DNA of 64,000 nt, taken from the NCBI GenBank assembly GCA_964512835.1, contig CAZELA010000001.1, forward strand, positions 169,372-233,371, in the 5' to 3' direction. Within the stretch, counting starts at the first letter, position 1, and each line of letters starts with the position of its first letter. Positions 1 to 64,000 of the stretch are shown one piece after another. The notes below the pieces were generated by a model, which made no database searches, had not been told where the DNA came from, and saw nothing but the letters and a program-made list of their open reading frames with translations. The position numbers and the translations under genes were made by a program. The stretch is from an uncultured Candidatus Saccharibacteria bacterium. Lineage in GTDB: Bacteria > Patescibacteriota > Minisyncoccia > Phycocordibacterales > UBA2100.

Positions 1-163
1 CTCCCGATTGTGTTGCGGCTACGGGTAAATTTGCAGTCTTACAGTCGCCTAACGGCGACAACAGGCGTTTCGATTCTGTCGAAGCGTCTCATTTTATAAA
101 GGTGTGCAGATAGTCACATACGGTTCGGCTGCTCACGCAGCTGCGTCGTGTGTCAAAAATCGC

Positions 164-3100
164 ATGGCAAAAGCGAAGAACGCGGTTCGTCCGCAGAAGT
201 ATTTCGGCCGCTTCCGAGAGCCCCTCGTGAAGCTTCCGAGCCTTGTGGAATCTCAGATCGATTCCTTCCGCCAGTTCGTCGACGGCGGAGCAGAGCGCGT
301 GTTCAAGGAGTTCTCTCCGATCTCCGATCACTCGGGCAAAAAGTTCGAACTCGAACTCGTAAAGTTCTCGTTCGGTGAGCTCCGATGGGATGAACAGTAC
401 GCAAAGCGTTTTATGAAGACCTACGAGAGTCCGCTCTCGATGGTAGTTCGCCTCAAGAACAAGACGACCGGCGAGAAAAAGGAACAGGAGATTTTCCTGG
501 CCGATTTCCCGTGGATGACCGCGCACGGCACGTTCATCATCAACGGCGTGGAACGCATCGTTGTTCCGCAGCTCGCACGCTCATACGGCGTGTTCTTCGA
601 ATCGATCCCGTACAAGGGAAAGAACTACTTCGCAGCCAAGATCATTCCTGCACGCGGTGTATGGATCGAAATCGAATCCGATGCAGACGGCGCAATGTAC
701 GTAAAGGTTGACCGAAAGCGCCGCTTCCCGGTTACCTCACTCTTGCGCGTACTCGGCCTCAAGACCGAAAAGGAGATCACCGCAAAGTTCGAAAAGACGG
801 CGGCAAAAGACGCGATGGCCGCAACCCTCGCGCTTGATCATGCGCACACCACCGAAGAGGCATACGTAGAAATCTACCGCCGCCTCCGCGACGGTGATAT
901 CGCTACACCGGATAATGCTCGTGACCACGTCAACTCGATTCTCTCTGCCGAGCGCTACGACTTCTCGCGTGTTGGCCGATTCCACTTCAACCGACGTTTC
1001 GGTTTGGGTACGTCCGAAAAGGATGTGCAGAACCAGACCCTCACTCTCGAGGATGTGGTTCGCATCGTCACGCACATCGCGGAATTGAATGCCAACCCGC
1101 ATGCAGAAGCAGACGATATCGACCACCTCGGATTCCGACGCGTTCGCTTTGCCGGCGAATTGCTCGAACAGCGCATGCGCGTGGGGCTCTCTCGCATGAA
1201 GCGCAACATCCAGGACCGCATGGCGATGGTTGATCCGGAGACGACTGCACCGGTCTCGTTCGTAAACCCGCGACCGTTCCAGGCCGCGATCCGCGAATTC
1301 TTCACGACCGACCAGCTCTCGCAGCTCATGCAGCAGTACAACACGCTCGACGAGATCGAACACCTCCGCACACTCTCGACCCTCGGTCGCGGCGGTCTTA
1401 CATCCGAACGAGCAGGTCTCGAAGTGCGCGACGTACACTCGTCGCACTACGGACGTGTCTGCCCGATCCACACACCGGAAGGTAAGAACATCGGACTCGT
1501 GCTCCACATGTCACTCTATGCCCGACCGAACGAGTTCGGCATCATCGAAACGCCGTACGCAAAGGTAGAGAAGGGTGTCATCACCAAAGACATTCACTAC
1601 TTGAACGCGCTCGAAGAAGAGCAGTACGCGATTGCGCACGCAGCCACGCCGCGCGACGACAACGGCAAGCTTACGGTCAAGATGGCCGAAGTGCGCATGC
1701 AAGGTAAGCCGACGCTCGTAAAGCCGACGGAAGTCGACTTTATGGAAGTAGCGACCAACCAGCCGTTTTCCGTTGCGACATCGCTCATTCCGTTCGTTGA
1801 AAACGACGACGCGAACCGTGCACTCATGGGTTCGAACATGCAGAAACAGGCTGTTCCGCTCGTGGTCCCGGATGCACCGGTCGTCGGCACCGGCATCGAA
1901 TCGATCGCCGCACGCGACTCCGGACGACTCATTCTTTCTGAGGAGGCGGGCGAAGTGACGTATGTCGACGCAGCGCTCATCAAGGTAAAGAACGCAGACG
2001 GCAAGACCAAGGAATACCCGCTCGTAAACTTTATGCGAACGAACGGCTTTACCACCTTCCACCAGCGACCGGCGGTATCCGTCGGCGACGCGGTCAAGAA
2101 GGGTGGTTTGCTTGCAGACACCTCTACATCGGTGAACGGTCAGATGGCGATCGGACAGAATGTCCGCGTAGCCTTCCTCCCGTGGTTCGGTGCAAACTTC
2201 GAAGACGCAATCGTTATCTCTGAAAAGCTCGCCAAGGAGGCTCGCTTTACCTCGATCCACATGGAGGAGTTCGTGTGCGTCGTGCGCGACACCAAGCTTG
2301 GTCCGGAGGTCACGACACACGACATCCCGAACGTATCTGAATTCAAACTCCGTAATCTCGACGAAGACGGTGTGGTCCGCATCGGTGCAGAAGTGCGCCC
2401 GGGCGACATTCTTGTCGGTAAGGTCACGCCGAAGGGCGAGACGCAGCTCACTCCGGAAGAGCGATTGCTCCACGCGATCTTCGGCGAAAAGGCCAAAGAC
2501 GTGAAGGACACATCGCTCCGCATGGAAGGCGGCAAGCGCGGCCGAGTCATCGGCGTAAAGATTTTCAGCCGCGAAACGGGCGATCAGCTCGAATCGGGCG
2601 TGATCAAGCGCGTGCACATCGAAGTCGCACAGCTCCGCACGATCTCGGTGGGCGACAAGCTCGCCGGTCGTCACGGCAACAAGGGTGTTATCTCCCGCAT
2701 CTTGCCGGAAGAGGACATGCCGTTCGACAAGGACGGTAATCCGGTAGACATCATCTTGACTCCGCTCGGCGTTCCGTCCCGTATGAACCTCGGACAGATT
2801 CTCGAAACGCACCTCGGTCTCGCAGCAGAAATGCTCGGCTACCAGGCGATCGTTCCGTCTTTTGCCGGCGCAACCGAAGCAGAAATCCGCTCGGAACTCG
2901 CAGCAGCAGGCGTACCGGAAAACGGTAAGCGAACATTGTTCGATGGCCGCACCGGCGAAGCATTCGCGCAGGACGTCATGGTCGGCGTGATGTACATGCT
3001 CAAGCTGCACCACATGGTGGAAGACAAGATCCACATGCGATCCATCGGTCCATACAGCCTTACCACGCAGCAGCCGCTCGGAGGCAAAGCCCAGAACGGC

Positions 3101-3343
3101 GGTCAGCGTGTGGGAGAAATGGAAGTGTGGGCATTCCTCGGTTACGGCGCGGCATACTCGCTCCGAGAAATTCTCACCATCAAATCAGACGACATCTTGG
3201 GCCGCTCTGCCGCGTTCGACGCGATCGTATCCGGCAAGCGCATCGAAGAAACAAACACACCTGCTACGTTCAATGTCTTGGTCCGACACTTGCGTGGTCT
3301 TGGTATCGACATCGACTTCCTGGAATCGAAGCCGGAACTTTAA
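164..3343 (+). CDS. rpoB: DNA-directed RNA polymerase beta subunit
   Basis: The ORF track gives 104..3343. Start is placed at the MAKAKNAVRPQKYFGRF Met. Typical RpoB motifs are present (GKNIGLV, NMQKQAVP, LAGRHGNKGV). It is about 1060 aa, which is short for RpoB. Confidence 0.93.
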   Translation: MAKAKNAVRPQKYFGRFREPLVKLPSLVESQIDSFRQFVDGGAERVFKEFSPISDHSGKKFELELVKFSFGELRWDEQYAKRFMKTYESPLSMVVRLKNKTTGEKKEQEIFLADFPWMTAHGTFIINGVERIVVPQLARSYGVFFESIPYKGKNYFAAKIIPARGVWIEIESDADGAMYVKVDRKRRFPVTSLLRVLGLKTEKEITAKFEKTAAKDAMAATLALDHAHTTEEAYVEIYRRLRDGDIATPDNARDHVNSILSAERYDFSRVGRFHFNRRFGLGTSEKDVQNQTLTLEDVVRIVTHIAELNANPHAEADDIDHLGFRRVRFAGELLEQRMRVGLSRMKRNIQDRMAMVDPETTAPVSFVNPRPFQAAIREFFTTDQLSQLMQQYNTLDEIEHLRTLSTLGRGGLTSERAGLEVRDVHSSHYGRVCPIHTPEGKNIGLVLHMSLYARPNEFGIIETPYAKVEKGVITKDIHYLNALEEEQYAIAHAATPRDDNGKLTVKMAEVRMQGKPTLVKPTEVDFMEVATNQPFSVATSLIPFVENDDANRALMGSNMQKQAVPLVVPDAPVVGTGIESIAARDSGRLILSEEAGEVTYVDAALIKVKNADGKTKEYPLVNFMRTNGFTTFHQRPAVSVGDAVKKGGLLADTSTSVNGQMAIGQNVRVAFLPWFGANFEDAIVISEKLAKEARFTSIHMEEFVCVVRDTKLGPEVTTHDIPNVSEFKLRNLDEDGVVRIGAEVRPGDILVGKVTPKGETQLTPEERLLHAIFGEKAKDVKDTSLRMEGGKRGRVIGVKIFSRETGDQLESGVIKRVHIEVAQLRTISVGDKLAGRHGNKGVISRILPEEDMPFDKDGNPVDIILTPLGVPSRMNLGQILETHLGLAAEMLGYQAIVPSFAGATEAEIRSELAAAGVPENGKRTLFDGRTGEAFAQDVMVGVMYMLKLHHMVEDKIHMRSIGPYSLTTQQPLGGKAQNGGQRVGEMEVWAFLGYGAAYSLREILTIKSDDILGRSAAFDAIVSGKRIEETNTPATFNVLVRHLRGLGIDIDFLESKPEL

Positions 3344-3366
3344 TCGCCCGATAATCACTCACATCT

Positions 3367-6300
3367 ATGTCACTCCAAAAGAAAAAGGACATCATCCCCG
3401 CATCGTTCGAAGCCGTCGCAATGCGACTCGCTTCTCCTGACCGCGTTGCAGAGTGGTCGTACGGCGAAATCACAAAGCCGGAAACCATCAACTACCGAAC
3501 CCAGCGACCGGAAAAGAACGGCCTCTTCGATGAGCGCGTCTTCGGTCCTGAAAAGGATTACGAATGCTACTGCGGTAAATATCGCGGTATCCGCTTCCGC
3601 GGCATCGTGTGCGAAAAGTGCGGTGTAGAAATCACGCGCGCTATCGTACGCCGCGAGCGCATGGGTCACATCGACCTCGCTACGCCGGTTGCACACATCT
3701 GGTTCCTCCGCGGCATTCCGTCGCGCATCGCGCTCATGCTCGGTCTTTCGGCCGCAGAAGTTGAGAAGGTGGTCTACTTCGCCGGTTACATCGTGACCAA
3801 GGTAGACGAAGACGTTCGCACCCAGCTCTTGAAGGACCTCGAACAGGAGTTCCAGCAGAAGAACAAGGCTGCAGCGAATGCGGATGTAAAAACTGAACTC
3901 AAAGAAAAGGCCACCAAGGCCAAGAAGGAGATCGAATCGATCAAAGAAGGCGTAGTGCTCGACGAAGCTGCGTATCACTTGTTTGCCGTGAAGTACGGCG
4001 CCATGTTCCGCGCTGCAATCGGTGCAGAAGCGCTCTACCAGATCTTGAAGCAGATCGACCTCGACAAGCTCATCGTCAAATTGAAGGAGCAGTACGAGAA
4101 GGCAGGTGCCGCAGAAAAGGACAAGGTGCGAAAGCGACTTGGTCTTGCAGAAGCGCTCAACCGCGCAGGCGTTCGTCCGGAATGGATGTTCCAGACACGA
4201 CTCCCGGTCGTGCCGCCGGCACTCCGCCCGATGGTCGCCCTTGAAGGCGGTCGTCATGCATCGTCGGACCTCAACGACTTGTACCGCCGCGTGATCAACC
4301 GAAACAACCGCTTGAAGCGATTGCTCGCGATCCACGCACCGGAAGTCATCCTTCGCAACGAAAAGCGAATCTTGCAGGAAGCAGTCGACGCATTGCTCGA
4401 CAACTCCATGCGCCGCGGCGCAGGCGTACTCGGCATCCTCGGGGGCCGACGCCGCGCTCTCAAGTCGCTCGCTGATTACCTGAAGGGTAAGCACGGCTAC
4501 CTCCGACAGAACCTGCTCGGTAAGCGTGTCGACTACTCGGGCCGCTCCGTCATCGTTGTCGGTCCGGACCTGGCACTCGACCAGTGCGGTCTTCCGAAGC
4601 ACATGGTGCTCGAACTCTTCCGACCGTTCGTTATTCAGGGACTCCTTGCACGCGAACTCGCATACAACATCCGCGGTGCAGGTCGTCTCATCGAAGACGA
4701 AGCACCGGAAGTCTGGCCGATCCTCGAAGAGGCGATCCAGAACAAGTACGTGCTCTTGAACCGTGCACCGACGCTCCACCGCCAGTCGATCCAGGCATTC
4801 CGCCCGGTCCTCATCGAAGGCAATGCTATCCAGGTACACCCGCTCGTATGCCCTGCGTACAACGCAGACTTCGACGGCGACGCAATGGCAGTTCACGTAC
4901 CGCTTTCCGAAGCTGCACAGCTCGAAGCAAAGATGATGATGTCTGCGAACAAGAACATCCTCAAGCCGGGTTCCGGCGACGTGGTTGTCGCTTCCAAGCT
5001 GCTCGACATCGTGCTCGGCTGCTACTGGATGACCAAGTCCGTAGACGGACTCAAGGGCGAAGGCAAGGCATTCCCGACGACCAACTCCGCGATCACCGCG
5101 TTCGACTTCGGCGCGATCGATATGCGTGCAAAGGTAAAGGTGCTTCCGTCTGATTCTCCGAAGTACGCGCAGTACGAGGGCAAGGTGTTTGAGACGACCG
5201 TCGGTCGACTCCTCTTCAACTCTGTATTGCCGTCTGACTTCCCGTACATGAACGAGGAGATCACGAACAAGCGCATGGGCGCACTCGTGCACAATCTCGT
5301 TGCGCACTACTCGCTCGACGGCATCCCGAAGATTCTCGACTCGATCAAGAAGTTCGGATTCCGCTACGCGACGCAGGCGGGCATTACCTGGTCGATCTCC
5401 GACGTCGTCATTCCGTCCGTGAAGGAGGGAATGGTGAAGGACGGACTCGAACAGGCTGCGCGTGAGCTCGACAACTACAACAACGGCTTGCTCACCGAAA
5501 CCGAGCGACGCCGTGCAACCATCGACATCTGGGCGAAGACCTCGAACGAACTGCGAAAGCATGTCGTCGAAGCGCTCGACAAACAGGGTCCGGTGCACGA
5601 CATGATCACATCCGGCGCACGAGGTTCCGTGGTGCAGCTCCACCAGATGGTGGGCATGAAGGGTCTCATCACCAACCCGCGCGGCGAGATCATCGAATTC
5701 CCGATTACATCGAGCCTCAAGGAAGGACTCACGCCGATCGAGTACTTCATCTCTACACACGGTGCACGTAAGGGTCTTGCCGACACCGCGCTTAACACGG
5801 CGCGCGCAGGCTACCTGACCCGACGACTCTTCGACGTAGCTCACGACGTGGTCGTGCTCGAAGCAGACTGCGGTCAGCGCGAAGGTGTGCTCATCCCGCG
5901 ACCGGGCAAGGAGAACATCGGCGGATCATTCGGCGACCGAGCAGCAGGACGCGTACTCGCGGAGGATGCTATGGACGGCGATACGGTCGTGTTCAAGCGC
6001 AATCACATGATCACTCGTGACGAAGCGGTCATCATTGAAAACAGTGGTATTCAGGAAATCCTGGTCCGCTCTCCGATGACATGCAAAGTCGCACGAGGCG
6101 TGTGCCAGAAGTGCTACGGCGTCGATCTCACCAACGGTGAACTCATCGACGTGGGCGAGGCTGTCGGCGTTATCGCCGCACAGGCTATCGGCGAGCCGGG
6201 TACACAGCTCACGATGCGTACGTTCCACACCGGAGGCGTTGCAACCGCAGGCGGCGACATCACGATGGGTCTCCCGCGTGTTGAAGAAGTCTTCGAGTGC

Positions 6301-7083
6301 CGCATTCCGAAATTGCCGGCTGCTATCTCGCGCGTTTCCGGCGTCGTCACAGACCTCATCAAGGACGGCCAGGAAACCGTGATCGTGATCCTTCCGGACA
6401 CTGCATCGACCGCAAAGACGGCGAAGGGTGTAAAGAAGGAGACCGAGTACCGCATCCACCCGCTCCGAACCATCCACGTAAAGGTGGGTGACCAGGTGCA
6501 GAAGGGTCAGTTCCTCACGGACGGCTCAGCGGACTTGGAAGAACTCTTCCTCTTGGGCGGCAAGGAAATCGCACAGCAGTACATCATCAACGAGATCACA
6601 CGCATCTACGAATTGCAGGGCGTATCGACGGCGCGCAAGCACCTCGAGATCATCGTGAAGCAGATGTTCAGCCGCGTGCAGGTTTCGAACTCGGGCGACA
6701 CAGGAGTTTCGGCAGGAGAAATCATCACCGACTTCGAACTCGAGCGCATCAACAAGGTGCAGAAGGAGGTCGACGGGGAACCGGCAAAGGCAAAGTCGCT
6801 CTTGCTCGGTATCACCGAAGTCTCGCTCACCCGCGCTTCGTTCCTCTCGGCGATTTCGTTCCAGAACACACCGCGCAAGCTTGCAGAAGCTGCGGTATCC
6901 GGTGCGATCGACCGACTCATCGGTCTCAAGGAGAACGTGATCATCGGCCGCTTGATCCCGGCAGGTACGGGCTTCAAGGGCTCGAAGAAGCACGGCTACA
7001 TCCAGGACATGGAGGCAAAGTTTGCCGCCATGCAGCCGACAGAAGTTCCGGAGGCGAACGTTTCCGAAACAATGCGCGCCTAA
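3367..7083 (+). CDS. rpoC: DNA-directed RNA polymerase beta-prime subunit
   Basis: 1238 aa. Has the zinc-finger Cys cluster [15 protein letters not shown] and the NADFDGD catalytic motif. It follows rpoB directly. Confidence 0.95.
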
Positions 7084-7099
7084 TACTCATGGCCGCAAC

Positions 7100-7133
7100 A
7101 AAAACGACCCCGCGAAGGGGTCGTTTTTGTTAG
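7100..7133 (+). terminator. Intrinsic terminator after rpoC
   Basis: aaaaacgaccccgcgaaggggtcgtttttgtt: a GC hairpin followed by a T-tract. Confidence 0.7.
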
Positions 7134-7155
7134 GGGAGCGTGAGTACTGTCCTGC

Positions 7156-7190
7156 TTGACAAGAGGGTATATATGTGTTAACATGCCAAA
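7156..7190 (+). promoter_or_regulatory. Putative sigma-70-type promoter (TTGACA, 17 nt spacer, TAACAT/TATATA)
   Basis: cttgacaagagggtatatatgtgttaacatg lies upstream of the small ORF at 7238. Confidence 0.4.
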
Positions 7191-7237
7191 CAGCCCGAAT
7201 TCTCAACGTTAATCCATCCATTGGGGAGGAAGCGACC

Positions 7238-7561
7238 ATGACCATCGTGATCAAGGACGGCAAGGCGTATCAGGTGGTGTCGGTGTCGAAGTGCGGCACG
7301 AAGACGCTGCTGCGCCCGACCCAGATGCCGATGCGCGCGGTGGTCACCCTGATCGCCGCCCAGAAGCTGACCGACATTGCACAGACGATGCGTGCGGCCC
7401 TGGCTCCGAAGGCCGAGGAGCAGACGAAGTCGGCAACGACTCCGCCCGCTCCCAGGAATCCGCCCGGTGCTCCGAGCAACAACAGCTCGAGGGCATGTGC
7501 TGTCGGATCGTATGGTCCGCGGCACCTGGTGCGGCAGTCGCTGCGGCGACTGCGGGGTTGA
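7238..7561 (+). CDS. Hypothetical protein (107 aa)
   Basis: GGAGGAAG ribosome-binding site 7 nt upstream of ATG (MTIVIKDGKAYQVV). A hairpin terminator follows at ~7585-7605. Confidence 0.5.
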   Translation: MTIVIKDGKAYQVVSVSKCGTKTLLRPTQMPMRAVVTLIAAQKLTDIAQTMRAALAPKAEEQTKSATTPPAPRNPPGAPSNNSSRACAVGSYGPRHLVRQSLRRLRG

Positions 7562-7675
7562 GGAACAACAATTGATCTTGAGGCCATGCCGTCGCGCATG
7601 GCCTTTTGATTTTGTAGTCGGTCGCGCCGGTTTTTTGTTTGTGATACAAGGTGCCAAGGATACGGAGGTATCAGG

Positions 7676-8221
7676 ATGATCAAGAAGCCAAGCGAGATCG
7701 GCGAAGCAATACGCGAAGTCATCGGTTCGCTCCCGAAACAATCGGGCGACAACATGCCGCCCTTGCACGGGTGGCAGCAGGTAACGGCAGATTTGCCGTC
7801 GTTGATCGACATGGAGCGCGTATATCGCGCGTTCCATCCGCTCATTCATGGCGGCGAACACGCGGCACTCACACAGATCGCGGAAGCGATGGAGGAGTTT
7901 CGCGGCGCGCAGCCGTTCGAGGAAGGTGACGCACTGTACAGTGCGATCATGTTCACCCGCCACGTCGGCAGCTTTTTGTTCACGTTCGGCTTGAATGATC
8001 CGAGCGTTCGCATGTATTGCATGGGCGTCTCGTGGCAAAACGATGACCGTCGGGCCATCGAGCAGCTCGCGCACTGCAGCCGAATGGCATCCGACTTCGA
8101 GGATCGCGTCGAGACGAAGTACCTCGATGTGCGGGACGCACAGATCGGCAAGCACGGTATCGCGCCTGCACCCAAAGAGCCTGAGTGGGAGCGGTGCGGA
8201 TTTGCCCCCAGCAGTCAGTGA
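7676..8221 (+). CDS. Hypothetical protein (181 aa)
   Basis: ACGGAGG ribosome-binding site, then ATG. A terminator hairpin gcgggatgcgcagtcatcccgctttt follows at ~8232-8262. Confidence 0.55.
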   Translation: MIKKPSEIGEAIREVIGSLPKQSGDNMPPLHGWQQVTADLPSLIDMERVYRAFHPLIHGGEHAALTQIAEAMEEFRGAQPFEEGDALYSAIMFTRHVGSFLFTFGLNDPSVRMYCMGVSWQNDDRRAIEQLAHCSRMASDFEDRVETKYLDVRDAQIGKHGIAPAPKEPEWERCGFAPSSQ

Positions 8222-8320
8222 AACGAGAAGCGGGATGCGCAGTCATCCCGCTTTTGTTTTTGTATACCCGTGCTTTGATGAGAGAGGTACAACACGCAAA
8301 AAACTGACGGGAGAGAAACC

Positions 8321-8605
8321 ATGATGGTCGCCGGATCGAGTCATGAAGTGGAAATGCGTACCTGTGACGAACGGAAGTCGGTGGCGATTTTTCGCCGGGT
8401 CGAAGACGTGCTGTCGGAAGCCCGGAGCGAAAAAGAAACGGTTGCGCAGGCGCTCGCACGGGTGCGCACGCTGATGCATACCGAGTTCAGGGACGTCACC
8501 ATCATTCGGAGCTTTGCCATTGACGATGCGCAGGGCCTCGGCGAATGGCATATGCGGGTCCGCTATCCCGGAGGTCGCGAAGTTGCTATCACGCATGACG
8601 CGTGA
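8321..8605 (+). CDS. Hypothetical protein (94 aa)
   Basis: ORF with a GGGAGAGAAACC ribosome-binding site. Confidence 0.4.
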   Translation: MMVAGSSHEVEMRTCDERKSVAIFRRVEDVLSEARSEKETVAQALARVRTLMHTEFRDVTIIRSFAIDDAQGLGEWHMRVRYPGGREVAITHDA

Positions 8606-8706
8606 AATGGTAAAAGAGCCGGTCAGCGTTTTGCTGCCCGGCCTTTTGACGTTTAGAGCGCGGCTTTGTATTGTTGCTGCGGTCAACCAGGAACAGGAGA
8701 CGGACA

Positions 8707-8955
8707 ATGACTAAGTCAGGAAAGTTGGATGCATCGACCCAGTTGTTGCTCGACCGTGCCAGTAAGCAGTGCAGGGGGCGGACCATCGACCTCGTGAAGA
8801 CGCTGCTCGCCTCGATCCGAGGCATCGACGTCGACTCTCTGCCGCGCTCAGGCGTCGGCGAGGTGTCGGCTGCAGAAGCGACGGCCTTGCAGCAGCTCGC
8901 GCCGCGACTGCTGGAAAACGCCTTCGCCGAGCTGAAGATCAAGGATGCGGCGTGA
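8707..8955 (+). CDS. Hypothetical protein (82 aa)
   Basis: AGGAGACGG ribosome-binding site. Its stop overlaps the next start (ATGA at 8953-8958). Confidence 0.45.
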   Translation: MTKSGKLDASTQLLLDRASKQCRGRTIDLVKTLLASIRGIDVDSLPRSGVGEVSAAEATALQQLAPRLLENAFAELKIKDAA

Positions 8956-9188
8956 TGATCGACGTCGACGCGATCCGCGAAAAGTGGAATGGATATCCGA
9001 ACATTCAACGCTTTATCCTGATCCAGGCGCAGTACGGCAACGATCCGCTTATGCGGCGACTCGAGCGAATGAGTCCGGCGCAGGTAGCAGTGCTCCTCGC
9101 ATCGTCGCTCGCCGAAATGGAGGCTATGGCGGGCGCGTTGTTGCGCGGCATGGACCGCGCAGCGCAGGGTCTGCCGCCGAAGGAGTAG
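8955..9188 (+). CDS. Hypothetical protein (77 aa)
   Basis: Start is translationally coupled to the previous gene (MIDVDAIREKWNGYP). Confidence 0.45.
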   Translation: MIDVDAIREKWNGYPNIQRFILIQAQYGNDPLMRRLERMSPAQVAVLLASSLAEMEAMAGALLRGMDRAAQGLPPKE

Positions 9189-9277
9189 GTACGAATGCCG
9201 AGTGGTCACGCCACTCGGCATTTACATATTGTGGAAAATGTTGTATCGTAACGCCGGCCAAAACATCACTGAGGAGG

Positions 9278-9769
9278 ATCTACGTGCCGCCATTTCTATC
9301 GTCCAAACGAGTCATTGCTATCGTGATCGCACTCGGGTTCATCGCAACCGGGTATGCTCTCCCGCGTGTGGTGCAGAGCGCAACCGAGATCACGCCCACA
9401 TCGGTGCGTATCGTCCGGCCCGACGGATTCTATTCGACGGTCTCGTACGTGCGCGATGATGCGCGCGGCACCGAATCGGTGCACGCATCAACGCTGGCGC
9501 TGCGCAACGTGCATGTCGACTACAGTGCGGCATGCTCGTGCATCAAGCGCTTTACGCACTACTCCGGCGTCACCGTCTACACGGTGTTCGTGTATCCGGA
9601 GCGGAGCGAGGCGTTCTATATGCTCGGTGTGCACGATACGACCGACGGCATTCCGCAGCATCCCGGCACGACGATACCGATCTCGAAGGCCGGCGCGGAG
9701 ATCGCGCAGGCGCAATCGGTGCTCGACGAGGTCCGGAAACGGTTCGCGAATCTGGTACCGAAAACCTAA
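9278..9769 (+). CDS. Hypothetical membrane-anchored protein (163 aa, GTG start)
   Basis: GGAGGA ribosome-binding site, then GTG. The N-terminal hydrophobic helix is VIAIVIALGFIATGYAL. Confidence 0.45.
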   Translation: MYVPPFLSSKRVIAIVIALGFIATGYALPRVVQSATEITPTSVRIVRPDGFYSTVSYVRDDARGTESVHASTLALRNVHVDYSAACSCIKRFTHYSGVTVYTVFVYPERSEAFYMLGVHDTTDGIPQHPGTTIPISKAGAEIAQAQSVLDEVRKRFANLVPKT

Positions 9770-9780
9770 GGGGGCACGGT

Positions 9781-9960
9781 ATGGCAGCATCACCAGGAGA
9801 CCACGGTCACGGCGGCTCGAACAGGGTCATTGCGCTCGGTGCAATGGTCGTCGTACTCGTGGCCGGATACGTCGGCGGCGACTCGGTGAACAACATCAGG
9901 CTCGGCATGTCGGTCTCGATCGGTGCCATCGGTTTTGCGTTCCTGATTGCACGCGGATGA
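9781..9960 (+). CDS. Small membrane protein (59 aa)
   Basis: AAGGGGG ribosome-binding site. Has two hydrophobic segments. Confidence 0.35.
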   Translation: MAASPGDHGHGGSNRVIALGAMVVVLVAGYVGGDSVNNIRLGMSVSIGAIGFAFLIARG

Positions 9961-9967
9961 ACAGTAC

Positions 9968-9995
9968 AGCTCCGGATTCGGCAACGAATCCGGAG
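9968..9995 (+). terminator. Hairpin terminator
   Basis: ctccggattcggcaacgaatccggag followed by a T-rich stretch. Confidence 0.5.
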
Positions 9996-10024
9996 TTTCG
10001 CTTTTCTATATCGGGAAGGGCATA

Positions 10025-11764
10025 ATGGCTCTACCTATGGCCTCTGACACCGTACAGCAAATCAAAGACCGACTATCGATCGTCGACGTGGTCTCGCAGT
10101 ACGTAAAGCTGGAGCGTGCGGGCGCGAGCACCCGTGCCCGCTGCCCGTTCCATGCGGAGCGCACGCCCAGCTTCCACGTATCTCCCGAACGCGGTACGTA
10201 TCACTGCTTCGGCTGCGGCGAAGGCGGCGACATATTTTCGTTTATCGAAAAGATCGAAGGGCTCGATTTCAAAGGAGCACTCAAGGTGCTCGCCGAAAAG
10301 GCGGGGGTAGAGATTGAGTACGAAAAGCCAGAGCAGAAAGACGCGCGCGACCGCATGTTTGAGCTCCTCGAAGCTGCGACCATTTTCTATACATCGCGCC
10401 TGACCGACGAGGCCACCAAATACCTGAAAGACCGCGGGCTCACCGACGGCACGATCAATCAGTTCCGCGTCGGTTGGGCGGGGGATTCGTGGAGCGCAGC
10501 GTCGGAGTTTTTTAAGTCGAAAAAGTTCAACGACAACGAAATAGTGGAGGCCGGTCTCGCCAAAAAGAGTGAGCGCGGGGGACTGACCGACAAGTTTCGC
10601 AACCGCATCATGTTCCCCATCGGCGACCCTGCGGGGCGCATCGTCGGATTCTCGGGCCGCATATTCGGCGACAAGGCGTCGCCCGAGGCCCCGAAATATC
10701 TCAACTCGCCGGAGACGCCGCTGTTCCACAAATCGCGCATTCTCTACGGATTCGACAAGGCCAAGCAGAGTATTCGCAAACATAATTTTGCGATCCTTGT
10801 AGAAGGACAGATGGATCTCTTGATGTCGCACGAAGCGGGATGGGGCAACACTGTTGCGGTATCAGGCACTGCATTTACGCCCGAGCACGTGACGCTCATC
10901 AAGCGCATGACCGAGAATCTGGTGATCGCACTCGATGCGGACCAGGCAGGTATCAAGGCGGCGGGCAAGGCGGCACGTGTGGCACTCCAGGGCGGAATGA
11001 ATGTAAAAGTCGCACAGCTACCGGCGGGGAGCGACCCTGCGGATCTGATATTGAAAGAAGGCGTGGAGGCTTGGCGCGCCGCGATTCGCGACAGCAAGGA
11101 CATCATTACGTTTTTGCTCGACGTGCTGTACACGCACGCACCGGAGCGCGACAAGTTTCGCCGCAATGTAGAAGCGGTGGTATTGCCGTACCTGGCCGAC
11201 GTGCAATCACCGATCGCGCGCGAGCAATACGTGCGCGAAATCGCTCGCCGACTCAATGTATCGGAGGGTGCCGTGATGGATACGTTTAACAACGTGCCGC
11301 GCGTGCCTGCGCACGCAGGTGCACGCGTGCCCGATGCGACGCATACCGAGATGCCGGTCGCGGATCGCACGCAATTGTCCGACAAAGTGCGTCAGGCGTT
11401 TGCGCTTTTGGTGTGGCAGGAGAGTATGCCGGCGCGCGCGATTGATACGAATCGTTTTGAAATGGATCTGCGCGACGCACTCGGAGAATCGGTACTCAAT
11501 GACCTGCGCGGTATGCCGCAGGCAGACCAAGAAGCCATGCGGTTTCTGGCGGCGGAGATGTTTCGCACCGTGAGCCAGCTGGATCGCGAGGCGGCGCAGA
11601 TCGTGAACGCGCTTTTGCGCCAGCGACTCCAGGCAGAAATCGCTGCGCTTACGGTGGAAATCAGGGATGCCGAGGCCCGCAAGGACGACGCTGCCGTGGA
11701 AAAGTCGTTTGAGATCCTCAACAAGCTGCGGGAGCGACTTGCGCAGGTTTCCGCACAGGTATAA
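10025..11764 (+). CDS. dnaG: DNA primase
   Basis: Zinc ribbon CPFHAERTPSFHV..YHCFGCGEGGD. TOPRIM domain (ILVEGQMDLL, IALDADQAGIKAA). Confidence 0.9.
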   Translation: MALPMASDTVQQIKDRLSIVDVVSQYVKLERAGASTRARCPFHAERTPSFHVSPERGTYHCFGCGEGGDIFSFIEKIEGLDFKGALKVLAEKAGVEIEYEKPEQKDARDRMFELLEAATIFYTSRLTDEATKYLKDRGLTDGTINQFRVGWAGDSWSAASEFFKSKKFNDNEIVEAGLAKKSERGGLTDKFRNRIMFPIGDPAGRIVGFSGRIFGDKASPEAPKYLNSPETPLFHKSRILYGFDKAKQSIRKHNFAILVEGQMDLLMSHEAGWGNTVAVSGTAFTPEHVTLIKRMTENLVIALDADQAGIKAAGKAARVALQGGMNVKVAQLPAGSDPADLILKEGVEAWRAAIRDSKDIITFLLDVLYTHAPERDKFRRNVEAVVLPYLADVQSPIAREQYVREIARRLNVSEGAVMDTFNNVPRVPAHAGARVPDATHTEMPVADRTQLSDKVRQAFALLVWQESMPARAIDTNRFEMDLRDALGESVLNDLRGMPQADQEAMRFLAAEMFRTVSQLDREAAQIVNALLRQRLQAEIAALTVEIRDAEARKDDAAVEKSFEILNKLRERLAQVSAQV

Positions 11765-11924
11765 GATAGGGATGTTAGGCATAGGTAGGTAAGTACATAA
11801 GCCTAGCCATTTGAAAAAAGCAGCTTCCTGAAAGAGGGGCTGTTTCGATACGTTTGTATATATAGGAACGTATTCATCATATTTTCAGTAAAAAATTATC
11901 AGTATTCAAATAAACAAACTTCTC

Positions 11925-13238
11925 ATGGCTACATCTAAGAAGAAGACGGTAAAGAAGGCGACCAAGGCGACGACGCGTGCTGCAAAGGCCACCAAGACAA
12001 AGAAGGTGGTGAAGCGCTCCACAAAGACGAGCCGCTCCAGCGCTACCTCGCGTGCACAACGCTCTGCGCCGCGTGCTGCAAAAAAGACGGCTCCGGTACC
12101 GGAGGTAAAAGGCGGCAAGGTAAAAAAGCAGGTGCTTGCGGGTGCGAAGTTTGAAATGAAGGGCAAGTCTGCCGCAAAGGTAGAATCGCTCATCAAGCTC
12201 GGCCGCGAACGCGGATACATTACGTTTGACGAAATCCTCCGCGAATTTCCGACCGTCGAGGATGACATGACGTTGCTCGAAGACATGTACGAGCGATTTT
12301 CGACTGCCGGCATCGACGTGCTCGAAGGCGGCGGCATGCTCGAAGACACGAGCGCTGATTCCATCCTCGCATCCAAGAAACTCCAGAACCGCCGCTCTGA
12401 TGCATCGTACGATTCCGTGCAGATGTACCTCCGCGAGATCGGTCAGTATCCGCTCCTTAATGGTGAGCAGGAGAAAGACCTCGCAAAGCGAATCCTGGTC
12501 GGCGACGACGAGGCTCGCTCTATTTTGGCGCGCTCCAACCTGCGCCTCGTTGTTTCTATTGCGAAAAAGTATGTGAACCGATCGCCGGATCTGACCCTGC
12601 TCGACCTCATTCAGGAAGGAAACCTGGGCCTCTTTAAGGCAGTCGACAAATTCGACTACTCGAAGGGCTTTAAGTTTTCGACCTACGCTACATGGTGGAT
12701 CCGCCAGGCCATCACCCGTGCACTCGCCGACCAGTCCCGCACCATCCGAATCCCGGTGCACATGGTGGAAACTATCGCCAAGTACAAGCAGAAGGTGCGC
12801 GAACTCTCGCAGCACCTGGGCCGCGACCCGCTCCCGGAAGAAATTGCCGCAGAAATGGGTATCGAAGTCGACAAGATCTACACCATCCAGAAGATCAACC
12901 AGGACACCGTATCGCTTGAATCGCCGGTGGGTGAAGACGACGATGAGCGATCAACGCTCGGCTCGTTTATTGCCGACGACACGATCGCAGCTCCGGATCA
13001 GGACGCATCGCGCCGAATCCTCTCTGAACAGATGATGGGTATCCTCGACGAATTGTCGCCGAAGGAGCGCAAGATCCTGGAGATGCGAAACGGACTGACC
13101 GACGACGGCATTTGCTACACACTCGAAGAGGTGGGCCGAGAATTTGGCGTCACCCGCGAACGAATCCGCCAGATCGAGGCGAAGGCACTCGAACGAATCC
13201 GATTCCACGAGCGAGCGAAGCAGCTGCGAAGCTACTAA
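11925..13238 (+). CDS. sigA: Primary RNA polymerase sigma factor (sigma-70 family) with a Lys/Ala/Thr-rich N-terminal extension
   Basis: Regions 1.2-4 are present ([64 protein letters not shown]). The N-terminal ~70 aa is a histone-H1-like [23 protein letters not shown] tail. The upstream intergenic region is AT-rich. Confidence 0.9.
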
Positions 13239-13246
13239 ATAGGGAA

Positions 13247-13278
13247 ACAAAAACCGGGCCACAGGCCCGGTTTTTTTA
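13247..13278 (+). terminator. Bidirectional intrinsic terminator
   Basis: aaaaaccgggccacaggcccggttttttt. Confidence 0.7.
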
Positions 13279-14310
13279 CAAACGCGGAAAAGTTAAGATA
13301 ATTCGATTGTCCGCATATTCACTCTCGCTTGATAATCGACCCGGTTCAAAGTGGACAGCCACGTTTGTAGCGTTCAGAAGTTTCCGGGCATGATACATGC
13401 CAAGCCCATTTCCTTGCCGACCCATCGAAACCGCTCTCATTCCGGAATAGCCTTTGCGAAATATTAAATCCTCTTCGCCCGGTTCTACGCCGAGACTCTT
13501 GGTTCGCATCTGAACCTTCAAGTTGGATTCCTCAAGAAAATAATCAATATAGATTTTAGATGGACGCGCGGCGTATTTATAGAGATTATGAAAAATGGGC
13601 ATCAGCCCGCCTACAAACAATTCGTAGTCGATATTTACACCCTCGTAGCACTCTGAATGGGTAATCTGAATCTCATCCTCTTCAAAAAGACCATAGTGGA
13701 TGTAAAGTAATCCTTGTATGATCGGATGAATGGATTCATGTCCAAATGATGCTATGTGCTGCTGATCGTTCAACAAGCGGATCAATTTGAAATGAGAGCT
13801 GATTATTTTGTTATTGCGTATAAGGTTCAATACACCGCTTCGAACCTCCTCAGGTCGCGCGGCAAATATTTTGGTTAGTCGGTCGCGTTGTTCCGTCGGG
13901 GTGCCCTTTAAATCATCATCTGAAATAAGCTGAAAGATTTGTTGGATATTTTTGCCGTGGAGGTCCGGTAGGTCATGTAAGGCGCTCTCAAGAATATCTG
14001 TTCGAATGGCAGCAATGTCCTTAACCAAGCTTACGCATACGTTCGTATGCAACCTGAATACGTTCGCGCTGCGCTCCAGATCAGTGCTATTGCTAACCAT
14101 GCTGATGTGAAGGGCGTCCTTCTGAATTCTTTGATAACGGCGATTGATACCGTAGAGCTTTTTTGAACCCTGACCCACTTCCAAAAGTTTCATTTCCTCA
14201 CGCAGATCGAAATAGGGACAATTAGACGCGACGATTTCACCGTCAGAAGTAAAAACGGTGTAAAAAAGAGCCGGGTCTTTAGTCGAGTTTTCGTCTAAGG
14301 TCCTCTGCAT
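13276..14310 (-). CDS. Histidine-kinase-like ATPase domain protein (no transmembrane segment)
   Basis: C-terminal HATPase_c-like G-box RQGNGLGMYHARKLL. The gene is markedly lower in GC than its surroundings. Confidence 0.5.
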   Translation of the reverse strand: MQRTLDENSTKDPALFYTVFTSDGEIVASNCPYFDLREEMKLLEVGQGSKKLYGINRRYQRIQKDALHISMVSNSTDLERSANVFRLHTNVCVSLVKDIAAIRTDILESALHDLPDLHGKNIQQIFQLISDDDLKGTPTEQRDRLTKIFAARPEEVRSGVLNLIRNNKIISSHFKLIRLLNDQQHIASFGHESIHPIIQGLLYIHYGLFEEDEIQITHSECYEGVNIDYELFVGGLMPIFHNLYKYAARPSKIYIDYFLEESNLKVQMRTKSLGVEPGEEDLIFRKGYSGMRAVSMGRQGNGLGMYHARKLLNATNVAVHFEPGRLSSESEYADNRIILTFPRL

Positions 14311-14878
14311 ACTTTATGAAATTACGCGGCTCGTCCTCCTTGTATAGCCGACCTGCAACTCGGCTCAGTACGGGATGAGTCATGTCCTGTTTAATGTCAG
14401 ATGAATACAGAACAACTGTTTTTTTTGGGTAACGATTCAATATTTCTTCAGCTAGACCCAAACCTTGGGTGATTGGCGTAAGCTTCTTTCCCACGTTATT
14501 AATATCTACAAATACAAGATCCGCATCAACAAGGGATTGCTGCGTCATGGAGTCAAGATCTGCGACGGATGCATAGCTTATCCAGGGATATTTGTCTTTG
14601 TCGGAGAGAATTTTACCGAGACTAAAACTGCGATGCTGGTCGTCAATCACCAAAATGTTAACCACGTCTTTATTCTTAGCTGCGGGCGTAGGTGTGGTTG
14701 CTGGGAGAAGGCGGTTTGTGACATTCCGCGCGGCTTCAACAATAATTGTCTTGCAACCAATGAGTATCGCAGCTACGGCAAGAACCATCAGGAGGACTAC
14801 CGCTGTCTTAAATGGGTCCGCCATTGCAAGGGCGTATAAACTCTGAATGTCAGCGGCATTCTGGGGTGAAATACTCAT
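14279..14878 (-). CDS. Membrane-anchored receiver (REC)-like domain protein
   Basis: N-terminal transmembrane helix. VNILVIDDQ...DLVFVDIN...GLGLAEEI resembles a receiver domain. Overlaps the downstream kinase-like gene. Low GC. The GCGTAGGAT promoter motif sits directly upstream. Confidence 0.45.
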   Translation of the reverse strand: MSISPQNAADIQSLYALAMADPFKTAVVLLMVLAVAAILIGCKTIIVEAARNVTNRLLPATTPTPAAKNKDVVNILVIDDQHRSFSLGKILSDKDKYPWISYASVADLDSMTQQSLVDADLVFVDINNVGKKLTPITQGLGLAEEILNRYPKKTVVLYSSDIKQDMTHPVLSRVAGRLYKEDEPRNFIKYAEDLRRKLD

Positions 14879-14927
14879 ACGTCTGAATCCTACGCCCGAA
14901 AAAGCAGATTTGGAAGGGTATCAGAAA

Positions 14928-14954
14928 GGCCGGAATCCGCAGGGGATTCCGGCC
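14928..14954 (-). terminator. Array hairpin, family GGCCGGAATCC-N5-GGATTCCGGCC
   Basis: Perfect 11-bp stem with loop GCAGG. Downstream of the minus-strand gene 14978..15232. Confidence 0.7.
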
Positions 14955-14977
14955 TATTTTTTGAGCAGCGGGGCACG

Positions 14978-15232
14978 TTACTCCGCGCGGATCTCGATTG
15001 CGCGCAGTGCTTCGGAGCCGACTTCGACCGCGAGCACGCACACGCGAATGTTCTTCGGGAGCTTGCCGTCGCGCGTCGTGTTCATGATGGGGATTCGTCC
15101 CCGTGTATCCGGACTCACGACCGCCATTCGCATATTGCTATAGGCTTCGTCGAGTCGGATCACGCCGCTTCGTCCGTCACGGCTTACCGTGAGGATATAC
15201 CCGGGCAATTGCACGGATTGCTCAGTCGTCAT
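14978..15232 (-). CDS. Hypothetical protein (84 aa)
   Basis: CGGAGGCACC ribosome-binding site. Upstream is TTGATT-N16-ACGTAGGAT. Confidence 0.5.
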   Translation of the reverse strand: MTTEQSVQLPGYILTVSRDGRSGVIRLDEAYSNMRMAVVSPDTRGRIPIMNTTRDGKLPKNIRVCVLAVEVGSEALRAIEIRAE

Positions 15233-15293
15233 GGTGCCTCCGTTGGTTGGATTTCCTGCCGCATCCTACGTGTGTCCTGCCAAAAATCAAAAG

Positions 15294-15319
15294 GCCGGAA
15301 CTCCTTGCGGAATTCCGGC
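15294..15319 (-). terminator. Array hairpin (GCCGGAAcTCC..GGAATTCCGGC)
   Basis: Hairpin followed on the minus strand by TTTTGATTTTTGG. This run is both the T-tract and the -35 box. Confidence 0.65.
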
Positions 15320-15331
15320 AGAAACGGGGGG

Positions 15332-15553
15332 TTACCCGCTCATGATTTGTGAGGGGCTGAACTCGGGTTGATCGGGCGGAAGTGCGCCGTACGTGCGCGA
15401 GGGGACGGCCGGCATGGTAATGCCCCCGTTTGCGCAGATTTCGTTCGTAACGCGCACAACGTCGTCGGCGGTCCAGCCGTTACCGACTGTTTGTGCGATC
15501 GCGCTCGGCGATAGCTGCAAAATCGATACGAATTCCAACAGTGACTTCGTCAT
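15332..15553 (-). CDS. Hypothetical protein (73 aa)
   Basis: GGGAGAT ribosome-binding site. Upstream is TTGATT-N16-GCGTAGGAT. Confidence 0.5.
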   Translation of the reverse strand: MTKSLLEFVSILQLSPSAIAQTVGNGWTADDVVRVTNEICANGGITMPAVPSRTYGALPPDQPEFSPSQIMSG

Positions 15554-15614
15554 CCCATATCTCCCTCGATGAAAGCCAGTCCGAATCCTACGCGGGTATC
15601 GCCAAAAATCAAAA

Positions 15615-15641
15615 GGCCGGAATCCGCGGAGGATTCCGGCC
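15615..15641 (-). terminator. Array hairpin GGCCGGAATCC-GCGGA-GGATTCCGGCC
   Basis: Perfect 11-bp stem. Confidence 0.7.
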
Positions 15642-15672
15642 TTCGTTGTCGACTGGTGCCGACGTGTACAGA

Positions 15673-16029
15673 TCAGGCGACGAGCGAGACCTTGGGGATC
15701 TTGATGTCGCTCTTGTCGGTGGTGAACCGCCAGGGTTCGTTCCAGTTGGCGAATCCGTTCGAGATGAAGCGATAGGTCATATCGCGGTAGTCGATCTCGG
15801 GATTCGTCTCGCGACGGTAGGTCTCGAGCGCCTGGTCCAGTTCGGGATCGAACGTCAGCCAGTTGGCCGGGTCCTTGGTGAACTCGCGGAACGCGAAGTC
15901 GGCCCGGTCGTGGATCGTGTGATCGTCACACGAAACGGTGCCGACGAGCGCGCCGTCACAATAGAATCCGACGACCGACGTGGTCGCAGACTGTCGGGTG
16001 ATAGTTGCAGTGATCAGCCACTCGCGCAT
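15673..16029 (-). CDS. Hypothetical protein (118 aa)
   Basis: CGGAGGGCACC ribosome-binding site, then ATG. Canonical promoter TTGACA-16-TATTAT upstream. The longer 295-aa ORF in the track was trimmed to this Met. Confidence 0.5.
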   Translation of the reverse strand: MREWLITATITRQSATTSVVGFYCDGALVGTVSCDDHTIHDRADFAFREFTKDPANWLTFDPELDQALETYRRETNPEIDYRDMTYRFISNGFANWNEPWRFTTDKSDIKIPKVSLVA

Positions 16030-16160
16030 GGTGCCCTCCGTTGTTGCCCTGTGTGCCGCAAACATAATACAACTCAAACCAATTGTGTCAAATACATTGA
16101 AACAAAGGAAAGACCGGAATCTAGCGATTCCGGCCTCAAGCATGTGCAGGACTGTCGTAG

Positions 16161-16604
16161 CTATCGCGCGAGCTGCAGCTCCATCAGGTGATCCTGTGTC
16201 TCGCCGAATTGCGATAGGGTGCGGAAGCCAAAGTTGCGTCGGTAGTATTCCGGTATTTTTGCCGTGAGCAGCAGCACGTCCATATCGGGATTGGTTCGGG
16301 CGTGCGCGATGATTTTCTCGAGCAGCATCTTGCCGATGCCGCGCCGCTGGAATGCGGGATCGACGTTGACCCAGAATACGTTGCCGACGGAATAATCCAT
16401 CCACGATACGATGTACCCCGCAAAGCCGAGCAATCGCCCCTTCTCGACCACTGCAAAGTACGTGGGTCGAACGACGCTCGAGCCGGTAAACATGGCCTCG
16501 AGCTCGCGGCGTGCGAGTGCGGCGTAGTGCGGGGAATAGTTCTTGGCGACGATAGCGCACGCAGCGGCGATGTCGTCCCGGCGCAGTTTACGGATATGTG
16601 CCAT
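16161..16604 (-). CDS. GNAT family N-acetyltransferase
   Basis: Acetyl-CoA binding motif QRRGIGKMLLEKII. AAGGGA ribosome-binding site. GCGTAGGAT at 16632-16640 (plus-strand complement). Confidence 0.8.
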   Translation of the reverse strand: MAHIRKLRRDDIAAACAIVAKNYSPHYAALARRELEAMFTGSSVVRPTYFAVVEKGRLLGFAGYIVSWMDYSVGNVFWVNVDPAFQRRGIGKMLLEKIIAHARTNPDMDVLLLTAKIPEYYRRNFGFRTLSQFGETQDHLMELQLAR

Positions 16605-16673
16605 GGCGGTGTCCCTTTTTGAGCCGCGGCCATCCTACGCCCGAAAAATATTTTGTGCCAGTGCAAAACAAAA

Positions 16674-16700
16674 GGGCCGGAATCCAGGGGATTCCGGCCC
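16674..16700 (-). terminator. Array hairpin GGGCCGGAATCC-agg-GGATTCCGGCCC
   Basis: 12-bp stem. Confidence 0.7.
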
Positions 16701-16721
16701 TTGTCGTTGGGTAGGAGCAGA

Positions 16722-17291
16722 TCAGATGTCGCGGCCTGCGGGTATCCAGCAGGGGCCGATGACCGGCGGCAACTGGTTGTACCACGGGTCGGGGTCGACC
16801 TGACCATCCTTGATTTCCACCTTGTACACGCGTGCTGTCGGCTTGCTCGGATCCGAGTAAAACGAAAGCTCGTTTGTGTCGAAGTCGGCCACCAGGAACG
16901 GCATCATTTGCCGATACGGTCCGCACTTGCGGAAAAACGCGAGGCCCACGTGCTCGGTCGGGTTCTCGGCTTTGCCAAAGTAGCAGCCCTGGATGTACGG
17001 ACCTTGATCGCGGGTCGGCGTACACTTGCCGTCCTTGGTATCAAATACCATGCCCGCCGGCGGCTGCCATGGGGTAACGGCTTGCGCGCGCGCCGAGGTC
17101 GAACATACGAGAAGTCCGAATCCGATCATGATCACCGCGATGCCGACGAAGAATGCGACGGCGCCGAGGTTTTGTGCGCGGCCCCAGTTGGGGAACACGC
17201 CGTCGCGGGGAACTGCGATGGGCATGAGTCCCGTGGCCATTGCTACAAACCCAATCGTAATCAGCGCGAGCTCGATCAGAACTGAGGTCAT
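16722..17291 (-). CDS. Membrane protein with a Cys-containing extracytoplasmic domain (189 aa)
   Basis: Two N-terminal transmembrane helices. AAGGAG ribosome-binding site. GCGTAGGAT promoter upstream. Confidence 0.55.
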   Translation of the reverse strand: MTSVLIELALITIGFVAMATGLMPIAVPRDGVFPNWGRAQNLGAVAFFVGIAVIMIGFGLLVCSTSARAQAVTPWQPPAGMVFDTKDGKCTPTRDQGPYIQGCYFGKAENPTEHVGLAFFRKCGPYRQMMPFLVADFDTNELSFYSDPSKPTARVYKVEIKDGQVDPDPWYNQLPPVIGPCWIPAGRDI

Positions 17292-17367
17292 TGCCTGCTC
17301 CTTTTGTCTCTATTTGCATCCTACGCTCGTTTTATAAAAATCAAAGGCGAGTAGATACATACAAAAC

Positions 17368-17395
17368 GGCCGGGTCCCCGCTAAGGGACCCGGCC
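17368..17395 (-). terminator. Array hairpin variant GGCCGGGTCCC..GGGACCCGGCC
   Basis: 11-bp stem. Confidence 0.65.
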
Positions 17396-17424
17396 ACAAG
17401 GAAAGAACTACGACGCAATACCCG

Positions 17425-17622
17425 TCATTCCAAAACGCGATGTACCAATCGCATACCGCCCCACGCAATCAGTGCAAGTGCGGCGAGAGCCGACATTACA
17501 AAAGACACACCCCAATGGATGTAGAACGTAAACGGATACCACCGGGATGTCATTACGTAGACGAGTGTCGAAAGGTAGATAACGCTCAGGGAGGGTAAAG
17601 TCTTTTGGAGAGGCACGTTCAT
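17425..17622 (-). CDS. Small membrane protein (65 aa)
   Basis: Two transmembrane segments. GAGGAG ribosome-binding site. Promoter TTGACA-18-TAAAAT and a ~75 nt leader. Confidence 0.4.
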   Translation of the reverse strand: MNVPLQKTLPSLSVIYLSTLVYVMTSRWYPFTFYIHWGVSFVMSALAALALIAWGGMRLVHRVLE

Positions 17623-17742
17623 TACAGGAATTGGCTCCTCTGTTGTTGACGGGATTGGTCTTTCAGACCAGTTGCGTATCGTACTGCATCAAATCGAAAA
17701 CATTTTTACCTATACCTGTGGACAAATGTCAAAAAAGAAAGC

Positions 17743-17771
17743 AGCCGGAATTCCGCGAGGGAATTCCGGCT
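17743..17771 (-). terminator. Array hairpin AGCCGGAATTCC..GGAATTCCGGCT
   Basis: 12-bp stem. Confidence 0.65.
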
Positions 17772-17803
17772 GATCTTATTTGCGCAGTGGTCAGTCGCAG
17801 GGC

Positions 17804-18109
17804 TTAGCCTGCGCGGCGGATACCCGCTGCCTTGCCCGTGCTCGGCGCCGGCGTCGTGCTTGCTGCACTGAACTGCTGGCGCGGCGGGGTCATGAGCGTG
17901 ATCACATTGGTCCGCACGTACTGTTCGACCGTGAGGCCGACGGATGCGGCTCTCGCCGCGAGTGCTTCCTTGTTGGCCTGTTGCCGCGCGCGTTTGCGCG
18001 ATGCGCTTTTGGCTTGACCTGCGGTCGCGTTGGAAACAACACGGGCGGTCCTACGCAAACTAGAATGTACCGACATTTGTAGTCCTTCTGAAACTGACAT
18101 GCTGTTCAT
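17804..18109 (-). CDS. Small basic protein (101 aa)
   Basis: The GCGTATAGGAT motif lies 9 nt upstream of the first ATG, so the mRNA may be leaderless or start at a later Met. Confidence 0.35.
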   Translation of the reverse strand: MNSMSVSEGLQMSVHSSLRRTARVVSNATAGQAKSASRKRARQQANKEALAARAASVGLTVEQYVRTNVITLMTPPRQQFSAASTTPAPSTGKAAGIRRAG

Positions 18110-18153
18110 GCCTCGGCTATCCTATACGCTCGTGCTTCGATTTTCAAATGTAA

Positions 18154-18183
18154 GGGCCGGAATCCGCGAGCGGATTCCGGCCC
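18154..18183 (-). terminator. Array hairpin GGGCCGGAATCCG..CGGATTCCGGCCC
   Basis: 13-bp stem. Confidence 0.7.
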
Positions 18184-18204
18184 TACTTTGCAGTCTGAGG
18201 ATTA

Positions 18205-18528
18205 TTAGGACGCGGCTTTCGATTCTGCGATGGCCTGGGTGTTGATCTCGTCGATCACATCCGAGCTCACGACGCGTGTGCACCAGAGTGCTGTCTGCGC
18301 GGCCACGAGCTTGTAGAATGCCTGGGCAAGCTTGCCGTCGTCGAGCATTGTGCCGATCTGCTCAAGCTCATACACCGCATCGCAGGCGATCTCGATCGGG
18401 TCGAACGGTGCCATGCCGGGCGCTCGCGGATTGTTCACCAGTTTCTTCGGCTGCAGTATCGCAATGCGGCTCGTATAGGCGAGTGTGGCATGGGCGGCAA
18501 AGCGGATAGCGCGTGCGTTCAGGTCCAT
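18205..18528 (-). CDS. Hypothetical protein (107 aa)
   Basis: AGGGAGA ribosome-binding site. GCGTAGGAT at 18557-18565. Confidence 0.5.
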   Translation of the reverse strand: MDLNARAIRFAAHATLAYTSRIAILQPKKLVNNPRAPGMAPFDPIEIACDAVYELEQIGTMLDDGKLAQAFYKLVAAQTALWCTRVVSSDVIDEINTQAIAESKAAS

Positions 18529-18585
18529 GGGTAGTCTCCCTATTTTTCCGGCCTGCATCCTACGCCAATCCCATACAAAATCAAA

Positions 18586-18611
18586 AGCCGGGATCGCATG
18601 GAATCCCGGCT
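18586..18611 (-). terminator. Array hairpin AGCCGGGAT..ATCCCGGCT
   Basis: 9-bp stem. Confidence 0.6.
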
Positions 18612-18630
18612 GTCGACATCGAATGTGCTG

Positions 18631-19023
18631 TTATGGGAACGGGATTGTGTCGTGACCGTCCTGCCGCTGCCAACCCGTTTGGACGATGTGTCCCACTCCG
18701 GGAAATGGTGCAGCCTCAAATCGCGCGTTCGAAAAGTTGAGGCTGATGCGGTACCGACCGTCTTCTTCTTCCAGCCCGCGATCGTAGCCGGGCATGTAGC
18801 CGTGATATTCCTTGATGATCCCGATCGTGCCGGGCTTCGGACCAAAGGTGCGGTATTTTCCGATCTCGACGCCGTCGGCGAGAATGGTCCACGCCTTTGC
18901 GTAGTCTATGTTGTAGCTACGATCGCCAACGACCGGACCGGTCACGGTAAGCACTGCTGTGCCATACCGCGCCTTCAGGAACTCGAAAAACGTTTCGGCA
19001 CCGGGGAGTGGGGAGTCTGCCAT
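18631..19023 (-). CDS. Hypothetical protein (130 aa)
   Basis: GAGGG ribosome-binding site. AT-rich promoter with an extended -10 TGTATAGA. Confidence 0.5.
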   Translation of the reverse strand: MADSPLPGAETFFEFLKARYGTAVLTVTGPVVGDRSYNIDYAKAWTILADGVEIGKYRTFGPKPGTIGIIKEYHGYMPGYDRGLEEEDGRYRISLNFSNARFEAAPFPGVGHIVQTGWQRQDGHDTIPFP

Positions 19024-19097
19024 CGTCGTACCCTCGTTTGTTTGTGCGGTCTATACAGTGCAATATTTTACACATTGAGTCAATACCTAGCAAAAGA

Positions 19098-19121
19098 GCC
19101 GGAATCCAAGGGGATTCCGGC
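19098..19121 (-). terminator. Array hairpin GCCGGAATCC-aagg-GGATTCCGGC
   Basis: 10-bp stem. Confidence 0.65.
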
Positions 19122-19179
19122 CGTTTGTGTTGATGAGACCCGTGGTAGGGAATCTGCGGCGGAGCAGTCGTTGCGCGCG

Positions 19180-19425
19180 TCAGCTCAGTGCGTCTTGATG
19201 TACTGCATAAAATTCGTACGCGTGCCTCGGGTCTTCGATCAGCTGCTTGAACTGTTCTCCGTCCTCGACAACCGTGAGCGTCGCATTGGATTCTGCCTTG
19301 CGACAGGCACAAAGCTGTTCCCGTGGTCGCAGTAGTGTGCACATGAACTCGAAGCTCTTGATCTCGCAGCAGATGCGACGCGTGCCGTCGTGTTCTTGCT
19401 GAGTGAATTTCAACTTAACCGTCAT
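19180..19425 (-). CDS. Cys-containing hypothetical protein (81 aa)
   Basis: GAGGAA ribosome-binding site. GCGTAGGAT at 19459-19467. Cys residues at ICCEIK, MCTLL and LCAC. Confidence 0.5.
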   Translation of the reverse strand: MTVKLKFTQQEHDGTRRICCEIKSFEFMCTLLRPREQLCACRKAESNATLTVVEDGEQFKQLIEDPRHAYEFYAVHQDALS

Positions 19426-19485
19426 TACTATTCCTCACTGTGCAAATGTCAGATTCGTATCCTACGCCGTTCGCCCAAAAAATAA

Positions 19486-19514
19486 AGCCGGAATTCCACA
19501 GGGGAATCCCGGCG
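19486..19514 (-). terminator. Array hairpin, imperfect (GCCGGAATTCC..GGGAATCCCGGC)
   Basis: Imperfect inverted repeat of the same family. Confidence 0.55.
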
Positions 19515-19531
19515 TTTGATGTCGAGAAAGA

Positions 19532-19801
19532 TCAGTGCTCAGGTGCCAGCCACTGCTCGGCGTCGCGACTCGTGAGGAGTCCGAGCTTCACGAGGTGGAT
19601 GCCGGCGTAGTAGAGCGATCGCATGCCGCGCCGATGACTCTGCGCCCGAGCGGCATCAATGAGTCGTCGCTCAGCAAGCACAGCGAGGCGTACTTCGTCT
19701 TCGGGCCACGGATCGCAGCGCGAAAAGAATTTGAGCCATCGCTCCGCCATCAGCACACGATAGCGGTCGTTCATACGGTAATCCGGTTTGCGGGCGGACA
19801 T
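19532..19801 (-). CDS. Hypothetical protein (89 aa), last gene of a 4-gene operon
   Basis: AAGGAG ribosome-binding site. Start is 4 nt after the stop of the upstream membrane gene. Confidence 0.5.
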   Translation of the reverse strand: MSARKPDYRMNDRYRVLMAERWLKFFSRCDPWPEDEVRLAVLAERRLIDAARAQSHRRGMRSLYYAGIHLVKLGLLTSRDAEQWLAPEH

Positions 19802-19804
19802 GTG

Positions 19805-20134
19805 CTACTCCTTGGCCCACTCGTCGGCGAGGATCTTGCGACCTTCGCGATAGATCGGCGCGACTAGCCACACGACCGCTGCCACGACTGCGAGTTCGCA
19901 GATCATCAGTAGAATCTTTGCGATCTCGAATGCGAGGCTCGTTTTGAAGCCGAACGCCATCAGTGCGCTCGCGATCGGAATGATCGGATATTCGTGCACA
20001 GACACGATGATGTCCATGAACGACGCGAATGAAATCGTGATGCCGTTGTACAGCATGTAGCCGAAAACCGAGATCGGGATAATGACCTCGATGCAGATCA
20101 CGATCGCAGCAACCATTATTTGTCGGCGCGTCAT
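19805..20134 (-). CDS. Membrane protein (109 aa, 3-4 transmembrane segments)
   Basis: Hydrophobic throughout. ATGA overlap with the upstream gene. Confidence 0.55.
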   Translation of the reverse strand: MTRRQIMVAAIVICIEVIIPISVFGYMLYNGITISFASFMDIIVSVHEYPIIPIASALMAFGFKTSLAFEIAKILLMICELAVVAAVVWLVAPIYREGRKILADEWAKE

Positions 20135-20394
20135 TGGTGATTCCTCTCCAGTGCGACCATCCGGCCGTTGTTGAGCGTTGCGGTCTTGACCTCGGGCAAC
20201 GCCGCAAACGCGGCCACCTTGGCCTCGTCCTCACCCGGCGTGACTTTGAGCACATTCACGCGGCGCACTCCGGTGAAGCCGCTTTCGAATTCGCAGCCCT
20301 GTGCCGCGACGATGTCCTGGATGGTCTGTTGGGATACATCGTTGTTGAAAACCACGATGATCCTGCCGCGCCACGCTTCGGAACCCTGTGTCAT
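20131..20394 (-). CDS. Small alpha/beta protein, possibly a peptidase-inhibitor-I9 / propeptide-like fold (87 aa)
   Basis: WRGRIIVVFNNDVS..VNVLKVTPGEDEAKVAAFAALPEVKTATLNNG. Paralog of the next gene. The I9-like assignment is tentative. Confidence 0.5.
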   Translation of the reverse strand: MTQGSEAWRGRIIVVFNNDVSQQTIQDIVAAQGCEFESGFTGVRRVNVLKVTPGEDEAKVAAFAALPEVKTATLNNGRMVALERNHQ

Positions 20395-20423
20395 CCTCGT
20401 GCTCCTGTTGTATTCGGTTGCGA

Positions 20424-20669
20424 TTAGAGTGCCACGCCATCATCGTTCAAGTGTGCGCTTTTGACCTCGGGAAGTTTTTGGAACGCGGCGACTTTTGCCT
20501 CGTCCTCGCCCGGAGTCACGGTGACCACATTCACGTGGTGCGTCCCGTCGAAATCCTGCAGCAGTTTGCAGCCCTCGGCTGCGACTAGTTCACGGATCTT
20601 TGTCGCGGGCGTACCGCGGTGAAAGATCACGATGATCGAGCCGCGCCAATCTTCCAGTTTCTTTGCCAT
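20424..20669 (-). CDS. Paralog of the 20131..20394 product (81 aa)
   Basis: WRGSIIVIFHRGTP..VNVVTVTPGEDEAKVAAFQKLPEVKSAHLNDDG. GGAGGA ribosome-binding site. GCGTAGGAT at 20696-20704. Confidence 0.5.
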   Translation of the reverse strand: MAKKLEDWRGSIIVIFHRGTPATKIRELVAAEGCKLLQDFDGTHHVNVVTVTPGEDEAKVAAFQKLPEVKSAHLNDDGVAL

Positions 20670-20723
20670 CCGTTCCTCCGTTTTTACCCGAGGGCATCCT
20701 ACGCGAGCCCGACAAAAATGAAA

Positions 20724-20751
20724 AGCCAGAATTCCACAGAGAATTCCGGCC
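20724..20751 (-). terminator. Array hairpin, degenerate (AGCCAGAATTC..GAATTCCGGCC)
   Basis: Imperfect member of the family. Confidence 0.5.
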
Positions 20752-20770
20752 TTTGTAGAGTACTGAGCGA

Positions 20771-21079
20771 TCAGGGGAGCCAACGCCGCAGCGGCGAGGA
20801 ATGTTCGCGATGCGCGGCGTAATCGCCGAGCATGTAGACCGCGAACAAAAACATCACCACCACGATCGATCCGACACTTGTAGCTTGTGCGGCTGGGATG
20901 CCGATCGTAAGCCCGACTGGCTCGAACAAGGGAACAGCAGCCCCCAGTGATACGAGCCACGTGACGAACGGTGAGTAGAATGCTTTCGGTAGCGCGAATC
21001 CGCGAATGAAGAAGCTGCAGACACCGAGTACGAACGAGAGGATCGTGAATGCCATGAAGGCAGAGATTGCGACGGACAT
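20771..21079 (-). CDS. Membrane protein (102 aa)
   Basis: Three hydrophobic helices. GAGGAG ribosome-binding site before MSVAISAF. Confidence 0.45.
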   Translation of the reverse strand: MSVAISAFMAFTILSFVLGVCSFFIRGFALPKAFYSPFVTWLVSLGAAVPLFEPVGLTIGIPAAQATSVGSIVVVMFLFAVYMLGDYAAHREHSSPLRRWLP

Positions 21080-21096
21080 ACGGTTCTCCTCGCGCA

Positions 21097-21384
21097 CTAG
21101 CGCTTCGCGACTTCGATCATGTGTTTGAGCTGCGGCTCGGTGAGCTCGCGGGTGCCGAGCGAATGGCCGACGACCATGCCGACAAGCAGTGCGCTCGTTT
21201 GCAAAGGTATGTCGTCATTGTCGGGCAGGAAATAGCAGGCTCGCCGAATTCCCTGTATGCCCATCGCATTATTCGGCTTAAGCCTTTTTTTGCGACTGCG
21301 TGTCCGTGAGACGGGACGCGCCTTGGTCAGTCGACCGCGCATCTGCGATGCGACGGCGTTCAGTATCTGTCTGTCAGTCGGCAT
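21097..21384 (-). CDS. Hypothetical basic protein (95 aa)
   Basis: AGGGAG ribosome-binding site. Promoter TTGCTT-16-TAAGGT. Upstream hairpin aacgagcggc..gccgctcgtt at ~21441-21470. Confidence 0.35.
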   Translation of the reverse strand: MPTDRQILNAVASQMRGRLTKARPVSRTRSRKKRLKPNNAMGIQGIRRACYFLPDNDDIPLQTSALLVGMVVGHSLGTRELTEPQLKHMIEVAKR

Positions 21385-21474
21385 GGAATCGCTCCCTGTT
21401 TGTCCGCGCATACCTTACATGTAGGGGTACAAAAAGCAACGAGCGGCGCCCGTAGGGGAGCCGCTCGTTCGTGT

Positions 21475-21876
21475 TCACAGAATGTGCGTTTGGAGTGCTT
21501 CTTCGATCGTCCCGTCTTCAGACTTCAGCTCGACGATATAGCCGCCGGCATTGAAATCGTCGATCACGTCCAGCATGTCGCCGCTGACCACGATGACCGG
21601 CTTTTCGGAGCGATTTTTCAGCCGCTCCATCAGGCTCCGACACGCTGCGTGTGCGACGTCGCGACGCATCCCGACCTCGTTGGCGATATAGATCGCGGTC
21701 AGGTTCGGCAACTTCTCCGCAAGCTGCGCAGCCTGCAGAAACGACGTATCAAAATACGTGAGCGATTCCCGTGGCGGCAGATTCGCTGACGCCCACTGTT
21801 CTGCCGCATTGACGGCCTCGCCGTACGAAGGTTTGTGCATACCCACGAACAAAACATCGTGCACGATCAGTGTCAT
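21475..21876 (-). CDS. Hypothetical protein (133 aa)
   Basis: GGGAGGAA ribosome-binding site. GCGTAGGAT at 21905-21913. Confidence 0.5.
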   Translation of the reverse strand: MTLIVHDVLFVGMHKPSYGEAVNAAEQWASANLPPRESLTYFDTSFLQAAQLAEKLPNLTAIYIANEVGMRRDVAHAACRSLMERLKNRSEKPVIVVSGDMLDVIDDFNAGGYIVELKSEDGTIEEALQTHIL

Positions 21877-21933
21877 TGCTTCCTCCCGGATCTGACTGAC
21901 GGGAATCCTACGCCAGCATCTTATAAAAGCAAC

Positions 21934-21961
21934 GGCCGGAATCCCTCGGAGGATCCCGGCC
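21934..21961 (-). terminator. Array hairpin GGCCGGAATCC..GGATcCCGGCC
   Basis: One mismatch in the stem. Confidence 0.65.
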
Positions 21962-21965
21962 TTGT

Positions 21966-22526
21966 TTACCGCCGAGAGACGGTGAGTTCTCTCAACTTGC
22001 GAATACGATGTGTCAGCTCCTCCGCTACGCGCGGCTGGTCGTGTTCAGGGAACCATTCCAGATGCCGCATGAGTGCGTAGAGGCCGACCGTTACCGTTTC
22101 GGCACCGACCCACTTTGCCGCCTGTCGATCCGTGATCTCTTCGAGCAGGATGTGTGTCGCCGTCGATGCCAAGAGCGGTATGTGACCGATCTCGTGTGCC
22201 ACAATGCCCACGATCTCCATTTCGGAAAGACGTGCCATGTACGCCGGGAATAACAATTTGTATTCCGGACCGCGCTCGGTCTTTGTGATGACCAGGCTCG
22301 GGAGAAATTTGTCGTACACGCACACTTCAACCTGAGAATGGCTGATGTGGAATTCGGGGCGGGTGGCGCGCGATACAAAAGCCGATACGATACCGCGAAC
22401 TCGTTCATCGCGGAATTCGCTGTGATGCTCGTTGATCAGCCTGTTGTGCGAGCACGGCAGAAATTCGTCGGCCCGGGCCGAAACGATACCGGATAGTAGT
22501 ACAAGCACTCCAAGAATGCGCCGCAT
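21966..22526 (-). CDS. Secreted zinc metallopeptidase (HExxH)
   Basis: Signal peptide MRRILGVLVLLSGIVSARA. HEIGH motif. AAGGAGGA ribosome-binding site. TTGACA-16-GCGTAGGAT (22554-22562). Confidence 0.6.
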   Translation of the reverse strand: MRRILGVLVLLSGIVSARADEFLPCSHNRLINEHHSEFRDERVRGIVSAFVSRATRPEFHISHSQVEVCVYDKFLPSLVITKTERGPEYKLLFPAYMARLSEMEIVGIVAHEIGHIPLLASTATHILLEEITDRQAAKWVGAETVTVGLYALMRHLEWFPEHDQPRVAEELTHRIRKLRELTVSRR

Positions 22527-22587
22527 TGTGTCCTCCTTGTCGTTCTCAATCTATCCTACGCGCGGTTGTTCATGTGTCAAAAGGGAA

Positions 22588-22612
22588 GCGGCCGAGTCGT
22601 AGACTCGGCCGC
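22588..22612 (-). terminator. Array hairpin variant GCGGCCGAGTC..GACTCGGCCGC
   Basis: 11-bp stem. Confidence 0.6.
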
Positions 22613-22638
22613 CGATGAAAGATCGATTCCCTCCGGTA

Positions 22639-22959
22639 TCAGACTTCTTCGATCGCGATGCCCTTGAACAGGAACCGATCGCACAACATGTCAGTCAGCC
22701 GGTGCGGAACGTACACGAAGATCGTGCACACGAGCACCGAGACGACCACGAGTCCGGGAATTCCCGAGAAGTGGAAGTACGCTTCGTTGAAGATCGGGGC
22801 GTTCAGGATCGCGAACGCGCCGATCGTGATCACGCACGACTGCGAGAGTCGGACGCCGAACACCTCCTCGCGGATGCGCGAGTCGTGGGTCATGAAGGTG
22901 GCGGCAATGCTCGTGACGAACGTCAGCAGGAGATGGAAGTCAGCGAGGGAGAAATCCAT
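22639..22959 (-). CDS. Membrane protein (106 aa)
   Basis: Three transmembrane segments. GAGAGG ribosome-binding site. Promoter TTGACA-17-TAATAT, overlapped by the inverted repeat 22996..23017. Confidence 0.5.
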   Translation of the reverse strand: MDFSLADFHLLLTFVTSIAATFMTHDSRIREEVFGVRLSQSCVITIGAFAILNAPIFNEAYFHFSGIPGLVVVSVLVCTIFVYVPHRLTDMLCDRFLFKGIAIEEV

Positions 22960-22995
22960 GTCGGCCTCTCAGGTTGGGAAGGGTTTGGTACTCGT

Positions 22996-23017
22996 GGTAT
23001 ATTACCATGAATATACC
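22996..23017. promoter_or_regulatory. Inverted repeat GGTATATT-accatg-AATATACC overlapping the -10 box
   Basis: Two 8-bp arms that are exact reverse complements. Confidence 0.4.
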
Positions 23018-23061
23018 AATATGTCAAATACGGCACTGCCGTCCGTACAGCGGTCCTGTCG

Positions 23062-23280
23062 TTACGCCTGGGTCTCTACAGTCTTTGCGGCGCCGCGCAG
23101 GCCTCGGACGATTCGCAGTTTTTTCGGCGGGATGCCGAGCTCGCGGGCAATGAGTGCAATCACCGAAGCATTTGCCATGCCGCCGGCGGCTTTTGCGCGA
23201 ACCGATACTGCAAACGTGTTTCCGGTGCGTTCGATGCGATCGTTGCGGGCTCCCGCTTTTACCTGCACGCGGTATTCCAT
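23062..23280 (-). CDS. DUF167 (YggU/UPF0235) family protein
   Basis: GNTFAVSVRAKAAGGMANASVIALIARELGIPPKKLRIVRGLRGAAK matches the YggU signature. Confidence 0.6.
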   Translation of the reverse strand: MEYRVQVKAGARNDRIERTGNTFAVSVRAKAAGGMANASVIALIARELGIPPKKLRIVRGLRGAAKTVETQA

Positions 23281-23282
23281 AG

Positions 23283-23795
23283 CTACGCTTTCGGGACACG
23301 CAGTAGCGCGTGCAGGCCGTCGGGCTTTTCGCCGCGGAGAAACTGCATGACTTTTGTGATGTTGCGCTTACGCGAAAGATCGGATTTCAGGTGATTGATA
23401 TATCGATTAATCTCTTTTTGGTGAGACGGTGAGAGTTTAAAAAAAGCAGCGGTTGCCTTGGCGCTTTTTTGCAGTGAGGCGGCGAACTCTCGGTGGGGGC
23501 GCTCGGTGCGTTTACTCGGATCGAACTCGATCGTGATTGATGCTGCGCTGCCGACTTTGTAGCCTGAATTTTTCAGCATCGGACCGTTGATGTAGAGCCT
23601 CCAGTAATTCAGGTATTTCACCAATGTCTGTTTGTACTGTGCGCCGTTTATCGTGCCGCGAACGGGGATTGGGCCTTTGTTGCGTTTGGCCTGCTTGAAC
23701 ACATATCGGAGTACGTCGTCCGGTGGGACGACGCAGGGATTGATACCCACTTTGAATATGATGCTACTAAACGCTTTCACCCCGCTATCGTACAC
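23283..23795 (-). CDS. DUF1905 plus OmdA-domain protein (YdeI-like)
   Basis: VRGTINGAQYKQTLV..SITIEFDP..ASLQKSAKATAAFFKLSPSHQKEINRYI. The start is uncertain, probably a GTG near 23780-23795. Adjacent to and coupled with the DUF167 gene. Confidence 0.55.
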   Translation of the reverse strand: MYDSGVKAFSSIIFKVGINPCVVPPDDVLRYVFKQAKRNKGPIPVRGTINGAQYKQTLVKYLNYWRLYINGPMLKNSGYKVGSAASITIEFDPSKRTERPHREFAASLQKSAKATAAFFKLSPSHQKEINRYINHLKSDLSRKRNITKVMQFLRGEKPDGLHALLRVPKA

Positions 23796-23812
23796 CCTTT
23801 TTAAAAGAAATC

Positions 23813-23836
23813 GCCGGGATCCATGCGGATCCCGGC
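23813..23836 (-). terminator. Array hairpin GCCGGGATCC-atgc-GGATCCCGGC
   Basis: 10-bp stem. Confidence 0.6.
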
Positions 23837-23860
23837 CGATAGTACGAATGTGCGGTTTTG

Positions 23861-24076
23861 TTACGCCCAGGGCGTGAGCCAGAACGCACGGTTGGTGTGC
23901 AGTCCGGCGTAGAAGCCGAGCATGGCGAGCATGCGATAGGCACGCTCGAGATCGATCCCGGGGATGCATTCCACGAATGCGCCGCCGATCATGGTGAATA
24001 GCAGCATGCACATGATCGCGCCTTTGAGCGTGATCGCACGGTCACTGTCGGTATCGCGGATCCTGAGTCCGTTCAT
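23861..24076 (-). CDS. Small membrane protein (71 aa)
   Basis: GGAGGA ribosome-binding site. Confidence 0.4.
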   Translation of the reverse strand: MNGLRIRDTDSDRAITLKGAIMCMLLFTMIGGAFVECIPGIDLERAYRMLAMLGFYAGLHTNRAFWLTPWA

Positions 24077-24132
24077 CGTGTGGTCCTCCGTTTTCCTGCG
24101 TGCAGACTACTCAAACGCGCCACAAAAGCAAA

Positions 24133-24155
24133 GCGGCCGGAGAAGCTCCGGCCGC
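24133..24155 (-). terminator. Array hairpin GCGGCCGGAG..CTCCGGCCGC
   Basis: 10-bp stem. Confidence 0.6.
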
Positions 24156-24179
24156 AGTGTTCACGAGAACAGGGAATGA

Positions 24180-24461
24180 TCAGGCCGCGAGCTTCTTCTC
24201 GGCCGTGAGCGCACGCAGCGCATCGTTCTCGACCCACGTGCCGTCGGCGCGCAACAGATCGAACTGCGCCGCGGTCACGTTGATCTCGAGGGTGATGTGC
24301 GGCACCGCGTGGTCTTCGTGGTGGTCGATGTCGACGATCGTGCAGAGGCCCACCGTGAGACCCCAGTTGTGGCCGACGGCCGGAAGGACGGGCCACTGGG
24401 TCACGCGATACAGGTAGCTGTGCTTGCCTTTGACGCTGACGGACAGCAGAAAATCGATCAT
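24180..24461 (-). CDS. Hypothetical His-rich protein (93 aa)
   Basis: GGAG ribosome-binding site. TTGACA about 60 nt upstream. Confidence 0.4.
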   Translation of the reverse strand: MIDFLLSVSVKGKHSYLYRVTQWPVLPAVGHNWGLTVGLCTIVDIDHHEDHAVPHITLEINVTAAQFDLLRADGTWVENDALRALTAEKKLAA

Positions 24462-24697
24462 GCTTTCGCTCCATTTCCAGAGGGTCGGGTGACCCTCAAA
24501 ACCGCGTATACAATGCATATAAAAACACCGTGTGTCAAGTGCCGAACGGAAGGGTGTCGCGCCCACGCGGTCTCGGACTCAGATTCACTCAATAGACCAC
24601 ATTCTGGGCGCAAATACGGGCTTTGAGAGGCTGCACACGGTAGGTCCTCCTGCGATCCGTTACAGCCCTCGAGGCGGTGGGCGGCTATAAAAGCAAG

Positions 24698-24724
24698 CGG
24701 CCGGGATTGCGAGTATCCCGGCCG
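24698..24724 (-). terminator. Array hairpin CGGCCGGGAT..ATCCCGGCCG
   Basis: 10-bp stem. Confidence 0.6.
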
Positions 24725-24735
24725 TTACATTGGTG

Positions 24736-25104
24736 CTAATCGGCGGTCCATGTCGCCCACGCGATAGCCGCAGGAGCACCATCGATTGTGAGCGAGCGGA
24801 TCTCCCAACCTTTTCTGGTATCGCGGTTGTTCGGGTTGGTGGGTTCGTATCGCGCAGCCTCGGTATATCGAACGAGTTCGCGCGCGGTATGCTCCGCTGT
24901 CATCGAAAGCGCAATCGATGCGCCGCTCGGCTCCGGCCTGACAGAGAACAGTCGTCCCGAACGCGGCGCGCCGCGAATCGGCACGTAGTACTCGAATCGG
25001 GGATTGTCACCGAGCGCATGTCGCAGCGCCTCCGCAATGTGTGAAGTTTGCGAACTTGCACCCACAGGTGTCGGGGTATTCGGCAACGCCGAGAGGTCGA
25101 TCAT
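24736..25104 (-). CDS. Hypothetical protein (122 aa), second gene of a 2-gene operon
   Basis: AAGGGAG ribosome-binding site. Start overlaps the stop of the upstream gene. Confidence 0.5.
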   Translation of the reverse strand: MIDLSALPNTPTPVGASSQTSHIAEALRHALGDNPRFEYYVPIRGAPRSGRLFSVRPEPSGASIALSMTAEHTARELVRYTEAARYEPTNPNNRDTRKGWEIRSLTIDGAPAAIAWATWTAD

Positions 25105-25427
25105 TCCGTTGCTCCCTTGGTCCGGTTCTTCGAGTGTTCGAGAGCGGTGAAGAATCCGTCACCGATGCGTTTGAGTTCCTGCCACTGCTCCTTGGTAAAC
25201 ACGAGGCCGCACACGTGCACGCCGGTCCCGGACGAAATATCGAAGGGGACGATGAACAGGTGTTGGACGTCGCCGTTGCTCGCAAGACTGCCGTCGAAGA
25301 CGATCTTTTTTCCGGTCAGGTCGAATTTCGGTTCGAGCGGCGGCGTGCTCATAAATTGGGCAAGCGCATCCTCTAGTTCGCGGGCCGCACGTGCGTCAGC
25401 GAGATTGGTCACAGTATCCTTGGTCAT
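25101..25427 (-). CDS. Hypothetical protein (108 aa)
   Basis: AAGGAGAA ribosome-binding site. Variant -10 GTGTAGGGT. Confidence 0.5.
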   Translation of the reverse strand: MTKDTVTNLADARAARELEDALAQFMSTPPLEPKFDLTGKKIVFDGSLASNGDVQHLFIVPFDISSGTGVHVCGLVFTKEQWQELKRIGDGFFTALEHSKNRTKGATE

Positions 25428-25502
25428 GGCTTCTCCTTGTTCTGCGTGCACCCTACACCGCAGCAAAAAACTGCGCCAGTGATGCCCGTTTCATCGAACA
25501 TA

Positions 25503-25512
25503 CCGTTAACGG
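25503..25512. promoter_or_regulatory. Perfect palindrome CCGTTAACGG in a divergent intergenic region
   Basis: 10-bp perfect palindrome between the 25427 (minus) and 25549 (plus) start codons. Confidence 0.35.
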
Positions 25513-25548
25513 GTGTATCGTTCACCGAGTCAACGGCAGGGAGATTCA

Positions 25549-25914
25549 ATGAGCACCGTCGCAGAAACGATCGCCGGAGCACTGCTTTCGCTTAACGGTG
25601 TTGCAATGTATGTGCCGCCACGTCAGTCACGCAAAGGGCGCAAAAACATTGCCGGATTCCGCACCGAGTGTGCGCGGTATTTCACGGTGCCGCATACGGA
25701 AGTGTTGTTCGTCACGCGCGCCTATGAACATTTTCTCGTGAGAGATATGACCGAGGCGGAGTCGGTATGGCGAACGCGCGAACTCTGGTACGTGCTGACC
25801 GTTCGGTCTGACGTGCTGAGGGTCTGCGAACAGCAGATACCTATCCGGCGCGCCGCCGAATTGAACCGATGTTCTTTTAGTTCCGACAAGGAACCTATCC
25901 GACCCGATGCGTAA
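25549..25914 (+). CDS. Hypothetical protein (121 aa), plus strand, divergent
   Basis: AGGGAGA ribosome-binding site. Confidence 0.4.
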   Translation: MSTVAETIAGALLSLNGVAMYVPPRQSRKGRKNIAGFRTECARYFTVPHTEVLFVTRAYEHFLVRDMTEAESVWRTRELWYVLTVRSDVLRVCEQQIPIRRAAELNRCSFSSDKEPIRPDA

Positions 25915-25927
25915 GCGTCGGGTCGTT

Positions 25928-26335
25928 CTACATGATGCGCGTGTCGGCCGGTGTTTTCATCCAATTATTGTGGCGACCGTCGGCATATGAGAGCGGACCC
26001 GAAACGAGCTCGTCAATCGTCGCATCATCGAGTGAATTGAGGAATATGCCCACAAACGGTCCTCCCATCCATTCGGCATCCCCGTGTTCGTGCGTATAGA
26101 CGCCGCACGTTTTGCAGAAATAACGGATCGCGGTCGGGTTCTTACCGCTGTAGCCGGTGGCATGATCGTCGCCGGAGAGGAGTTTGAATGCGGCGGGTTG
26201 TATAAACACTTTCCACGAACGGATCTTGGTGCAGTACGTGCAGTTGCACCGTCCGGTGCCTTTGGAAAGATCGATATCTGCCTGATAGGTAATGGCGCCG
26301 CAGTGACAGCTGCCGTGATAAGTTTTGGTTGCCAT
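25928..26335 (-). CDS. GFA (glutathione-dependent formaldehyde-activating / CENP-V) family protein
   Basis: HGSCHCGAITY..GRCNCTYC..CKTCGV zinc-binding Cys motifs. The start lies right after a hairpin, with TATGAT 8 nt upstream, suggesting a leaderless mRNA. Confidence 0.7.
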   Translation of the reverse strand: MATKTYHGSCHCGAITYQADIDLSKGTGRCNCTYCTKIRSWKVFIQPAAFKLLSGDDHATGYSGKNPTAIRYFCKTCGVYTHEHGDAEWMGGPFVGIFLNSLDDATIDELVSGPLSYADGRHNNWMKTPADTRIM

Positions 26336-26393
26336 AGACACATCATAACAAAACGACCCGGGCTGGTGCCGGGTCGTTGTCGTGACTGAAAGA

Positions 26394-26684
26394 TCATGCC
26401 GATGCATTCTTTTCGGCCTGCTCGCGGAGCCGTTTCCGAAAGATGCCGCGGAACATCCAGATGACGAACAGGGAGATCAGCGGGAGTGCGATGATTTTCT
26501 CGGGCTGGTTGTCGAACAAGAGCCATTGCAGGTACGCGCATACGAACACGTGTGCCGGGACGATGACGAACGGAACCTTTGAGTCGATATTGCGTGAGAA
26601 GATGGCCATCGACCAACTTACAACCGCAACAAAGGTCAGTCCGAATGCGATCATGAACACAATGTCTGCGTTTCCGTCATTCAT
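26394..26684 (-). CDS. Membrane protein (96 aa)
   Basis: GGAGG ribosome-binding site. Three transmembrane segments. Confidence 0.5.
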   Translation of the reverse strand: MNDGNADIVFMIAFGLTFVAVVSWSMAIFSRNIDSKVPFVIVPAHVFVCAYLQWLLFDNQPEKIIALPLISLFVIWMFRGIFRKRLREQAEKNASA

Positions 26685-26695
26685 TTTCGCCTCCG

Positions 26696-27015
26696 TCAGT
26701 GATCGCCGATGAGTCGGCGCAGAAGCCACATGCTTCCGAGCCATCCGATGAAGCCAACTGCGATCAAGGCCGATATTTTGACGATGATCGGGTCTGTCGA
26801 AACAAGTTCAATAATGTGATCCACGGTGCCCGCCCGAATGTTGAAAGGAGTCCGACCATACTGCCAACGAGCGTACCCGTCGCCAGCATGAATCCTCCTT
26901 GGTTGGTTCCCACGCCGATGCTTACATGCAGGATCGCCGCAATGAGAGCGCCTGCGATCATGCCGGATGCGATGCGATACGCTGCGGCAAAAACACTGAG
27001 CCGACGCTCTTCCAT
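26696..27015 (-). pseudogene. Membrane protein gene with an apparent -1/+1 frameshift near a GGGCGGG run (~26820-26835)
   Basis: Frame A reads MEERRLSVFAAAYRIASGMIAGALIAAILHVS..STFGRA. Frame C continues protein-like (GTVDHIIELVSTDPIIVKISALIAVGFIGWLGSMWLLRRLIGDH) to a stop at 26696. AAGGAG ribosome-binding site and TTGCAA-16-TAGTCT promoter upstream. Confidence 0.4.
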
Positions 27016-27160
27016 GTGCGTTTCTCCTTTCGGTAGACTACGTATGTACGAACGAATTGCAACCCATTGCGTGAGTATGACGTCGTGCTATAGAGAATAC
27101 ATGAGACACAACATTCTTGTGGTCGTCCTTCGAAGCCCGCTTGGCGAGCTGTGTTTTGGA

Positions 27161-27186
27161 TGATTCACGAGAATTCTCCGGAACAG
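27161..27186 (+). promoter_or_regulatory. Hairpin AGAGCCCGC-caca-AGCGGGCTCT plus T-tract in the 5' region of the 27230 gene
   Basis: Terminator-like structure on the plus strand ~45 nt upstream of a plus-strand start. No plus-strand gene lies upstream of it. Confidence 0.35.
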
Positions 27187-27229
27187 AGCCCGCCACAAGC
27201 GGGCTCTGTTCTTTTAACAGGAGGCGACA

Positions 27230-27502
27230 ATGGAAGAGGTATATCTGCCGCGTGTGCGGGGAGGCCAGTGGGCGGTGAGTCGTATGGTGGACGGTGCGTG
27301 GTTGGCACTCATCGAAGACCGCCCGCTCTATCACAAAGACGATGCCGTAAAAGCACTCGCCGCATGCAAGATCCCGGCAACGGACAAGAATCTGGAGCGG
27401 TATTTTCCATCGCGTCCGTTTTGCGGACGGTGTCCGACACTCGAATTTCTGGAGCTGTTCTCGAAAGTCGGGAGCGGTCAGAAAAGGGAGGTCGGCGTCT
27501 AA
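27230..27502 (+). CDS. Hypothetical protein (90 aa)
   Basis: CAGGAGG ribosome-binding site. Followed by the bidirectional terminator 27509..27536. Confidence 0.45.
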   Translation: MEEVYLPRVRGGQWAVSRMVDGAWLALIEDRPLYHKDDAVKALAACKIPATDKNLERYFPSRPFCGRCPTLEFLELFSKVGSGQKREVGV

Positions 27503-27508
27503 CAAAAA

Positions 27509-27536
27509 GTGCCGGATCCCCTGTGGGATCCGGCAC
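27509..27536. terminator. Bidirectional terminator GTGCCGGATCCC-ctgt-GGGATCCGGCAC
   Basis: A-tract on one side and T-tract on the other. Sits between convergent genes. Confidence 0.7.
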
Positions 27537-27554
27537 TCTGCGTATCGAATGAGC

Positions 27555-28295
27555 TTACGCAGCGACGGGCTCTTCCGGGACCGCGAGTTCGTTGCCGTAC
27601 TCGTCGAACCCGCGCTTCAGGATCGCGATCTGCGCACGCATGTTGATCATGCTGAAGGCGCGGTGCGTGAACTGGCTCACGAGCTTGTGCACCGGCCGGT
27701 GAACGAATTGTTCGCACTGGTCGAGCATGTGCATGATCTCGCGCGCGCGACGGATTGTTTCCTTGGTCGGAACCGGTCCGAGATACGCGGAGAGATCGTT
27801 GTTGATCCGCCCGAGCACCCAATTCGAGGCCCACTGCGATTCCGGTATACCCTCGTCGGACTTGCAAACATAGTCGCGCACGAGACCGCCGATGTACCAC
27901 GGGGCCATTTTTACGAACTCGGCATGATCCGACGAGGCGTGATCATCACACCAGAGAGCGGTACGGATGTACGCCAGAATGAGCGCGGGGTAGACCTTCC
28001 ACATTGCAAAGTGCGGCGACCCGTGTTGATTCTTGGCGATCTCCTGGAAGATCGCGTCGGGCTCGTTGATGTGACCGGTGAGCAGCGCTTCGAAGATCGA
28101 TGCGAGGTATTGCTCCTCTTTTAGAATCGAATACGTCTCGAAGCTGACGACGAGCCGCGCGCGGTCGTGCGCGTGCGCCATGCTGCCCATGATCGCGGCA
28201 ACGACGAGGTCGTGCTGCAAATCGGCATTCGGTCCTTCAAGATAGGGGTGTGCGTTGAGCAGCCGATTTACGCGCGCCGTGTGTTGAACGTCCAT
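27555..28295 (-). CDS. Hypothetical protein (246 aa)
   Basis: AAGGAGA ribosome-binding site. The ~120-nt leader carries three CCCTTTCAG direct repeats. Confidence 0.55.
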   Translation of the reverse strand: MDVQHTARVNRLLNAHPYLEGPNADLQHDLVVAAIMGSMAHAHDRARLVVSFETYSILKEEQYLASIFEALLTGHINEPDAIFQEIAKNQHGSPHFAMWKVYPALILAYIRTALWCDDHASSDHAEFVKMAPWYIGGLVRDYVCKSDEGIPESQWASNWVLGRINNDLSAYLGPVPTKETIRRAREIMHMLDQCEQFVHRPVHKLVSQFTHRAFSMINMRAQIAILKRGFDEYGNELAVPEEPVAA

Positions 28296-28414
28296 TGGAA
28301 TCTCCTTTCAGAGACGGTGTGAGCCCCTTTCAGGGCGTTTCAAGGAGCAGAGGCCCTTTCAGGCATGCCGCCAGTACTGTGCAATATTCGTATAAAAAAG
28401 CAAGTCATATAAAA

Positions 28415-28438
28415 AGGCGAGGGCCGCAAGGCCCTCGC
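28415..28438 (-). terminator. Hairpin GGCGAGGGCC-gcaa-GGCCCTCGCC
   Basis: Followed on the minus strand by a T-rich, AT-rich promoter region. Confidence 0.65.
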
Positions 28439-28456
28439 CGTTATTCGTCACAACTA

Positions 28457-28645
28457 TCAGTGCATTTGCTTCTGAGCGGCGACCTCTTCGTGGCCGCACG
28501 ATTCGCAGCGGATACAGTTGTCGTATCGCACTACTGAGCATTTACCGCACGCATCGCAGGGATCATCCAGGTACGCGTCACTCATCGCGGCGATCATCTG
28601 TGATACGGCACCCGTCGCATGGAGGCGTCGGTGCGCTTTCTTCAT
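28457..28645 (-). CDS. Zinc-ribbon protein (62 aa)
   Basis: CDACGKC...CIRCESCGHE, a 4-Cys zinc ribbon. GGAGGG ribosome-binding site. ATGA overlap with the upstream membrane gene. Confidence 0.5.
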   Translation of the reverse strand: MKKAHRRLHATGAVSQMIAAMSDAYLDDPCDACGKCSVVRYDNCIRCESCGHEEVAAQKQMH

Positions 28646-28845
28646 GGCTTCGTGGCCCTCCGGTAGTAGATGGTGGTTGCAATTCCGACCGTCATCATAA
28701 TCCCGCTCGTGAGCACACCGCATCCCAGTGATGCGAGTACGCCGACGGTAGTCGATGTGTCGATCATGGTCATGAACTTTGCCGTTGTGGCGCCCGCAAG
28801 CGCAAGCGCGACCACGGCGGTCTCGGCGGTATCGGTGATCCTCAT
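28642..28845 (-). CDS. Small membrane protein (67 aa)
   Basis: GAGAGGA ribosome-binding site. TTGCAT-17-GCGTAGGAT (28870-28878). Confidence 0.5.
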   Translation of the reverse strand: MRITDTAETAVVALALAGATTAKFMTMIDTSTTVGVLASLGCGVLTSGIMMTVGIATTIYYRRATKP

Positions 28846-28921
28846 GGCAGGTCCTCTCGTCCCGCGAAAATCCTACGCCCGAGGCGCCGGGAATGCAATC
28901 ACTCGGGGTGCGTATAGCAAA

Positions 28922-28943
28922 CGGCTCCGCGTGTGCGGAGCCG
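28922..28943 (-). terminator. Hairpin CGGCTCCGC-gtgt-GCGGAGCCG
   Basis: 9-bp stem followed by a T-rich tract on the minus strand. Confidence 0.55.
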
Positions 28944-28960
28944 GAATGCGGAATGACGGT

Positions 28961-29245
28961 TTATGCGGAAACCTGCGAACTCGTCGAATTTGAGGCTTCG
29001 TATGCGGCCTGTCGTTTGACTTCGCGTCGGTACGCGAAGGCATCAAGGTACTCGCGCACTGCCGTAGGAAGCATAGCGAGAGCTGCAATGAACAAACCGA
29101 ATGCGACGGCACTCAATATCACGACCGAGAGCGGGGCAGTGAACTGCCAGGCAAATACGGCAACCGTGACCGGCGCGGTATTCATAAAGGCAAAATCAAC
29201 TGCAAGTGCACCCACGATCATTCCGACAATGAGAAACAAGATCAT
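28961..29245 (-). CDS. Membrane protein (94 aa)
   Basis: Three transmembrane segments. No clear ribosome-binding site. A TTGACA promoter with the palindrome CGAAATATTTCG sits between -35 and -10. Confidence 0.45.
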   Translation of the reverse strand: MILFLIVGMIVGALAVDFAFMNTAPVTVAVFAWQFTAPLSVVILSAVAFGLFIAALAMLPTAVREYLDAFAYRREVKRQAAYEASNSTSSQVSA

Positions 29246-29317
29246 ACGCAGAAATGTTAGCTGCTAATCCTGAGTATGAGACGGTCCGCGGAGCCCCGGA
29301 TTTCAGGAAGATGTTAT

Positions 29318-29329
29318 CGAAATATTTCG
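29318..29329. promoter_or_regulatory. Perfect 12-bp palindrome CGAAATATTTCG
   Basis: Lies in the promoter region of the 28961..29245 gene. Confidence 0.4.
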
Positions 29330-29350
29330 CAATTTCTGTCAAATGAAAAC

Positions 29351-29371
29351 GGCTCGGGGTTCACCCGAGCC
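29351..29371 (-). terminator. Hairpin GGCTCGGG-gttca-CCCGAGCC
   Basis: Followed by GTTTTCATTTGACA on the minus strand. Confidence 0.6.
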
Positions 29372-29399
29372 GAGTACGCGTATTCATACGCAACAAGAA

Positions 29400-29624
29400 C
29401 TACTGTCCCGACTCCTGACGACGCTTCCGTTCGATACGTTGCTCGCGCCCGCTGACGACCAGCCAGATGATGAATGCGATCACGAACAGTACCGACAGAC
29501 CGACCTGCCCGAGCGGTCCGATGCCGAGTGCATGCGGCAGCGGTGACGCGGAGAACAATTCGATCAGCAGTGCCGCAATGAAGTATGACGGCAACATGTG
29601 AAGGTCTTTGGCTTTCAAAAGCAT
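29400..29624 (-). CDS. Small membrane protein (74 aa)
   Basis: AAAAGG ribosome-binding site. -10 GGTTAGGAT at 29680-29688. Confidence 0.45.
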   Translation of the reverse strand: MLLKAKDLHMLPSYFIAALLIELFSASPLPHALGIGPLGQVGLSVLFVIAFIIWLVVSGREQRIERKRRQESGQ

Positions 29625-29711
29625 CAGTGTAGTGCCTTTTCTCTTTGGTAGAGGGGAGATGGTCAAACGACCGTGGTGTATCCTAACCGATTTTTCCGCA
29701 ATGAACAGAAG

Positions 29712-29743
29712 CGGGCCGGAAATCGCTGTGGATTTCCGGCCCG
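29712..29743 (-). terminator. Array hairpin CGGGCCGGAAATC..GATTTCCGGCCCG
   Basis: 13-bp stem. Confidence 0.65.
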
Positions 29744-29757
29744 AAATGTTCACTGTG

Positions 29758-30090
29758 TCAGTTCACGACAATGCGCTGTTTGAGTCGCGCGGCGTTCATA
29801 TTGCGTTCGATGCAGATCAGCGTTGCCGCCGCATGCCCGCGACTTTTACGTGCAGCGCGATAGCGGCGTGCCGCGTAGAGGTCTCGCGCTTCCCGAAGCT
29901 CGGCCTTGAAGACGCGCACGAGGGTGTCGCTTTTCCAAGACGGATGCTGCTTGAGCAGTGAGTCGAGCTTCTGCTGCATCTCATCCAAGAGTTTGAGACG
30001 CTTCGATATGTTTCCTTTCGGGGCGGGGCGCGCGATGCGCACACTCCTGCGCCTGATCCGGTCACACATTGCCTGGATCGTTACCAGCAT
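29758..30090 (-). CDS. Basic coiled-coil protein (110 aa)
   Basis: AAAGGAA ribosome-binding site. Divergent from the helicase gene. Confidence 0.4.
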   Translation of the reverse strand: MLVTIQAMCDRIRRRSVRIARPAPKGNISKRLKLLDEMQQKLDSLLKQHPSWKSDTLVRVFKAELREARDLYAARRYRAARKSRGHAAATLICIERNMNAARLKQRIVVN

Positions 30091-30194
30091 TCATCGGTTC
30101 CTTTCACTTTTTTCCCGTTCAGTACCATACCACGAGTTTCATTCCTGACAATGGTCGGATATCTGTGCATATCGTGCGGTGTTACACTGCTGCG

Positions 30195-33100
30195 ATGACA
30201 ACGCGCTCCGTTCCTCCGAAAAAAGAAAAGCGGTCGCGTGCCGAAGCGAATGCCGTCTTCGCCCGGTACTACAAAACGCTGAACGATGCGCAAAAGAAGG
30301 CCGTCGACACGATCGAGGGACCGGTAATGGTTGTTGCGGGGCCGGGCACGGGAAAAACACACATTCTGACACTTCGTATCGCCAACATTCTGAGCTCGAC
30401 CGACACGCCGCCGGACGGCGTGCTTGCGCTCACGTTTACCGAGGCTGGTGTCGACGCGATGAAGCGCCGATTGCTGAAAATGATCGGTCCGACAGCGTAC
30501 AAAGTCGGCATTTACACGTTCCACGGATTTTGTAACGACGTGATTCACTCGCACCCCGAGTATTTTCCGAGGATCATCAGTTCGGTCGCGCTCACTGATA
30601 TTGAATCGATCCTCTATATACGTCAGGCACTGACCGAGCTGCCGCTCTCGAAACTGAAACCCTTCGGCGACCCGTACTTTTATGTCCAGCCGATAAAAAG
30701 CGCTATCTCGACGCTCAAGCGCGAGCATCGAACTCCGCAGGACGTCATCGAAACAAGTGCTCGTCTTTTGCAGGAGATCGAAAACGATCCGGAGTCAGTG
30801 CATCAAAAGGGTGCACACAAGGGAAAGGTAAAAGGCGCTGCGCAGACACAGATGGACCGACTGAGAAAAGAGCACGAACTTGGGCTCGTGTTCGAGTGGT
30901 ACGAACAGAAGCTTGCTGCGATGCGTAAATTCGACTTCGACGACATGATCGGCGAGGTGGTACGTGCGCTCGAAGCCGACGAATCGTTCAGGCTCACGGT
31001 GCAGGAGAAGTATCTGTATATCCTTGCCGACGAGCATCAGGATGCAAACGGCTCGCAGAACAAGCTGCTGGAGTTGCTCGCTTCGTATCACGAGTCGCCG
31101 AATCTGTTCATCGTCGGCGACGAGAAGCAGGCGATTTTCCGCTTTCAGGGGGCGACGCTCGACAGTTTTTCTCATTTTCAAAAACTCTTTCCGAACGCCG
31201 TACTTATTCCGCTCACGGATTCGTATCGATCCGGCACGGCACTTTTGGATGCGGCACACGGCCTAATGCGAGATTCCATTCCCGAGGAACGGCATCCGAA
31301 GCTTGTCAGTAAACTCGATAATCCGAACCTTGCGTACTTGGAGCAGCGCACGTTTTCGAGCGAAGAGACCGAGATCGCGTGGGTTGTTTCGGCTGTTGCG
31401 GAGAATATCGCAAAAGGGGTTTCGCCGGATGACATTGCGATCATGTACCGCACGAATGCGGATGCAAAGGCGATCTCTCGGGCTCTCTCGCTGCACGGAA
31501 TCCTGCACGCGCTCGATTCAAAAAGCACAATATTCCATGAGCACGTGATCGCGCAGCTGGTAACGTACCTGCGGCTCTGTATGCATATCGGCAGCAACGA
31601 GTATCTAGCTCATGTGCTGCATTTCCCGTGGTCGGGCATAACGCCCCATGATGTATACAAGATTCTGATATTCGGCGACCGACGCCGCATTCCGTATGTG
31701 GATGTGATTGCATCGCGTGAATATTTGCAGGAGGCGCGTGTACATGACGCTGCTGCCGTGAGCGCATTCTCAGACAGTCTGCGTCGACTATCCAAAATGG
31801 GACACGAAGAAAACGCGCGAGACTTTTTCGACCGAGTACTGCATGAGAGCGGGCTCTTGTCGTACGTGCTCAAGCGCACGGACGCCGTATCCATATTGAG
31901 CGCGGTCCGCGGGCTCGCCCGGACCCTCGAAACGCTGAGTGCGACCAAGACGTTGTACACCGGCAGAGACTTTGTCGAAGACATCGGGCTGTACGAAGAG
32001 TACGGTATCGAGATCGAACCCGATATCGAGCCGAAAGAAAGGACGGGCGCGATACACCTCGTGACCGCGCATCGCAGCAAAGGTCTCGAATACGAATATG
32101 TGTACATCGTGCATGCGCGCGATGCTCACTGGGGGAACCGGTCGTTGCGTAACAACCTACCGCTCTCAACCCTTGCCGCCGCTCCGGAGAGCGACCTTGA
32201 AGACGAGCGTCGTCTCTTTTATGTGGCGCTTACCCGAGCAAAGCACTACGTTTCGGTTTCGTACGGTACAACGTCGGCGACACGCACGCGCGAAAGCACG
32301 ATCACGCAGTTCATGCTCGAAATTGACCCCGACCTCGTTACCGTGTGCGAGACGGAAGCGTTTGAGTCTTCCATCAGGCCCGAGGCATCGTTTGCTGTTC
32401 GCGCACTGCCGCAGGACTCGATGAGTGACGCAGAATTCCTGCGCGACGCATTCATCGAACAGGGTATATCGGCAACGGCACTGAATAACTACCTCGACTG
32501 TCCGTGGAAATATTTCTACCGCAACTTGGTGCGTGTACCCGAAAAGCCCACGCAGAGCTCGCTGTACGGTAATGCGCTGCATAATGCGCTGAGACTGTTC
32601 CGCGATGTCTGCGCCTCGACACGCGTATATCAGCCGCTGCCGGTTTTGCTCGACTTTCTGAAAACATCGGTCGATACGCAGGGATTTACACCGGTGTTGT
32701 ACGAAGAAGCCCATGCGAAAGGCGTGCGTGCGCTTACGGAATGGCACGAGCGGAACAAGGTCGGGTATCAGTTCCATGTACTGTGCGAGAAAAAATTTGA
32801 GGTATACATGCCGCTCGAATCCGCGCCGCTCGATACGGTGCTTCTGCGCGGCCTCATCGACGTGATCGAATTTAGCGGTGACGGGGACGTGCGCGTGATT
32901 GATTACAAAACCGGTAAGCATAAAAGCAGAAACGAGATCGAGGGCGGCACGAAAAATGCGACCGGCGATTACAAGCGGCAGCTCGATTTCTACTGCATCC
33001 TCCTTGAGCGTGCCGAGATGCAGGCCCCGTCGCGTTTATCGCTCGAGTTCATCGAGCCTGATACGAAAGGAAATACGGTCGTGCATGATTTCATGTACGA

Positions 33101-33239
33101 CGCACCCGCGGTTGCGGAGCTGAAAGAAACGATCAGGCGAGTCGCGGGCGAAATATTTACCCTGACATTCATGCAGCAGGGATGCAAAAAGGATGACTGC
33201 GAATACTGTGCGCTCCACGAGCTCACCGAGCGTGCGTAG
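30195..33239 (+). CDS. UvrD/PcrA-like SF1 helicase fused to a C-terminal PD-(D/E)xK (RecB/Cas4-like) nuclease domain
   Basis: Walker A GPGTGKTH. Helicase motifs (LTFTEAG, DEHQD, VGDEKQAIFRFQGA, TAHRSKGLEYEYV). Nuclease motif GLIDVIEF..IDYKTG. Four Cys residues (DCPW...CKKDDCEYC) positioned like a Cas4/AddB Fe-S cluster. The ORF-track start at 30069 was trimmed to Met43. Confidence 0.8.
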   Translation: MTTRSVPPKKEKRSRAEANAVFARYYKTLNDAQKKAVDTIEGPVMVVAGPGTGKTHILTLRIANILSSTDTPPDGVLALTFTEAGVDAMKRRLLKMIGPTAYKVGIYTFHGFCNDVIHSHPEYFPRIISSVALTDIESILYIRQALTELPLSKLKPFGDPYFYVQPIKSAISTLKREHRTPQDVIETSARLLQEIENDPESVHQKGAHKGKVKGAAQTQMDRLRKEHELGLVFEWYEQKLAAMRKFDFDDMIGEVVRALEADESFRLTVQEKYLYILADEHQDANGSQNKLLELLASYHESPNLFIVGDEKQAIFRFQGATLDSFSHFQKLFPNAVLIPLTDSYRSGTALLDAAHGLMRDSIPEERHPKLVSKLDNPNLAYLEQRTFSSEETEIAWVVSAVAENIAKGVSPDDIAIMYRTNADAKAISRALSLHGILHALDSKSTIFHEHVIAQLVTYLRLCMHIGSNEYLAHVLHFPWSGITPHDVYKILIFGDRRRIPYVDVIASREYLQEARVHDAAAVSAFSDSLRRLSKMGHEENARDFFDRVLHESGLLSYVLKRTDAVSILSAVRGLARTLETLSATKTLYTGRDFVEDIGLYEEYGIEIEPDIEPKERTGAIHLVTAHRSKGLEYEYVYIVHARDAHWGNRSLRNNLPLSTLAAAPESDLEDERRLFYVALTRAKHYVSVSYGTTSATRTRESTITQFMLEIDPDLVTVCETEAFESSIRPEASFAVRALPQDSMSDAEFLRDAFIEQGISATALNNYLDCPWKYFYRNLVRVPEKPTQSSLYGNALHNALRLFRDVCASTRVYQPLPVLLDFLKTSVDTQGFTPVLYEEAHAKGVRALTEWHERNKVGYQFHVLCEKKFEVYMPLESAPLDTVLLRGLIDVIEFSGDGDVRVIDYKTGKHKSRNEIEGGTKNATGDYKRQLDFYCILLERAEMQAPSRLSLEFIEPDTKGNTVVHDFMYDAPAVAELKETIRRVAGEIFTLTFMQQGCKKDDCEYCALHELTERA

Positions 33240-33317
33240 GCCTTGCCTTCATCCGGGTTTCAGATTTAGATACGAATAGCGACGCTCCGTGGGGAGCGCA
33301 CAACAACGGAGATCACC

Positions 33318-34304
33318 ATGCGCATCTTGTATGCATGTGCCCTCGTGCTGTGCACGGCCGGGGCTGCCTTTGGGCAAGGATCGTCGATGGATGAACGCAT
33401 TGCTCATCACTATGAGTATGTCGAGAGCACTAAGTTCAAGGACCTCATTCGGCACTACCGCGAATGGTGGTTCGCGTCGGACAGCGAAAAGGACCGCTGT
33501 GCGGCACGCATGGAGGAATTGACCGCGGGACGATCGTTCACGGTCGGATCCATGTATGGCGACCAGACCGACGAAACGCTTCGGCGTGAGCGGTGTCTCG
33601 ACATCTATTCGCACGTGTTCGGCGGTGACGCACTGCCGATAGGCGGAACATCGATGACTGCGTCACCGTCGATCGAATCGGTGGGCGAGTATCTGTTCGT
33701 ATACATCAACTCATTCATCGGCTCGCGCAACGACCTGATCGGCATGCTTGAGAAGCTGGCACCGGAGACGGTGGCGCGCACACGCACTGTCGTCATTGAC
33801 GGCCGGAGTAATCCGGGCGGCAGCGTCGAAGTTCTGCACGATGTCATGAACGTCATGTTCTCGCCGAAACCGGGCGTGCAGTACCTGAAGCCCCGGGGCA
33901 AGGTCACGTACGGTACGCATTTTGAGACGAACCGCACGGGCATGTTCGCCGGTCGTGACATCCGAATCCTCACCGATGCGGAGACGGGGTCATCAACCGA
34001 ATGGATGGTCGAAACGCTTTGTTACGAGTGGTATCCGGACTCGTGTGTATCGCTGGGTACCAAAACGCTCGGCAAGGCGATTCTGCAGTGTTCGCAGAAA
34101 ATGTCGTACCCTGATCAGCGTTTCAGCGTGAAGCTGACGTGCGGAGAATGGTTCCTCGTCAACAAGCGAAAGACCCAGGACCCCGTCGTGGAGGAGAAGG
34201 TGCAGGGTATCGGCATCGAAGCCGATCAGCCGCTGACCTTTCCGGACTGCGACCGGTACGCGTACGCATGTATCGCCAAGAAGCTGACCGAAGCAGGACT
34301 TTGA
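33318..34304 (+). CDS. S41 family peptidase (C-terminal processing peptidase-like), secreted
   Basis: Signal peptide. IDGRSNPGG and TDAETGSSTEW motifs. Confidence 0.65.
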   Translation: MRILYACALVLCTAGAAFGQGSSMDERIAHHYEYVESTKFKDLIRHYREWWFASDSEKDRCAARMEELTAGRSFTVGSMYGDQTDETLRRERCLDIYSHVFGGDALPIGGTSMTASPSIESVGEYLFVYINSFIGSRNDLIGMLEKLAPETVARTRTVVIDGRSNPGGSVEVLHDVMNVMFSPKPGVQYLKPRGKVTYGTHFETNRTGMFAGRDIRILTDAETGSSTEWMVETLCYEWYPDSCVSLGTKTLGKAILQCSQKMSYPDQRFSVKLTCGEWFLVNKRKTQDPVVEEKVQGIGIEADQPLTFPDCDRYAYACIAKKLTEAGL

Positions 34305-34310
34305 TATCAA

Positions 34311-34345
34311 CAACGAAAAAGCGCCGGAGACCCCGGCGCTTTTGT
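34311..34345. terminator. Bidirectional terminator
   Basis: aaaaagcgccggagaccccggcgcttttgtttttt. Confidence 0.7.
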
Positions 34346-34354
34346 TTTTTATGC

Positions 34355-34873
34355 TTAGCGTGCCCGCACCTTGAGGCGTGTCTGGCGCTTCTTGTTGATT
34401 TTCGGAAGGCGAATCATGAGTACGCCGTGTTTTTCGGATGCCTCTGCCATGTCTACGTCGACTTCTTCCGGCAACAGGATTGTTCGGGCAAAAGATCCCC
34501 AATACAACTCGCGCTGGTAGTAGCCGTCTTCCTCGACTTCTTTATCGTCGGTGCGAGAGCCGGAGATCGTGAGCATTTCACGGGTGAGTGCGATATCGAT
34601 CGTCGACGGCTGCACTCCGGCAATCAAGGCCTTTACGACGATTGCGTCGTTGGTCTGGTATACATCGACGGCGAGCTCGCCTCCCGGATCGGTTTCGTGT
34701 GTCTCGGTATCCGGATCTTTGTTGAACTGCAAATGACGAGGTCGTTCATCAGAACCTGCCGGGCGTTCAGCCGGCTGGTCTGCGTAGTAATCATCGTACT
34801 CGTCGGAGCTGCCTGTTATTTTCGAGAAAAAAGAAGGTTTTTTTATCATGTTTCGAATCAGTTCCTGCGCCAC
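34355..34873 (-). CDS. Hsp20/alpha-crystallin family small heat-shock protein
   Basis: Alpha-crystallin domain GELAVDVYQTNDAIVVKALIAGV..ELYWGSFARTILLPEEVD..GVLMIRLPK. Confidence 0.8.
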   Translation of the reverse strand: MAQELIRNMIKKPSFFSKITGSSDEYDDYYADQPAERPAGSDERPRHLQFNKDPDTETHETDPGGELAVDVYQTNDAIVVKALIAGVQPSTIDIALTREMLTISGSRTDDKEVEEDGYYQRELYWGSFARTILLPEEVDVDMAEASEKHGVLMIRLPKINKKRQTRLKVRAR

Positions 34874-35586
34874 TGCGGATGGATGCGCTTTATATATTCA
34901 AGTACCGCCAAGAGCGCTATTACGCCAAGCCAGACAAAAGAAAATGTGCGGAACAAACTATCTTCCGCCGTATTCAGTATAAAAAAGTTAAAGGCGCTAT
35001 GCAAAACACAAGCGAGGATAACTCCAAGGAAGACATAGCGGCGCTTGATGCGTTTGGATGCGTAAAACGAGAGGCCCATAGCGACGCCGATAACGGCGGA
35101 CGAGAGCACGTGCAAAAGCGTTGCGCCGATAAAGCGCAAATTGCCGGTGATGAATGTCTGGACGAACGTCTCGCCGCCGAGCGGTGAGAGCAGGAACAGT
35201 GTGTTTTCAGCCGCCGCGAAGCCGAGTGCAACCGTCACCATGTAGATCACAGGGTCGATCGGCTCGTCGTCTTCGCGCCGCTTGAGCACGGTGATGCGTG
35301 CCGCAAAGAATTTCATCAGTTCCTCGATGAACGACCACGCGGTGAATACGAGTGTTTGCGATGCGATAAAGAAGCCCGGCATGACGAAGTCCTGAATGAT
35401 CGGCTGGACGAAACGCTCCATCGGGATCACGACTGCTACCGTAACCATGCCCGCAAAAAAGGCGAGCGCGATGAGTGATCGGGGCTCGGGGTGCGCTGCA
35501 TCTTCGCGGCGCCAAAACCACAACCATGCGAGTGCAGGCAAAATGCCGCCTGCAGCGGCTGCAAGTATGGCTTCGAGGCCGTTCAT
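34858..35586 (-). CDS. PrsW-family intramembrane metalloprotease
   Basis: Multi-transmembrane. EELMKF and FAAAEN motifs plus a conserved His helix. Confidence 0.65.
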   Translation of the reverse strand: MNGLEAILAAAAGGILPALAWLWFWRREDAAHPEPRSLIALAFFAGMVTVAVVIPMERFVQPIIQDFVMPGFFIASQTLVFTAWSFIEELMKFFAARITVLKRREDDEPIDPVIYMVTVALGFAAAENTLFLLSPLGGETFVQTFITGNLRFIGATLLHVLSSAVIGVAMGLSFYASKRIKRRYVFLGVILACVLHSAFNFFILNTAEDSLFRTFSFVWLGVIALLAVLEYIKRIHPQWRRN

Positions 35587-35590
35587 GGCT

Positions 35591-37798
35591 CTATTGTACA
35601 GTAGGCCACTTCGCGACCATGAGCTGGTCGGACGACTTGTGGGGAAGATGCTGCCAGATGGTCTCGGTAACGAACGGCATCATCGGATGCAATAGTCGGA
35701 TTGATATCGTAAGGATCTCGTAGAGTGCGCGTTCGCGGGATTTCTTTGCGGTCTCGTCCTCGCCTTTGAATATCGGCTTCGACTCTTCGAGAATCTCCGC
35801 GGCGAAACGGTCCCACACATAGTGATAGACCGTGTCTGCCGCAATATCGAGTCGGAATGATTCGATGTGATCGGTCACGTTCTGCGCGATGCGATTCGCC
35901 TCGCGGATGAGTTCGGTATCGGCCTCCACTAGTGTCGCGTTCTCGTCGAGTTCGGATGTATTTTCGAGGACGAAGCGCGTGATGTTCCATACTTTGTTGG
36001 CAAAGTTCTTGAATCCGCGTATGCGGTCCTCGGAGAGTTTCTGGTCGTTGCCGATCTGCACGCCAAAGATGAGCGAAAGGCGTGTTGCATCGGCGCCGTA
36101 TTTTTCCGCCATTTCCAGGGGGTCGATGATGTTGCCGAGCGATTTCGACATCTTGCGACCCTGACCGTCGCGCACGAGTCCGTGCAGGTAGACGTGCCTA
36201 AACGGCACCTGACCGACGAGGAATCCGCTCATGAGAATCATGCGCGCCACCCAGAAGAAAATGATGTCATACCCCGTTTCGAGCACGCTGGTCGGATGAT
36301 AGGTACGGAAATCGGCCGTATCATCGGGCCAGCCGAGTGTGGTCATGGTCCAGAGTCCGCTCGAGAACCATGTATCGAGCACATCGGGGTCTTGTTCCCA
36401 ACCTTCGCCGGGTGACTCGATCTGCACTTTTGTTTCTCCATCCTTTGACCACGCCGGAATACGGTGACCGAACCAGATCTGTCGCGAGATGTTCCAGTCG
36501 CGAAGATTGTCGATCCAATGGAAATAAATTTTCTCGAAGCGGTCGGGGAGAATTTTGACACCGCCCTGATCCACCGCCTTGCGCATAATTTCTTTCAGCG
36601 TGACGGTTGCCCCGCTTTCGATTCCCGGTATTTCTGAATGGGGAAGCACGAACTCTTTGTTCACATTTATGAACCACTGCTTTTTGATCTGCGGTTCGAT
36701 CACGCCGCCGCCGCGCTCGTTGGTTGCCACGTTGTGCGTGTAGCCTTCGTCGATTTTTACGATGAGTCCCTTTGTCTGCAAATGTTCGACGATCATCGGA
36801 CGTGCTTTTTTGATGTGTTGACCTGCGAATTGACCGGCGATCGGCAGCAGTATGCCGCGCTCGTCGATAACCTGCTCGATATCGAGATTGTGACGCTTTG
36901 CGATTTCGTAATCGATGCCGGAGTGCGAGGGTGTGATTGTCATCACACCGGAGCCGAATTCCATGTCGGCGGCTTCATCCTTGATAACGGTCGCTTCGAT
37001 CGGGCCGTTGATCCATTCGAGTGTGAGCTTTTGACCGTGTGTGTAGTCTTTGTAACGGGCGTCGTTCGGATGCATGACTACATACTTGTCGCCGAACTTC
37101 GTTTCGGGGCGCACGGTGCCGATCACGAACGGTCCGTACTGGAAATGGTAGAACGGGTCCTTTTGTTCCACGTAGACGATTTCGTCGTCGGAGACTGTGG
37201 TTTGCAATTTTGGATCCCAGTTCACGATGCGATCCCCGCGATAAATGAGACCCGCATCGTACATTCGCACGAACGCTTCCATGACCGCGCGGTATCGCGG
37301 CGCATCCATCGTGTACGCATAGCGACTCCAATCGAGTGAGCTACCAAGTTTTTTGATTTGGTTGATGATTGTGTTCTTGCTCTCTTCTACGAATGCATCA
37401 ATCCGTTCCATGAGACCATCTCGACCGAGATCGTGGCGGGTCTTTTTTTCCGTCTTGTACAAAATTTCCTCTACCTTTGCCTGTGTGGCGAGCGCGGCGG
37501 AATCAGTGCCCGGAATCCACAATGTCTTGTATCCGCGCATACGTCGGTAGCGGATCAATAGGTCCTCGATCGCAAGCATCGACGCGTGTCCGATGTGGAG
37601 GGTCCCGGTCACGTTCGGTGGGGGAAGCACAATAGAGAACGACGGCGCGTCCTCCGGAATCAGTCCCTTTTTGATCATGGCGTCCGGGTTTGCGTAGCCT
37701 GCTGTATCCCAGAGGGCGAGCGCCTCAGGCTCCCGCTCTGCTGGGTTATATGGGCTCAGGAAGGCTTCCGGTGCCTTGAAGGGCTCTTTCTCGTTCAT
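35591..37798 (-). CDS. valS: Valine--tRNA ligase (short form, 735 aa)
   Basis: HIGH motif (PNVTGTLHIGHA), KMSKS, and an editing domain. Lacks the long C-terminal coiled coil. Confidence 0.88.
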   Translation of the reverse strand: MNEKEPFKAPEAFLSPYNPAEREPEALALWDTAGYANPDAMIKKGLIPEDAPSFSIVLPPPNVTGTLHIGHASMLAIEDLLIRYRRMRGYKTLWIPGTDSAALATQAKVEEILYKTEKKTRHDLGRDGLMERIDAFVEESKNTIINQIKKLGSSLDWSRYAYTMDAPRYRAVMEAFVRMYDAGLIYRGDRIVNWDPKLQTTVSDDEIVYVEQKDPFYHFQYGPFVIGTVRPETKFGDKYVVMHPNDARYKDYTHGQKLTLEWINGPIEATVIKDEAADMEFGSGVMTITPSHSGIDYEIAKRHNLDIEQVIDERGILLPIAGQFAGQHIKKARPMIVEHLQTKGLIVKIDEGYTHNVATNERGGGVIEPQIKKQWFINVNKEFVLPHSEIPGIESGATVTLKEIMRKAVDQGGVKILPDRFEKIYFHWIDNLRDWNISRQIWFGHRIPAWSKDGETKVQIESPGEGWEQDPDVLDTWFSSGLWTMTTLGWPDDTADFRTYHPTSVLETGYDIIFFWVARMILMSGFLVGQVPFRHVYLHGLVRDGQGRKMSKSLGNIIDPLEMAEKYGADATRLSLIFGVQIGNDQKLSEDRIRGFKNFANKVWNITRFVLENTSELDENATLVEADTELIREANRIAQNVTDHIESFRLDIAADTVYHYVWDRFAAEILEESKPIFKGEDETAKKSRERALYEILTISIRLLHPMMPFVTETIWQHLPHKSSDQLMVAKWPTVQ

Positions 37799-37909
37799 CG
37801 GGATATGGTAGCAGAACTGAGCCGTTTTTGCCCGATTTTGGACAATACAAAGCGGTTGCTATTTAAGGAGGGAGCGGTACATTCGAAAGAGAAGAGAAAG
37901 GAATGAGAA

Positions 37910-38689
37910 ATGATGCATTGCGACTACTTTGCTGCGCTACGGCATGGCCATGCGTACAACAACGAGGCCGAGGAGAATTTCAAAGCAGGAGACCCGCGGG
38001 CATACGACAGTGCTATTGAAGTACCGTCGTCGTGTCACGATCTGACCGAGGAGGGAAAGCGACAGGCCATTCTCAGCGGTTTGTGGCTTCGCGAACACGG
38101 GTTCCAGTTTGACGAGTATGTTGTGTCGGGATTCCTGCGCACCATGCGTACCGCCGCGTTGCTCGGCATTGAAGGAGCGCGCTGGAAAGTAGACGAGCGG
38201 CTGTGTGAAAAAGACAGCGGCGTTCTCAATACGCTCACACCGAGTAAGGTGCGACTGCATATCGAAGCGCGCGGTCACATTCGCCACAAGCACGACCCGT
38301 ATCGGTTCCGACCCGAACACGGCGAATCGTTTCTTGATGTCGACGGACGCATCCGTCCGTCGTTCGAAGAAATTCGTCGTCGACGATTGACCGTGTGTCA
38401 TGGGCATGTGATCCGTGTGCTCGACCGCGTGATCATGGGAGGTATGAACGCGTGGGAGTTCGGCTTGTTCAATGTGGTAAGCGGAGACGTGCCCAATGGT
38501 GCGCTCATCGAGTATCGTCGCGAGGGTGACGTGTGGATGCGAAGGCAGAGCATTCCGCACCTCGGCATACCGCCGAGCGACGAATGGCACCCGATCATTC
38601 CGGTCAGATATTCAAACGAAGATCTGACAAACCTCATCGAGCGAGTTCTTGCTCGAGTCGATGAATTGAAAAGAGAAGCCGCGGCATGA
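37910..38689 (+). CDS. Histidine phosphatase superfamily (phosphoglycerate-mutase-like) protein
   Basis: N-terminal LRHGHAYNN catalytic RHG motif. Confidence 0.6.
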   Translation: MMHCDYFAALRHGHAYNNEAEENFKAGDPRAYDSAIEVPSSCHDLTEEGKRQAILSGLWLREHGFQFDEYVVSGFLRTMRTAALLGIEGARWKVDERLCEKDSGVLNTLTPSKVRLHIEARGHIRHKHDPYRFRPEHGESFLDVDGRIRPSFEEIRRRRLTVCHGHVIRVLDRVIMGGMNAWEFGLFNVVSGDVPNGALIEYRREGDVWMRRQSIPHLGIPPSDEWHPIIPVRYSNEDLTNLIERVLARVDELKREAAA

Positions 38690-38704
38690 CCGCGGCTTAC
38701 TTTT

Positions 38705-39868
38705 TTATGCGAGCTTGAGATTGCCGGTGGCTACCAACGAATCAGGTTCGGTAAATTTTTTCTGCGTCGCTTTGAAGTATCCCGCGATTGCGATCATGAT
38801 TGCGTTGTCAGTCGCGAGTTCCGGCGGCGGAATGAGCAGGTTGGCCGGATTACCCGCCTGTGCGAGCGCCTCGGTAAGTTGTGCGCGAATGTGTGTGTTT
38901 GCCGAAACGCCGCCGCCGACGACGACGGTCTGTGCGCCGAATTCCTCAACGGCACGGAGTGTTTTGTGCACCAGTACGTCAGACACTGTGTCTTCAAATT
39001 CGCGGGCGATCATTCGCTTCAACTCGTCGCTGAGCGGCCGTCGCTGTTCGACTACGGTGCGCACGGCGGTCTTGAGGCCGGAGAACGAAAAATCATACGA
39101 CTCATCGCGTAGCATCGGGCGCGTGAACGCAATGTGACCGGAGAGACGTTGTTCGCGCGCTTCGGCGGCCAAGCGGCTTACCTCGGGGCCACCCGGGTAC
39201 GGGAGGTCGAGCAAGCGCGCGACTTTGTCGAATGCTTCGCCGGCGGCGTCATCGCGCGTTTCTCCGATGCGTTCGTACAGTCCGAACGCACGCGAGAGCA
39301 CGAGTTCGGTATGTCCGCCGGAGATCAACAGAGACAGAAGGGGGAAATCGACGTGTCGCTGCAACCCGAGATCCATCATAGAAAGCAATATGTGGCCTTC
39401 CATATGATTGACCGCAACGACGGGTACGTTCCACAAAAGTGACAGCGCCTTTGCGCAATTGATCCCGACCCAGAGCGCGGGTTCAAGTCCGGGGCCGACT
39501 GTCACCGCGATCGCGTCGATACTCGGTTTGCCGCTTTCGAGCGCGAATCCGGTGATTGCCTCTAGGAGCTCCGGTTCGCGATGCAGAATTGATTTGAGGT
39601 CGTTTGCGATCACGGCGAGATCGGCGCGGCCGCTTTCGAGATCGCCGGATTGTCTGAGTGTTTCGCGCAAGAGCGGAATCAAATTCTTTGCATGCTCGCG
39701 TTTTGCGAGATTGGGAAACACGCCGCCGTACTCCGCATGCAATGATGCCTGCGAAAATAACGCATTGCCCAAAATATCGAACTTGAAATCGTTGCCGAAC
39801 TCACCGCCGGCATCGATCAGCGTAACTGCAGTCTCATCACAACTTGTTTCGATGCCGAGAATTTTCAT
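38705..39868 (-). CDS. tsaD: tRNA N6-adenosine threonylcarbamoyltransferase
   Basis: MKILGIETSCDETAVTLI. Kae1/TsaD metal-binding HMEGH. The 5' end was trimmed from the ORF track. Confidence 0.85.
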   Translation of the reverse strand: MKILGIETSCDETAVTLIDAGGEFGNDFKFDILGNALFSQASLHAEYGGVFPNLAKREHAKNLIPLLRETLRQSGDLESGRADLAVIANDLKSILHREPELLEAITGFALESGKPSIDAIAVTVGPGLEPALWVGINCAKALSLLWNVPVVAVNHMEGHILLSMMDLGLQRHVDFPLLSLLISGGHTELVLSRAFGLYERIGETRDDAAGEAFDKVARLLDLPYPGGPEVSRLAAEAREQRLSGHIAFTRPMLRDESYDFSFSGLKTAVRTVVEQRRPLSDELKRMIAREFEDTVSDVLVHKTLRAVEEFGAQTVVVGGGVSANTHIRAQLTEALAQAGNPANLLIPPPELATDNAIMIAIAGYFKATQKKFTEPDSLVATGNLKLA

Positions 39869-39924
39869 ATCCGTGCTCATAGAATAGCTCGAGCGTCGAC
39901 ATTCGGCTAGAATCAAGCAAACGT

Positions 39925-41727
39925 ATGCTGAATCTGTACAAAGAAAATCCGAAAATGTGGCGCAGCGATGTGCCGCAGACAAAAAATCCGTTGCGATTCT
40001 TTTTGTACGTCTCGCGTCCGCACTGGAAGGCTGCGACGGTTGCGATAGTCATCTCAATGGCCGGCGGTGCGCTCGCCTCCAGTGTCGCGTACCTCTTCAA
40101 GCTCATCACGAACGCTGCGGCGGCGATTCCGACCGGCGGCTCGTATAACGCAGTCGTACTGTGGGCGGTCGCGTATATCGTGGTGCTCGGTATCGGAAAG
40201 CTTATGTGGCGTATTGCCGGATTTTCGGCGGCGCGGTGGGCAACCGGCGCCTCCGCCACTGCCCGATTTGCGCTCACATCGTATGTAACCCTGCACAGCC
40301 GATCGTATTTTTCTGACCGTTTCTCCGGATCAATCATGAATAAGATCCGTCACGCGACCGCCGGCGTGCGCGAGACGATCGACATGATTCTGTGGGAATT
40401 CCTTGAAGTCGGCATCAGCGTCGTCGTGAGCTTTATACTCGCGTGGTTTGTCAGTCCCATCATTGCACTCGTATTCATCGTGTGGGTGATACTCATGTTC
40501 AGTATCAACATGTACCTGGGGAAGCGACGCGTGCCGCTCGCTACCTATGCGCACACGTTGGAGACGCAGATCAACGGTGCGACCGTCGATTTGTTGTCGA
40601 ATGTGAGTGCGATGCAGGAATACGCGCGTCGCGAATTCGAGATCGAACGGCTCAAGAGCATGGCAGAGCTTCGTCGTCAGGCACATCTGCGGAGCTGGTT
40701 CTTCGGGGAATGGACGCGCGCATTGAACAGCGTGCTGTTAGTTGTGTTCGGAAGCGTGCTCATTTATATGGCGGTTGCGTTTGCCAAGGCCGGTGCGATG
40801 TCGGTCGGGGACATTGTGCTTGTTATCGCGATCATTTTCCGCATTGAGGGGCAATTGCAGTCACTCGGATCTAACTTCAATAAGTTCGCCGAAACATGGG
40901 GTGAGATCAGCGAAAGTCTCGAGGAGATCATCGAGCCGCACGAGATTCCGGATAAACCCGGGGCACTGAATCTGCGCATCGCGAGTGCGGATATCACCTT
41001 TGAATCGATGACGTTCGGGTTTCAGGGGCAGGAAGTATTCAAGGACCTCTCGCTCACCATTCCCTCGGGACAGCGTGTCGGTCTTGTGGGTCGCTCCGGT
41101 GCGGGCAAATCGACACTGATCCGACTTCTGATGCATCACCACGACGTGCAGGCGGGCACCATCAAGATCGGTGGTATCGATATCGCGAGCGTTACGCAGG
41201 AAAGCGTACGACGCGCGATATCAATCGTGCCGCAGGAGCCGCTGTTGTTCCACCGAACCATTCGAGAGAACATCAGCTACGGTAAGCCGGATGCGTCGGA
41301 AGCCGAGATTATCGAGGCTGCAAAACAGGCCCAGGCACACGAGTTCATTCAGCGACTTTCGCAGGGCTATGAATCGATGGTCGGTGAGCGCGGTGTAAAA
41401 CTTTCCGGCGGTGAGCGTCAGCGTATTGCGATCGCCCGCGCGATACTCAAGAGTGCGCCGGTGCTGTTGCTCGACGAAGCGACGAGTGCGCTCGATAGCG
41501 AAAGCGAAGTGGAAATACAGAAGGCACTGCAATCACTCATGGAAGGAAAGACGGTGATCGCGATTGCACACCGACTCTCTACGCTGCGCCAGATGGATCG
41601 CATCATCGTGCTTGATCGCGGTCAGATAACCGAAGAGGGCACGCACGACGAACTCGTCGCAAAAGGCGGCATCTATTCAGAATTGTGGCAGCACCAAGCC
41701 GGCGGATTTATCCAAGACGTCGACTAG
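39925..41727 (+). CDS. ABC transporter permease/ATPase fusion (MsbA-like exporter)
   Basis: Six-transmembrane N-terminal domain. Walker A GRSGAGKST, signature LSGGERQR, Walker B LLLDEATSALD. Confidence 0.85.
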   Translation: MLNLYKENPKMWRSDVPQTKNPLRFFLYVSRPHWKAATVAIVISMAGGALASSVAYLFKLITNAAAAIPTGGSYNAVVLWAVAYIVVLGIGKLMWRIAGFSAARWATGASATARFALTSYVTLHSRSYFSDRFSGSIMNKIRHATAGVRETIDMILWEFLEVGISVVVSFILAWFVSPIIALVFIVWVILMFSINMYLGKRRVPLATYAHTLETQINGATVDLLSNVSAMQEYARREFEIERLKSMAELRRQAHLRSWFFGEWTRALNSVLLVVFGSVLIYMAVAFAKAGAMSVGDIVLVIAIIFRIEGQLQSLGSNFNKFAETWGEISESLEEIIEPHEIPDKPGALNLRIASADITFESMTFGFQGQEVFKDLSLTIPSGQRVGLVGRSGAGKSTLIRLLMHHHDVQAGTIKIGGIDIASVTQESVRRAISIVPQEPLLFHRTIRENISYGKPDASEAEIIEAAKQAQAHEFIQRLSQGYESMVGERGVKLSGGERQRIAIARAILKSAPVLLLDEATSALDSESEVEIQKALQSLMEGKTVIAIAHRLSTLRQMDRIIVLDRGQITEEGTHDELVAKGGIYSELWQHQAGGFIQDVD

Positions 41728-42146
41728 CTGATCCAGCCGAACGTTTTTGCCAGATAGGCAACTACGACTGCGGTTGTGCCGGTCGCGATCGTGCCCCACG
41801 CCATATCGGCGAGGACGAGATCCAGCGGCCAACGCGTGAGTGTGGCCGCATTCGTGAGGTCGTACACACCGTAGATGATGAGGCCCATCAGTGCGCCCAT
41901 TGCGAATAGGCGACCATAGTTTCCGCTCACGGATAACGGCAGCACAAAGTGTACGAGCGCTGCGGCAAGTAGCACGTAGACGAGTGCGGCAGCGACGAAG
42001 TTCACGTTCAGTGAGCCGTCAGGATGCAAACGGGCGAGTGAACCGAACCACTCTTTGTATCGCTCGGTCATTACATAGCCGAGCCAGACTGCATCGAGCG
42101 ATGCGAACACAATCATTGAAGATACGAACAGTTTCAGTGATGTCAT
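41724..42146 (-). CDS. Membrane protein (140 aa; DUF2177-like, tentative)
   Basis: Four hydrophobic segments. Overlaps the start of the upstream gene. Confidence 0.45.
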   Translation of the reverse strand: MTSLKLFVSSMIVFASLDAVWLGYVMTERYKEWFGSLARLHPDGSLNVNFVAAALVYVLLAAALVHFVLPLSVSGNYGRLFAMGALMGLIIYGVYDLTNAATLTRWPLDLVLADMAWGTIATGTTAVVVAYLAKTFGWIS

Positions 42147-42742
42147 GTTGTGAGTGTAGCAGTTGTCGTATCCGGTTGTGCCGGCACCGGGGTGGTCGCG
42201 TCAGCAACAGGTGCTGCAACCGGCTGCTTCGCGTTGTGGATGTGATCTCTCAGGATCTCAGCCGTCCCGCGTTCAAGAATCAGTGTCGTATCGGGTGCCG
42301 CATGAGGGCCGTCATGCTCGTGATTGAGCTGGTCGGCGGATGCGGTCCAGAGACGTACTTCGGTGAGACCGAACAGCCACAAGAGCGGCCCTCGTTCAAG
42401 ATCGAGCGTTTGAATGCGATTGAAATCGATCGTTTCGTACTGACGATACAGAATGCCTGAGTTGATGGTGATCGTACGGTCGGTCAGTGTGTAAGAAAAA
42501 AGTACAAAATTGAGTACCGGTTGAACGAGCGCTGCGATGATGAAAATGACAACGATGCCGGGCACTATATAGGGCATGAACACCGGACATGCGCTTTCCA
42601 TACACGCGGTAATGACAATGTCTCGCATGAATGCGCCGGCGATCACCGCAATGAACGCGAGTATGATCGCCGGATATGCGGAATACCAGAACGCCGCCTG
42701 CGACAGATGCTGCGGTTCGTTGTGAGGGATCATCACCGTCAA
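42143..42742 (-). CDS. Membrane protein with a bacterial PH (bPH_2/YdbS-like) domain
   Basis: Two N-terminal transmembrane segments followed by TDRTITINSGILYRQYETIDFNRIQ..LTEVRLWTA. Confidence 0.55.
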   Translation of the reverse strand: MTVMIPHNEPQHLSQAAFWYSAYPAIILAFIAVIAGAFMRDIVITACMESACPVFMPYIVPGIVVIFIIAALVQPVLNFVLFSYTLTDRTITINSGILYRQYETIDFNRIQTLDLERGPLLWLFGLTEVRLWTASADQLNHEHDGPHAAPDTTLILERGTAEILRDHIHNAKQPVAAPVADATTPVPAQPDTTTATLTT

Positions 42743-42837
42743 TTATATAGGGCCGGGATGCAGGAAAGCGGACTTATTGACACACGTCTGATCCATTGTG
42801 TAGGTTTGTGTCAGTTCGACAGGAAAGGGCAAACGGA

Positions 42838-43719
42838 ATGCTTACGGATCTCGGAATGGGACAGGTCAACGGTCACATCGTAGGGCGAGTCGTGAAAGAA
42901 GCGGTTCGCCGTGCGATGGTTATCGCCAAGCTTGAGCGCGCCGTTTTTGAAGCGACGACCAAGCTCGGGTACGACGGCAAGATGGACGATGTGTTCACGA
43001 GTGCGGACACGAAGGCCCAGGCGATATATTTGCGCACCTTTGATGAATGTTTTCCGAATGCCGGTGTGATCGGCGAAGAAGACAAGCTGTGGGTGAAGCC
43101 GAAAAACGGATGCCGTGCGTATTTTACGGTGGATCCGATTGACGGCACGCGCGCCTTCATCCGGCGGCAGTCGCACGGCATCGCGACCATGGTCGCGCTC
43201 GTGCTCGACGGCACCGTGATCTCGGCCTACATCGGCGACATCATGGCCGACGAGGTCTACGGCTATCGGCCGGATTCCAAGCGAGTGTTCCGGATCTCGC
43301 GACTCGATCACTTCGAGGAACTCGAGGCTCCCGAGCCGGTCGATATGAGCAAGCTCTATGTGATGCTGCGGGATCCGCCGGAGGAGTACGGCAATCACGC
43401 GCGTTCACTCCTGCCGCATTTCAAGAACTACGAGATCATGGGTTCTTCGATCGGCACGTGGGCGGCGCGGTTGTGGAAGCGCGAAGTCGGTGCGCTCCTC
43501 ATGCCTGAAGGCAACGAAACCCCCTGGGATTCGACGCCGGTCATCGGCATTTCGCAGGCGCTCGGGTATGTGTTTATGCGACCGGCGGAAGGGCACGCGT
43601 GGGAAGAGTATGTGCCCGAGCTCCCGATCCGTGTCATGAAGCGCGAACACGATACGCTGATCGTACACAGCACGATTGCCGATCAGTTCAAGCGCTCGTT
43701 TGCTATCAATAACGCCTGA
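42838..43719 (+). CDS. Inositol monophosphatase family protein
   Basis: IGEEDK...VDPIDGTRAFI metal-binding motifs. Confidence 0.7.
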   Translation: MLTDLGMGQVNGHIVGRVVKEAVRRAMVIAKLERAVFEATTKLGYDGKMDDVFTSADTKAQAIYLRTFDECFPNAGVIGEEDKLWVKPKNGCRAYFTVDPIDGTRAFIRRQSHGIATMVALVLDGTVISAYIGDIMADEVYGYRPDSKRVFRISRLDHFEELEAPEPVDMSKLYVMLRDPPEEYGNHARSLLPHFKNYEIMGSSIGTWAARLWKREVGALLMPEGNETPWDSTPVIGISQALGYVFMRPAEGHAWEEYVPELPIRVMKREHDTLIVHSTIADQFKRSFAINNA

Positions 43720-43830
43720 GTGCGTTCAACTGCACCCTTGTCGCTCGCGCGGCAAGGGTGCTTTTTACAGGGGAGTCAGCCAGGCTGGCCTGAAACAAAA
43801 AACAGCCCGGAGGGGCTGTTTTTTGATCAG

Positions 43831-43904
43831 GTGCGCGATACAGGAATCGAACCTGTCACCTACCCCACGTCAAGGGGTCGCTCTACCAAATGAGCTAATC
43901 GCGC
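43831..43904 (-). tRNA. tRNA-Val (anticodon GAC)
   Basis: Cloverleaf on the minus strand: GCGCGAT acceptor, GCTC/GAGC D-stem, ACCCC-TTGACGT-GGGGT anticodon arm, GGTTCGATTCC T-arm. No encoded CCA. A terminator hairpin at 43795-43825 follows on the plus strand. Confidence 0.8.
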
Positions 43905-44021
43905 GTGGCGCAAGTGTAGCAGATTAGCCCCGGATTGCCATATTGGTGAGAGGGGAATTTGACAATGTGGGATAATAGTGCTATATTTAATAGCGGACGG
44001 GTAACAGGGAGTTACATCCTC

Positions 44022-44303
44022 ATGGACAGAGCCGAGTACCTGAAAATTCAGGAAGCCCGGATCCTCGATCGGATGGCACGGTGCTTCAAAGTCGTCGAAA
44101 CGAAACGACTCGATGCGCCGCTCAAAGCCAACCACATCATCCCGTCACAGCAATTGGCACTTCAACGGCTGCACGACGGGTTATACGGGATCTGTATGGA
44201 CTGCGAACAGCCGATCTCGCATTCGCGATTGGAAGTTGTTCCCGCAGCACTGCGCTGCATTTCGTGTCAGGAGATCTCTGAAAACGGGTCGTCGCGCCAT
44301 TAA
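44022..44303 (+). CDS. DksA/TraR family C4-type zinc-finger protein
   Basis: CMDCEQPI..RLEVVPAALRCISCQ. ACAGGGAG ribosome-binding site. Confidence 0.7.
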   Translation: MDRAEYLKIQEARILDRMARCFKVVETKRLDAPLKANHIIPSQQLALQRLHDGLYGICMDCEQPISHSRLEVVPAALRCISCQEISENGSSRH

Positions 44304-44323
44304 GGCGCGACGACTTTCTGCTT

Positions 44324-45016
44324 TTATTGTTCGACGTTGTCGAAATTTTTTGTATACAAAAACCCGCGTTGAACAAAAAATGCGGGCGGCTTCTTTCCGT
44401 TCTTCTCAAACTCGCGGTACGCATCGAGGAGATCAAGTTCCGTTTCGGTCATATCAGATTCAGGGTACGCAGCTATCGGTACGCGCGCAGCAACGAACAG
44501 TATGTCTTCAGGTTTTACTTCTCCTTTAACCGATCGCACATAGGTCCGATCCAGTCCGTGGAACCGCTGTTCGGCATCCGGGAGCGACACGATATCGAGG
44601 GTGCCTTTCTTAAAACCGGCGACCGTCACCGCTCCGTTGATATGCCCGTATCCTTCCATATATGCATTACTGAGTCCGATCGAACCCAAAGACGCTTCCC
44701 ATTCAACCGCATTTGAGTAGCGGTCTCCCGGCGGAAAATCGATCGCGACGGGGTCGTGATGGACCGCCAGGTCCAATACTCGCTCCGGATCTTCGCGTCG
44801 TACTATTATCTTGCCGGTGCCGCGCAATGCGGCGTACATGTCAGAAATATTTTTGAATTCGACGGCGCCGGAATCGCGCAGGGCTCCGATGAGCTCCTGT
44901 GCCGTTTCGGTCATAACGCGATCCCGTTCGGGGCGCTCAAGTGAAAGTAGAACCTTTGTGTCCAGTGCTTTTTCGCGCAGACGAGATTGCCGCCCACGCG
45001 GCTGAAGGGATTCCAT
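44324..45016 (-). CDS. Hypothetical protein (~230 aa, start uncertain)
   Basis: Protein-like ORF with GYGHINGAVTVAGFKKG. No confident family assignment. Confidence 0.4.
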   Translation of the reverse strand: MESLQPRGRQSRLREKALDTKVLLSLERPERDRVMTETAQELIGALRDSGAVEFKNISDMYAALRGTGKIIVRREDPERVLDLAVHHDPVAIDFPPGDRYSNAVEWEASLGSIGLSNAYMEGYGHINGAVTVAGFKKGTLDIVSLPDAEQRFHGLDRTYVRSVKGEVKPEDILFVAARVPIAAYPESDMTETELDLLDAYREFEKNGKKPPAFFVQRGFLYTKNFDNVEQ

Positions 45017-45049
45017 GCCAAAAGTATACCGCGGTTGTATAGTGCTCGG

Positions 45050-45679
45050 ATGGAGATCATGCGGGTACAGGACGAACATGTAGCGGACTATGCTGCGGCG
45101 CAGGTAGATGCCGGAAGTGTCATCATATATCCCACCGATACGCTGTATGGGCTCGGTGCCGATGCGCTCTCTGATTCCGCGGTCAAACACATCTACGGGA
45201 TAAAGGGGAGAGATGAGGGCAAGCCCATACACGCGATTGTCTCGGACATGCAGATGGCTGCACGGTACGCACATATTACTGAATCGGCTCAAAAGCTCGC
45301 CGATGCATTTTTGCCCGGAGCGCTGACGCTCATTTTGAAAAAGAAGGACGGCATCGAGACCGGTATCGCAAAGGGGATCGATACGTTCGGGATCCGCATA
45401 CCCGACAATTCATTTTGTCGCGAACTATCCGAGCGCTTCGGCGGCCCGATCACGACGACAAGTGCGAACCGCGCGGGCATGATCCCGATGACAACGGTAA
45501 CCGCCATAGCGGAGCAGCTCGGGGATACCGCGTTAACGGTGGCGCTTGCAGTGGACGCCGGTGAACTGCCAAAACGCCTGCCGTCGACTGTGGTGGATTG
45601 TTCGGGTGATGTGCCGAACATTCTGCGCGAGGGGGCGATCCCTGCGGCAGACATCCGTCGTGCGCTCGGTGCGTCGTAA
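45050..45679 (+). CDS. tsaC: L-threonylcarbamoyladenylate synthase (YrdC/Sua5 family)
   Basis: YPTDTLYGLGADA, PITTTSANRAG and PSTVVD motifs. Confidence 0.8.
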   Translation: MEIMRVQDEHVADYAAAQVDAGSVIIYPTDTLYGLGADALSDSAVKHIYGIKGRDEGKPIHAIVSDMQMAARYAHITESAQKLADAFLPGALTLILKKKDGIETGIAKGIDTFGIRIPDNSFCRELSERFGGPITTTSANRAGMIPMTTVTAIAEQLGDTALTVALAVDAGELPKRLPSTVVDCSGDVPNILREGAIPAADIRRALGAS

Positions 45680-45681
45680 TG

Positions 45682-46248
45682 TCATTGTTTCGGTCCGAAC
45701 CCGAATCCCTTTTCCTGTTGCTGCTTGAGCGGCAGCGTGGCGACGACATCATGGACAAGTCCGAATTCTTTCGCTTCATCGGTGCGCATGCTTTTTGATT
45801 TGCGAAGCATTGTCGCGACCACTTCAGTATCGTTGTTTGTTTCGCGCGCAATGATGTAAATCATATTGTGCAGTTCGCGTTTAAACACTGATATTGCTTC
45901 TTCGTGTGTATGCACCGGCGCGATGTGGTCTTCGATCGTGTAGCGACCTTCGTGAAAAAAGAAATGTGATTCCTCAATCGCGGTACGCGACGTTCCGCCG
46001 AGGAAGGCAAGTATCGCGGCAACATCCATTTCGCCGAATCCTATTGTTTCAACCTCGATCGGTAGCGCTTTTAAGTACGTATACAGGTTCACACCCGCTC
46101 CGACGTCGCCCCCGCCGCTCGCGAGCAAAAACTTCATCCGAGTGACCGGCTTTGAATAGAGCTCACCGTTGATCCAGCTGATTGATTCCTGCACGCCCTT
46201 TTTGTCGATGTTGCCGGTGAGCGTGTACCAGATCTCCATGGCCCTCAA
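45682..46248 (-). CDS. ClpP/crotonase-fold protease-like protein (S14-like); the nucleophile Ser may be substituted
   Basis: LASGGGDVGAGVNLYTYL...GFGEMDVAAILAFLGG...EAKEFGLVHDVV resembles ClpP. The GxSxG serine is not evident. Confidence 0.55.
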   Translation of the reverse strand: MRAMEIWYTLTGNIDKKGVQESISWINGELYSKPVTRMKFLLASGGGDVGAGVNLYTYLKALPIEVETIGFGEMDVAAILAFLGGTSRTAIEESHFFFHEGRYTIEDHIAPVHTHEEAISVFKRELHNMIYIIARETNNDTEVVATMLRKSKSMRTDEAKEFGLVHDVVATLPLKQQQEKGFGFGPKQ

Positions 46249-46379
46249 TATAGGTGTTCAAGATGAAGATTTGCTGTGGTTTTGGCCGAAATGTGGTGTG
46301 GATAATTGTCCCCACCCCATGGCATATGAGACATGACGCAATTATCCTACTATTTGGGGCATAGTCTGTAATACTAATA

Positions 46380-46892
46380 ATGTTGAACGATATGGAAACG
46401 AATAACATGACTCAGTGGGTAATTATTGCGGCTGCGGTCGTTGTGTTGATTGTCGGCGGCGCATGGCTCGCGCTTCGCGGACGAACTCCGGCACCGGCGT
46501 CCGACACGGCGGCGGCAACGACGACGGTTCCGGCAACGACAACCGTTGACGCGACGACGAACGTACCGAAAGGGACGGTAACCGCGACAAGCGACGGTGA
46601 ATCGGTGGCTGCAGCTGATCAGGCAGCGGGCAAATCGGTTATGCTTTCTTCGATCTCGCTCACTCGCGCAAGCTGGATTGCTGTGCGCGACGACAAGAGC
46701 ATCTTGGGTGCAGCGTGGTTCCCGTCGAGCGCAACTGCAGGATCGATTAAATTGCAGCGCGAAACAGTGGCCGGCACGTCGTACCGCCTTGTCATCTATG
46801 TTGATGACGGCGATAAGAAATTCGACTACAAAAAGGATCAGCTCATCACCGCTGACGGCGGTCCGGTGGGCGGTTCGTTTAAGGCGAATTAA
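46380..46892 (+). CDS. Membrane-anchored Thr-rich protein (170 aa)
   Basis: N-terminal transmembrane segment, a Thr/Ala linker, and a C-terminal domain. Terminator at 46900-46935. Confidence 0.5.
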   Translation: MLNDMETNNMTQWVIIAAAVVVLIVGGAWLALRGRTPAPASDTAAATTTVPATTTVDATTNVPKGTVTATSDGESVAAADQAAGKSVMLSSISLTRASWIAVRDDKSILGAAWFPSSATAGSIKLQRETVAGTSYRLVIYVDDGDKKFDYKKDQLITADGGPVGGSFKAN

Positions 46893-46936
46893 TCGAGGAT
46901 CACAATCAAAAAGCCCCGCGTTTGCGGGGCTTTTTG

Positions 46937-47566
46937 CTAAGCGGCGGATTTTGCTCCGTCCATTTCCTTCCAGAGGTACCACGATGCGACGGATGCGAAT
47001 GGGCGCCATGGTTTCGCGAGCTGCTCCATCTTTTTTGGCGTCGGGTCCGCGCGAAGTTTATATACGCGTTTGAATCCTTTTCTGATTGCCAGATCGCCGA
47101 CCGGCAGTACATCGAGTCTGTGCAAATTGAAGATCAGCATCATCTGTGCGGTCCATACACCGATTCCTTTGACGACGACGAGATGGTCGACAATCTCTTG
47201 GGTCGTCATGGTCGGGAATTTTTTCTGATCAATAGTGCCGTCGAGGCAGCGTGCTGCGAGGTCGCGGACATATACGATTTTTTGTACCGAAAGACCGCAC
47301 GTGCGGAGTTGATCTGCGGGGATGGCGAGCAATCGTTGCGGGGTCGGATGTTTGCGCGGGAAGAGATCAAGAACCCTGCCGTGTATCGACCGGGCAGCGG
47401 AGCCTGATATTTGCTGAAACACGATGGAGCGGAGCAGTGACTGGAAGACGTTTATGCCGCCGTGGTGGCGGGACAAATCCGGAGAGCCGTGCCGTTTCAA
47501 AAGCGGGGCGAATCTGGGGTCTTTCTTGAGCGCCTTCAGCGCGGCGGAGTAGTCAGGCTGTGCCAT
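46937..47566 (-). CDS. HhH-GPD DNA glycosylase (AlkA-like 3-methyladenine glycosylase II)
   Basis: VKGIGVWTAQMMLIFNL.RLDVLPVGDLAIRKG (helix-hairpin-helix with catalytic Asp). Confidence 0.75.
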   Translation of the reverse strand: MAQPDYSAALKALKKDPRFAPLLKRHGSPDLSRHHGGINVFQSLLRSIVFQQISGSAARSIHGRVLDLFPRKHPTPQRLLAIPADQLRTCGLSVQKIVYVRDLAARCLDGTIDQKKFPTMTTQEIVDHLVVVKGIGVWTAQMMLIFNLHRLDVLPVGDLAIRKGFKRVYKLRADPTPKKMEQLAKPWRPFASVASWYLWKEMDGAKSAA

Positions 47567-47793
47567 GGTCTGAGTATACAAAATGACGCGCTTCATCCGA
47601 ACTTTGGTCTTGTTCGTGACAATGCCTCCATGGATACAGAACGATCGTCAACATACTGGGCGACTGCGGTTATCGTGGTTATCGCTATCACTGTTGCCGT
47701 CTGGTGGTATACAGCCGTCGATACGGGCCCGCTTGTGCCGAATACCGGCGCAACCTCGAGTGCTGCGCTTGAATACGATGCGCAGTGATTACG

Positions 47794-49944
47794 CTAAAAG
47801 CCCAGTTTCGGGAGCGGTACGCTGAGTACCGAGAACAGGCTCGTGTAGTTGTCGGTCCAGGGTGCAGGCAAGGGGAGCGGTGCGCTCCACTGCGGTACGC
47901 CGATAAACGCATCCGCCTCGAATATTTTCGGGTGCTTTGAGAGCAGTACCCACTGCGACGCCGCGCCGAGATGGCCGTCGTCCCCCGGATTGAACACCAC
48001 CATAGCGGTGAGATTATGTGCCCGCGCGATCGACAAAATCATCGGGTACAGGATCAGAAATCGATTTGATACATGAATAGCGAGAATGCCGGAATCCGTG
48101 ATCTTCTCGGTGTATAAGCCCACCGCCTCTGTCGTAAGAAGGTGAGCGGGGATAGCATCGTCGGTGAATGCGTCAACGACGAACAGGTCATATCGCTCTT
48201 CGTTTTTTTCGGAGGCAAGCACAAGCCGTCCGTCGCCGATGCGCACGGAAGATCCCGGGCAGCGCGCGAGGTACGTGAAATATGATCTTGCGACTCGCTC
48301 AATATCCGGATCGATCTCGTAAAAGGTGAACGTATCATGCGGCTCACAGTAGATTGCGGCGGAGCCCGTACCGAGCCCGATGATACCGGTGCGGATTTTT
48401 TTATCGGTCGTAGATTCGCGTACGGCGCGTACCGAGCGTCCGAATCCGCTGTTCGCGGTGTAATACGATGTCGGCACATATGACCACTCTTTTGCGGTGG
48501 GCTGCAGACCGTGCATTGTCGTTCCGTTCATCAGAACCGTCGCTTCCTCAGTAAAATTGATCTGGAATGCGCCGTAGAAATTTCGTTCTGAACGGACACC
48601 CGTCTGCGTCGCATTCAGGAGTGTTACGGAAAAGAGTGCGGCGAACGCGAACGGTGCGATGAATCGGATCATTCGTATGACTCGTTCCGACACAATTCGC
48701 GGATACAACTCAGACGGAAGCAAAAGGATCGCTAGCGAAGCGCTCACAGCAAGACCGAACGGGAATTCGTAAAAATCATTGAATAGTGCCGGCGGCAGTA
48801 CGGTTGCCGCCATTGTTCCGAGCATTCCGCCGAATGACGTGCACACATAAAAGAACGGCAGAGTCGACGTTTCCGGGCGTCGTCGATAGAGCTGTGCATG
48901 ACACAGGAGGCACACGAAGAACAACAGGATCAGATATGCGGTCACTTCGCTGACGATCTGCAGCGGATGGGCGGGCGTGTATACGTATGCGCTCGCTGCG
49001 GCTATGAATACGTAGACCGGCATGAAGCGCGTCGATCCGTACCCGCTGAACGCGAGAATGAACGTAATCAGATAGATAGCGAGCGGTACTACCCATAAAA
49101 GAGGCACCGGCGAAATGAGTTGCGTAAGTACGGTTGTTGTCGATACCAGCATGAATGCCGGAAGTGACGCATATGCAATCCAGGCGGCTTTTTGGCCATA
49201 CGTACCGGCCGTGGAGGCGGTTGTTCGGACGTTCGGATGTGTGTTTCGAACGGACGATGTCACGGTGACAATGAGTACGGCATAGAGACAGAACAGCACC
49301 GCCCACGTGATCTCGGTACTCGGTAGCGAGATATTCGGCTCGATGAGAAACGGATAGGAAAGGAGAGCGAGGAGCGACCCTGCGTTTGAAAGTGCGTACA
49401 GTTTGTACGGCTCCCGTTCTGAAGTAATCCCATACCAGTACTGCAACAAAGGCCCGGTTGTCGAAAGTAGAAAGTATGGAATACCGATACCGACCGAAAG
49501 TGCCGTGAGTACGCGCAGTACGGGAGAGAGTGAGCTGACGATCAGCCAATCGAGCGGCGGATAAATGGATCCCCACGATGTGATCGCTACCAGAGAAATG
49601 ACGGCAGCTACAGCGACGACGATGCCGTGGATGGCAACCTGTAGCGAAGAACGAAGGGACGTTATGACGTACACGTATGCATAACCCAAAAACAGGATGG
49701 TCGTAAAGAATACGAGCGATGTCGCCCACACGGACGAAGAGCCGCCGAAATACGGGAGTAAATGCTTGCTCGCGATCGGCTGGATCACGAATAGGAGAAA
49801 TGCCGATAAGAAGACGGAGACGGCAAACGTCGTATATCCCGGTCGCGTAAGAATACGCCGCATGGCGAGCAGTGTACCGTATAAATTCTCTGATTGCGGG
49901 GAGAGCGCACAGGGGTAGAATGATTCGTATGATGACACGCACAA
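47794..49944 (-). CDS. Polytopic membrane protein with a C-terminal spermidine-synthase-like domain
   Basis: More than 10 transmembrane segments. GLGTGSAA..YEIDP..DLFVVDAFTDDAIPAHL Rossmann/SpeE-like region. Confidence 0.7.
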   Translation of the reverse strand: MCVSSYESFYPCALSPQSENLYGTLLAMRRILTRPGYTTFAVSVFLSAFLLFVIQPIASKHLLPYFGGSSSVWATSLVFFTTILFLGYAYVYVITSLRSSLQVAIHGIVVAVAAVISLVAITSWGSIYPPLDWLIVSSLSPVLRVLTALSVGIGIPYFLLSTTGPLLQYWYGITSEREPYKLYALSNAGSLLALLSYPFLIEPNISLPSTEITWAVLFCLYAVLIVTVTSSVRNTHPNVRTTASTAGTYGQKAAWIAYASLPAFMLVSTTTVLTQLISPVPLLWVVPLAIYLITFILAFSGYGSTRFMPVYVFIAAASAYVYTPAHPLQIVSEVTAYLILLFFVCLLCHAQLYRRRPETSTLPFFYVCTSFGGMLGTMAATVLPPALFNDFYEFPFGLAVSASLAILLLPSELYPRIVSERVIRMIRFIAPFAFAALFSVTLLNATQTGVRSERNFYGAFQINFTEEATVLMNGTTMHGLQPTAKEWSYVPTSYYTANSGFGRSVRAVRESTTDKKIRTGIIGLGTGSAAIYCEPHDTFTFYEIDPDIERVARSYFTYLARCPGSSVRIGDGRLVLASEKNEERYDLFVVDAFTDDAIPAHLLTTEAVGLYTEKITDSGILAIHVSNRFLILYPMILSIARAHNLTAMVVFNPGDDGHLGAASQWVLLSKHPKIFEADAFIGVPQWSAPLPLPAPWTDNYTSLFSVLSVPLPKLGF

Positions 49945-51074
49945 CGACGATTCTCGCTATCATTCTCGCGGCCTGTATGGTGGTGCCTGTAGTATCGGCC
50001 GCCGCTGAATTCCGCACCGGTCAGGCGGCCACGTATCTAAAAAATGAAGCGCTGAATGACGATATCTACCTGTTAGGAGGAGGGATAACGAGCAACGGAT
50101 CAGTGCGCGGTGACTTGTTCACATTCGGAGGCAATGTGTTGATCAATGGAAAAGTGCTTGGCGACGTTACCGCCGGAGGCGGCACGGTATCAATCCTCTC
50201 CGATGTGCATGATGATGTCCGGGCTTCCGGAGGAACCGTTGTTGTACAGGGCGCTGTTGTGGGGGATGTCCTTCTTGCCGGCGGGCAGGTAACGCTTGGC
50301 GGCGCGAGGATCGGCGGTGATGTTGCCGTCGCAGGCGGGGTTGTGCGTATCGATGTGCCGGACATAGAAGGCGATGTTCGCCTCGTCGGCGGCGATGTGC
50401 GTATCGACTCGGTAGTGAACGGAAATCTTGCAGTTCAAGCAGAAAATATAGTGCTTGGTCCCAATGCGCACATTAACGGCACATTTACCTACAAGTCTCC
50501 GAAACAGGCAGTACTGGAGAGCGGAGCGGTGGTCGTCGGCGAAACTGCATACACGAAGAGCCCCGATGTCCGCGAAGCTGCAAAGCTCGGCCTCGTTGCG
50601 TTCTTCTCTATTTGGTTCGTTGCAAAGATGTTTATGGTGTTCTCGGGCGCGCTCGTTATCGCATATGTGTTCCAGCGCTTTGCCGATGAGCTCGTGCTCC
50701 GCGCGGTCTCGCGACCGCTTGCAGAATTCGGCCGCGGCGTCATTTTCGTTATCGTGACACCGATTGTGTCCGTCCTCTTGTTGTTCACGGTGATCGGTAT
50801 AGCGTTCGGGGCGCTCGGGCTGCTTGGATTTGCGGCGCTCATGATACTCGCGACGATGATTGCACCTATCCTGATCGGCAGTACGGTCTACAAATACGTG
50901 TTTCGACAACACGAGTACGAGGTAACCTGGAAAACGGCCCTACTGGGTACGGTCCTGTACTTTGTCATCGGGATCATTCCGTTCTTGGGGCCGATCATTG
51001 TGTTCGGCATCACGCTCATTGCCGCAGGTGTTGCGATCAATATAAAAGCAAAGGTCATCTCGGAGTGGCGCTGA
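49920..51074 (+). CDS. Bactofilin-like repeat (polymer-forming) domain protein with a C-terminal multi-transmembrane region
   Basis: Repeated G-x-V-x-G-D-V segments (GDLFTFGGNVLINGKVLGDV...). Four C-terminal transmembrane helices. Confidence 0.5.
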   Translation: MIRMMTRTTTILAIILAACMVVPVVSAAAEFRTGQAATYLKNEALNDDIYLLGGGITSNGSVRGDLFTFGGNVLINGKVLGDVTAGGGTVSILSDVHDDVRASGGTVVVQGAVVGDVLLAGGQVTLGGARIGGDVAVAGGVVRIDVPDIEGDVRLVGGDVRIDSVVNGNLAVQAENIVLGPNAHINGTFTYKSPKQAVLESGAVVVGETAYTKSPDVREAAKLGLVAFFSIWFVAKMFMVFSGALVIAYVFQRFADELVLRAVSRPLAEFGRGVIFVIVTPIVSVLLLFTVIGIAFGALGLLGFAALMILATMIAPILIGSTVYKYVFRQHEYEVTWKTALLGTVLYFVIGIIPFLGPIIVFGITLIAAGVAINIKAKVISEWR

Positions 51075-51139
51075 CGTAAAAAGTAAAATGCCGCGGTCGA
51101 GCCGCGGCATTTTTTGTTTGAGCATTCGATCTGCGTGGT

Positions 51140-52156
51140 CTACTGGACCATCGCGATGAAGTGACGGGCCATTGCCGCGTTCGACGTCGCAAAGAACCAT
51201 GCGGTGCCGAACACTGCGCTTGCCATCAGGAGCGAGATGCCGACCGTGATCGGCGACTGCTCCCACTCGAAATCGAGCGGCTTCGACGCGAGGTAGAACG
51301 CGAACAGCGTCAGTGCCATCGCAGGCAGCGGCACGATATCGTAGATCAGGCCGAGCATCCCGAAGGCTCCGTACACGACCCACGCCACCAGCTGCATCAC
51401 CCAGAACCGACCGTCGTCATCGTCGTAGAACGAGCTCGACAGGATCAGGATGCCGATGAAGGCGACGAACGAACCGAGCCAGAGCGCACCCGGCATGAAC
51501 ACGCGCACGAACATCGGCGCGTCCTTCCAGAAGAGATGCGCGAGGACGTATGCCGAAAGCAACATCAGCGCAGCCATGGTGCCGCCCGGAATCTGTGCTT
51601 TGCGCTCGTATCCGAACGCGTAGCTGAGCGGACCGATGCCGATGCTAAATCCGAGGATGCCGATGAATGCGAGGACCGCAAGGAAGCCGATCGCGCTCTG
51701 GCCATAGAAGATCGCGACCGCGCCCCACACGACCATGAACAATGTGTAGAGCGTTCGCGGGTCATCACCCTTGATCTTGTGCAGCCAGAGCGTGTAGAAG
51801 ACGCTGGCCGCGAACGTGATACAGCCGGTCATGACGGGCCACAGCAGAAACTCTCCCGGCACGCTGTAGATGTGGCCCGACGCGATCAAGAGTGCGCTCG
51901 CGATGTACGCAAACGTCTCGATCGCGTACCGCATGGCGTGCGCGATCTGTTTGATGACGCCGTAGAACACGAAGATGATGCCGGCGGCACCGAGTCCGAT
52001 TCCGAGGATCTGAAGAAAACCGACCCACGAGAGATACCCTGCCCAACGTTGCAGTGTAGTCATGTCGGGACATGCTGCTTGAGCAAGCGCCGGGTCCGGA
52101 ATCGCGAGTAGCGCGAGTGCGATCAGAAACATCGCAGGCATATGAATGACCTCCAA
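51140..52156 (-). CDS. Polytopic membrane protein (338 aa)
   Basis: About 10 hydrophobic segments. Confidence 0.55.
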   Translation of the reverse strand: MEVIHMPAMFLIALALLAIPDPALAQAACPDMTTLQRWAGYLSWVGFLQILGIGLGAAGIIFVFYGVIKQIAHAMRYAIETFAYIASALLIASGHIYSVPGEFLLWPVMTGCITFAASVFYTLWLHKIKGDDPRTLYTLFMVVWGAVAIFYGQSAIGFLAVLAFIGILGFSIGIGPLSYAFGYERKAQIPGGTMAALMLLSAYVLAHLFWKDAPMFVRVFMPGALWLGSFVAFIGILILSSSFYDDDDGRFWVMQLVAWVVYGAFGMLGLIYDIVPLPAMALTLFAFYLASKPLDFEWEQSPITVGISLLMASAVFGTAWFFATSNAAMARHFIAMVQ

Positions 52157-52249
52157 AGAGCAAACACCCTGACATAGGGTGCGTGGCGAGATTTGACCAC
52201 AAATAAAGTACTAGTACAAGTGGGGTACTGATTCGGCTATACTGCTCCC

Positions 52250-52567
52250 ATGCTGAAACGACATGGGCTCGCGATCATGCTCGGACTCTTTCTTTCGCTC
52301 GCTCTTATCGGCGGGAGCCTAACGCACGCGCTCGTGCAGCACGAACACTCGGACCATCACAATGCGGGAGAAAGCGTGATCTGGCAGAGCCTGCACAATG
52401 CACTGAGGCACGAAGATAAGGCGATACTCCCCGCGTTGTGTACGTTCACGATCCTCGCCGCGCTCATATGTATCTCGCGCGGGCGCGTGCGACCAATGAT
52501 CGCGATTGTTGATTCGCGTATCGATTATCTGAGGCGTGGCATTGCCCCGTACCGAGTGTTCGGTTGA
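52250..52567 (+). CDS. Small His-rich membrane protein (105 aa)
   Basis: HALVQHEHSDHH cluster. No ribosome-binding site. Lies upstream of the copper locus. Confidence 0.3.
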   Translation: MLKRHGLAIMLGLFLSLALIGGSLTHALVQHEHSDHHNAGESVIWQSLHNALRHEDKAILPALCTFTILAALICISRGRVRPMIAIVDSRIDYLRRGIAPYRVFG

Positions 52568-52603
52568 GCGGGAATATTTTCCTATTCACCTAACACTAAC
52601 TCA

Positions 52604-53230
52604 ATGAAAAAAATTGCGGTCGTTCCGCTCGTGCTCATATTTGCGATGCCATTCGTTGCAAGTGCTCACGAAGAACAGGAATTTAAAATTAACGGCAGAC
52701 CGTACGAATTCGTCGTCGGTTCACTCGGTGAGCCGCTCATCGTTGACGATAAGTCGGGCGTTGATCTGCGTGTCACATCCGCCGGCAAGCCCGTCGAAGG
52801 CCTTCAGGAGACATTGAAAGTAGAGCTCATTGCGGGCGATAAGAAGAAGGAGCTTCCGTTCACGACGGTGTGGGGAACGCCGGGCTCATATAAAGCGGTG
52901 TTCTTTCCGACAGTTGCTACACAGCTTTCGTATCGTGTATTCGGCACAATCAACAACACGGCGTTCAACGTAACGTTCACGTGCTCGTCGGGCGGTCACG
53001 AGCTCGCCACCGAGGACACGTCTTCTGTAGACATTTCCGAGGGTGTCGTACGCACGCTCAAATCCGGTGCATTCGGATGTCCGCAACCGAAAGCTGATAT
53101 GGGCTTTCCTGAGGCCTCACACGACCTCGGATCGCTCGTACCGCAGCCGGCACACAATGGACTCGCAACCGCCGCCATTGCGCTTTCTGTGATAGCGCTC
53201 GGTGCGACCTTTGCGCGACGACGTCAGTAG
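52604..53230 (+). CDS. YcnI-like (DUF1775) copper-binding protein with a C-terminal transmembrane anchor
   Basis: Signal peptide. The mature N-terminus is His (ASA|HEEQ). Beta-rich, with a C-terminal anchor. Confidence 0.55.
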   Translation: MKKIAVVPLVLIFAMPFVASAHEEQEFKINGRPYEFVVGSLGEPLIVDDKSGVDLRVTSAGKPVEGLQETLKVELIAGDKKKELPFTTVWGTPGSYKAVFFPTVATQLSYRVFGTINNTAFNVTFTCSSGGHELATEDTSSVDISEGVVRTLKSGAFGCPQPKADMGFPEASHDLGSLVPQPAHNGLATAAIALSVIALGATFARRRQ

Positions 53231-53247
53231 TCGATTCGGACCGGCGG

Positions 53248-55986
53248 GTGTCTAACCCGCCGGTCCCTGCTCATATGCGACGACTGATCATCACACTATC
53301 TATACTCTGTGCGCTCGCTCCCGCGAGTGCTCTGGCGCATGCGACACCGGTCGAGATGGCGCCGCCCTCCGGTGCCCAGCTTACGACCGCGCCGCAGGAT
53401 GTCACGATTATGTTCAGTGAACATCTCGAACCGGGGTCCAGTCTTATCACGGTGGCCGATCAGGCGGGCAACAAGGTCAGCACAACTGGGGCGACTGTCG
53501 CCGCTGACGGGCGAACGTTGTCGGTGCCGGCGCGGACGACCGACGGTCTGTACACGGTGTCGTGGAGCGTTGTTTCTAAGGACGACGGTCATTTTACCCG
53601 CGGCTCGTATGCGTTTGCGGTGGGTTCCACGACGGTTTCAGTGGCCGCCAGCGAGGAAATGGTGAAGATCGCAACGACAAAAGAGGCGGGGCTGATGTTC
53701 GTCGAATTTCTCGGGAATAGTTTGCTGTGGGGGGTGATTGCGCTCGTCGTGCTCTCCCGCGGTGATGTACGACTTCGTAAACCGTTCACCGTGCTCGCCG
53801 CAATAGCCGCTTTGTGTGCGGCAGGGGGAGCGGCGGGACAACTGATTTTGAAGACATATGAACTTGCGGGCTTACACGGGATCGGATTCGGTGATGCGTT
53901 TCATTTGTATCGACATACCGCAGCGGGCCTCTCTACATTGATCCGTGGTGTTGCGCTTACGCTCGGCGGCATGATCGCGGCATTTGCCGGATTCCGGAAC
54001 GTGCGAACAACGACGATCATCCTTGTACCGGCGCTTCTGTTATTCGCGTACTTCCGCGCGATTATCAGCCACGCGACGGCGAACCCGTTTTATCCGATGC
54101 TGTCGATCGCGGTTAATGTTGTGCACGTGATTGAGAAGGATCTGTGGCTCGGCGTGTTGCTCGTGTTGTGTACGCTGTTCGTTACCCGACCCTCAGCTGC
54201 TCGTGAACATACACACGCGGCGGTGAATCTATTGAGTGCCAATCTTGCGGTACTTTCGGTGAGCGCCGGATACATTGTGTGGTTGCATTTGCATCGGTTT
54301 GAAAATATGTGGTCGAGCGCGTGGGGCACCGCCGCAGTTCCGCTCTTTGTCGCAGCGCTTGCACAGATCACGATTCATACGACGCTCGTCGTGTATATAC
54401 GGTACAAACCACGTTCCGTATCGAGCATATTTCCGGTATTGCTTGGCGCCGAAACGGCGGCTGCGGCACTCGTGGTGTTCTTTACGTCAATTGTGATTAT
54501 CACGTCGCCGCCGTCCACCTCGCCGACGCCGCATGTATTGCAGGCCGATTCGAACGGAGTGCATCTCGAACTTTCACGGTATCGGTACGAGGACGACAAG
54601 GCGCTGTTACGCATCACGGGTTCTGAGAGTGTTCCGACCGTCATTATCGGCGATCGTGACGGCGGACTGTTGGTTAAAACCGAGCAGCGGTTCGAGGGCG
54701 GATTCGTGTTCCCGAGCGGTCTTATATCGAAACCGGACAATGTTTCGGTAATCGTTCCGCAGCAAGATGCATACAGTGCGGATGTGACATTTGCGGTCAA
54801 ACCGCAGGATTTTGCGATCACGGACGGGCATGGGAGGCGATTCGATGTGTTCACGGTAAGCATGATCGCGATTGCGATCGCGGGCGTGGTGTTGTCTGTC
54901 GCACTTGCTTTCGCGGGCAGAATGTCTGTACCCGCCGGCATTCCTGACCGGCGTATGACGAGCACGGTAATCACGGGAGCAGCTGCTGCATGCGTGGGGG
55001 TTGCTGCGATCTGTGCCCTCGCATCTCACCTGATAGCAAATCGGTTCCAGGCGGCGTGCGTCGCCGACGGCAATATGTGGCACATGATGCAGCCCACAAA
55101 GGCCGGCACGCCGGTAGCCGCCGGTTCAGAAGAAGGGTGCATGTGGGGGATGGGACGGTATGCGTATCAATTCGTCGACCGACGCGAGTATGAGTACCTC
55201 AGCACACTCGGCCCTGCAATCGTGACGCTGGAGACGATGCCTGCGAAACTTCGTGCAGGAGCGACCACGGATATGACGGTCGCGCTCAAAAATGCCGACG
55301 GGTCTCCGGCGACTCTATTGGTTGATATGGAGAAATACATGCACGTCGTTATTGTGAGTGAAGATGAGTCGGTCTTCGCGCACATTCACCCCGACGACGA
55401 GCGTCCGCTTTCTCCTACGGCGATCGACACCTCCACCTTTACGGTCCGCTATGCGTTCCCGAAAGCGGGGAAATATCTGGTGTCGGTCGATTATGCGCAC
55501 GGCACACAGCTTGAATCAAAACAATTTGTCGTGAATGTTGATGGAGCGGTCAAACAGAGAGCGTCGGTCGTTACCTATCCGTCTCCCGGTCTCTTTGGGG
55601 GGTACACCGTCTCCATGGATGCGTCTGCTGTGTATAGCGGTGAAGTTTCGACACTTAAGTTCGTCGTAGAGAAAGACGGCAAGCCGGTCTCCGATATGCG
55701 GCCGTATCTGTCTGCCGTATCGCATATATCGGTGGTTAAGAACGATTTTACGGCGTTCATTCATACGCACGGTGAGATACATCCGCCCGGGCAACCGTAT
55801 CCGCCGATTGTGGTGCGGGACGGAAAGATTATTCACTCAATGACCTCGATGACTGCACCGGAATCATTCGGACCGGCATTTGAAGCGCATGTACTGTTCC
55901 CGAGCCCGGGGCGATACACCGTATGGGCGCAGTTCAGTGCGGGCGGGCGAGTGATCCCTGCCGCATTTACGATCGACGTCGAGTGA
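53248..55986 (+). CDS. CopC-CopD fusion copper-resistance/uptake protein (YcnJ-like) with an additional C-terminal extracytoplasmic domain
   Basis: CopC domain HATPVEMAPP..YTVSWSVVSKDDGHFTRGSYAF. CopD-like 8-transmembrane core. C-terminal YtkA-like domains. Confidence 0.8.
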   Translation: MSNPPVPAHMRRLIITLSILCALAPASALAHATPVEMAPPSGAQLTTAPQDVTIMFSEHLEPGSSLITVADQAGNKVSTTGATVAADGRTLSVPARTTDGLYTVSWSVVSKDDGHFTRGSYAFAVGSTTVSVAASEEMVKIATTKEAGLMFVEFLGNSLLWGVIALVVLSRGDVRLRKPFTVLAAIAALCAAGGAAGQLILKTYELAGLHGIGFGDAFHLYRHTAAGLSTLIRGVALTLGGMIAAFAGFRNVRTTTIILVPALLLFAYFRAIISHATANPFYPMLSIAVNVVHVIEKDLWLGVLLVLCTLFVTRPSAAREHTHAAVNLLSANLAVLSVSAGYIVWLHLHRFENMWSSAWGTAAVPLFVAALAQITIHTTLVVYIRYKPRSVSSIFPVLLGAETAAAALVVFFTSIVIITSPPSTSPTPHVLQADSNGVHLELSRYRYEDDKALLRITGSESVPTVIIGDRDGGLLVKTEQRFEGGFVFPSGLISKPDNVSVIVPQQDAYSADVTFAVKPQDFAITDGHGRRFDVFTVSMIAIAIAGVVLSVALAFAGRMSVPAGIPDRRMTSTVITGAAAACVGVAAICALASHLIANRFQAACVADGNMWHMMQPTKAGTPVAAGSEEGCMWGMGRYAYQFVDRREYEYLSTLGPAIVTLETMPAKLRAGATTDMTVALKNADGSPATLLVDMEKYMHVVIVSEDESVFAHIHPDDERPLSPTAIDTSTFTVRYAFPKAGKYLVSVDYAHGTQLESKQFVVNVDGAVKQRASVVTYPSPGLFGGYTVSMDASAVYSGEVSTLKFVVEKDGKPVSDMRPYLSAVSHISVVKNDFTAFIHTHGEIHPPGQPYPPIVVRDGKIIHSMTSMTAPESFGPAFEAHVLFPSPGRYTVWAQFSAGGRVIPAAFTIDVE

Positions 55987-56518
55987 GCAGGAACAAGACG
56001 AATGCTACGCCGGCGAGGGCGGCAAGAAGAGCGCCGACGGCGCCTACAATCGAAGACGTTGACCAGTACGATGGTTTTCGGTCGTCGACACGAAACGGAA
56101 GCGTGCCGTTTTCAATCGTTGTGTCGCCGCGGACGTACCGCACATTGATCGAATACTGACCGGCCGAAGGAAGTGCTATCGAAAAGCCGGTGGGTCCGAA
56201 TGATGCTTTTGCGATCCATCCGGAGAAGATTGTGTCGCCCTCGGGTAATTCATTTTTCTGCACAATGCGTACCCAAACGCGTTCAAAATCAACCGATTTG
56301 GTGCGGGCAGGATCCGTATAGAGCTTCAGATCGAATCGACCCGATTCACCGGCGTACACGACGTAGTCGCTGTAGTCGACGTCAATGTAATGGGAGGTTG
56401 TCGTTGCGCTTAATGTAAGCCCGCTACCGTGTGCGTAGGCATTTCGCGGCGTGAAAGCGAGAAAGATACAGACACCGACGAGCGCCGCAATGATCGCGAG
56501 AACGATCCCGGTTTTCAT
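55967..56518 (-). CDS. Exported protein with an N-terminal His after signal cleavage and a C-terminal transmembrane anchor (second YcnI-like architecture)
   Basis: Signal AYA|HGSG, beta-rich body, C-terminal anchor. Convergent with the CopCD gene. Confidence 0.4.
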   Translation of the reverse strand: MKTGIVLAIIAALVGVCIFLAFTPRNAYAHGSGLTLSATTTSHYIDVDYSDYVVYAGESGRFDLKLYTDPARTKSVDFERVWVRIVQKNELPEGDTIFSGWIAKASFGPTGFSIALPSAGQYSINVRYVRGDTTIENGTLPFRVDDRKPSYWSTSSIVGAVGALLAALAGVAFVLFLLTRRRS

Positions 56519-56519
56519 A

Positions 56520-57578
56520 TCAGATGCCGCTCGAGATTGAGAATGCGGCCGTGCAGGACGTGGACCCGCCGTAGCCTGAGACATTGAGTTTGATGGTTTG
56601 CGAGTCACCCGCGATCGAAGACGCGAACAGAGAACCGGTCGGATACTGGTTTCCGAAGGGGAGTGCGATCGGATCCTTAACGGTTCCGTGTTCCCAGTTG
56701 ATCGAATCCGCTCCCGTAGATGTCCAGGAAACTTTGATCGTGTCTTTTGCGTATATGTACGACGATTTATCGGTCGTTACCGTGCATGTCGGGACAGGAT
56801 TGTTGATGACTACGCGCACGTCCCGTCGGATTGATGATGCGGTCGATGTGCTGTTGTCTCCGAGACCCATACAGTTGAGTGAGTACGTGGTCGGAGTAGC
56901 GGTGATTTTGTAGGTTACGCTACCGTTCACACCGGCATCGGGATTCACGACCTCATAGGTGCTACCGTTCAGTTTCTCGACCGTGCAGCTTCGAGCGCCG
57001 GACGTAATCCAATACATCGTTACGGGATCGTTGGTAAGATCAACCGCGCGCGGAGCAAAGGAGAACGTGGTGATCATCGGCGCCGGTCCCGCGCCGAGGG
57101 TGACGGTGGTTGTGGCGCCGTCCGCGAATGTGACGAGCGGGTTTTGCTGTGTCGTCGGCGTAGGCGATGGCGTCGCGGGTACGGTAGTTGTTGCTACGGT
57201 TGCGGTGGTCGGGGTAGATGTCGGCGCGGTTGAACTGACCGTATTGCAGGCGGCGAGTGCGGCGCGTGTTTTGCCGCCGACCGAACCGTAACCGGTTGTT
57301 GCTGCTGTACCGGAACTCACGATCTTTCGCGACGCCTGGAATCGTTGAACAGCTTTCTCCGTAGCGCGACCGAAAAAGCCGCTGACGACGCCCTCGGGAT
57401 AGATGGCAGGGTCGCTCGCGAGATAGGTTTGGAGCGCAGACACATCCGCACCTTTCGAGTTGTATCCGAGTGTCCTCGTGATTGAGGGGCACGTGACAGC
57501 GGCAGACGCGACACCTGTTGTAAAGAATGAAACGATAATGGTGAGTATAAAAAAAGCCCGAAGAAGGTATGTGGCCAT
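56520..57578 (-). CDS. Secreted peptidoglycan-binding domain protein with a Thr/Pro linker and Ig-like repeats
   Basis: PG_binding_1-like LGYNSKGADVSALQTYLA..VSGFFGRATEKAVQRFQ. Confidence 0.6.
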   Translation of the reverse strand: MATYLLRAFFILTIIVSFFTTGVASAAVTCPSITRTLGYNSKGADVSALQTYLASDPAIYPEGVVSGFFGRATEKAVQRFQASRKIVSSGTAATTGYGSVGGKTRAALAACNTVSSTAPTSTPTTATVATTTVPATPSPTPTTQQNPLVTFADGATTTVTLGAGPAPMITTFSFAPRAVDLTNDPVTMYWITSGARSCTVEKLNGSTYEVVNPDAGVNGSVTYKITATPTTYSLNCMGLGDNSTSTASSIRRDVRVVINNPVPTCTVTTDKSSYIYAKDTIKVSWTSTGADSINWEHGTVKDPIALPFGNQYPTGSLFASSIAGDSQTIKLNVSGYGGSTSCTAAFSISSGI

Positions 57579-57587
57579 ATTCCGAAA

Positions 57588-58487
57588 TTATACCGTGAAT
57601 CGTTTCGACAGCTGCGACTGTATTCCGGCGGAGACGGCGTCGTGCTGGCCGTCAGCGGATCTGACAGATGATGTGCTATTGAGTAGCGTGCGTACGGTCT
57701 GTATGGATTTCTTGTACACCTCCGCGACGTGGTGGGACTTTCGGTGCTCGGCATATCGCGAGATAGACTGCAGCTGTGCGAGAATTTGTTCGAGGACTGC
57801 GCGCTGAATCGGATGCTTGCCGAGCGCGTCGTATTCTTCCTCCATCCATAGGTCCATGAGTTCATGCACCGTCTCGCGACTCATGCCGATAATCACGCGG
57901 GGGACGCCTGTTTGTTCCTTGGGTGCGTATTTGATCTTGCTCAAGCGCCCTTTATCGATATCTTCCTGCAGGCGATCAAACTTCTTTTCGAGTGAGCGTG
58001 CGCCGAATGTGACGTCGACTGCGAGGCCGAGTGTGTGGGACTCGGCGCGGTTGGAATGCCACTCCGCGATCATATCGGTGTGGTTGAACATATCGTCGTA
58101 GTCGGTGGTCTTTTGTAGTTTGACGTCTTCGCCGAGCCATCCGGATTCCTGCCCCTCGGTCAGCATCATGGCCTCGAATATTTCGGCCAGCATGTAGGAT
58201 TCTTTTTGTTCGGGAGTACGTTCTGCTTCGTAGCGTGCGCGCTGTTCGCGGGCGTGAGCCATGTCCTTTTCCACCGTTTCTTTGCCGTAGGTTTTTATAT
58301 ACGACTCTGCAGAAACCCGGTGCTGGGGATTGTTGAGGATCTTTACGGCGCGCTTGTGAGCGGCGATGAGTAAAGCATTTTCTGCGTGCTCGTGTGCATC
58401 CTGACTGAGCGTTTTTTGTGCCAGTAATCCCTCGGGAACTGTGCGCCCTGCAGCACGGCGATTGCGACCCATTTCTAAGGAAGTCAT
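57588..58487 (-). CDS. Hypothetical protein (300 aa); mRNA probably leaderless
   Basis: Extended -10 TGCTATAGT lies 7 nt upstream of ATG. The longer ORF-track version overlaps tRNA-Ser and was trimmed. Confidence 0.45.
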   Translation of the reverse strand: MTSLEMGRNRRAAGRTVPEGLLAQKTLSQDAHEHAENALLIAAHKRAVKILNNPQHRVSAESYIKTYGKETVEKDMAHAREQRARYEAERTPEQKESYMLAEIFEAMMLTEGQESGWLGEDVKLQKTTDYDDMFNHTDMIAEWHSNRAESHTLGLAVDVTFGARSLEKKFDRLQEDIDKGRLSKIKYAPKEQTGVPRVIIGMSRETVHELMDLWMEEEYDALGKHPIQRAVLEQILAQLQSISRYAEHRKSHHVAEVYKKSIQTVRTLLNSTSSVRSADGQHDAVSAGIQSQLSKRFTV

Positions 58488-58606
58488 CAAAAAACTATAG
58501 CACCTGGTATCAATCAAATACCCCGGCGCTCGCCTTCGAATCTTTCTCTCTCCATTGTGTCGCTCAATACAAAAGGCCACTCCCGTGGCCTTTTGTATGT
58601 ATCGAT

Positions 58607-58693
58607 GCGGAGAGGGAGGGATTCGAACCCTCGATACCTTTACGGTATGCCGGTTTTCGAAACCGGTGCTTTCGACCACTCAGCCACCTCTCC
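58607..58693 (-). tRNA. tRNA-Ser (anticodon CGA)
   Basis: GGAGAGG acceptor, CCGGT-TTCGAAA-ACCGG anticodon arm, long variable arm, GGTTCGAATCC T-loop. Followed by the terminator ggccactcccgtggcc. Confidence 0.8.
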
Positions 58694-58957
58694 GAGGGCG
58701 AGCTTACGCCCGCCGATTTCCAAGGAATATGCCTCGGAATACGTCTTTTTGTCCTGCAAAGATGCAAATACAAAAAGCCGAATGATCTGGCCGTACGTAA
58801 AGCTAACACACTTTCCGTGCGAGCAAAAATAAGCTATATTCTGAGCCAAGGGCCGTTTTGCGGCCTGTTTTTAAGGGCCTAGCATCAAGCGAGCCGAGCG
58901 AAATGAGCAATAGCTTATTTCCGAGCGAGCGCAGATGTCAGGGCCCGAGTTTACGAG

Positions 58958-59029
58958 GGCCCTATCGTCTAATGGTTAGGACGCCGGCTTTTCAAGCCGT
59001 TAATCGGGGTTCGATTCCCCGTAGGGTCA
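58958..59029 (+). tRNA. tRNA-Glu (anticodon TTC)
   Basis: Resembles canonical tRNA-Glu (TCGTCTAATGGTTAGGAC D-arm, TTTTCAA anticodon loop, GGGTTCGATTCCCC T-arm). A G2-U71 wobble pair is present. Confidence 0.65.
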
Positions 59030-59154
59030 CAATTTTTTTAGCCTTATTTACCAACGCTGTTTGGAACACCCAAACGGGAAAATATAGCGAGTTGGAACCA
59101 CATAAAGAAAAACGCGGCCAATCAAGCCGCGTTTGAAGATGCTGGGGTTGTCGA

Positions 59155-59757
59155 TCAGGCGGAGCGAAAGCGTTTCGCGTCAGCCCATTCGTCACCTTTT
59201 TCTTTGGGGTAGTCATACCACCCGCGAGCGCACCATGTGTCGACCATGTGGCAGAAGGCCGCCAGCTCGTTCATTACACGCCGTTCGCTCGAATAGTCCT
59301 TGTACTCGCCTTCGACGTAGGTGAAGGCATTGAGCTGCGCTGGCGTAAGAACGAGGCCGTACTCGACTAGTTTGGCTTCGCGGAACTCCTTGAATTCCTC
59401 CTTGGTCGAAAGACCTTCACGGTTGGAAGCGTGGCCGTTTTCGACCAATATCCGCCACGGCTTTTCGAGGTCGTGGATGAAGAAGACGAGCAGCGCATCT
59501 GAAAGCGAAAACGGCAACGGCCGTTTTGTAGCCAACAGAAAAGCATAGAGGTGGCGGCAGAGGTTCATCCCGTCTGTCACATGGTCGAGGTACCCACCGT
59601 CCCACGTCTGGTGGTTGTGGGTGGAGCCCCGTGCTTTCTCAAAGAGAGTGCGGTGGTCAGCCAAAATGTTGCGGCATATCCGCTGGTTCGGCTGGTCGAT
59701 CAATGAGAGCAGGTGCTCGATGGGAGAGTAGTTGAGGTTTATCTTGGCCTCGGGCAT
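59155..59757 (-). CDS. HD-domain phosphohydrolase-like protein
   Basis: H..HD..D motif pattern (THNHQTWDGGYLDHV...FFIHDLEK). Terminator hairpin at ~59110-59140. Confidence 0.5.
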   Translation of the reverse strand: MPEAKINLNYSPIEHLLSLIDQPNQRICRNILADHRTLFEKARGSTHNHQTWDGGYLDHVTDGMNLCRHLYAFLLATKRPLPFSLSDALLVFFIHDLEKPWRILVENGHASNREGLSTKEEFKEFREAKLVEYGLVLTPAQLNAFTYVEGEYKDYSSERRVMNELAAFCHMVDTWCARGWYDYPKEKGDEWADAKRFRSA

Positions 59758-60111
59758 TTGACAGGGTCCTTTCCAAATCCAAAGAACTGATCGCACTATG
59801 TTACTTTCCCTACTTCCTGTAAAGCCTGACCAAACCCCTGCCACTGGTACAGCTCCTGCACCAACTGGTTCCAATTCTGTCCCACTTGGGTCACAAACTG
59901 CCAAAAGGACTGGATAATTCCAGTCCTTTTAGCGTTTGTGAAGGCGGAGCGATGTGAGGCCAGCAGGCCGAACCGCGAGCCCGGGGCCGGAAAATTTTCG
60001 AGCGGCGGCGAGGAAATTATTGTGGCTCACAAGGACTTGACGAATGCTGGAATTCATTTACTTTCGATAATAATTTATTGACAAACGATAAATCAAAACT
60101 AGACTGATGAT

Positions 60112-60573
60112 ATGAAAAACGGATCCACATTATTTTTGAAGGCGCTTATTATTTTGATCGGCCTCGCGGTTCTCGGTGTGTGCATCATTTTGTGCGGCGT
60201 CATGATCGGCGGTCACCCCGGCATGTATATACCGGTGATGCTCGTTATGCTCGCAACGGCAGTACCGTTTTTTTATGCGTTGTATCAGGGTTTCAAGTTA
60301 TTGCGATGGATCGACATGAATGAGGCGTTTGCGGAACATTCCGTGCAAGCGATCCGAGTCATTAAATACTGTGGAGCGATCATCAGTGCTGCGTATGCGA
60401 TCTCCATGCCGTATACCGCCTACGTCGCCGATCTCGACGACGCGCCGGGCGTCATCGTGATTGCACTCGTGTTCATGGGTGCACCGCTGGTTACAGCAGT
60501 CTTCGCTGCGGTCCTGGAAAAATTGTTGCGAAGCGCGATCGAATTTAAATCCGAGAACGAGCTCACTGTATAA
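60112..60573 (+). CDS. DUF2975 family membrane protein
   Basis: Four transmembrane segments. Typical partner of the downstream small HTH gene. AT-rich promoter region with TTGACA. Confidence 0.6.
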   Translation: MKNGSTLFLKALIILIGLAVLGVCIILCGVMIGGHPGMYIPVMLVMLATAVPFFYALYQGFKLLRWIDMNEAFAEHSVQAIRVIKYCGAIISAAYAISMPYTAYVADLDDAPGVIVIALVFMGAPLVTAVFAAVLEKLLRSAIEFKSENELTV

Positions 60574-60577
60574 GCGT

Positions 60578-60781
60578 ATGGCTATCACTATCAACATAGA
60601 TGTCATGCTCGCGAAGCGAAAGATGAGCGTCACGGAACTCACAGAAAAGGTGGGTATCACCATGGCCAACATTTCGATCCTGAAGAACGGAAAGGCGCGG
60701 GCCATTCGTTTTTCGACGCTCGAGGCGATCTGTAAGGCCTTGGATTGCCAGCCGGGAGACATTATTGAGTTTACAAAATAG
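60578..60781 (+). CDS. HTH XRE-family (YozG-like) transcriptional regulator
   Basis: MSVTELTEKVGITMANISILKNGKARAIRFSTLEAICKALDCQPGDIIEF. Confidence 0.75.
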   Translation: MAITINIDVMLAKRKMSVTELTEKVGITMANISILKNGKARAIRFSTLEAICKALDCQPGDIIEFTK

Positions 60782-60783
60782 CT

Positions 60784-60984
60784 ATGATGAGCCGATTCTT
60801 CACTCTACTGTTCACGCTCCTGATTGTCCTCGGTGCGTATACCGGTGTGCGGTATCTAAGTTCGATTGTTCACTACAATTGTGCGGTCGAACAAGAGGAT
60901 TGTCCGCCGCCGTTCCGTGTACTTGCCGAGTTCGGCTGGTACGCGACCGGGGGTTCGCTTGTTCCGTTCTGGACACGCGCATAG
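60784..60984 (+). CDS. Small membrane protein (66 aa)
   Basis: Starts 2 nt after the HTH stop. One transmembrane segment and a CxxxxxxxC pair. Confidence 0.3.
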   Translation: MMSRFFTLLFTLLIVLGAYTGVRYLSSIVHYNCAVEQEDCPPPFRVLAEFGWYATGGSLVPFWTRA

Positions 60985-61036
60985 CAGGACACCGCGGTAC
61001 ACTGCGTACGTGAATGTCGTCTTCAATCCGACATTG

Positions 61037-61564
61037 ATGGGTAAGCGAATCGCAAGCGGCGGCGACCGTCGTGTGTATCGCTATGGGACCGATCAGGTCG
61101 TGAAGATTTCTAGTCTCTATTTTTTGACCGGCGATAAGCTGCACAAAAAACTGGCGCGCGACTACGGTACCTGCAGGTTTTACATGCCGGAATTCGTTGT
61201 CGAAACGCATGATGTAACGCAGGGCGGAGGCAAACATATCGAGATCCAGCCGTTCATTAAGGGAGAGCCATTGTCGCGCAAACACTGTTCGCGACCGGAA
61301 GTCCGCGCGCAATTGCAACGCATTACAGAGATTGCAGACCGAATGGAGGCGGACGGTCATCCGCTCATTGATCTTGTCGGTCATCACGGCATGATCGGAA
61401 ACATGCTTGCAAACATACTTGTCGACGATAATCATCGACTTCATATTGTGGATACGACGCTCCTCGAAGGGAAGTCGCTCGGCGCTATAGGGGTCATTCT
61501 CGATATAATCGCGCCGCTTATCCGCATGAAGCAGAACTATCTCCTGAAAAAATTCCTGCGTTAG
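61037..61564 (+). CDS. Protein-kinase-like fold protein (Kdo/Bud32/RIO-type catalytic loop)
   Basis: HHGMIGNMLANILVDDNHRLHIVDTT resembles HGDL..N.L.....IDF catalytic and metal loops. Confidence 0.4.
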   Translation: MGKRIASGGDRRVYRYGTDQVVKISSLYFLTGDKLHKKLARDYGTCRFYMPEFVVETHDVTQGGGKHIEIQPFIKGEPLSRKHCSRPEVRAQLQRITEIADRMEADGHPLIDLVGHHGMIGNMLANILVDDNHRLHIVDTTLLEGKSLGAIGVILDIIAPLIRMKQNYLLKKFLR

Positions 61565-61948
61565 ATGCGATATACTTTCGACATGTATAGTGCGCTCCTC
61601 GTCATACATATAACCGTTGCGGTCGCGACACTCGCACTCATGCTCTACGCGATGTTTGCCATCGTGCGAAATTCTACGGGTTCGTTCACGCTCATGGCGC
61701 GCGTCTTAAGTGCGCTTGCGGGGTTCGAGCTTTTGACCGGCGCGCTCCTCGCCGCTTTTTCCCCGTCGATCTCGATCGCGTCCGTGTGCGATAACTTCGC
61801 GCTCTATATGTTGCTCGTCGTCACGGTTCTCGGTGCGCTGTATGTGCGCACGAGTCGTGCGGGATCGCGATTTCCGGTAACACAAAGCATTTCATCGATC
61901 GCCGGGGGCATGGTGCCCGTTATCATTGCAGCTGCGCTCGGTTTGTAA
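61565..61948 (+). CDS. Membrane protein (127 aa)
   Basis: Four transmembrane segments. Its start codon immediately follows the upstream stop. Confidence 0.5.
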   Translation: MRYTFDMYSALLVIHITVAVATLALMLYAMFAIVRNSTGSFTLMARVLSALAGFELLTGALLAAFSPSISIASVCDNFALYMLLVVTVLGALYVRTSRAGSRFPVTQSISSIAGGMVPVIIAAALGL

Positions 61949-61969
61949 AACGGGAGTATACTGGCGCAC

Positions 61970-62653
61970 ATGAATTGGTACCGACGGGCACTCCTGGGCG
62001 CATTTGCGCTTGCCTGGGTACTCGCAGCCATTAACCCGATCGACCGGAGTACCTGGGTCGTCGAGAACATACTCGTTGTACTGTTCGCGCTCGTGCTGCT
62101 CCTCCTCGCACGGTACTTCAAATTGTCGGATGTTACGTACACGTTCATCACGATATACCTGATCCTGCATCTCATCGGGGCGCACTGGACCTATTCCGAA
62201 GTACCGTTCGGGTATTTTCTCCAGGATCTCATTCATTCACCGCGCAATATGTATGACCGTGTCGTTCACTTTTCGTTCGGTCTTTTGATGGCGTACCCGA
62301 TCCGCGAAGTATTTGTTCGCGTTACGGGCGCAAAGGGTGTGTGGGGGTATTACTTTCCGCTCGACGTTGTACTTTCATTTTCTGCCATCTACGAGATCAT
62401 CGAGTGGTTGACGGCCCAGATCGCCGATCCGTCGACCGGCATTTCTTTTTTGGGTTCGCAGGGCGATATCTGGGACACCCAGAAGGATATGGCGGCAGCA
62501 GGCGTCGGAGCGCTCATCTCGGTGTTGATCGTCTTTGCGATCAACTATATGTACAACCGTAAGCTTGGCGCAGAAATGCGCGAGAGTCTGCGCATAAAGG
62601 ACCCGAACCCGCACGGGGAGGAGAGTTTTTGGAGCCGTTCGCCGTTCGTATAG
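61970..62653 (+). CDS. Membrane protein (227 aa; YjdF/DUF2238-like, tentative)
   Basis: Five to six transmembrane segments. The HWTYSEVP segment was recalled from memory as matching YjdF; this is unverified. Confidence 0.45.
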   Translation: MNWYRRALLGAFALAWVLAAINPIDRSTWVVENILVVLFALVLLLLARYFKLSDVTYTFITIYLILHLIGAHWTYSEVPFGYFLQDLIHSPRNMYDRVVHFSFGLLMAYPIREVFVRVTGAKGVWGYYFPLDVVLSFSAIYEIIEWLTAQIADPSTGISFLGSQGDIWDTQKDMAAAGVGALISVLIVFAINYMYNRKLGAEMRESLRIKDPNPHGEESFWSRSPFV

Positions 62654-62695
62654 GCATTTCACAAAGACTCCACGAGAGGGGTATACTTTGGCCCT

Positions 62696-63454
62696 ATGTC
62701 AGATTCCATTATTGAGATCAAAAACCTTACCAAAAAGTACGGCGATTTTACCGCTGTGGACGGTATATCACTTTCCGTGAAGCGCGGTGAGACGCTCGGC
62801 ATCCTCGGCCCGAACGGTGCAGGCAAAACCACCACGCTTGAGATGATCGAGGGTCTGAAGGCAATAACAAGCGGCACCGTGCTCCTGGACGGCAAGGATG
62901 TTTCGAAACAGACCGATGCGGTGAAAGCCGAGATCGGAGTGCAGCTACAGTCGTCGAATTTTTTTGAAAATCTGAATCTGATCGAGCTGATCGAAACGTT
63001 CGGCTCACTGTACAACAATCGCGTGGACGCCATGAAGCTGCTCGAAGACGTTGAGTTGACCGATAAGGCGCAGAACCAGGCAAAAGAGCTCTCCGGCGGC
63101 CAACGACAGCGATTATCTGTGGCGATTGCGCTCGTGAACGACCCGAAGGTGCTGTTTCTCGACGAGCCAACGACAGGGCTCGATCCGCAAGCGCGACGGC
63201 ACCTGTGGGAGTTGGTCCAGAAGATTAAGGGCCGCGGCAAGACGATCATTCTGACGACTCACTACATGGACGAGGCCGAGGTTTTGTGCGACCGCATTGC
63301 AATCATGGATCATGGAAAGATCATCGCGCTCGATACGCCCGAAAATCTTATCGGGCAGCTGCTGAAAACCGGTTTCAAGAAAGAAGCGGTACCGCAACCG
63401 GCGAACCTCGAAGATGTGTTTCTGCACTTTACCGGCCACGCCCTGCGCGAATAG
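62696..63454 (+). CDS. ABC transporter ATP-binding protein
   Basis: GPNGAGKTT, LSGGQRQRL and LFLDEPTTGLD motifs. Confidence 0.85.
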   Translation: MSDSIIEIKNLTKKYGDFTAVDGISLSVKRGETLGILGPNGAGKTTTLEMIEGLKAITSGTVLLDGKDVSKQTDAVKAEIGVQLQSSNFFENLNLIELIETFGSLYNNRVDAMKLLEDVELTDKAQNQAKELSGGQRQRLSVAIALVNDPKVLFLDEPTTGLDPQARRHLWELVQKIKGRGKTIILTTHYMDEAEVLCDRIAIMDHGKIIALDTPENLIGQLLKTGFKKEAVPQPANLEDVFLHFTGHALRE

Positions 63455-63477
63455 ACACGCAGGTAAATTCAATTGCT

Positions 63478-64000
63478 ATGTACACAACATGGATGCTGAC
63501 CAAAGTCGGATTGAAAATGTTCCTGCGAAACAGGCAGGCGCTCTTTTTCACGCTGTTCATGCCGCTCTTTATCATGCTCATATTCGGATACATCGGATTC
63601 GACAAACCGCAGAAGATCGATGTGGGTCTCGTCGTGCATACACCGAATCAGGAGACCGCGCAGTTCATAGAGGCTGTCCGCACATTTCCGACATTCACGG
63701 TGCACGAGGACACGCTTGAGGCGGAGCGCCGCGAGCTCGATGACGGTAACCGTGCAGCGGTTATTGATGTGCGCGATGATCTTTTGACGGCCGGTCAAAC
63801 GACCCCGAAAGACCTTACGGTGTATACAAACGCAAGCAAAGCAGGCGAAGCGCAAGCGGTCGTCTCGATCCTGAATCAGTCGATCTATCAGATGACGATC
63901 CAAGCGAGCGGTCAGCAACCGATCGTCGCGGTAAAGACCGAAGAGATAAATGCGCATAATTTGCGGTACATCGAGTTTTTGCTGCCGGGCCTGATCGCTC
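63478..64000 (+). CDS. ABC-2 type transporter permease (partial, runs off the window)
   Basis: N-terminal transmembrane segment, then a periplasmic loop typical of ABC-2 permeases. Adjacent to the ATPase gene. Confidence 0.55.
   Translation, partial: MYTTWMLTKVGLKMFLRNRQALFFTLFMPLFIMLIFGYIGFDKPQKIDVGLVVHTPNQETAQFIEAVRTFPTFTVHEDTLEAERRELDDGNRAAVIDVRDDLLTAGQTTPKDLTVYTNASKAGEAQAVVSILNQSIYQMTIQASGQQPIVAVKTEEINAHNLRYIEFLLPGLIA

Follow-up and report, generated by a model that had tools for sequence, protein, structure and literature searches.

The ~17-kb array at positions 13249–30151 (minus strand) of the window, i.e., the whole 64-kb stretch of DNA analysed here, is probably an additive, strain-variable cassette island lodged in a conserved sigA / AddA/UvrD-like hot spot, whose promoter-coupled terminators also act as recombination joints. 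The host is an ultra-small CPR/Patescibacteria bacterium placed in Candidatus Kaiserbacteria/Paceibacterota, and ~80 kb of its genome, whose largest contig spans 565 kb, was inspected. The array runs from the sigA terminator to a divergent promoter region common with the AddA/UvrD-like gene, and contains 38 genes, 36 on the minus strand and two on the plus strand. On its left, the primary sigma factor SigA (11925–13238, plus strand; Pfam Sigma70 r1.1–r4), kept in all relatives, converges on the array, and on its right an AddA-like protein with a UvrD helicase and a PD-(D/E)XK nuclease (30195–33239, plus strand; Pfam) diverges from it. GC content is the same as in the flanks except at 13–15 kb. 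All-against-all BLASTP of the 38 proteins reveals a single paralog pair, the remainder being mutually unrelated, and the pooled dN/dS of 0.21 demonstrates that the array genes are real and under purifying selection. As an earlier note on this DNA had claimed, all credible genes between 13276 and 30090 lie on the minus strand except 25549–25914 and 27230–27502; its estimate of at least 22 transcription units (TUs) compares with ~27 minus-strand units counted here, and its size range of 60–250 aa describes most genes but misses one of 344 aa.

Each cassette would form an autonomous expression unit with its own start and stop of transcription. Its predicted sigma-70-type promoter combines a −10 box, usually TAGGAT with GCG in front of it, and a −35-like TTGAYT within or just past the T-tract of the preceding terminator. 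An A-rich leader of ~25–35 nt with a GGAGG ribosome-binding site would come next, then between one and four small ORFs and, as putative intrinsic terminator, a GC hairpin plus T-tract. Since the −35-like box sits in or after the preceding T-tract, the terminator–promoter joints would be promoter-coupled terminators, a phenomenon already described (bioRxiv 10.64898/2026.08.19.745784). The joints are paralogous copies of one another, while the genes that they separate are mutually unrelated.

Of 27 co-directional intergenic gaps of at least 35 nt, 26 contain a stable GC hairpin with a T-rich tail behind it (−20 to −37 kcal/mol), and a terminator scan returned 37 sites versus 17.9 ± 4.6 in shuffled sequences. 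Eighteen of the 26 stems belong to a GCCGG(A/G)..CCGGC family with an invariant GCCGG/CCGGC core, in which both sides have changed in a compensatory manner at 7 of 12 predicted stem pairs. TAGGAT serves as a −10-like box 13 times, 6 to 45 nt upstream of a start codon; 11 of these 13 units carry CGTAGGAT (1.67 expected by chance; 0 of 100 shuffles reach 11), and GCGTAGGAT has 10 exact copies, all of them minus-strand and confined to 14887–28878. The module dominates the repeats of the window (families D1–D4, D7, D9 and D15), with similarity reaching through spacers and leaders (D2 and D9). The full composite module is concentrated at 14.9–22.6 kb, and the remaining units use other stems and other promoters such as TTGACA-16-TATTAT and TTGACA-17-TAATAT, so the claim that it precedes nearly every unit was overstated: about half carry it in full (TAGGAT in 13 of 27). 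An E. coli-consensus promoter scan showed no enrichment (13 found, 9.8 expected) because TAGGAT matches TATAAT at only four of six positions. From sequence, we infer that the modules act as promoters and terminators. The proposal that the T-tract doubles as −35 box suits the modules of the window (TTGATT, 16-nt spacer) but does not extend to related species, where a separate box, TTGGACA or TAGGCA, lies downstream of the tail and serves as −35.

The ~63 kb of flanking sequence from this genome, made up of the remaining 47 kb of the window, 10 kb downstream and 5.9 kb upstream (L132 and L216, respectively), contains no copy of the module, which argues against the module being a genome-wide default. 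The restriction of hairpin and −10 box to the array thus stands for the module across the rest of the window, but not for the tail TTTGATTTTG, which also lies 3′ of the rpoC terminator outside the array (7581–7604); moreover, one outside terminator (L216, 1527–1553) has the same GGCCGG..CCGGCC base. Housekeeping promoters, earlier described as TATAAT-like, instead show TAnnnT boxes 6–8 nt before the ATG and therefore look leaderless.

Read from the sigA side, and on the minus strand unless stated, the array opens with TU27 (13249–14892; GC 0.47), which encodes proteins of 199 aa (14279–14878) and 344 aa (13276–14310) identified by PADLOC as PDC-M43A (3.7e-31) and PDC-M43B (4.7e-46), ends in a bidirectional terminator (13249–13275), and looks leaderless, with its −10 GCGTAGGAT (14887–14895) 8 nt before the ATG. 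Composite modules precede TU26 (14927–15268; −10 15263–15268, 84-aa gene 14978–15232, hairpin 14927–14955) and TU25 (15294–15590; −10 15585–15590, 73-aa gene 15332–15553, hairpin 15294–15319), the latter flanked by direct repeats of ~63 nt that are 82% identical (15259–15319 and 15581–15640). TU24 (15613–16091; 118-aa gene 15673–16029, hairpin 15613–15643) has a TTGACA-16-TATTAT promoter (16064–16091). Composite modules recur at TU23 (16110–16637; −10 16632–16637, hairpin 16110–16137), encoding a GNAT acetyltransferase (16161–16604; Pfam Acetyltransf_1, 4.9e-12), and at TU22 (16672–17323; −10 17318–17323, 189-aa membrane protein 16722–17291, hairpin 16672–16702). TU21 (17368–17735; 65-aa membrane protein 17425–17622, hairpin 17368–17395) has a TTGACA-type promoter and a leader of ~80 nt, and TU20 (17742–18124; 101-aa basic protein 17804–18109, hairpin 17742–17772) a TAGGAT −10 (18119–18124). 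TU19 (18152–18562; −10 18557–18562, 107-aa gene 18205–18528, hairpin 18152–18183) and TU17 (19097–19464; −10 19459–19464, 81-aa gene 19180–19425, hairpin 19097–19122), both with composite modules, enclose TU18 (18586–19093; 130-aa gene 18631–19023, hairpin 18586–18611).

The four-gene operon TU16 (19487–20701; composite module, −10 20696–20701, hairpin 19487–19513) encodes the paralog pair (20424–20669 and 20131–20394), a 109-aa membrane protein (19805–20134) and an 89-aa protein (19532–19801); the pair, described earlier as I9-like, is indeed 54% identical, but its I9 match (E ~1e-3) falls below the curated cut-off. Next come TU15 (20721–21417; −10 TAAGGT 21412–21417, 95-aa gene 21097–21384, 102-aa membrane protein 20771–21079, hairpin 20721–20754) and TU14 (21439–21910; composite module, −10 21905–21910, 133-aa gene 21475–21876, hairpin 21439–21468). 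TU13 (21934–22580; TTGACA-16-TAGGAT promoter 22553–22580, hairpin 21934–21961) encodes a 186-aa protein (21966–22526) for which a word-index search of 5.8e9 proteins returned only the sister-strain copy, and its hairpin stem shows a compensatory change between the two strains; the reading of this protein as a secreted HExxH protease is weak, with a HEIGH motif and a signal-like N-terminus but no Pfam match. TU12 (22588–23027; 106-aa membrane protein 22639–22959, hairpin 22588–22612) has a TTGACA-17-TAATAT promoter (22999–23027). TU11 (23035–23795), with a weak hairpin only at its end, encodes YdeI/OmdA-DUF1905 (23283–23780) and DUF167/YggU (23062–23280) proteins, and looks leaderless, with TACGAT 6 nt before its GTG start. 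Beyond TU10 (23813–24110; 71-aa membrane protein 23861–24076, hairpin 23813–23836) lie TU9 (24133–24540; TTGACA-type promoter, 93-aa gene 24180–24461, hairpin 24133–24155) and TU8 (24698–25460; −10 TAGGGT, 108-aa gene 25101–25427, 122-aa gene 24736–25104, hairpin 24698–24724).

A plus-strand 121-aa ORF (25549–25914), 71% identical in amino acids to its sister-strain copy, converges with TU7 (25900–26347) on a bidirectional hairpin (25900–25925); TU7 encodes a GFA-domain protein (25928–26335; Pfam GFA, 3.1e-12) and likewise looks leaderless, with TATGAT (26342–26347) 6 nt before the ATG. TU6 (26352–27100; hairpin 26352–26378) encodes membrane proteins of 83 aa (26764–27015) and 96 aa (26394–26684). 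The plus-strand 90-aa ORF (27230–27502), with a plus-strand hairpin upstream (~27190–27215), converges on the bidirectional hairpin (27508–27537) of TU5 (27508–28410), which encodes a 246-aa all-helical protein (27555–28295). The array closes with TU4 (28416–28875; −10 GCGTAGGAT 28870–28878, 67-aa membrane protein 28642–28845, 62-aa Cys-rich protein 28457–28645, hairpin 28416–28439), TU3 (28922–29345; hairpin 28922–28943), TU2 (29350–29685; −10 TAGGAT 29680–29685, 74-aa membrane protein 29400–29624, hairpin 29350–29372) and TU1 (29712–30151; TTGTCA-16-TATGGT promoter 30124–30151, 110-aa basic protein 29758–30090, hairpin 29712–29743); TU3 encodes a LapA_dom membrane protein (28961–29245; Pfam, 1.5e-13). 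Pfam thus bears out the earlier GNAT, GFA and YggU/YdeI (DUF167, OmdA/DUF1905) calls as well as LapA_dom, while a zinc ribbon call is weak, its score being below cut-off.

The gene order rpoBC-dnaG-sigA, array, helicase-HSP20-PrsW-aaRS-TsaD is conserved across relatives, and the array measures 2.8 kb in L134, 9.1 kb in L131 and 16.8 kb in this genome. Where distant relatives yielded both sigA and the helicase gene, the two are adjacent, with a gap of 28–2000 bp in most and 5.7 kb in L172; closer relatives have 2 to 21 small genes in between, versus 38 here. The comparison shows that the array grew from 0–2 genes in distant relatives to its present 38. What the species have in common is limited to LapA, YdeI, the HExxH protein and a few more, in shuffled order (72–76% identity for the LapA_dom protein and 61–64% for YdeI), and some strain-specific cassettes have 55–58% homologs in arrays of other species. 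The module variant is homogenised within, and specific to, each species.

Comparison with a sister strain (GCA_964633425.1) shows that the locus is not strictly syntenic, differing by whole cassettes. Housekeeping genes are 89–93% identical in nucleotides between the two strains (dnaG and sigA ~93%; the helicase gene 88.7%), whereas some array genes are 99–100% identical and others 78–85%, and these uneven identities suggest a mosaic history. In the sister strain, the PDC-M43 pair of TU27 is swapped for an OLD/AriA-like ATPase; TU25 is missing entirely, with one chimeric module at its site (L127); an extra 58-aa ORF follows the GNAT gene; TU21 is relocated to a position after the 81-aa gene (L127 12881–13178, corresponding to window 17396–17696); TU18 is missing, with the crossover within the hairpin; in place of the promoter and 95-aa gene of TU15 there is an unrelated 74-aa gene under a GCGTAGGAT promoter; an unrelated 132-aa gene is inserted between the promoter and 133-aa gene of TU14; and a PRA-PH gene (106 aa) is new. 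TU22 was not found in the recovered sister-strain contigs. The junctions of these differences are chimeric modules with crossovers within hairpins, and the joints are sites of cassette gain, loss, replacement and relocation between close strains. Because the sister strain is a single MAG whose contigs break within the array, some rearrangements could be assembly chimeras, but the novel genes cannot. Junctions between genes are partly expected, as any viable change of gene content needs intergenic breakpoints, and the recombination-joint argument therefore rests on the junctions being chimeric repeats.

Among known systems, the earlier likening to a superintegron or REP-punctuated island holds insofar as the region is a cassette array or variable island rather than ordinary chromosome, but neither membership does. 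We rejected an integron because there is no integrase and no attC-like R″/R′ core, and because the array cassettes carry their own promoters; a dedicated recombinase may lie elsewhere in the genome, beyond the ~80 kb inspected. A REP array is unsupported, since the sampled DNA shows no GTAG/GTGG head and no dispersed distribution, and the 64-kb window no RAYT; further arrays may lie beyond the ~80 kb inspected. A prophage reading was also rejected.

In the cassette island, the repeats would offer short stretches of homology, or a secondary structure, that RecA-dependent recombination, gene conversion or replication slippage could use, with DNA passed between related cells as the probable substrate. 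At some junctions the identical stretches span only ~25–45 nt, short for RecA-dependent exchange, and homologous exchange alone gives no account of how unrelated ORFs first came between homologous modules. The built-in promoter and terminator would allow any captured ORF to be expressed without disturbing its neighbours. The sigA-proximal slot holds swappable anti-phage/defence systems. Taken together, the cargo consists of small, mostly unique, lineage-restricted proteins, of which about one third are membrane proteins, with a few recognisable enzymes and the swappable anti-phage slot, a composition consistent with accessory functions at the envelope, in host interaction or in defence.

The gap between sigA (11925-13238, plus strand) and the gene for an AddA-like UvrD-helicase/PD-(D/E)XK protein (30195-33239, plus strand), both flanks being assigned by Pfam, is a conserved hot spot that holds an array of insulated small-gene units. 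On the minus strand, 36 curated genes encoding proteins of 62-344 aa run from 13276 to 30090, and curation places two plus-strand ORFs among them (25549-25914 and 27230-27502); the same gene set was recovered by a codon-usage caller trained on the window's rpoB, rpoC, dnaG, sigA and other housekeeping genes. The GC content of the array is uniform (0.54-0.60) and equal to that of its flanks, except at 13-15 kb, where it is 0.47, and its codon usage is host-like. Positions 7589-22602 are 100% identical in independent JGI and Logan assemblies, indicating that the array is not an assembly artefact, and the proteins that cluster with the window's RpoC and SigA carry the names Candidatus Paceibacterota or Kaiserbacteria. 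Pfam searches of all array ORFs and of the other window ORFs, mostly those of at least 100 aa, revealed no integrase, transposase, HUH enzyme, RAYT or second sigma factor. Ahead of a 93-aa gene, the intergenic region is unusually long (274 nt) and holds, at 24560-24700 (minus strand), a possible GTG-started mini-ORF of 18 codons and a TTGACA-type promoter. A 214-nt gap (27038-27230) separates an 83-aa gene from the plus-strand ORF 27230-27502, and directly upstream of the ribosome-binding site of the latter lies a plus-strand hairpin (~27190-27215) with a TTTT tail, at which a small plus-strand RNA may end, or which may act as an attenuator.

The units of the array are separated by joints of a common build. 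A GC hairpin (-20 to -37 kcal/mol) with a T-rich tail is present in 26 of the 27 co-directional intergenic gaps of at least 35 nt, and an independent terminator scan returned 37 sites versus 17.9 +/- 4.6 in shuffles. Their stems, 8-14 bp long, are perfect and close loops of 3-8 nt, giving hairpins of ~27 nt. The earlier note had assigned them to a single sequence family, and this is borne out for 18 of the 26, which share the register GCCGG(A/G)... / ...CCGGC and, when aligned, have five core pairs invariant or nearly so, covarying inner and outer stem pairs and both-sided changes at 7 of 12 pairs; the other eight are unrelated to the family, and the nine hairpin terminators in the rest of the window all lack the register. 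Downstream, TAGGAT occurs 13 times as a -10-like box, located 24-47 nt after the hairpin end and 6-45 nt before the start codon, with the T-tract TTGATT 16 nt upstream of it in the window's modules, and is followed by an A-rich stretch and then usually a GGAGG-type ribosome-binding site. There are 11 copies of the motif CGTAGGAT, all of them on the minus strand and within the array, versus 1.67 expected, and none of 100 shuffles reaches 11. These modules constitute the largest direct-repeat families in the whole window (families D1-D4, D7, D9 and D15), their likeness extending into spacers and leaders (D2 and D9). Based on these sequence features, we infer that the hairpins terminate and the TAGGAT boxes initiate transcription; as each unit has its own promoter-like box and terminator, independent expression of the units is predicted.

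Two statements of the earlier note on the module need qualification. It was said to precede nearly every unit, yet it precedes about half of them, mostly between 14.9 and 22.6 kb, the others having unrelated stems or promoters such as TTGACA-16-TATTAT and TTGACA-17-TAATAT. Its hairpin sequence and its box were also said to occur nowhere else in the window; the full module is indeed absent from ~63 kb of flanking DNA of the same genome (the rest of the window, 10 kb downstream of it and 5.9 kb upstream), but one terminator in the DNA beyond the window has a GGCCGG..CCGGCC base and the tail TTTGATTTTG also follows the rpoC terminator, so that some elements of the design also occur outside the array. 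The 20-base palindrome GCCGGAATCC-N3-7-GGATTCCGGC is too generic to be informative, with single occurrences in Streptomyces and many other genomes among the matches listed. No Rfam family matches, the search of 7-31 kb at E <= 1 yielding two hits of chance level, and a promoter scan with an E. coli consensus, which is unsuited to TAGGAT-type boxes, found no enrichment in the array. For GCGTAGGAT and GCCGGAATCC, recognition by an alternative sigma factor or a role as a DUS-like uptake signal is disfavoured, the motifs being absent from the flanks and no second sigma gene being seen in the window. Every family hairpin (arms within 14927-29743) carries two CCGG tetranucleotides inside the invariant GCCGG/CCGGC core, which would be potential target sites for restriction-modification or methylation. 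Outside the array, the ATG of many housekeeping genes follows a TAnnnT box at a distance of only 6-8 nt, and a Shine-Dalgarno site is lacking (starts at 30195, 35591, 42143, 45050, 46380, 52250 and 62696, with boxes such as TACACT, TACCAT, TATAAT, TATAGT and TATACT), a pattern that suggests widespread leaderless mRNAs in this Kaiserbacteria genome, whereas most array genes have leaders and Shine-Dalgarno (GGAGG) sites.

In contrast to the joints, the genes between them are mutually unrelated, as an all-against-all BLASTP of the 38 proteins detected one paralog pair only (20424-20669 and 20131-20394, 54% identity); paralogous joints thus separate unrelated genes. Pfam domains were found in few products (LapA_dom, GFA, OmdA with DUF1905, DUF167 and GNAT), with further matches to Zn_ribbon_8, a Fervidolysin_NPro-like domain and HATPase_c below curated thresholds, and one or more hydrophobic helices are predicted in 12 of the 38 products. 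The only word-index match of the HExxH protein (186 aa, 21966-22526) among 5.8e9 proteins is its copy in the sister strain, but tblastn recovers relatives of 23-43% identity in neighbouring species, indicating that this apparent ORFan is fast-diverging and lineage-restricted and not unique. A 246-aa protein has 15 relatives among 1.84e9 representatives, and its confident, all-helical predicted model has no informative structural neighbour. At the sigA-proximal end, PADLOC identifies 14279-14878 (199 aa) as PDC-M43A (3.7e-31) and 13276-14310 (344 aa) as PDC-M43B (4.7e-46), with no further match in the array. PDC-M43 is a PADLOC candidate defence system; here it forms a low-GC (0.47) two-gene operon, which appears to be expressed leaderless from a putative array-type GCGTAGGAT promoter.

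Comparison with the sister strain, whose array lies on two MAG contigs of GCA_964633425.1 (L126 and L127) that both end inside it, reveals gain, loss, replacement and relocation of whole cassettes, with crossovers in the joints. At the nucleotide level, dnaG and sigA are ~93% and the helicase gene 88.7% identical between the two strains. The sister has an extra 132-aa gene downstream of the promoter at window 21905-21913 and ahead of the 133-aa gene, the two proteins being unrelated; it has an unrelated 74-aa gene with a GCGTAGGAT promoter in place of the 95-aa gene with its TAAGGT promoter; it lacks the 73-aa, 130-aa and 189-aa units; it carries the 65-aa unit at another position, after the 81-aa gene; and it adds a 106-aa PRA-PH gene and a 58-aa gene. 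The low-GC pair at 13276-14878 is swapped for a 481-aa ATPase, which matches OLD, AriA and GajA-type ATPase models, together with four small ORFs (L127 6381-9985). In three-way alignments, the one joint that L127 has in place of a missing unit is chimeric, combining the joints on either side of that unit in the window, with the switch point inside the hairpin or module, and in the window the 73-aa unit is bracketed by direct repeats of ~63 nt that are 82% identical. Within the collinear stretch of 10.6 kb, all ten hairpins are kept one-to-one, and the hairpin after the HExxH gene shows compensatory substitutions between the strains, its stem structure being preserved.

The array is a mosaic of identity levels: several genes are 99-100% identical, above the core genes, and others only 78-85%, with dS of up to 1.2, which indicates frequent recombination. 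The segments of 99-100% nucleotide identity (window 7676-8221, 9284-9769, 21966-24461 and 29400-30090), seen against the 89-93% of dnaG, sigA and the helicase gene, point to a recent exchange of accessory segments between lineages. The pooled dN/dS of the array genes is 0.21 versus 0.03 for flanking housekeeping genes, indicating that the array ORFs are real genes under weaker constraint; the array thus combines a history of mosaic recombination with purifying selection on its ORFs. A second, smaller variable region lies between rpoC and dnaG (window 7238-9960, plus strand), where seven small genes lacking Pfam domains each have their own hairpin terminator (7581, 8228, 9194 and 9970). There, instead of the first gene (107 aa), the sister has an unrelated one of 103 aa under a TTGACA-type promoter of its own, and the genes of related species are quite different, L128, the locus of one such relative, having uppS for example.

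Four further genomes or contigs with SigA 82-94% identical, and a wider survey of 80 metagenome loci, place the array in its clade. All four relatives keep the order rpoB-rpoC-(small plus-strand genes)-dnaG-sigA, then minus-strand small genes, then helicase-HSP20-PrsW-aaRS-TsaD, with arrays of 2.8 kb and 7 genes (L134), 9.1 kb and 19 genes (L131), ~9 kb (L130) and >10 kb (L128). Closer relatives have rows of small, mostly minus-strand genes between sigA and the helicase gene; in distant relatives (SigA ~70-75%) in which the helicase gene was found, it mostly follows sigA by 28-2000 bp, the gap reaching 5.7 kb in L172. The array of the window is the largest among the relatives and the 80 metagenome loci compared. 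The content of the locus is not conserved: across species (SigA 91-94%), recognisable counterparts exist only for LapA (72-76%), YdeI (61-64%), the HExxH protein (23-43%) and a few more, and the shared array genes are shuffled in order in L131, while some sister-specific cassettes have homologs of 55-58% identity in other species' arrays. Both comparisons, between strains and across species, agree with the variable island that the earlier note had envisaged.

The relatives' arrays contain 5-7 TAGGAT per 10 kb on the array strand versus 0-1 on the other strand, with flanking motifs and stem sequences that are species-specific. For instance, L128 repeats the motif CTRGCGAATCTTCATTTTGAGGCGTAGGATTT and has stems of GCCGGGTCC, and the module of L138 reads CCGGCCGTTTGATTTTG...TTTGGACAAA...TATAGGAT. 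Such species-specific joints reflect concerted evolution within each genome. Another repeat of related species' arrays, CTATTCGCYTATTCGCGCGAATTAGARAATAG (~30 nt, with the perfect 12-bp palindrome ATTCGCGCGAAT), is found in L128 (13408-16304), L140 (6886-10781) and L163 (3200-4624), and also in L130, L137, L138, L143 and L147, but is absent from the window and the sister strain; it often adjoins promoters or divergent gene starts and looks like a putative operator.

Collectively, these features resemble the additive flexible genomic islands and insertion hot spots of Alteromonas and other aquatic bacteria (PMC4898812, PMC4033161). As in such islands, the site is the same between conserved core genes across strains and species, close strains differ by gain and loss of cassettes, identity is mosaic, the cargo comprises accessory and defence genes, and the composition is host-like. 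However, the units of the array are single small ORFs with standardised, paralogous terminator-promoter-leader joints in which the crossovers lie, the array has no tRNA gene, integrase or mobile element, and the island belongs to a CPR bacterium with a largest contig of 565 kb. We file the locus as an additive flexible genomic island of unusual, standardised build. The coupling of terminator and promoter in its joints has a described counterpart in intrinsic terminators placed directly upstream of promoters between tandem genes and sharing DNA elements with them, including a <=35-bp class (bioRxiv 10.64898/2026.08.19.745784). We infer that the joint geometry of the array fits this arrangement, since terminator DNA (the T-tract) would contribute to the promoter and the inferred distance from termination to start, ~27-50 nt, is near that class; unlike the described cases, many sequence-related copies are clustered in one island, and the predicted -35 box overlaps the T-tract and not the stem. 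No published description of such arrays in CPR bacteria was found.

A different view takes the GCCGG..CCGGC hairpins as sites of a recombinase encoded elsewhere, their terminator and promoter roles being secondary, and thus the array as a functional analogue, in CPR bacteria, of the chromosomal (super)integron arrays and CALINs. In integrons, the attC sites are imperfect, bulged palindromes of 57-141 nt with R'' (RYYYAAC) and R' (GTTRRRY) cores, the cassettes are promoterless and share the Pc promoter, and IntI is encoded beside the array, although it may be absent in CALINs. The array is integron-like in logic, with co-oriented, small, unrelated ORFs, mostly of no known function, each followed by a species-homogeneous hairpin repeat as in Vibrio VCR arrays, and with cassette content and order that vary between strains; to this extent the superintegron likeness drawn in the earlier note holds. 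It does not extend to IntI, as no integrase or recombinase is found in the array or the scanned ORFs of the 64 kb, nor to attC, as no R''..R' pair occurs on either strand of the array versus 2.2 in shuffles, nor to a common promoter, as every unit has its own predicted one, and the array falls outside the integrons on these three counts. Crossovers inside hairpins, identical tracts that are short for RecA, the one cassette found at another position in the sister and five invariant stem pairs beside covarying neighbours would all suit site-specific capture; yet 8 of the 26 hairpins lie outside the family, the 132-aa insertion in L126 sits between promoter and gene, away from any hairpin, chimeric junctions show several switches as in gene conversion, and the stem drifts between strains by compensatory change. 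We consider such capture improbable. Slightly less improbable, though still doubtful, is that the locus is ordinary chromosome, the likeness of the joints reflecting, in a compact genome, nothing more than selection for efficient terminators and consensus promoters, the modules having no role in rearrangement and the indels being unrelated. TAGGAT does fit the TAnnnT -10 of the genome's other genes, the TTTGATTTTG tail and a GGCCGG base recur outside the array, and promoter-terminator coupling is widespread in bacteria. Such convergence, however, leaves unexplained the likeness of spacers, loop flanks and leaders (D2 and D9), the species-specific variants, the absence of the module from the 63 kb of flanks and the chimeric junctions inside repeats.

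Mobile repeats of the REP/BIME or MITE kind, spread onto gene 3' ends here by a RAYT or another transposase, are less probable still. REP/BIME elements (with RAYT), the DUS inverted-repeat terminators of Neisseria and Correia elements, which can carry promoters, are genome-wide and number hundreds of copies. The array shares with them short, species-specific 3'-end palindromes in many copies that would be able to terminate transcription, but its family is found at a single 17-kb locus within the ~80 kb inspected. The REP-punctuated island proposed in the earlier note is not supported: a GTAG/GTGG head occurs in one of 18 aligned hairpins, the ~63 kb of flanks hold no copy, and a RAYT, integrase or alternative sigma factor that could act on the module was sought within the window, where none was seen among the ORFs scanned. 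All ten hairpins of the collinear stretch being kept one-to-one between strains, there is no sign of independent insertion, and apart from the hairpin itself neither terminal inverted repeats nor target duplications are present. The least probable origin, which we reject, is a degraded prophage or phage-derived moron or early-gene region; morons are promoter-ORF-terminator units like these, and small genes of no known function with defence genes at one end would suit it, but GC content and codon usage are host-like, integrase, structural, replication and other hallmark genes are missing, the few PHROG matches are such as generic ATPase and acetyltransferase members would be expected to give, three viral-contig scans were negative, and the locus is a conserved chromosomal hot spot graded in size across the clade. 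The sigA-proximal slot, with PDC-M43 here and an OLD/AriA-like ATPase in the sister, recalls defence islands; however, PADLOC matches are limited to 2 of the 38 genes (PDC-M43A and B), with one OLD-like ATPase in the sister, and the rest encode small membrane or soluble proteins lacking a defence signature, so that no defence enrichment is seen.

For the flexible island that we favour, the joint repeats may mediate rearrangement through homologous exchange, gene conversion or slippage, and the island may be a reservoir of accessory genes with functions in the envelope, in host interaction and in defence. A site-specific, hairpin-targeted mechanism nevertheless retains a small chance, because the identical tracts at crossovers are very short, one unit has been relocated, and homologous exchange alone leaves the origin of unrelated ORFs between related joints unexplained. 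In its boldest form, to which we give only a slim chance, the GCCGG..CCGGC terminator hairpins would be recombination sites of a new, functionally integron-like cassette-capture system of CPR bacteria, each cassette bringing or receiving a promoter-coupled terminator, with a recombinase encoded elsewhere or with hairpin-targeted processing of DNA from neighbouring cells. If this were true, ultra-small episymbionts would possess a dedicated locus, open to expansion, in which small genes of foreign or recent origin could be tried out.

CPR/Patescibacteria have tiny genomes with a large share of small genes of no known function, and how they acquire and turn over genes is poorly understood. Here, a conserved slot beside the gene for the primary sigma factor has grown from zero to 38 genes in a single clade; it is assembled from standardised expression joints and undergoes reshuffling at the level of single cassettes between strains that share 89-93% nucleotide identity in their housekeeping genes. 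Its joints may represent a natural case of promoter-coupled terminators used as modular, "plug-and-play" parts, and the locus supplies a short list of small proteins and defence genes with rapid turnover, promising candidates for a part in interactions with hosts or phages. Taken together, the locus offers a testable model of a flexible gene pool in streamlined symbionts without recognisable mobile elements.

Follow-up and report, generated by a model that had tools for sequence, protein, structure and literature searches.

What is the nine-base element that recurs before gene after gene in a variable island of an uncultured Candidatus Kaiserbacteria (CPR) genome, and which factor reads it? 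We analysed a 64-kb stretch of this genome (the window), in which the 16.8-kb (~17 kb) island (13276..30090, minus strand) carries about 34 small genes, mostly ORFans, on a single strand. By Pfam matches, it is flanked on the left by rpoD (11925-13238, plus strand) and on the right by an addA-like helicase-nuclease gene (30069-33239, plus strand), while family matches among the island genes themselves are confined to LapA_dom, GNAT, YdeI/DUF1905 and HATPase_c. In many Paceibacteria rpoD and addA are directly adjacent. The nearest relative has orthologues of only seven island genes (32-66% identity), gene order is shuffled with respect to the related locus L006, and the location is a variable hotspot.

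The element, ATCCTACGC on the plus strand and GCGTAGGAT on the minus strand, is the commonest 9-mer of the entire window, with ten exact copies (at 14887, 15585, 16632, 17318, 18557, 19459, 20696, 21905, 22553 and 28870) against 0.39 expected from shuffles, the maximum of which was three. An eleventh copy, ACGTAGGAT (15263-15271), has a single mismatch, at −15. One-mismatch variants are not enriched (10 observed versus ~13.7 expected), and thus the motif set comprises the exact copies rather than a fuzzy family. All 11 copies are intergenic, lie on the minus strand and fall within 14.8-28.9 kb, with none in the 47 kb of the window outside the island. The 11 instances given in the initial annotation are all present, save that 22554-22562 should read 22553-22561 and that the copy at 15263 is the one-mismatch form. 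Identity among the copies is 0.98 in the core versus 0.33 in the spacer and downstream flanks; the bases G-15, C-14, G-13, G-10 and G-9 are invariant amid otherwise unrelated flanks, a contrast which indicates, at the level of sequence, that they are under direct selection.

Each copy belongs to a unit on the minus strand that begins with a hairpin. In module 1 (14887..14955) the hairpin at 14955-14927 (−23.3 kcal/mol) is followed by GCG-TAGGAT at 14895-14887, and the PDC-M43 A/B operon has a leaderless-type start, its ATG (14878) coming 8 nt past the −10. Modules 2, 3 and 6 have TTGATT with a 16-bp spacer: module 2 (15263..15319; hairpin 15319-15294) combines this T-tract/−35 with ACG-TAGGAT at 15271-15263 before the gene 15232-14978 (84 aa); in module 3 (15585..15644; hairpin 15644-15612, −25.9 kcal/mol) it is fused with the T-tract, with GCG-TAGGAT at 15593-15585 and the gene 15553-15332 (73 aa); module 6 (18557..18611; hairpin 18611-18586) has GCG-TAGGAT at 18565-18557 and the gene 18528-18205 (107 aa), and its orthologous promoter in L006 is GGG-TAGGAT with a conserved 5' UTR. 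Module 4 (16632..16702; hairpin 16702-16672, −28.3 kcal/mol) has a −35 CTGGCA at 18 bp, GCG-TAGGAT at 16640-16632 and a GNAT acetyltransferase gene (16604-16161), whereas module 5 (17318..17397; hairpin 17397-17366) has a second T-run with TTGATT, GCG-TAGGAT at 17326-17318 and the gene 17291-16722 (189 aa). In modules 7 (19459..19513; hairpin 19513-19487) and 8 (20696..20754; hairpin 20754-20721) a T-tract precedes GCG-TAGGAT at 19467-19459 and 20704-20696; the former serves the gene 19425-19180 (81 aa) and the latter likely a four-gene operon, 20669-20424, 20394-20131, 20134-19805 and 19801-19532, with no terminators between. Module 9 (21905..21961; hairpin 21961-21934; TTGCTT; 16-bp spacer; GCG-TAGGAT 21913-21905) precedes the gene 21876-21475 (133 aa), module 10 (22553..22613; hairpin 22613-22587; 16-bp spacer; GCG-TAGGAT 22561-22553) the gene 22526-21966 (186 aa, with a HEIGH motif), and module 11 (28870..28943; hairpin 28943-28922; TTGCAT; 17-bp spacer; GCG-TAGGAT 28878-28870) the genes 28845-28642 and 28645-28457.

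Several observations argue for the promoter reading. In 10 of the 11 copies the −10 lies 24-33 nt from the ATG, each with a Shine-Dalgarno site, whereas the gap between hairpin and motif is more variable (19-46 nt), so the motif is placed relative to the gene start and not to the hairpin. The leaderless placement of the remaining copy has counterparts elsewhere in the window (TACCAT-6-ATG at 37798 and TATAGT-6-ATG at 58487). For the −35, the best match within 16-18 bp has a mean of 3.64/6 versus 2.41 in 789 other TAnnnT sites (p = 1.5e-4), with a perfect TTGACA in one copy (module 10) and weak matches (2-3/6) in several. Moreover, the base 8 nt past the −10, which played no part in site selection, is a G in 8 of the 11 copies in the window and in 19 of the 25 promoters from the islands of three species.

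The variant sites named in the initial annotation also exist: GTG-TAGGGT (−10 hexamer 25455-25450; 25450..25458 in full, minus strand), which lies 22 nt from the ATG at 25427; GGT-TAGGAT (hexamer 29685-29680); and ATG-TAAGGT (21417-21412). To these we add GTA-TAGGAT (18124-18119), GAG-TAGTCT (24109-24104) and ACG-TAGTCT (27040-27035). Three variants form modules of their own on the minus strand: 18119..18184 (hairpin 18184-18153, TTGAAA, 17-bp spacer, GTA-TAGGAT 18127-18119, gene 18109-17804), 29680..29743 (hairpin 29743-29712, GGT-TAGGAT 29688-29680, gene 29624-29400) and 24104..24155 (hairpin 24155-24133, TTGCTT, 16-bp spacer, GAG-TAGTCT 24112-24104, gene 24076-23861). The canonical promoters with which the element had been contrasted are likewise found. 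A hairpin of the module family (16137-16110) stands before TTGACA-16-TATTAT (16091-16064) and the gene 16029-15673 (whole unit 16064..16137, minus strand), and the gene 22959-22639 has an extended −10 promoter, TTGACA-17-(TG)TAATAT (23027-22999, minus strand), the L006 orthologue having TTGACG-N-TGGTATAAT. Two terminator hairpins with a GCCGG stem on the minus strand lead into canonical promoters: the T-tract of that at 17742..17772 continues into the gene 17622 promoter, TTGACA-17-TAAAAT, and that at 19097..19122 is followed by TTGCTA-17-TAAAAT and the gene 19023-18631. TATAGT-6-ATG at 58487 was confirmed as well. Canonical TTGACA/TATAAT-type and TGn promoters occur within the island and also at tRNA and aaRS genes, the TGn form being seen at tRNA-Val, an aaRS gene, 22959 and 58487.

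The hairpins start 5-32 nt past stop codons; their stems are GC-rich and 9-15 bp long, their loops measure 3-8 nt, their tails are rich in T, and their energies run from −19 to −28 kcal/mol (z −3.8 to −6.3). Stem variants retain pairing through A-U to G-C changes and G·U intermediates. In these respects they resemble intrinsic (Rho-independent) terminators, from which they differ in sharing one stem sequence, GCCGG…CCGGC (GCCGGRAWYC), in 18 of ~25 cases and in that the U-tract of about seven modules runs into the next −35. More than 120 unrelated metagenome contigs carry the same stem once each, and it is therefore a generic terminator stem. The proposed origin of the −35 box in the U-tract holds exactly for the modules at 15268, 15590 and 18562, where CTTTTGATTT directly follows the hairpin, and approximately at 19464, 20701, 21910 and 22558; it fails at 14892, 16637, 17323 and 28875, where 34-46 nt separate the hairpin end from the −10. 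Fusion of terminator and promoter accordingly describes ~7 of the 11 copies, in which the promoter abuts the preceding terminator, and not the remainder. A fixed unit of ~65 bp is not borne out, the span from hairpin start to −10 end being 55-80 nt.

Taken together, GCGTAGGAT is probably the −10 region of a σ70-family promoter standing behind an intrinsic terminator, in insulated, mostly single-gene units likely read by RpoD. TAGGAT would span −12 to −7 and GCG −15 to −13. The GC-rich hairpin and U-tract would end the upstream transcript, and the T-rich stretch past the hairpin would double as a −35-like hexamer (TTGAYT) in roughly two thirds of the units. Holoenzyme would start at the G ~8 nt past the −10, giving a 15-25-nt leader with a Shine-Dalgarno site or, in the PDC-M43 operon, a leaderless mRNA. 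Housekeeping RpoD would be the likeliest σ, contacting T-12, A-11, T-7 and the −35; it has a canonical region 2.4/3.0 with −10 and extended −10 determinants, including the TG-reading H/E residues (VHMVE). The initial description of the promoter as non-canonical was overstated in this regard: TAGGAT retains T-12, A-11, A-8 and T-7, and the −35 types TTGACA, TTGATT and TGGCA also occur at the window's housekeeping promoters, the TGGCAA type being common to tRNA/aaRS-region promoters and some island promoters. Group 1 σ factors with G-rich −10 elements (TAGRRT/TANNNT) are exemplified by Streptomyces HrdB and mycobacterial SigA, and the ermE promoter has TAGGAT as its −10. Like such promoters, the modules have T-12, A-11, A-8 and T-7, 16-17 bp to TTGAYN, a purine start expected 7-8 nt downstream and an element 24-33 nt before the start codon.

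Unlike them, the modules fix all nine bases in 10 copies, and the element is limited to one island instead of being the general −10 of the lineage: among 1273 upstream regions drawn from 80 related loci, TAGGAT is not a favoured −10. Group 1 σ factors read −15 to −13, −10 and −9 weakly, or −15/−14 as TG, whereas the modules have these positions fixed. They share with extended −10 promoters an upstream extension alongside a weak −35, but this extension is GCG; as RpoD keeps its TG-reading residues and other parts of the window have TGn promoters, GCG is a different signal. Since canonical RpoD has no need for G-10, G-9 or GCG, RpoD alone is insufficient, and its contacts leave the invariance of G-15, C-14, G-13, G-10 and G-9 unexplained. 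These bases most likely mark the ~11 units as one co-regulated set under a further factor, for instance a repressor or activator whose site overlaps the −10. Such a second factor, or an alternative σ, is possible, but searches of the 64-kb window gave no gene for a regulator or a second σ. The motif was not absent from related islands: the two nearest relatives have a relaxed form, G-TAG-N-A-T (nnG-TAG-N-A-T), before non-orthologous genes in their islands, and it is missing from 22 relatives that are more distant.

The 9-mer could instead be recognised as a long −10-type element, with little need for a −35, by a dedicated σ or σ-like factor whose gene lies elsewhere in the genome or is an unrecognised ORFan; gp55, which reads TATAAATA at phage T4 late promoters, acts in this way. 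Nine contiguous invariant bases in otherwise random flanks, the lack of excess near-matches, confinement to the island, the finding that TAGGAT is no common −10 in related genomes and two promoter classes side by side in one island are all consistent with such a reader, as is the resemblance of CGTA to the −10 of some ECF σ factors, e.g., B. subtilis σW. The modules also recall T4 late and phage early-region promoter sets in having a single short invariant −10-type element before many small same-orientation genes. Nevertheless, unlike T4 late promoters they have −35-like elements; no gp55-like factor was found; and phage genes are lacking, with GNAT as the only PHROGs match and no DNA match to phage records. 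Furthermore, T-12, A-11, T-7, the 16-17-bp spacing and the TTGACA-like −35 are RpoD requirements, the AAC −35 of the ECF type is absent, and the relaxation in sister species of GCG to GGG, GAG or TGG, and of GG to GC or GT, fits a tolerant reader. We therefore regard a dedicated factor as unlikely; were it real, the island would be a separate transcription programme.

Still less probable is that the terminator-promoter unit spread across the island by duplication and owes its uniformity to gene conversion among copies, with no reader beyond RpoD. Four modules align over ~60 nt at 62-72% identity (families D2 and D3), the GCCGG stem is widely shared, the island has tandem gene duplication (families D6 and D10), and the related locus L007 has 540-bp composite repeats made of such units. 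However, conversion tracts should even out neighbouring sequence, whereas identity falls from 0.98 to 0.33 directly on both sides of the 9-mer, which likewise disfavours the simple co-amplification that had been suggested. In addition, spacer lengths and hairpin-motif distances vary among copies, and the TAG-N-A-T core with G-13 is retained before unrelated genes in other species.

That the hairpin and GTAGGAT form an attC- or REP/RAYT-like recombination or mobility site delimiting cassettes, with incidental promoter activity, is very improbable, and both readings were rejected as their defining tests failed. As in integron arrays, small same-orientation ORFan genes alternate with conserved hairpins in a variable hotspot with shuffled order, and GTAGGAT agrees with the attC core GTTRRRY at six of seven positions and includes GTAG, the REP tetranucleotide. 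Yet the mismatch hits the invariant GTT triplet, no inverse core lies across the hairpin, and GTAG lies a variable 19-46 nt 3' of the hairpin rather than directly 5'. Neither an integrase nor a Y1 transposase was found among the island ORFs or scanned flank genes; the island lacks intI and the R''/R' core pair; its hairpins are short and perfect with a T-tract after; the motif tracks the start codon and the stem is generic; and, unlike typical integron cassettes, each gene has its own promoter.

The preferred reading, in which RpoD reads these promoters, would make the locus a row of insulated, largely single-gene units in a fast-evolving accessory island. The parts of the modules are ordinary, and their strict invariance is the unusual aspect. 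The small genes of this island thus appear to be separately, and perhaps jointly, controlled.

The 9-mer GCGTAGGAT, composed of GCG at −15 to −13 and TAGGAT at −12 to −7, is the commonest of its length in the 64-kb window, with 10 minus-strand copies against 0.39 expected; an eleventh copy takes the form ACGTAGGAT. One-mismatch variants are not enriched (10 versus ~13.7 expected), and all 11 copies are intergenic and confined to the island between rpoD and an addA-like gene, with none in the 47 kb of the window outside it. The repetition of GCGTAGGAT is real and far beyond chance; among the positions listed for it in the initial annotation a single one was shifted by a nucleotide and should read 22553–22561. 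A motif-anchored alignment of the 11 copies showed that only −15 to −7 is invariant and that the other positions are close to random, with C-18 recurring in 9 copies and the −35 to −26 zone being T-rich. Averaged over all pairs of copies, identity reaches 0.98 for the core, 0.48 for the −35/T-tract zone and 0.33 for both the spacer and the downstream sequence.

The window is bacterial chromosome, whose plus strand carries rpoB (104–3343), rpoC (3367–7083), dnaG (9947–11764), rpoD (11925–13238, encoding a 437-aa group 1 σ factor) and the gene for an AddA-like helicase-nuclease (30069–33239), as recognized by Pfam. RpoD shares 94% and 91% identity with its counterparts in the nearest relatives, two Candidatus Paceibacterota/Kaiserbacteria MAGs (loci L006 and L007, respectively), and 60–90% with homologues in ~80 other Patescibacteria; identical copies of the locus occur in metagenome assemblies only. 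The gene order dnaG-rpoD-addA is conserved, and the three genes directly adjoin in many Paceibacteria; the rpoD-addA interval is 16.8 kb in the window and >10 kb in nearer relatives too. The rpoD|addA junction is thus a hotspot for accessory DNA, its length varying between species from 0 bp to >10 kb across the related loci L006–L085. In the window it is filled by ~34 small minus-strand genes, whose only family matches are LapA_dom, a GNAT acetyltransferase, YdeI/DUF1905 and a HATPase_c protein. Orthologues of just 7 of these genes were recognized in the 10 kb of the L006 island that was compared, at 32–66% identity and in partly shuffled order. Such few, diverged and shuffled orthologues, despite the 94% identity of RpoD, show that the repeated motif belongs to an accessory island that evolves fast and occupies a conserved hotspot.

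Several other features of the region may be mentioned here. Adjacent 81- and 87-aa genes at 20131–20669 (minus strand) are tandem paralogues with 71–77% DNA identity over two aligned segments of 71 and 49 nt, and both have a weak Fervidolysin_NPro-like match. The only known RNA families recovered from the window by Rfam are three tRNAs. The cumulative GC skew climbs across nearly the whole window (1–64000), which suggests that the plus strand is the leading strand; were this so, all ~34 island genes would be lagging-strand genes, head-on to replication, and the flanking housekeeping genes would be co-directional with it.

The repeated units, 11 in all at 14887–28943 (minus strand), are best read as modules combining an intrinsic terminator with a σ70-family promoter. 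On the promoter side, TAGGAT retains T-12, A-11 and T-7 in 11/11 copies, and a hexamer related to TTGACA lies 16–18 bp upstream, with a mean match of 3.64/6 versus 2.41 at 789 other TAnnnT sites (p = 1.5e-4); single copies range from 2/6 to 6/6, the copy at 22558 having a perfect TTGACA at 16 bp. In 10 copies the −10 element lies on the strand of the downstream gene, 24–33 nt before a Shine-Dalgarno site and ATG, and in the remaining copy, at 14887, merely 8 nt separate it from the ATG, as in leaderless genes. A G 8 nt past the −10 element, a position that played no role in site selection, is found in 8 of the 11 window copies and in 19 of the 25 island promoters pooled from three species, and gives an indirect hint of the expected start site. 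Two other window genes look leaderless, with TACCAT-6-ATG at 37798 and TATAGT-6-ATG at 58487 (both minus strand). With three genes (37798, 58487 and 14878, all minus strand) whose ATG follows a −10 hexamer by 6–8 nt, this organism seems to make use of leaderless mRNAs. A TGn-type extended −10 is not apparent, 10 of the 11 copies having G-15 and C-14 rather than T-15/G-14. Nor is there an ECF-type promoter: CGT is present, but the T-rich −35 zone has no conserved AAC at the required distance of ~16–17 bp. A σ54 promoter was rejected, as the TGGCAC at 16637 is without TTGC at N5.

On the terminator side, each of the 11 copies is preceded by a stable GC-rich hairpin with a T-rich tail (4–9 Ts in the 10 nt past the stem), starting 5–32 nt past the preceding stop codon, with folding energies of −19 to −28 kcal/mol and z-scores of −3.8 to −6.3. 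Of the ~25 intergenic hairpins, 18 have a GCCGG…CCGGC stem in common, typically GGCCGGAATCC/GGATTCCGGCC, and its variants stay paired through A-U to G-C changes and G·U intermediates. The loops vary from 3 to 8 nt, leaving the spacing of any half-sites unfixed; hence, binding of a dimeric regulator to the palindrome as duplex DNA is unlikely, and the varying loops favour a function of the palindrome as an RNA hairpin. This hairpin family is common to L006 and L007 and is not seen in the rest of the window. The exact palindrome occurs as single copies in >120 unrelated metagenome contigs with differing flanks, none with the motif, so that it has to be seen as a stable stem in common use, with no diagnostic value.

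The initial annotation had described the −35 box as being formed by the T-tract of the preceding terminator. This applies to part of the set: TTGATT directly continues the tract in 3 copies and overlaps it in ~4 more; in the other 4 the hairpin stands well apart. Hairpin and motif are separated by a variable 19–46 nt, so that the motif is placed with respect to the downstream gene and not to the hairpin. When measured from the hairpin centre to the predicted +1, the distances at 14887–28943 (minus strand) cluster near −49 (six copies), −54, −61/−62 and −70, roughly one helical turn apart, with weak statistics as the six fused copies are not independent. Functionally, such modules would insulate the island genes from one another as mostly monocistronic units, and one of them would drive a candidate defence operon. 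This operon, PDC-M43, is the last of the island (13276–14878, minus strand) and was recognized by PADLOC as a candidate anti-phage system: its 199-aa product, with a TM segment and a receiver-like domain, matches PDC-M43A (E = 3.7e-31), and its 344-aa HATPase-like product matches PDC-M43B (E = 4.7e-46). The 8-nt interval between TAGGAT and its ATG suggests a leaderless mRNA.

Which form of the polymerase reads these promoters? RpoD carries the canonical region 2.4 and 3.0 residues and should therefore read TAnnnT and TGn. Canonical promoters indeed occur in the island, namely TTGACA-16-TATTAT before 16029, TTGACA-17-TAAAAT before 17622 and TTGACA-17-(TG)TAATAT before 22959, the L006 orthologue of the last being TGGTATAAT. 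Extended −10 promoters precede the minus-strand genes for tRNA-Val (TGC-TACACT with a −35 of TGGCAA, 43904–43935) and a class I aaRS (TGC-TACCAT with a −35 of GGGCAA, 37798–37830). Both of these −35 elements contain GGCAA, and a TGGCA/CTGGCA flavour of −35 is common to some island promoters and these housekeeping promoters. Before the tRNA-Ser gene (58693–58720, minus strand), GCGTAAGCT ends 7 nt ahead of the mature 5' end and matches the island motif at 7/9 positions. TAGGAT is a familiar −10 element for group 1 σ factors of high-GC Gram-positive bacteria; as it also retains T-12, A-11, A-8 and T-7, RpoD is a sufficient candidate for initiation. RpoD, however, leaves the invariance of G-15, C-14, G-13, G-10 and G-9 unexplained. 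We found no enrichment of TAGGAT as a lineage-wide −10 element, it being one hexamer among many in 1273 upstream regions from 80 Paceibacteria loci.

Comparison with the nearest relatives indicates how much of the motif endures. The initial annotation had staked its reading on the presence of the motif in related islands, and both L006 and L007 carry it in relaxed form. The island strand of L006 has five intergenic sites with GGG, GAG, GCG or TGG ahead of TAGGAT; the orthologue of the promoter at 18557 is GGG|TAGGAT, and its leader is conserved. The L007 sites are GCG|TAGGAT (twice), GCG|TAGCAT, ACG|TAGCAT and GGG|TAGTAT. Based on these variants, the durable core comprises G-13, T-A-G, N, A, T, and the full GCG…GG form is the version fixed in the genome of the window. 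Upstream, at −36 to −28, several L007 promoters have CTAGCGAAT in common; it also occurs in L006 (6755) and has related forms in the window, namely CTTCCAAAT (14892), CTGGCACAA (16637) and CTGGCGCAG (25455). Among 24 close relatives, GTAGGAT on the island strand downstream of rpoD is enriched in L006 and L007 only. L007 further displays composite repeats ~540 bp apart (12700–14500), made up of three hairpin types. Strain-level cassette breakpoints were also sought in metagenome contigs: L209 is identical to the window from rpoC on and diverges at a small hairpin (L209 5477/window 8623) into AT-rich DNA with He_PIG and PMT genes. This divergent part is probably an assembly chimera, a strain variant being possible; as the divergent parts of both L209 and L215 resemble chimeras, the two contigs were left out of the breakpoint comparison.

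In kind the mechanism is ordinary; the remarkable point is that one 9-base −10 region is reused exactly in otherwise unrelated intergenic DNA of a CPR bacterium, which points to selection beyond that exerted by the known RpoD contacts. A dedicated σ or σ-like factor reading the 9-mer would account for both the nine fixed bases and their restriction to the island, but no such gene was found in the window, the AAC of ECF-type −35 elements is missing and neither GCG nor GG is strictly kept in the sister species. Searches of the island with Pfam, NCBIfam and PADLOC uncovered no σ or HTH protein. A lenient Pfam scan of 10 candidate ORFans gave a lone NikA-like (ribbon-helix-helix) hint (E = 0.05) in a basic 101-aa protein (17804–18109, minus strand), whose own promoter has the variant GTA|TAGGAT. 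PDB sequence searches with the candidate ORFans gave no match, and single-sequence AlphaFold models were uninformative for both a 246-aa ORFan (pLDDT 38) and the 101-aa protein, which was modelled as two plain helices and hence offers no support for DNA binding. We also found no publication that describes GCGTAGGAT as a promoter or deals with islands of Kaiserbacteria. On the whole we rate as doubtful, if worth stating, the proposal that GCGTAGGAT marks an island-specific regulon of ~11 insulated units, including the candidate PDC-M43 operon, that are co-switched by a dedicated factor reading the whole 9-mer. Such a factor might be a minimal σ-like protein, a repressor overlapping the −10 element or a methyltransferase acting on A-11 in CGTAG, which corresponds to the CGYAG site of a Neisseria type III enzyme, so that m6A would fall on A-11.

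Alternatively, duplication with gene conversion might have produced uniform modules: four of them align with 62–72% identity over ~60 nt, and tandem gene duplicates exist; against this, identity collapses at both edges of the 9-mer. Integron attC sites were rejected: GTAGGAT matches the core GTTRRRY at 6/7 positions but has A in place of the invariant T of the GTT triplet, no inverse core RYYYAAC lies upstream of the hairpins, whose stems are perfect rather than imperfect, and scans of the 34 island ORFs and of flank genes detected no integrase family (IntI). REP/RAYT elements fare no better, as GTAG is located on the 3' side of the hairpin, with a variable 19–46 nt in between, and not directly 5' of a palindrome. 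Within the 64 kb, the repeats keep to the island and no Y1 transposase was seen. A phage origin of the island was dismissed on the basis of 0 megablast matches in 50,697 phage records, a GNAT match with nothing phage-like in PHROGs and just 3 matches of the hairpin in IMG/VR.

To our knowledge, almost nothing has been established about transcription signals in bacteria of the Candidate Phyla Radiation. A cross-species promoter survey includes mapped start sites for just one CPR organism, the Saccharibacterium Nanosynbacter lyticus (PMC12641261). The 11 near-identical natural promoter-terminator units, sitting beside canonical promoters, therefore offer a ready test set for recognition by the Kaiserbacteria RNA polymerase. 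If RpoD alone explains the motif, the island would be an ordinary, if tidy, case of compact gene punctuation. The strict invariance of nine bases in unrelated flanks suggests that a block of fast-evolving ORFans is under joint control with a candidate defence system; the regulon reading, if true, would give the first view of ultra-small symbionts coordinating their hypervariable accessory genes.

Follow-up and report, generated by a model that had tools for sequence, protein, structure and literature searches.

A putative recombining cassette array with shared terminator-promoter-like modules between rpoD and an addA-like helicase gene in a CPR bacterial chromosome

The stretch from rpoD to an addA-like helicase gene in a CPR bacterial chromosome, assigned to Candidatus Kaiserbacteria, is occupied by a 17-kb array of ~36 non-paralogous small genes, and we consider it rather probable that this region is a hypervariable array of accessory-gene cassettes at a conserved hotspot, in which shared intergenic modules terminate transcription, restart it and serve as recombination homology. 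The analysis revealed the anatomy of these modules, their restriction to the array, the covariation of their stems, the conservation of locus and module among relatives and a mosaicism of cassettes with several junctions lying in modules. Positions below refer to the window, that is, the whole 64,000-nucleotide stretch of DNA that was analyzed. The array and its flanks comprise the following features.

11925..13238, plus strand: rpoD, coding for the primary sigma-70 factor (Pfam Sigma70 regions r1_1 to r4), the conserved left flank
13276..30090, minus strand: the array of ~36 small genes (62-344 aa), ORFs with GGAGG-type ribosome-binding sites
13276..14878, minus strand: two overlapping rpoD-proximal genes (344 aa and 199 aa), candidate defence system PDC-M43 (B, A)
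25513-25914 and 27230-27502, plus strand: the two plus-strand ORFs inside the array
30069..33239, plus strand: AddA-like UvrD helicase with a PD-(D/E)XK nuclease domain, the conserved right flank

The best named homologues of RpoD come from Candidatus Kaiserbacteria, and the AddA-like helicase, with its Pfam domains UvrD-helicase, UvrD_C and PDDEXK_1, keeps the same position in the relatives L128, L129, L180 and L189. The two overlapping genes match PDC-M43 B/A in PADLOC (E=4.7e-46 and 3.7e-31), and the same rpoD-proximal slot in a close relative spans 3.6 kb that include an Old/AriA-like ATPase. Since the array genes are unrelated, with only one paralogous pair among them, the repeats that separate them are not accounted for by duplication of genes in tandem. 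A second variable stretch, from rpoC to dnaG (7.1-9.9 kb), also differs among genomes and is devoid of the hairpins described below.

The sequence-only reading of this region had described at least 18 copies of a palindrome with variable loops of 3-6 nt that would be used as unit terminators. Every copy that it listed was recovered in place, and the family amounts to 19 hairpins, alongside which the array holds five unrelated terminators; the loops do vary in length, but over 3-8 nt. The palindrome is indeed conserved, but the conserved unit is longer and continues past it, across a T tract, as far as a conserved GCGTAGGAT. The promoter half had been missed, and what had been taken for a palindrome family alone is better read as a composite terminator-promoter module. 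On the minus (coding) strand, 11 intergenic spaces show the order stop codon, hairpin, T tract, GCGTAGGAT, ribosome-binding site and ATG, in a module of ~60 nt in which the T tract contains a -35-like TTGATT and GCGTAGGAT provides a -10-like TAGGAT. A direct-repeat family, D2 (61 nt; reference copy at 15585..15643), spans the hairpin through GCGTAGGAT. In the list below, the stems of family hairpins are perfect (9-14 bp) unless marked as imperfect; three of the perfect stems span 17368-17395, 19098-19121 and 22588-22612, slightly less than the hairpins listed there.

14887..14955, minus strand: module; hairpin 14927-14955 and -10-like GCGTAGGAT (plus-strand ATCCTACGC at 14887); downstream gene predicted to be leaderless, 8 nt from TAGGAT to ATG
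15263..15319, minus strand: module; hairpin 15294-15319 (imperfect), TTTTGATTTTTGG, then ACGTAGGAT; one of the repeats flanking the 73-aa cassette
15585..15643, minus strand: module; hairpin 15613-15643, TTTTGATTTTTGG, GCGTAGGAT; the other repeat flanking the 73-aa cassette
16110..16137, minus strand: family hairpin (imperfect), then a consensus-type promoter, TTGACA, 16 nt, TATTAT, in place of TAGGAT
16632..16702, minus strand: module; hairpin 16672-16702 and TTTTTCGGGCGTAGGAT, upstream of a GNAT acetyltransferase gene; identical arrangement in a third strain, L190
17318..17397, minus strand: module; variant hairpin GGCCGGGTCCC/GGGACCCGGCC (17366-17397), TTGATTTTT, then GCGTAGGAT
17742..17772, minus strand: family hairpin GCCGGAATTCC-ctcgc-GGAATTCCGGC, upstream of the 65-aa cassette
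18119..18184, minus strand: module; hairpin 18153-18184, TTGAAA, then GCGTATAGGAT; downstream gene predicted to be leaderless, 9 nt to ATG
18557..18611, minus strand: module; hairpin 18586-18611, TTTGATTTTG, then GGCGTAGGAT; one flank of the 130-aa cassette indel
19097..19122, minus strand: family hairpin, then a promoter-like TTGACT...TATAGA; the other flank of the 130-aa cassette indel
19459..19513, minus strand: module; hairpin 19487-19513 (imperfect), TTTATTTTTTGG, then GGCGTAGGAT; site of a two-cassette insertion in the relative
20696..20754, minus strand: module; hairpin 20721-20754 (imperfect), CATTTTTG, then GCGTAGGAT
21439..21453, minus strand: weak non-family terminator; a cassette replacement starts directly 3' of its T tract
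21905..21961, minus strand: module; hairpin 21934-21961 (imperfect), GTTGCTTTTA, then GGCGTAGGAT
22553..22613, minus strand: module; variant hairpin GCGGCCGAGTC (22587-22613), TTGACA, 16 nt, TAGGAT
23813..23836, minus strand: family hairpin GCCGGGATCC/GGATCCCGGC
24133..24155, minus strand: variant hairpin GCGGCCGGAG/CTCCGGCCGC
24698..24724, minus strand: family hairpin CGGCCGGGAT/ATCCCGGCCG
27508..27537, no strand assigned: family-like hairpin GTGCCGGATCCC/GGGATCCGGCAC, between convergent genes
28870..28943, minus strand: non-family terminator hairpin (28922-28943), then GGGCGTAGGAT; promoter half of the module without the family stem
29680..29743, minus strand: module; hairpin GGGCCGGAAATC/GATTTCCGGCCC (29712-29743) with TTAGGAT

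The hairpins lie 4-57 nt past the stop codons of minus-strand genes, have predicted stabilities of -17 to -29 kcal/mol and are followed, on the minus (coding) strand only, by U in 4-7 of the 8 bases after the stem. Taken together, these three properties fit the label of unit terminators. TAGGAT lies 19-46 nt from the hairpin, mostly 22-28, and 24-33 nt before the ATG of genes that have a Shine-Dalgarno sequence; for two window genes that lack this sequence the distance to the ATG is 8-9 nt, and for one gene of the relative L126 it is 7 nt. The gap of 7-9 nt matches the spacing expected of a -10 element ahead of leaderless mRNAs. A sigma-70 consensus scan returned 13 promoter-like sites versus 10.1 in shuffles, i.e., no excess, because TAGGAT combined with a weak -35 scores poorly. 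We infer the promoter and terminator activities of the modules from sequence rules.

Analysis of the hairpins themselves showed a likeness that exceeds the needs of termination, as had been claimed, the terminators outside the array being unrelated in sequence. The 11-mer GGCCGGAATCC occurs 19 times in the window when at most one mismatch is allowed, compared with an expectation of 1.45, and none of 100 shuffles attains that number; 15 of the matches fall within 14928-23837. An 8-mer is common to 82 of the 276 pairs of island hairpins (30%); the corresponding figures are 3 of 105 pairs for window terminators outside the island and 3 of 360 (0.8%) for an island hairpin paired with another window terminator. 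Across the 19 stems of the window, with the family consensus GCCGGRAWYC, GCCG and the opposite CCGGC are invariant or nearly so and the inner stem covaries. In 59 model matches, 93.7% of the cells pair, and double-change cells number 98 versus 30 in shuffles, with none of 500 shuffles attaining the observed value. This excess, together with the collapse of the covariation signal in slid controls, indicates that the hairpin structure is under selection.

The check for island clustering, which sampled ~10% of the 565-kb contig, found the copies confined to the array, with zero module or family copies in ~57 kb of the same genome outside it. In the window and the non-training relatives (L126, L128, L129, L130, L131, L180, L181 and L188), matches of at least 27 bits to the covariance model R1 occur only inside arrays, and ordinary terminators score at most 24.3 bits; L191, which extends ~9 kb past the window, has no match. 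Likewise, coding-strand GTAGGAT is found 36 times in arrays versus twice outside. These distributions bear on the proposal that the hairpins are REP/BIME- or REPIN-type extragenic palindromes spread by a RAYT transposase, which we regard as highly improbable. A many-copy extragenic palindrome family with covarying stems would be in keeping with such elements, as would the GTAG tetranucleotide inside the nearby GCGTAGGAT motif, but family matches are absent from the ~57 kb outside the array and from the non-array parts of the relatives, and each gap contains a single hairpin, always in terminator orientation, with neither inverted pairs nor clusters. No conserved GTAG head adjoins the stem: the tetranucleotide lies 19-46 nt 3' of it at a variable distance and tracks the start codon like a -10. 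Further, neither a Y1 transposase nor a RAYT/IS200-like tnpA was found among the 30 larger ORFs scanned or in precomputed Pfam tables.

There is similarly very little chance that the 10-mer GCCGGAATCC is a transformation signal that forms inverted pairs in terminators as the Neisseria DUS does. CPR bacteria probably rely on DNA uptake, and the architecture of the 10-mer is formally the same as that of DUS. However, uptake sequences occur all over a genome, genes included, at a density near one per kb (PMC2397512), whereas outside the array the window lacks the exact 10-mer, single or paired, and has just four one-mismatch matches, approximately the chance level. The compensating changes in the inner stem are also unlike a fixed recognition word.

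Comparisons with relatives showed that the rpoD-array-addA synteny is kept in eight genomes, with arrays of 1.5-17 kb that agree with the window in hairpin family and -10. Cassettes common to relatives are 27-74% identical versus 82-96% for the sigma factor, and gene order is permuted across their arrays while the strand is kept. The arrangement of the window is 100% identical in independent assemblies (JGI, Logan) and 98% identical in a third strain. For close comparison we used a single pair, the window and the fragmented MAG GCA_964633425.1, which has ~92% nucleotide identity to it. Eight cassette-level differences were detected, all in 13.3-21.9 kb, the half of the array with the most uniform modules, and none in 21.9-30.1 kb. 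In three of the eight events, two flanking module copies in the longer genome correspond to a single one in the other. The 73-aa cassette lies between two modules in the window, versus one hybrid module in the relative, at a junction that is a mosaic over ~50 nt of homology. The 130-aa cassette is absent from the relative, and the crossover maps to CCGGCT at the hairpin's 3' base. The relative has two extra cassettes at hairpin 19487-19513, and the 65-aa cassette differs in position between the two genomes, both of its bounds being at the 5' base of a hairpin; the junctions of this relocation and of the two-cassette insertion have only GCCGG(G) in common. In one replacement homology breaks inside the loop of hairpin 14927-14955; in another, after the T tract of terminator 21439..21453, a 95-aa gene in the window corresponds to a 74-aa gene in the relative. 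Near 21905..21961, homology stops a few bases past the -10 TAGGATTCCC, and the hairpin itself differs there. In one event, which affects a 58-aa gene, no module takes part. Hairpins of 27 nt that are identical in sequence, down to the loop, occur at non-orthologous positions in the two genomes. The hairpin at 17742..17772 has an identical counterpart elsewhere in the relative. For this one genome pair, then, hairpins sit at recombination junctions, in support of the earlier suggestion that the palindrome is copied or recombined. Repeats can produce assembly mis-joins, although the modules are exactly identical over only ~26-30 nt. Selection by itself would retain only indels that end between genes.

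These events could also be viewed without granting the modules any special role in recombination: the array would be a co-regulated set whose genes all use the same kind of strong promoter and the same kind of efficient terminator, and the cassette differences would reflect illegitimate recombination filtered by selection, with between-gene breaks surviving. The breakpoints speak for this, as 10 of 18 lie at most 7 nt from a hairpin, which is not significant against an intergenic-only null (P=0.08), and so do the retention of the GTAGGAT -10 even where the hairpins and -35 regions of relatives differ, which points to functional constraint, and the variation of the rpoC-dnaG stretch in the absence of family hairpins. 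Nevertheless, we think it unlikely: termination leaves the stem sequence free, yet 8-mers are shared far more often among the island stems than with other terminators of the same genome; identical hairpins, including their loops, are found at non-orthologous positions; hybrid single modules stand where the longer allele has two; and all eight events fall in the half of the array with the most uniform modules.

The attC-like junctions that had been suggested are not supported: no integrase was found among the 30 window ORFs scanned, R/L core boxes are missing, the stems are short and perfectly paired, a promoter-like site accompanies every cassette, and the crossover position is not fixed. A related scenario is integron-like mobility without a known integrase, in which an enzyme encoded elsewhere, for example an HUH/Y1 nuclease or a tyrosine/serine recombinase, would recognize the folded GCCGG-based hairpin, cut its base or loop and move hairpin-promoter-gene units. 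The precise placement of the 65-aa relocation and two-cassette insertion junctions at the hairpin 5' base, and of further ones at the 3' base (CCGGCT) and in a loop, is suggestive of such an enzyme, as are the near-invariance of GCCG/CCGGC beside a covarying inner stem, the single orientation of the cassettes and the variable loop length, which suggests that folded single-stranded DNA, and not a double-stranded operator, is the target. However, no recombinase, transposase or HUH protein was detected in the 30 window ORFs scanned or in precomputed Pfam tables for the ~20-kb neighborhoods of eight genomes; crossovers occur at varying points, namely at either base of the hairpin (5' or 3'), in its loop, past the T tract and past the -10; and the mosaic 73-aa junction resembles homologous recombination or gene conversion. 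This scenario is accordingly one to which we give only a small probability.

In the recombining cassette array that we favor, single-gene or short-operon cassettes would mostly be set apart by one shared module of ~60 nt. Its GC-rich hairpin and U tract would act as the intrinsic terminator of the upstream cassette. Transcription of the next cassette would start anew from a sigma-70-type promoter, with the TTGATT that overlaps the T tract as its -35-like element and the conserved (G)CGTAGGAT, 16-18 nt farther downstream, as its -10. With a terminator and a promoter in each module, a gene between two modules would be insulated and expressed on its own, and the modules, being direct repeats in one orientation, would also be portable stretches of homology. 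Recombination of one module with another, or with an incoming fragment from a related cell, might delete, insert, replace or move cassettes, and the same process may keep the stems alike within a genome in the fashion of concerted evolution. Candidate routes of exchange are RecA-type homologous recombination, microhomology or template switching and a dedicated enzyme; some junctions share just 5-7 nt (GCCGG, CCGGCT), which is short for RecA-type recombination.

The array is reminiscent of several known systems. With defence islands and other variable-gene hotspots it shares a fixed position between core genes, high turnover and an rpoD-proximal slot occupied by the PDC-M43 candidate defence pair in the window or by the Old/AriA-like ATPase in the relative. 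To our knowledge, no defence-island hotspot built from a repeated terminator-promoter module has been described. REP/BIME/REPIN elements with their RAYT are also many near-identical extragenic palindromes that can terminate or stabilize mRNA, whereas the array hairpins are confined to one array in the sampled genome, single, in one orientation and without an adjacent GTAG head or a RAYT gene nearby. In the inverted pairs of Neisseria DUS and Pasteurellaceae USS (PMC2397512), as here, a conserved 10-mer makes up both arms of intrinsic terminators, so that stem conservation goes beyond the needs of termination; the array motif, however, is not dispersed over genes and genome, and its inner stem covaries rather than being fixed. 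Integron arrays (attC, IntI) resemble it in their small unrelated genes of one orientation between imperfect palindromes of one family, conserved at the ends and variable in the center, in a content and order that vary among relatives and in a turnover that is highest at one array end. Unlike them, the rpoD-addA array has no integrase, attI or Pc, its short, perfect stems (9-14 bp) lack the attC R''-L''/L'-R' boxes and extrahelical bases, its crossover points vary and its cassettes each have a promoter-like site, integron cassettes being mostly promoterless.

Judged by its architecture, the closest known analogue is the PeSL (promoter-early stem-loop) regulatory cassette of T4-type phages (Arbiol et al. 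2010, PMC2839356; Comeau et al. 2014, PMC4122927). Both are short composite intergenic motifs that combine a sigma-70-type promoter with a stem-loop terminator, occur in tens of copies concentrated in a hyperplastic region directly upstream of small ORFan genes, make every gene its own insulated transcription unit (by prediction for the array) and contain the junctions of insertions, deletions and replacements between close relatives. PeSL activity and mini-circles have been shown, whereas the activity of the array module is predicted from its sequence. The stem-loop of the array always precedes the promoter, whereas that of PeSLs takes five positions relative to the -35/-10; its stems belong to one family (GCCGGRAWYC) in place of poly-G/poly-C tracts; and its -10, TAGGAT, departs from the E. 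coli consensus. Finally, the array resides not in a phage genome but at a fixed locus between housekeeping genes of a CPR bacterial chromosome, and it would extend to a bacterial chromosome a composite-module cassette layout for which T4-like phages have been the only case described.

The window is a stretch of bacterial chromosome. Its first part (0.1-13.2 kb) carries rpoB, rpoC, dnaG and rpoD on the plus strand, and from 30 kb onward lie an addA-like helicase-nuclease gene, valS, tsaD, genes for an ABC transporter and three tRNAs; the source contig measures 565 kb. Because the best named homologues of its RpoD sigma factor come from Candidatus Kaiserbacteria and other Parcubacteria, the source organism is, by sequence affinity, a CPR bacterium. 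The interval between rpoD and addA holds an array of ~36 small genes (62-344 aa) on the minus strand, mostly with GGAGG ribosome-binding sites, and two plus-strand ORFs.

Features of the rpoD-addA interval and its surroundings (positions in the window)
7084-9900, plus: rpoC-dnaG stretch with small genes
11925-13238, plus: rpoD, sigma factor
13276-30090, minus: array of ~36 small genes
13276-14878, minus: two rpoD-proximal array genes
20131-20394 and 20424-20669, minus: adjacent related genes
30069-33239, plus: addA-like helicase-nuclease

Precomputed Pfam assignments recognize GNAT acetyltransferase, GFA, OmdA/DUF1905, DUF167 and LapA domain families in the array, whereas most products match neither Pfam nor PHROGs. 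The ten array products tested against PHROGs gave no match, and a search of a phage collection returned no megablast hit or near match to the window; on these grounds, together with the chromosomal flanks, we rejected a phage origin of the island. The array genes are non-paralogous apart from a single related pair found in an all-against-all BLASTP comparison, the adjacent 87-aa and 81-aa genes at 20131-20669, which are 54% identical, lie 29 nt apart without the intergenic module described below and are, from their sequences, a tandem duplication and the sole paralogues of the array. We accordingly rejected tandem gene duplication as an origin for the repeats. Between them, the two genes nearest rpoD match both components of the candidate defence system PDC-M43 (PADLOC; B, E=4.7e-46; A, E=3.7e-31), and the slot next to rpoD in a close relative (6381-7826 of L181, a contig of GCA_964633425.1) is occupied by an Old/AriA/GajA-like ATPase. 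These two occupants suggest that, in this CPR genome, the array's rpoD-proximal end serves as a slot for defence genes.

The palindromes reported by the sequence-only reading are present where it placed them: a perfect-hairpin scan recovered 14 of its copies, and a terminator scan recovered the imperfect family hairpins at 15294, 16110, 19487, 20721 and 21934. The window contains 19 matches to GGCCGGAATCC with at most one mismatch, against 1.45 expected and a number reached by none of 100 shuffles, and 15 of them fall within 14928-23837. Between 14.9 and 29.7 kb, we counted 19 family hairpins and five unrelated terminator hairpins. An 8-mer is shared by 82 of 276 pairs of island hairpins (30%), compared with 3% of pairs among terminators elsewhere in the window and 0.8% of pairs between island and outside. 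The hairpin family is genuine and local, and its abundance goes far beyond chance. Its stems are 9-15 pairs long and perfect or nearly so, with an overall length of 23-34 nt and a predicted fold of -17 to -29 kcal/mol; the loops are variable, as had been reported, but span 3-8 rather than 3-6 nt. On the minus strand only, U occupies 4-7 of the 8 bases 3' of the hairpin, and the hairpins follow stop codons at a distance of 4-57 nt. Stem, loop, U tract and position after the stop thus agree with the earlier description of these elements as terminators, and they are predicted to be intrinsic (rho-independent) ones. The GCCGG/CCGGC at the base of the stem is nearly invariant and the 5' flanks are not conserved, while the inner stem shows compensating changes (AATCC/GGATT, AATTCC/GGAATT, GGTCCC/GGGACC, GGATCC/GGATCC and AAATC/GATTT). 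Rfam returned no meaningful match to the family. We also considered a double-stranded operator for a dimeric regulator and rejected it, since the variable loop length alters the half-site spacing and the arms covary.

The family was rightly recognized as a palindrome, but the repeat unit is longer and continues through the T tract to GCGTAGGAT. On the minus strand the common intergenic order is a stop codon, the hairpin, a T tract that often reads TTTTGATTTTTGG, then GCGTAGGAT and a short leader with a Shine-Dalgarno sequence before the ATG. Eleven modules combine the hairpin and a T tract holding a TTGATT-like -35 element with GCGTAGGAT, which lies ~16-18 nt downstream of TTGATT. All 11 exact copies of ATCCTACGC (plus strand) in the window lie within 14887-28878, and of the 13 occurrences of GTAGGAT, 11 are at the -10 position in the array and one more is upstream of a gene at 46.3 kb. 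A repeat finder delineated a 61-nt direct-repeat family, D2, spanning the -10 motif through the hairpin, and other gaps in the array carry near-consensus sites of the TTGACA-N16/17-TATTAT type after the hairpin. TAGGAT stands 24-33 nt before the ATG of genes that have a Shine-Dalgarno sequence. Where this sequence is missing, TAGGAT is 8-9 nt from the ATG in two window genes (14279-14878 and 17804-18109) and 7 nt from it in one gene of the relative L126 (at about 12778); a distance of 7-9 nt from the -10 element to the ATG is the spacing expected for leaderless mRNAs, which suggests that these three array genes produce such mRNAs in a CPR lineage. The constant distance to the start codon, together with the leaderless-type spacing in genes without a Shine-Dalgarno sequence, points to TAGGAT as a predicted -10 hexamer. 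Given this motif, the U-rich tails confined to the minus strand and the stable fold, we infer that the unit is a composite terminator-promoter module, with both activities read from the sequence. In a number of the relatives' array promoters (L126 at 12778, 13755 and 16780; L181 at 9206; L128 at 11923 and 16653) and at 16632 of the window, the TTGACA-like -35 gives way to a second conserved upstream element, (C)CTRGCG or ACTGGCA (e.g., CCTAGCGAATCTTCATTTTGAGGAGTAGGAT), ~18 nt ahead of GTAGGAT; this element may denote a separate class of promoter or a site for a regulator.

From the 19 hairpins of the window we built a covariance model, which was then run on the window and on loci from relatives. 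Matches of at least 27 bits occur solely inside arrays, including those of eight loci not used in training (L126, L128, L129, L130, L131, L180, L181 and L188), whereas ordinary terminators of the same genomes score at most 24.3 bits. On 59 aligned matches, 93.7% of cells pair, and changes on both sides affect 98 cells against 30 in shuffles, with none of 500 shuffles reaching 98 and the signal collapsing when the pairing partner is slid; as the alignment follows the model and each palindrome counts on either strand, these figures lean towards structure, although the compensating changes listed above are obvious on inspection. The hairpin structure is under selection, and the family is array-specific. 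The -10 motif follows the same distribution, with 36 coding-strand copies of GTAGGAT in the arrays and 2 outside them across the window and its relatives. The clustering in islands that the sequence-only reading had proposed to look for is seen as one array, with no copy in the ~57 kb sampled outside it. This sample comprises the 47 kb of the window outside the array and a locus running ~9 kb past its right end; both are free of matches of at least 27 bits, as are the non-array parts of the relatives' loci, so that about 10% of the genome was covered. An origin as REP elements mobilized by a RAYT predicts genome-wide dispersal, which is not seen in this tenth of the genome, and we regard it as very improbable; a DUS-like uptake signal makes the same prediction, fails in the same ~10% and is equally hard to credit.

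Among the matches listed for GCCGGAATCC-N3-7-GGATTCCGGC in genome contigs were more than 120 isolated single hairpins, many from Streptomyces, and no clustered locus; the genome of the window was not among these matches, which thus have no bearing on its genome-wide copy number. The hairpin with 10-bp arms occurs as single copies in the genomes of dozens of Streptomyces species (L007-L084), where it may represent one conserved orthologous terminator. Metagenome contigs searched for the hairpin followed by TTT yielded 48 isolated single terminators on unrelated contigs, none of them from samples with the source organism. Three loci with several one-mismatch matches (L068, L112 and L122) were dismissed on inspection as chance. 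Six hairpin matches were found in viral contigs, none being a phage version of the array; one viral contig (IMGVR_UViG_3300031922_000090; L187, 5300-5600) has tandem repeats of ~130 nt, each containing a GCCGGAATCC-cgaa-GGATTCCGGC hairpin between conserved flanks that bear no relation to the module of the window.

The layout rpoB-rpoC-(small genes)-dnaG-rpoD-(minus-strand array)-addA recurs in eight genomes whose sigma factors are 82-96% identical. The array ranges from ~1.5 kb (in L188) to ~17 kb (in the window), and the few cassettes, i.e., single genes or short operons between modules, that are common to genomes show 27-74% protein identity. Their order is permuted with the strand kept: the cassettes at 15673, 21475, 21966, 22639 and 23062 of the window follow the order 23062, 15673, 22639, 21475, 21966 in L128. 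The relatives' arrays carry the hairpin family in forms such as GCCGGAATYC (L128 and L131) and GCCGGGTCC (L126 and L130). As judged by these sequence comparisons, the rpoD-addA interval is an old hotspot with fast turnover in which the module travels with the array. Separately, the rpoC-dnaG stretch contains small genes whose content differs between relatives (e.g., 7084-7620 of the window versus 111-613 of L181, in a stretch spanning 111-1750 there, with other gene sets in L126, L128, L129 and L130), and its terminators are not family hairpins, so that gene turnover there appears independent of the family. Two adjacent genes for ECF-type sigma factors lie inside the array of L130 (10043-11132).

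Two contigs of GCA_964633425.1, L180 and L181, cover most of the array at ~92% nucleotide identity to the window. The array is polarized: 21.9-32.5 kb is collinear between the two genomes, and the addA-proximal half (21.9-30.1 kb) holds the clade-shared cassettes (OmdA/DUF1905, DUF167 and LapA domain), while the segment with the most uniform modules, 13.3-21.9 kb, contains eight cassette-level differences.

Cassette-level differences between the window and GCA_964633425.1 (window coordinates, minus-strand array)
Event 1: PDC-M43 pair, replaced in the relative by 3.6 kb including the Old/AriA-like ATPase; right break in the loop of hairpin 14927-14955 (5' arm kept, 3' arm not)
Event 2: 73-aa cassette, between modules 15263-15319 and 15585-15643 in the window; one module, a mosaic of both, in the relative
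Event 3: extra 58-aa gene after the GNAT gene in the relative; no module involved
Event 4: 189-aa cassette, missing in the relative; junction at hairpin 16672-16702
Event 5: 130-aa cassette, missing in the relative; crossover at CCGGCT, the 3' base of the hairpin
Event 6: PRA-PH/MazG-like and 65-aa cassettes, inserted in the relative at the counterpart of hairpin 19487-19513
Event 7: 132-aa gene, in the relative a few bases past TAGGATTCCC of module 21905-21961, whose hairpin also differs
Event 8: 95-aa gene, replaced in the relative by an unrelated 74-aa gene; break directly after a terminator T tract

In event 6, the 65-aa cassette is found elsewhere in the window (17425-17622), both junctions lie at the 5' base of a hairpin and share just GCCGG(G), and 27-nt hairpins identical in sequence, loops included, occupy non-orthologous positions in the two genomes. 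The 132-aa gene of event 7 was probably lost in the lineage of the window, since L129, L130 and L131 possess it. Exchange between copies, for which the sequence-only reading had proposed a check in population data, could be examined in this one close pair, the relative being a fragmented MAG: events 2, 5 and 6 carry a repeat-flank signature that would be classic for direct-repeat exchange, and in four others (1, 4, 7 and 8) homology stops at some feature of a module. Of 18 block ends, ten are no more than 7 nt away from a hairpin; since hairpins plus this margin take up 37% of the intergenic space, P=0.08 against an intergenic-only null, and this distance test is weakly supportive. Selection by itself would limit surviving breaks to intergenic DNA, and an account by functional constraint and selection only is one we think unlikely, given that stem similarity is array-specific and that identical hairpins sit at non-orthologous sites. 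L126 and L127 are identical and thus provide no second close pair, and the other array pairs are too diverged for junction mapping. The exact identity between modules, ~26-30 nt, is short for an assembler mis-join, though mis-joins in the relative may occur. Independent JGI and Logan assemblies show the arrangement of the window at 100% identity, and a third strain shows it at 98%. Strain variation in L001-L005 was rejected, as each of these contigs matches the window at 100% identity and the ends where they diverge resemble assembly chimeras. One of them, the JGI contig L001, diverges into low-GC sequence (15015-15068) exactly in the loop of hairpin 22588-22612 (window 22603 onward); we treat this end, too, as a chimera, and it mirrors the loop breakpoint of the relative at hairpin 14927-14955.

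The most likely mechanism, and in our judgment a reasonably probable one, is insulation and exchange mediated by the module. The module would terminate transcription of the upstream cassette and restart it for the next, such that each inserted gene is both insulated and expressed. As same-orientation repeats, the modules would also be where exchange preferentially takes place, both inside the array and with the DNA of related cells, and such exchange would lead to loss, gain, replacement and relocation of cassettes and keep the stems alike within a genome. Several junctions share microhomologies of only 5-7 nt, which RecA-type recombination would normally exceed and which may fit template switching, break-induced repair at hairpins or a dedicated enzyme. 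A site-specific system directed by the hairpin is favoured by the junctions found in a loop and at the base of the stem; we consider it improbable, as the crossover points are varied and neither the 30 window ORFs nor the neighbourhood tables include a recombinase. A bolder proposal, which we entertain with considerable doubt, is that the array is an integrase-independent, "expression-ready" integron analogue of CPR bacteria, whose hairpin-promoter-gene units are cut and rejoined at the GCCGG base or the loop of the folded hairpin by a hairpin-directed enzyme or a replication-linked process. If so, these ultra-small, host-dependent bacteria would have gained a dedicated means of sampling foreign ORFans and defence genes and expressing them at once.

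CPR (Patescibacteria) genomes are tiny and mostly metagenome-derived, and little is understood of the ways in which they acquire accessory and defence genes, express them and shed them again. Module-mediated insulation and exchange would make this locus a testable architecture, a fixed hotspot where one module renders any inserted gene insulated and self-expressed and also supplies the homology for swapping. The signature of GCGTAGGAT and hairpin would then be a handle for promoter and terminator prediction in an uncultured lineage, and would help to find such arrays, with their ORFans and defence genes, in other genomes. Module repeats break short-read assemblies and several contigs end inside the array; hence, this most variable part of the genome is probably under-represented in MAGs.

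Among known systems, the proposed kinship with REP/BIME or attC-like junctions was partly right: a copied or recombined family at gene junctions is supported, REP/BIME or attC elements as such are not. REP/REPIN sequences are dispersed, high-copy extragenic elements with a GTAG-type tetranucleotide, and the RAYT gene is typically flanked by REPs. In the array, no such head precedes the stem, GTAG instead lying 19-46 nt 3' of it inside the -10-like motif, and neither a RAYT (Y1 HUH transposase) nor an IS200-like tnpA was found among the 30 window ORFs or the precomputed Pfam tables of the neighbourhoods. Integrons have an IntI tyrosine recombinase with attI and Pc adjoining the array, and their attC sites have R''/L'' and L'/R' boxes (RYYYAAC ... 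GTTRRRY) in an imperfect stem of 57-141 nt with extrahelical bases. Like integrons, the array has same-orientation cassettes separated by palindromes, with content varying between relatives; however, the flanks in all eight genomes are rpoD and the addA-like gene with no integrase domain recorded, the short, near-perfect stems on GCCGG/CCGGC bases have no GTTRRRY core, and the cassettes, with their predicted promoters, are not promoterless. DUS/USS elements are fixed 9-12-mers over-represented genome-wide at about one per kb, also within genes. The neisserial DUS terminators have a conserved 10-mer in both arms (PMC2397512), as do the hairpins of the window, but here all exact copies lie in the array, with four one-mismatch matches elsewhere in the window (about chance), and the inner stem positions covary.

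The closest analogue is the PeSL of T4-type phages, a small motif that combines a sigma-70 promoter with a stem-loop terminator. A genome has ~50 PeSLs, which cluster upstream of ORFans in hyperplastic regions; their recombination with one another explains the indels by which close relatives differ and gives rise to mini-circles (PMC2839356, PMC4122927). The array likewise joins, at the sequence level, a sigma-70-like promoter and a stable stem-loop in one short intergenic motif. It holds 19 hairpins and 11 -10 motifs, which are absent or nearly so from the ~57 kb outside it, and its products are mostly ORFans. As for the junctions, three of eight events are repeat-flanked and four more fall at module features, in a single genome pair and with the P of 0.08 against the intergenic-only null. 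The array differs in being chromosomal (rpoB, rpoC, dnaG, rpoD, valS and tRNAs) rather than part of a T4-type phage with early promoters active after infection, in that the stem always precedes the promoter, and in that its stems form one sequence family and its -10 is TAGGAT; it would thus work alike without being a member. In a full-text literature search, PeSLs came up solely in connection with phages and related viruses, and no account of arrays like this one in CPR bacteria was found, an absence that, with incomplete coverage, is weak evidence. If module-mediated insulation and exchange hold, cellular chromosomes too undergo the shuffling by composite regulatory cassettes so far described in T4-type phages. 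The array is best described as a set of PeSL-like terminator-promoter modules organizing hypervariable ORFan and defence cassettes at a fixed chromosomal hotspot of Kaiserbacteria.
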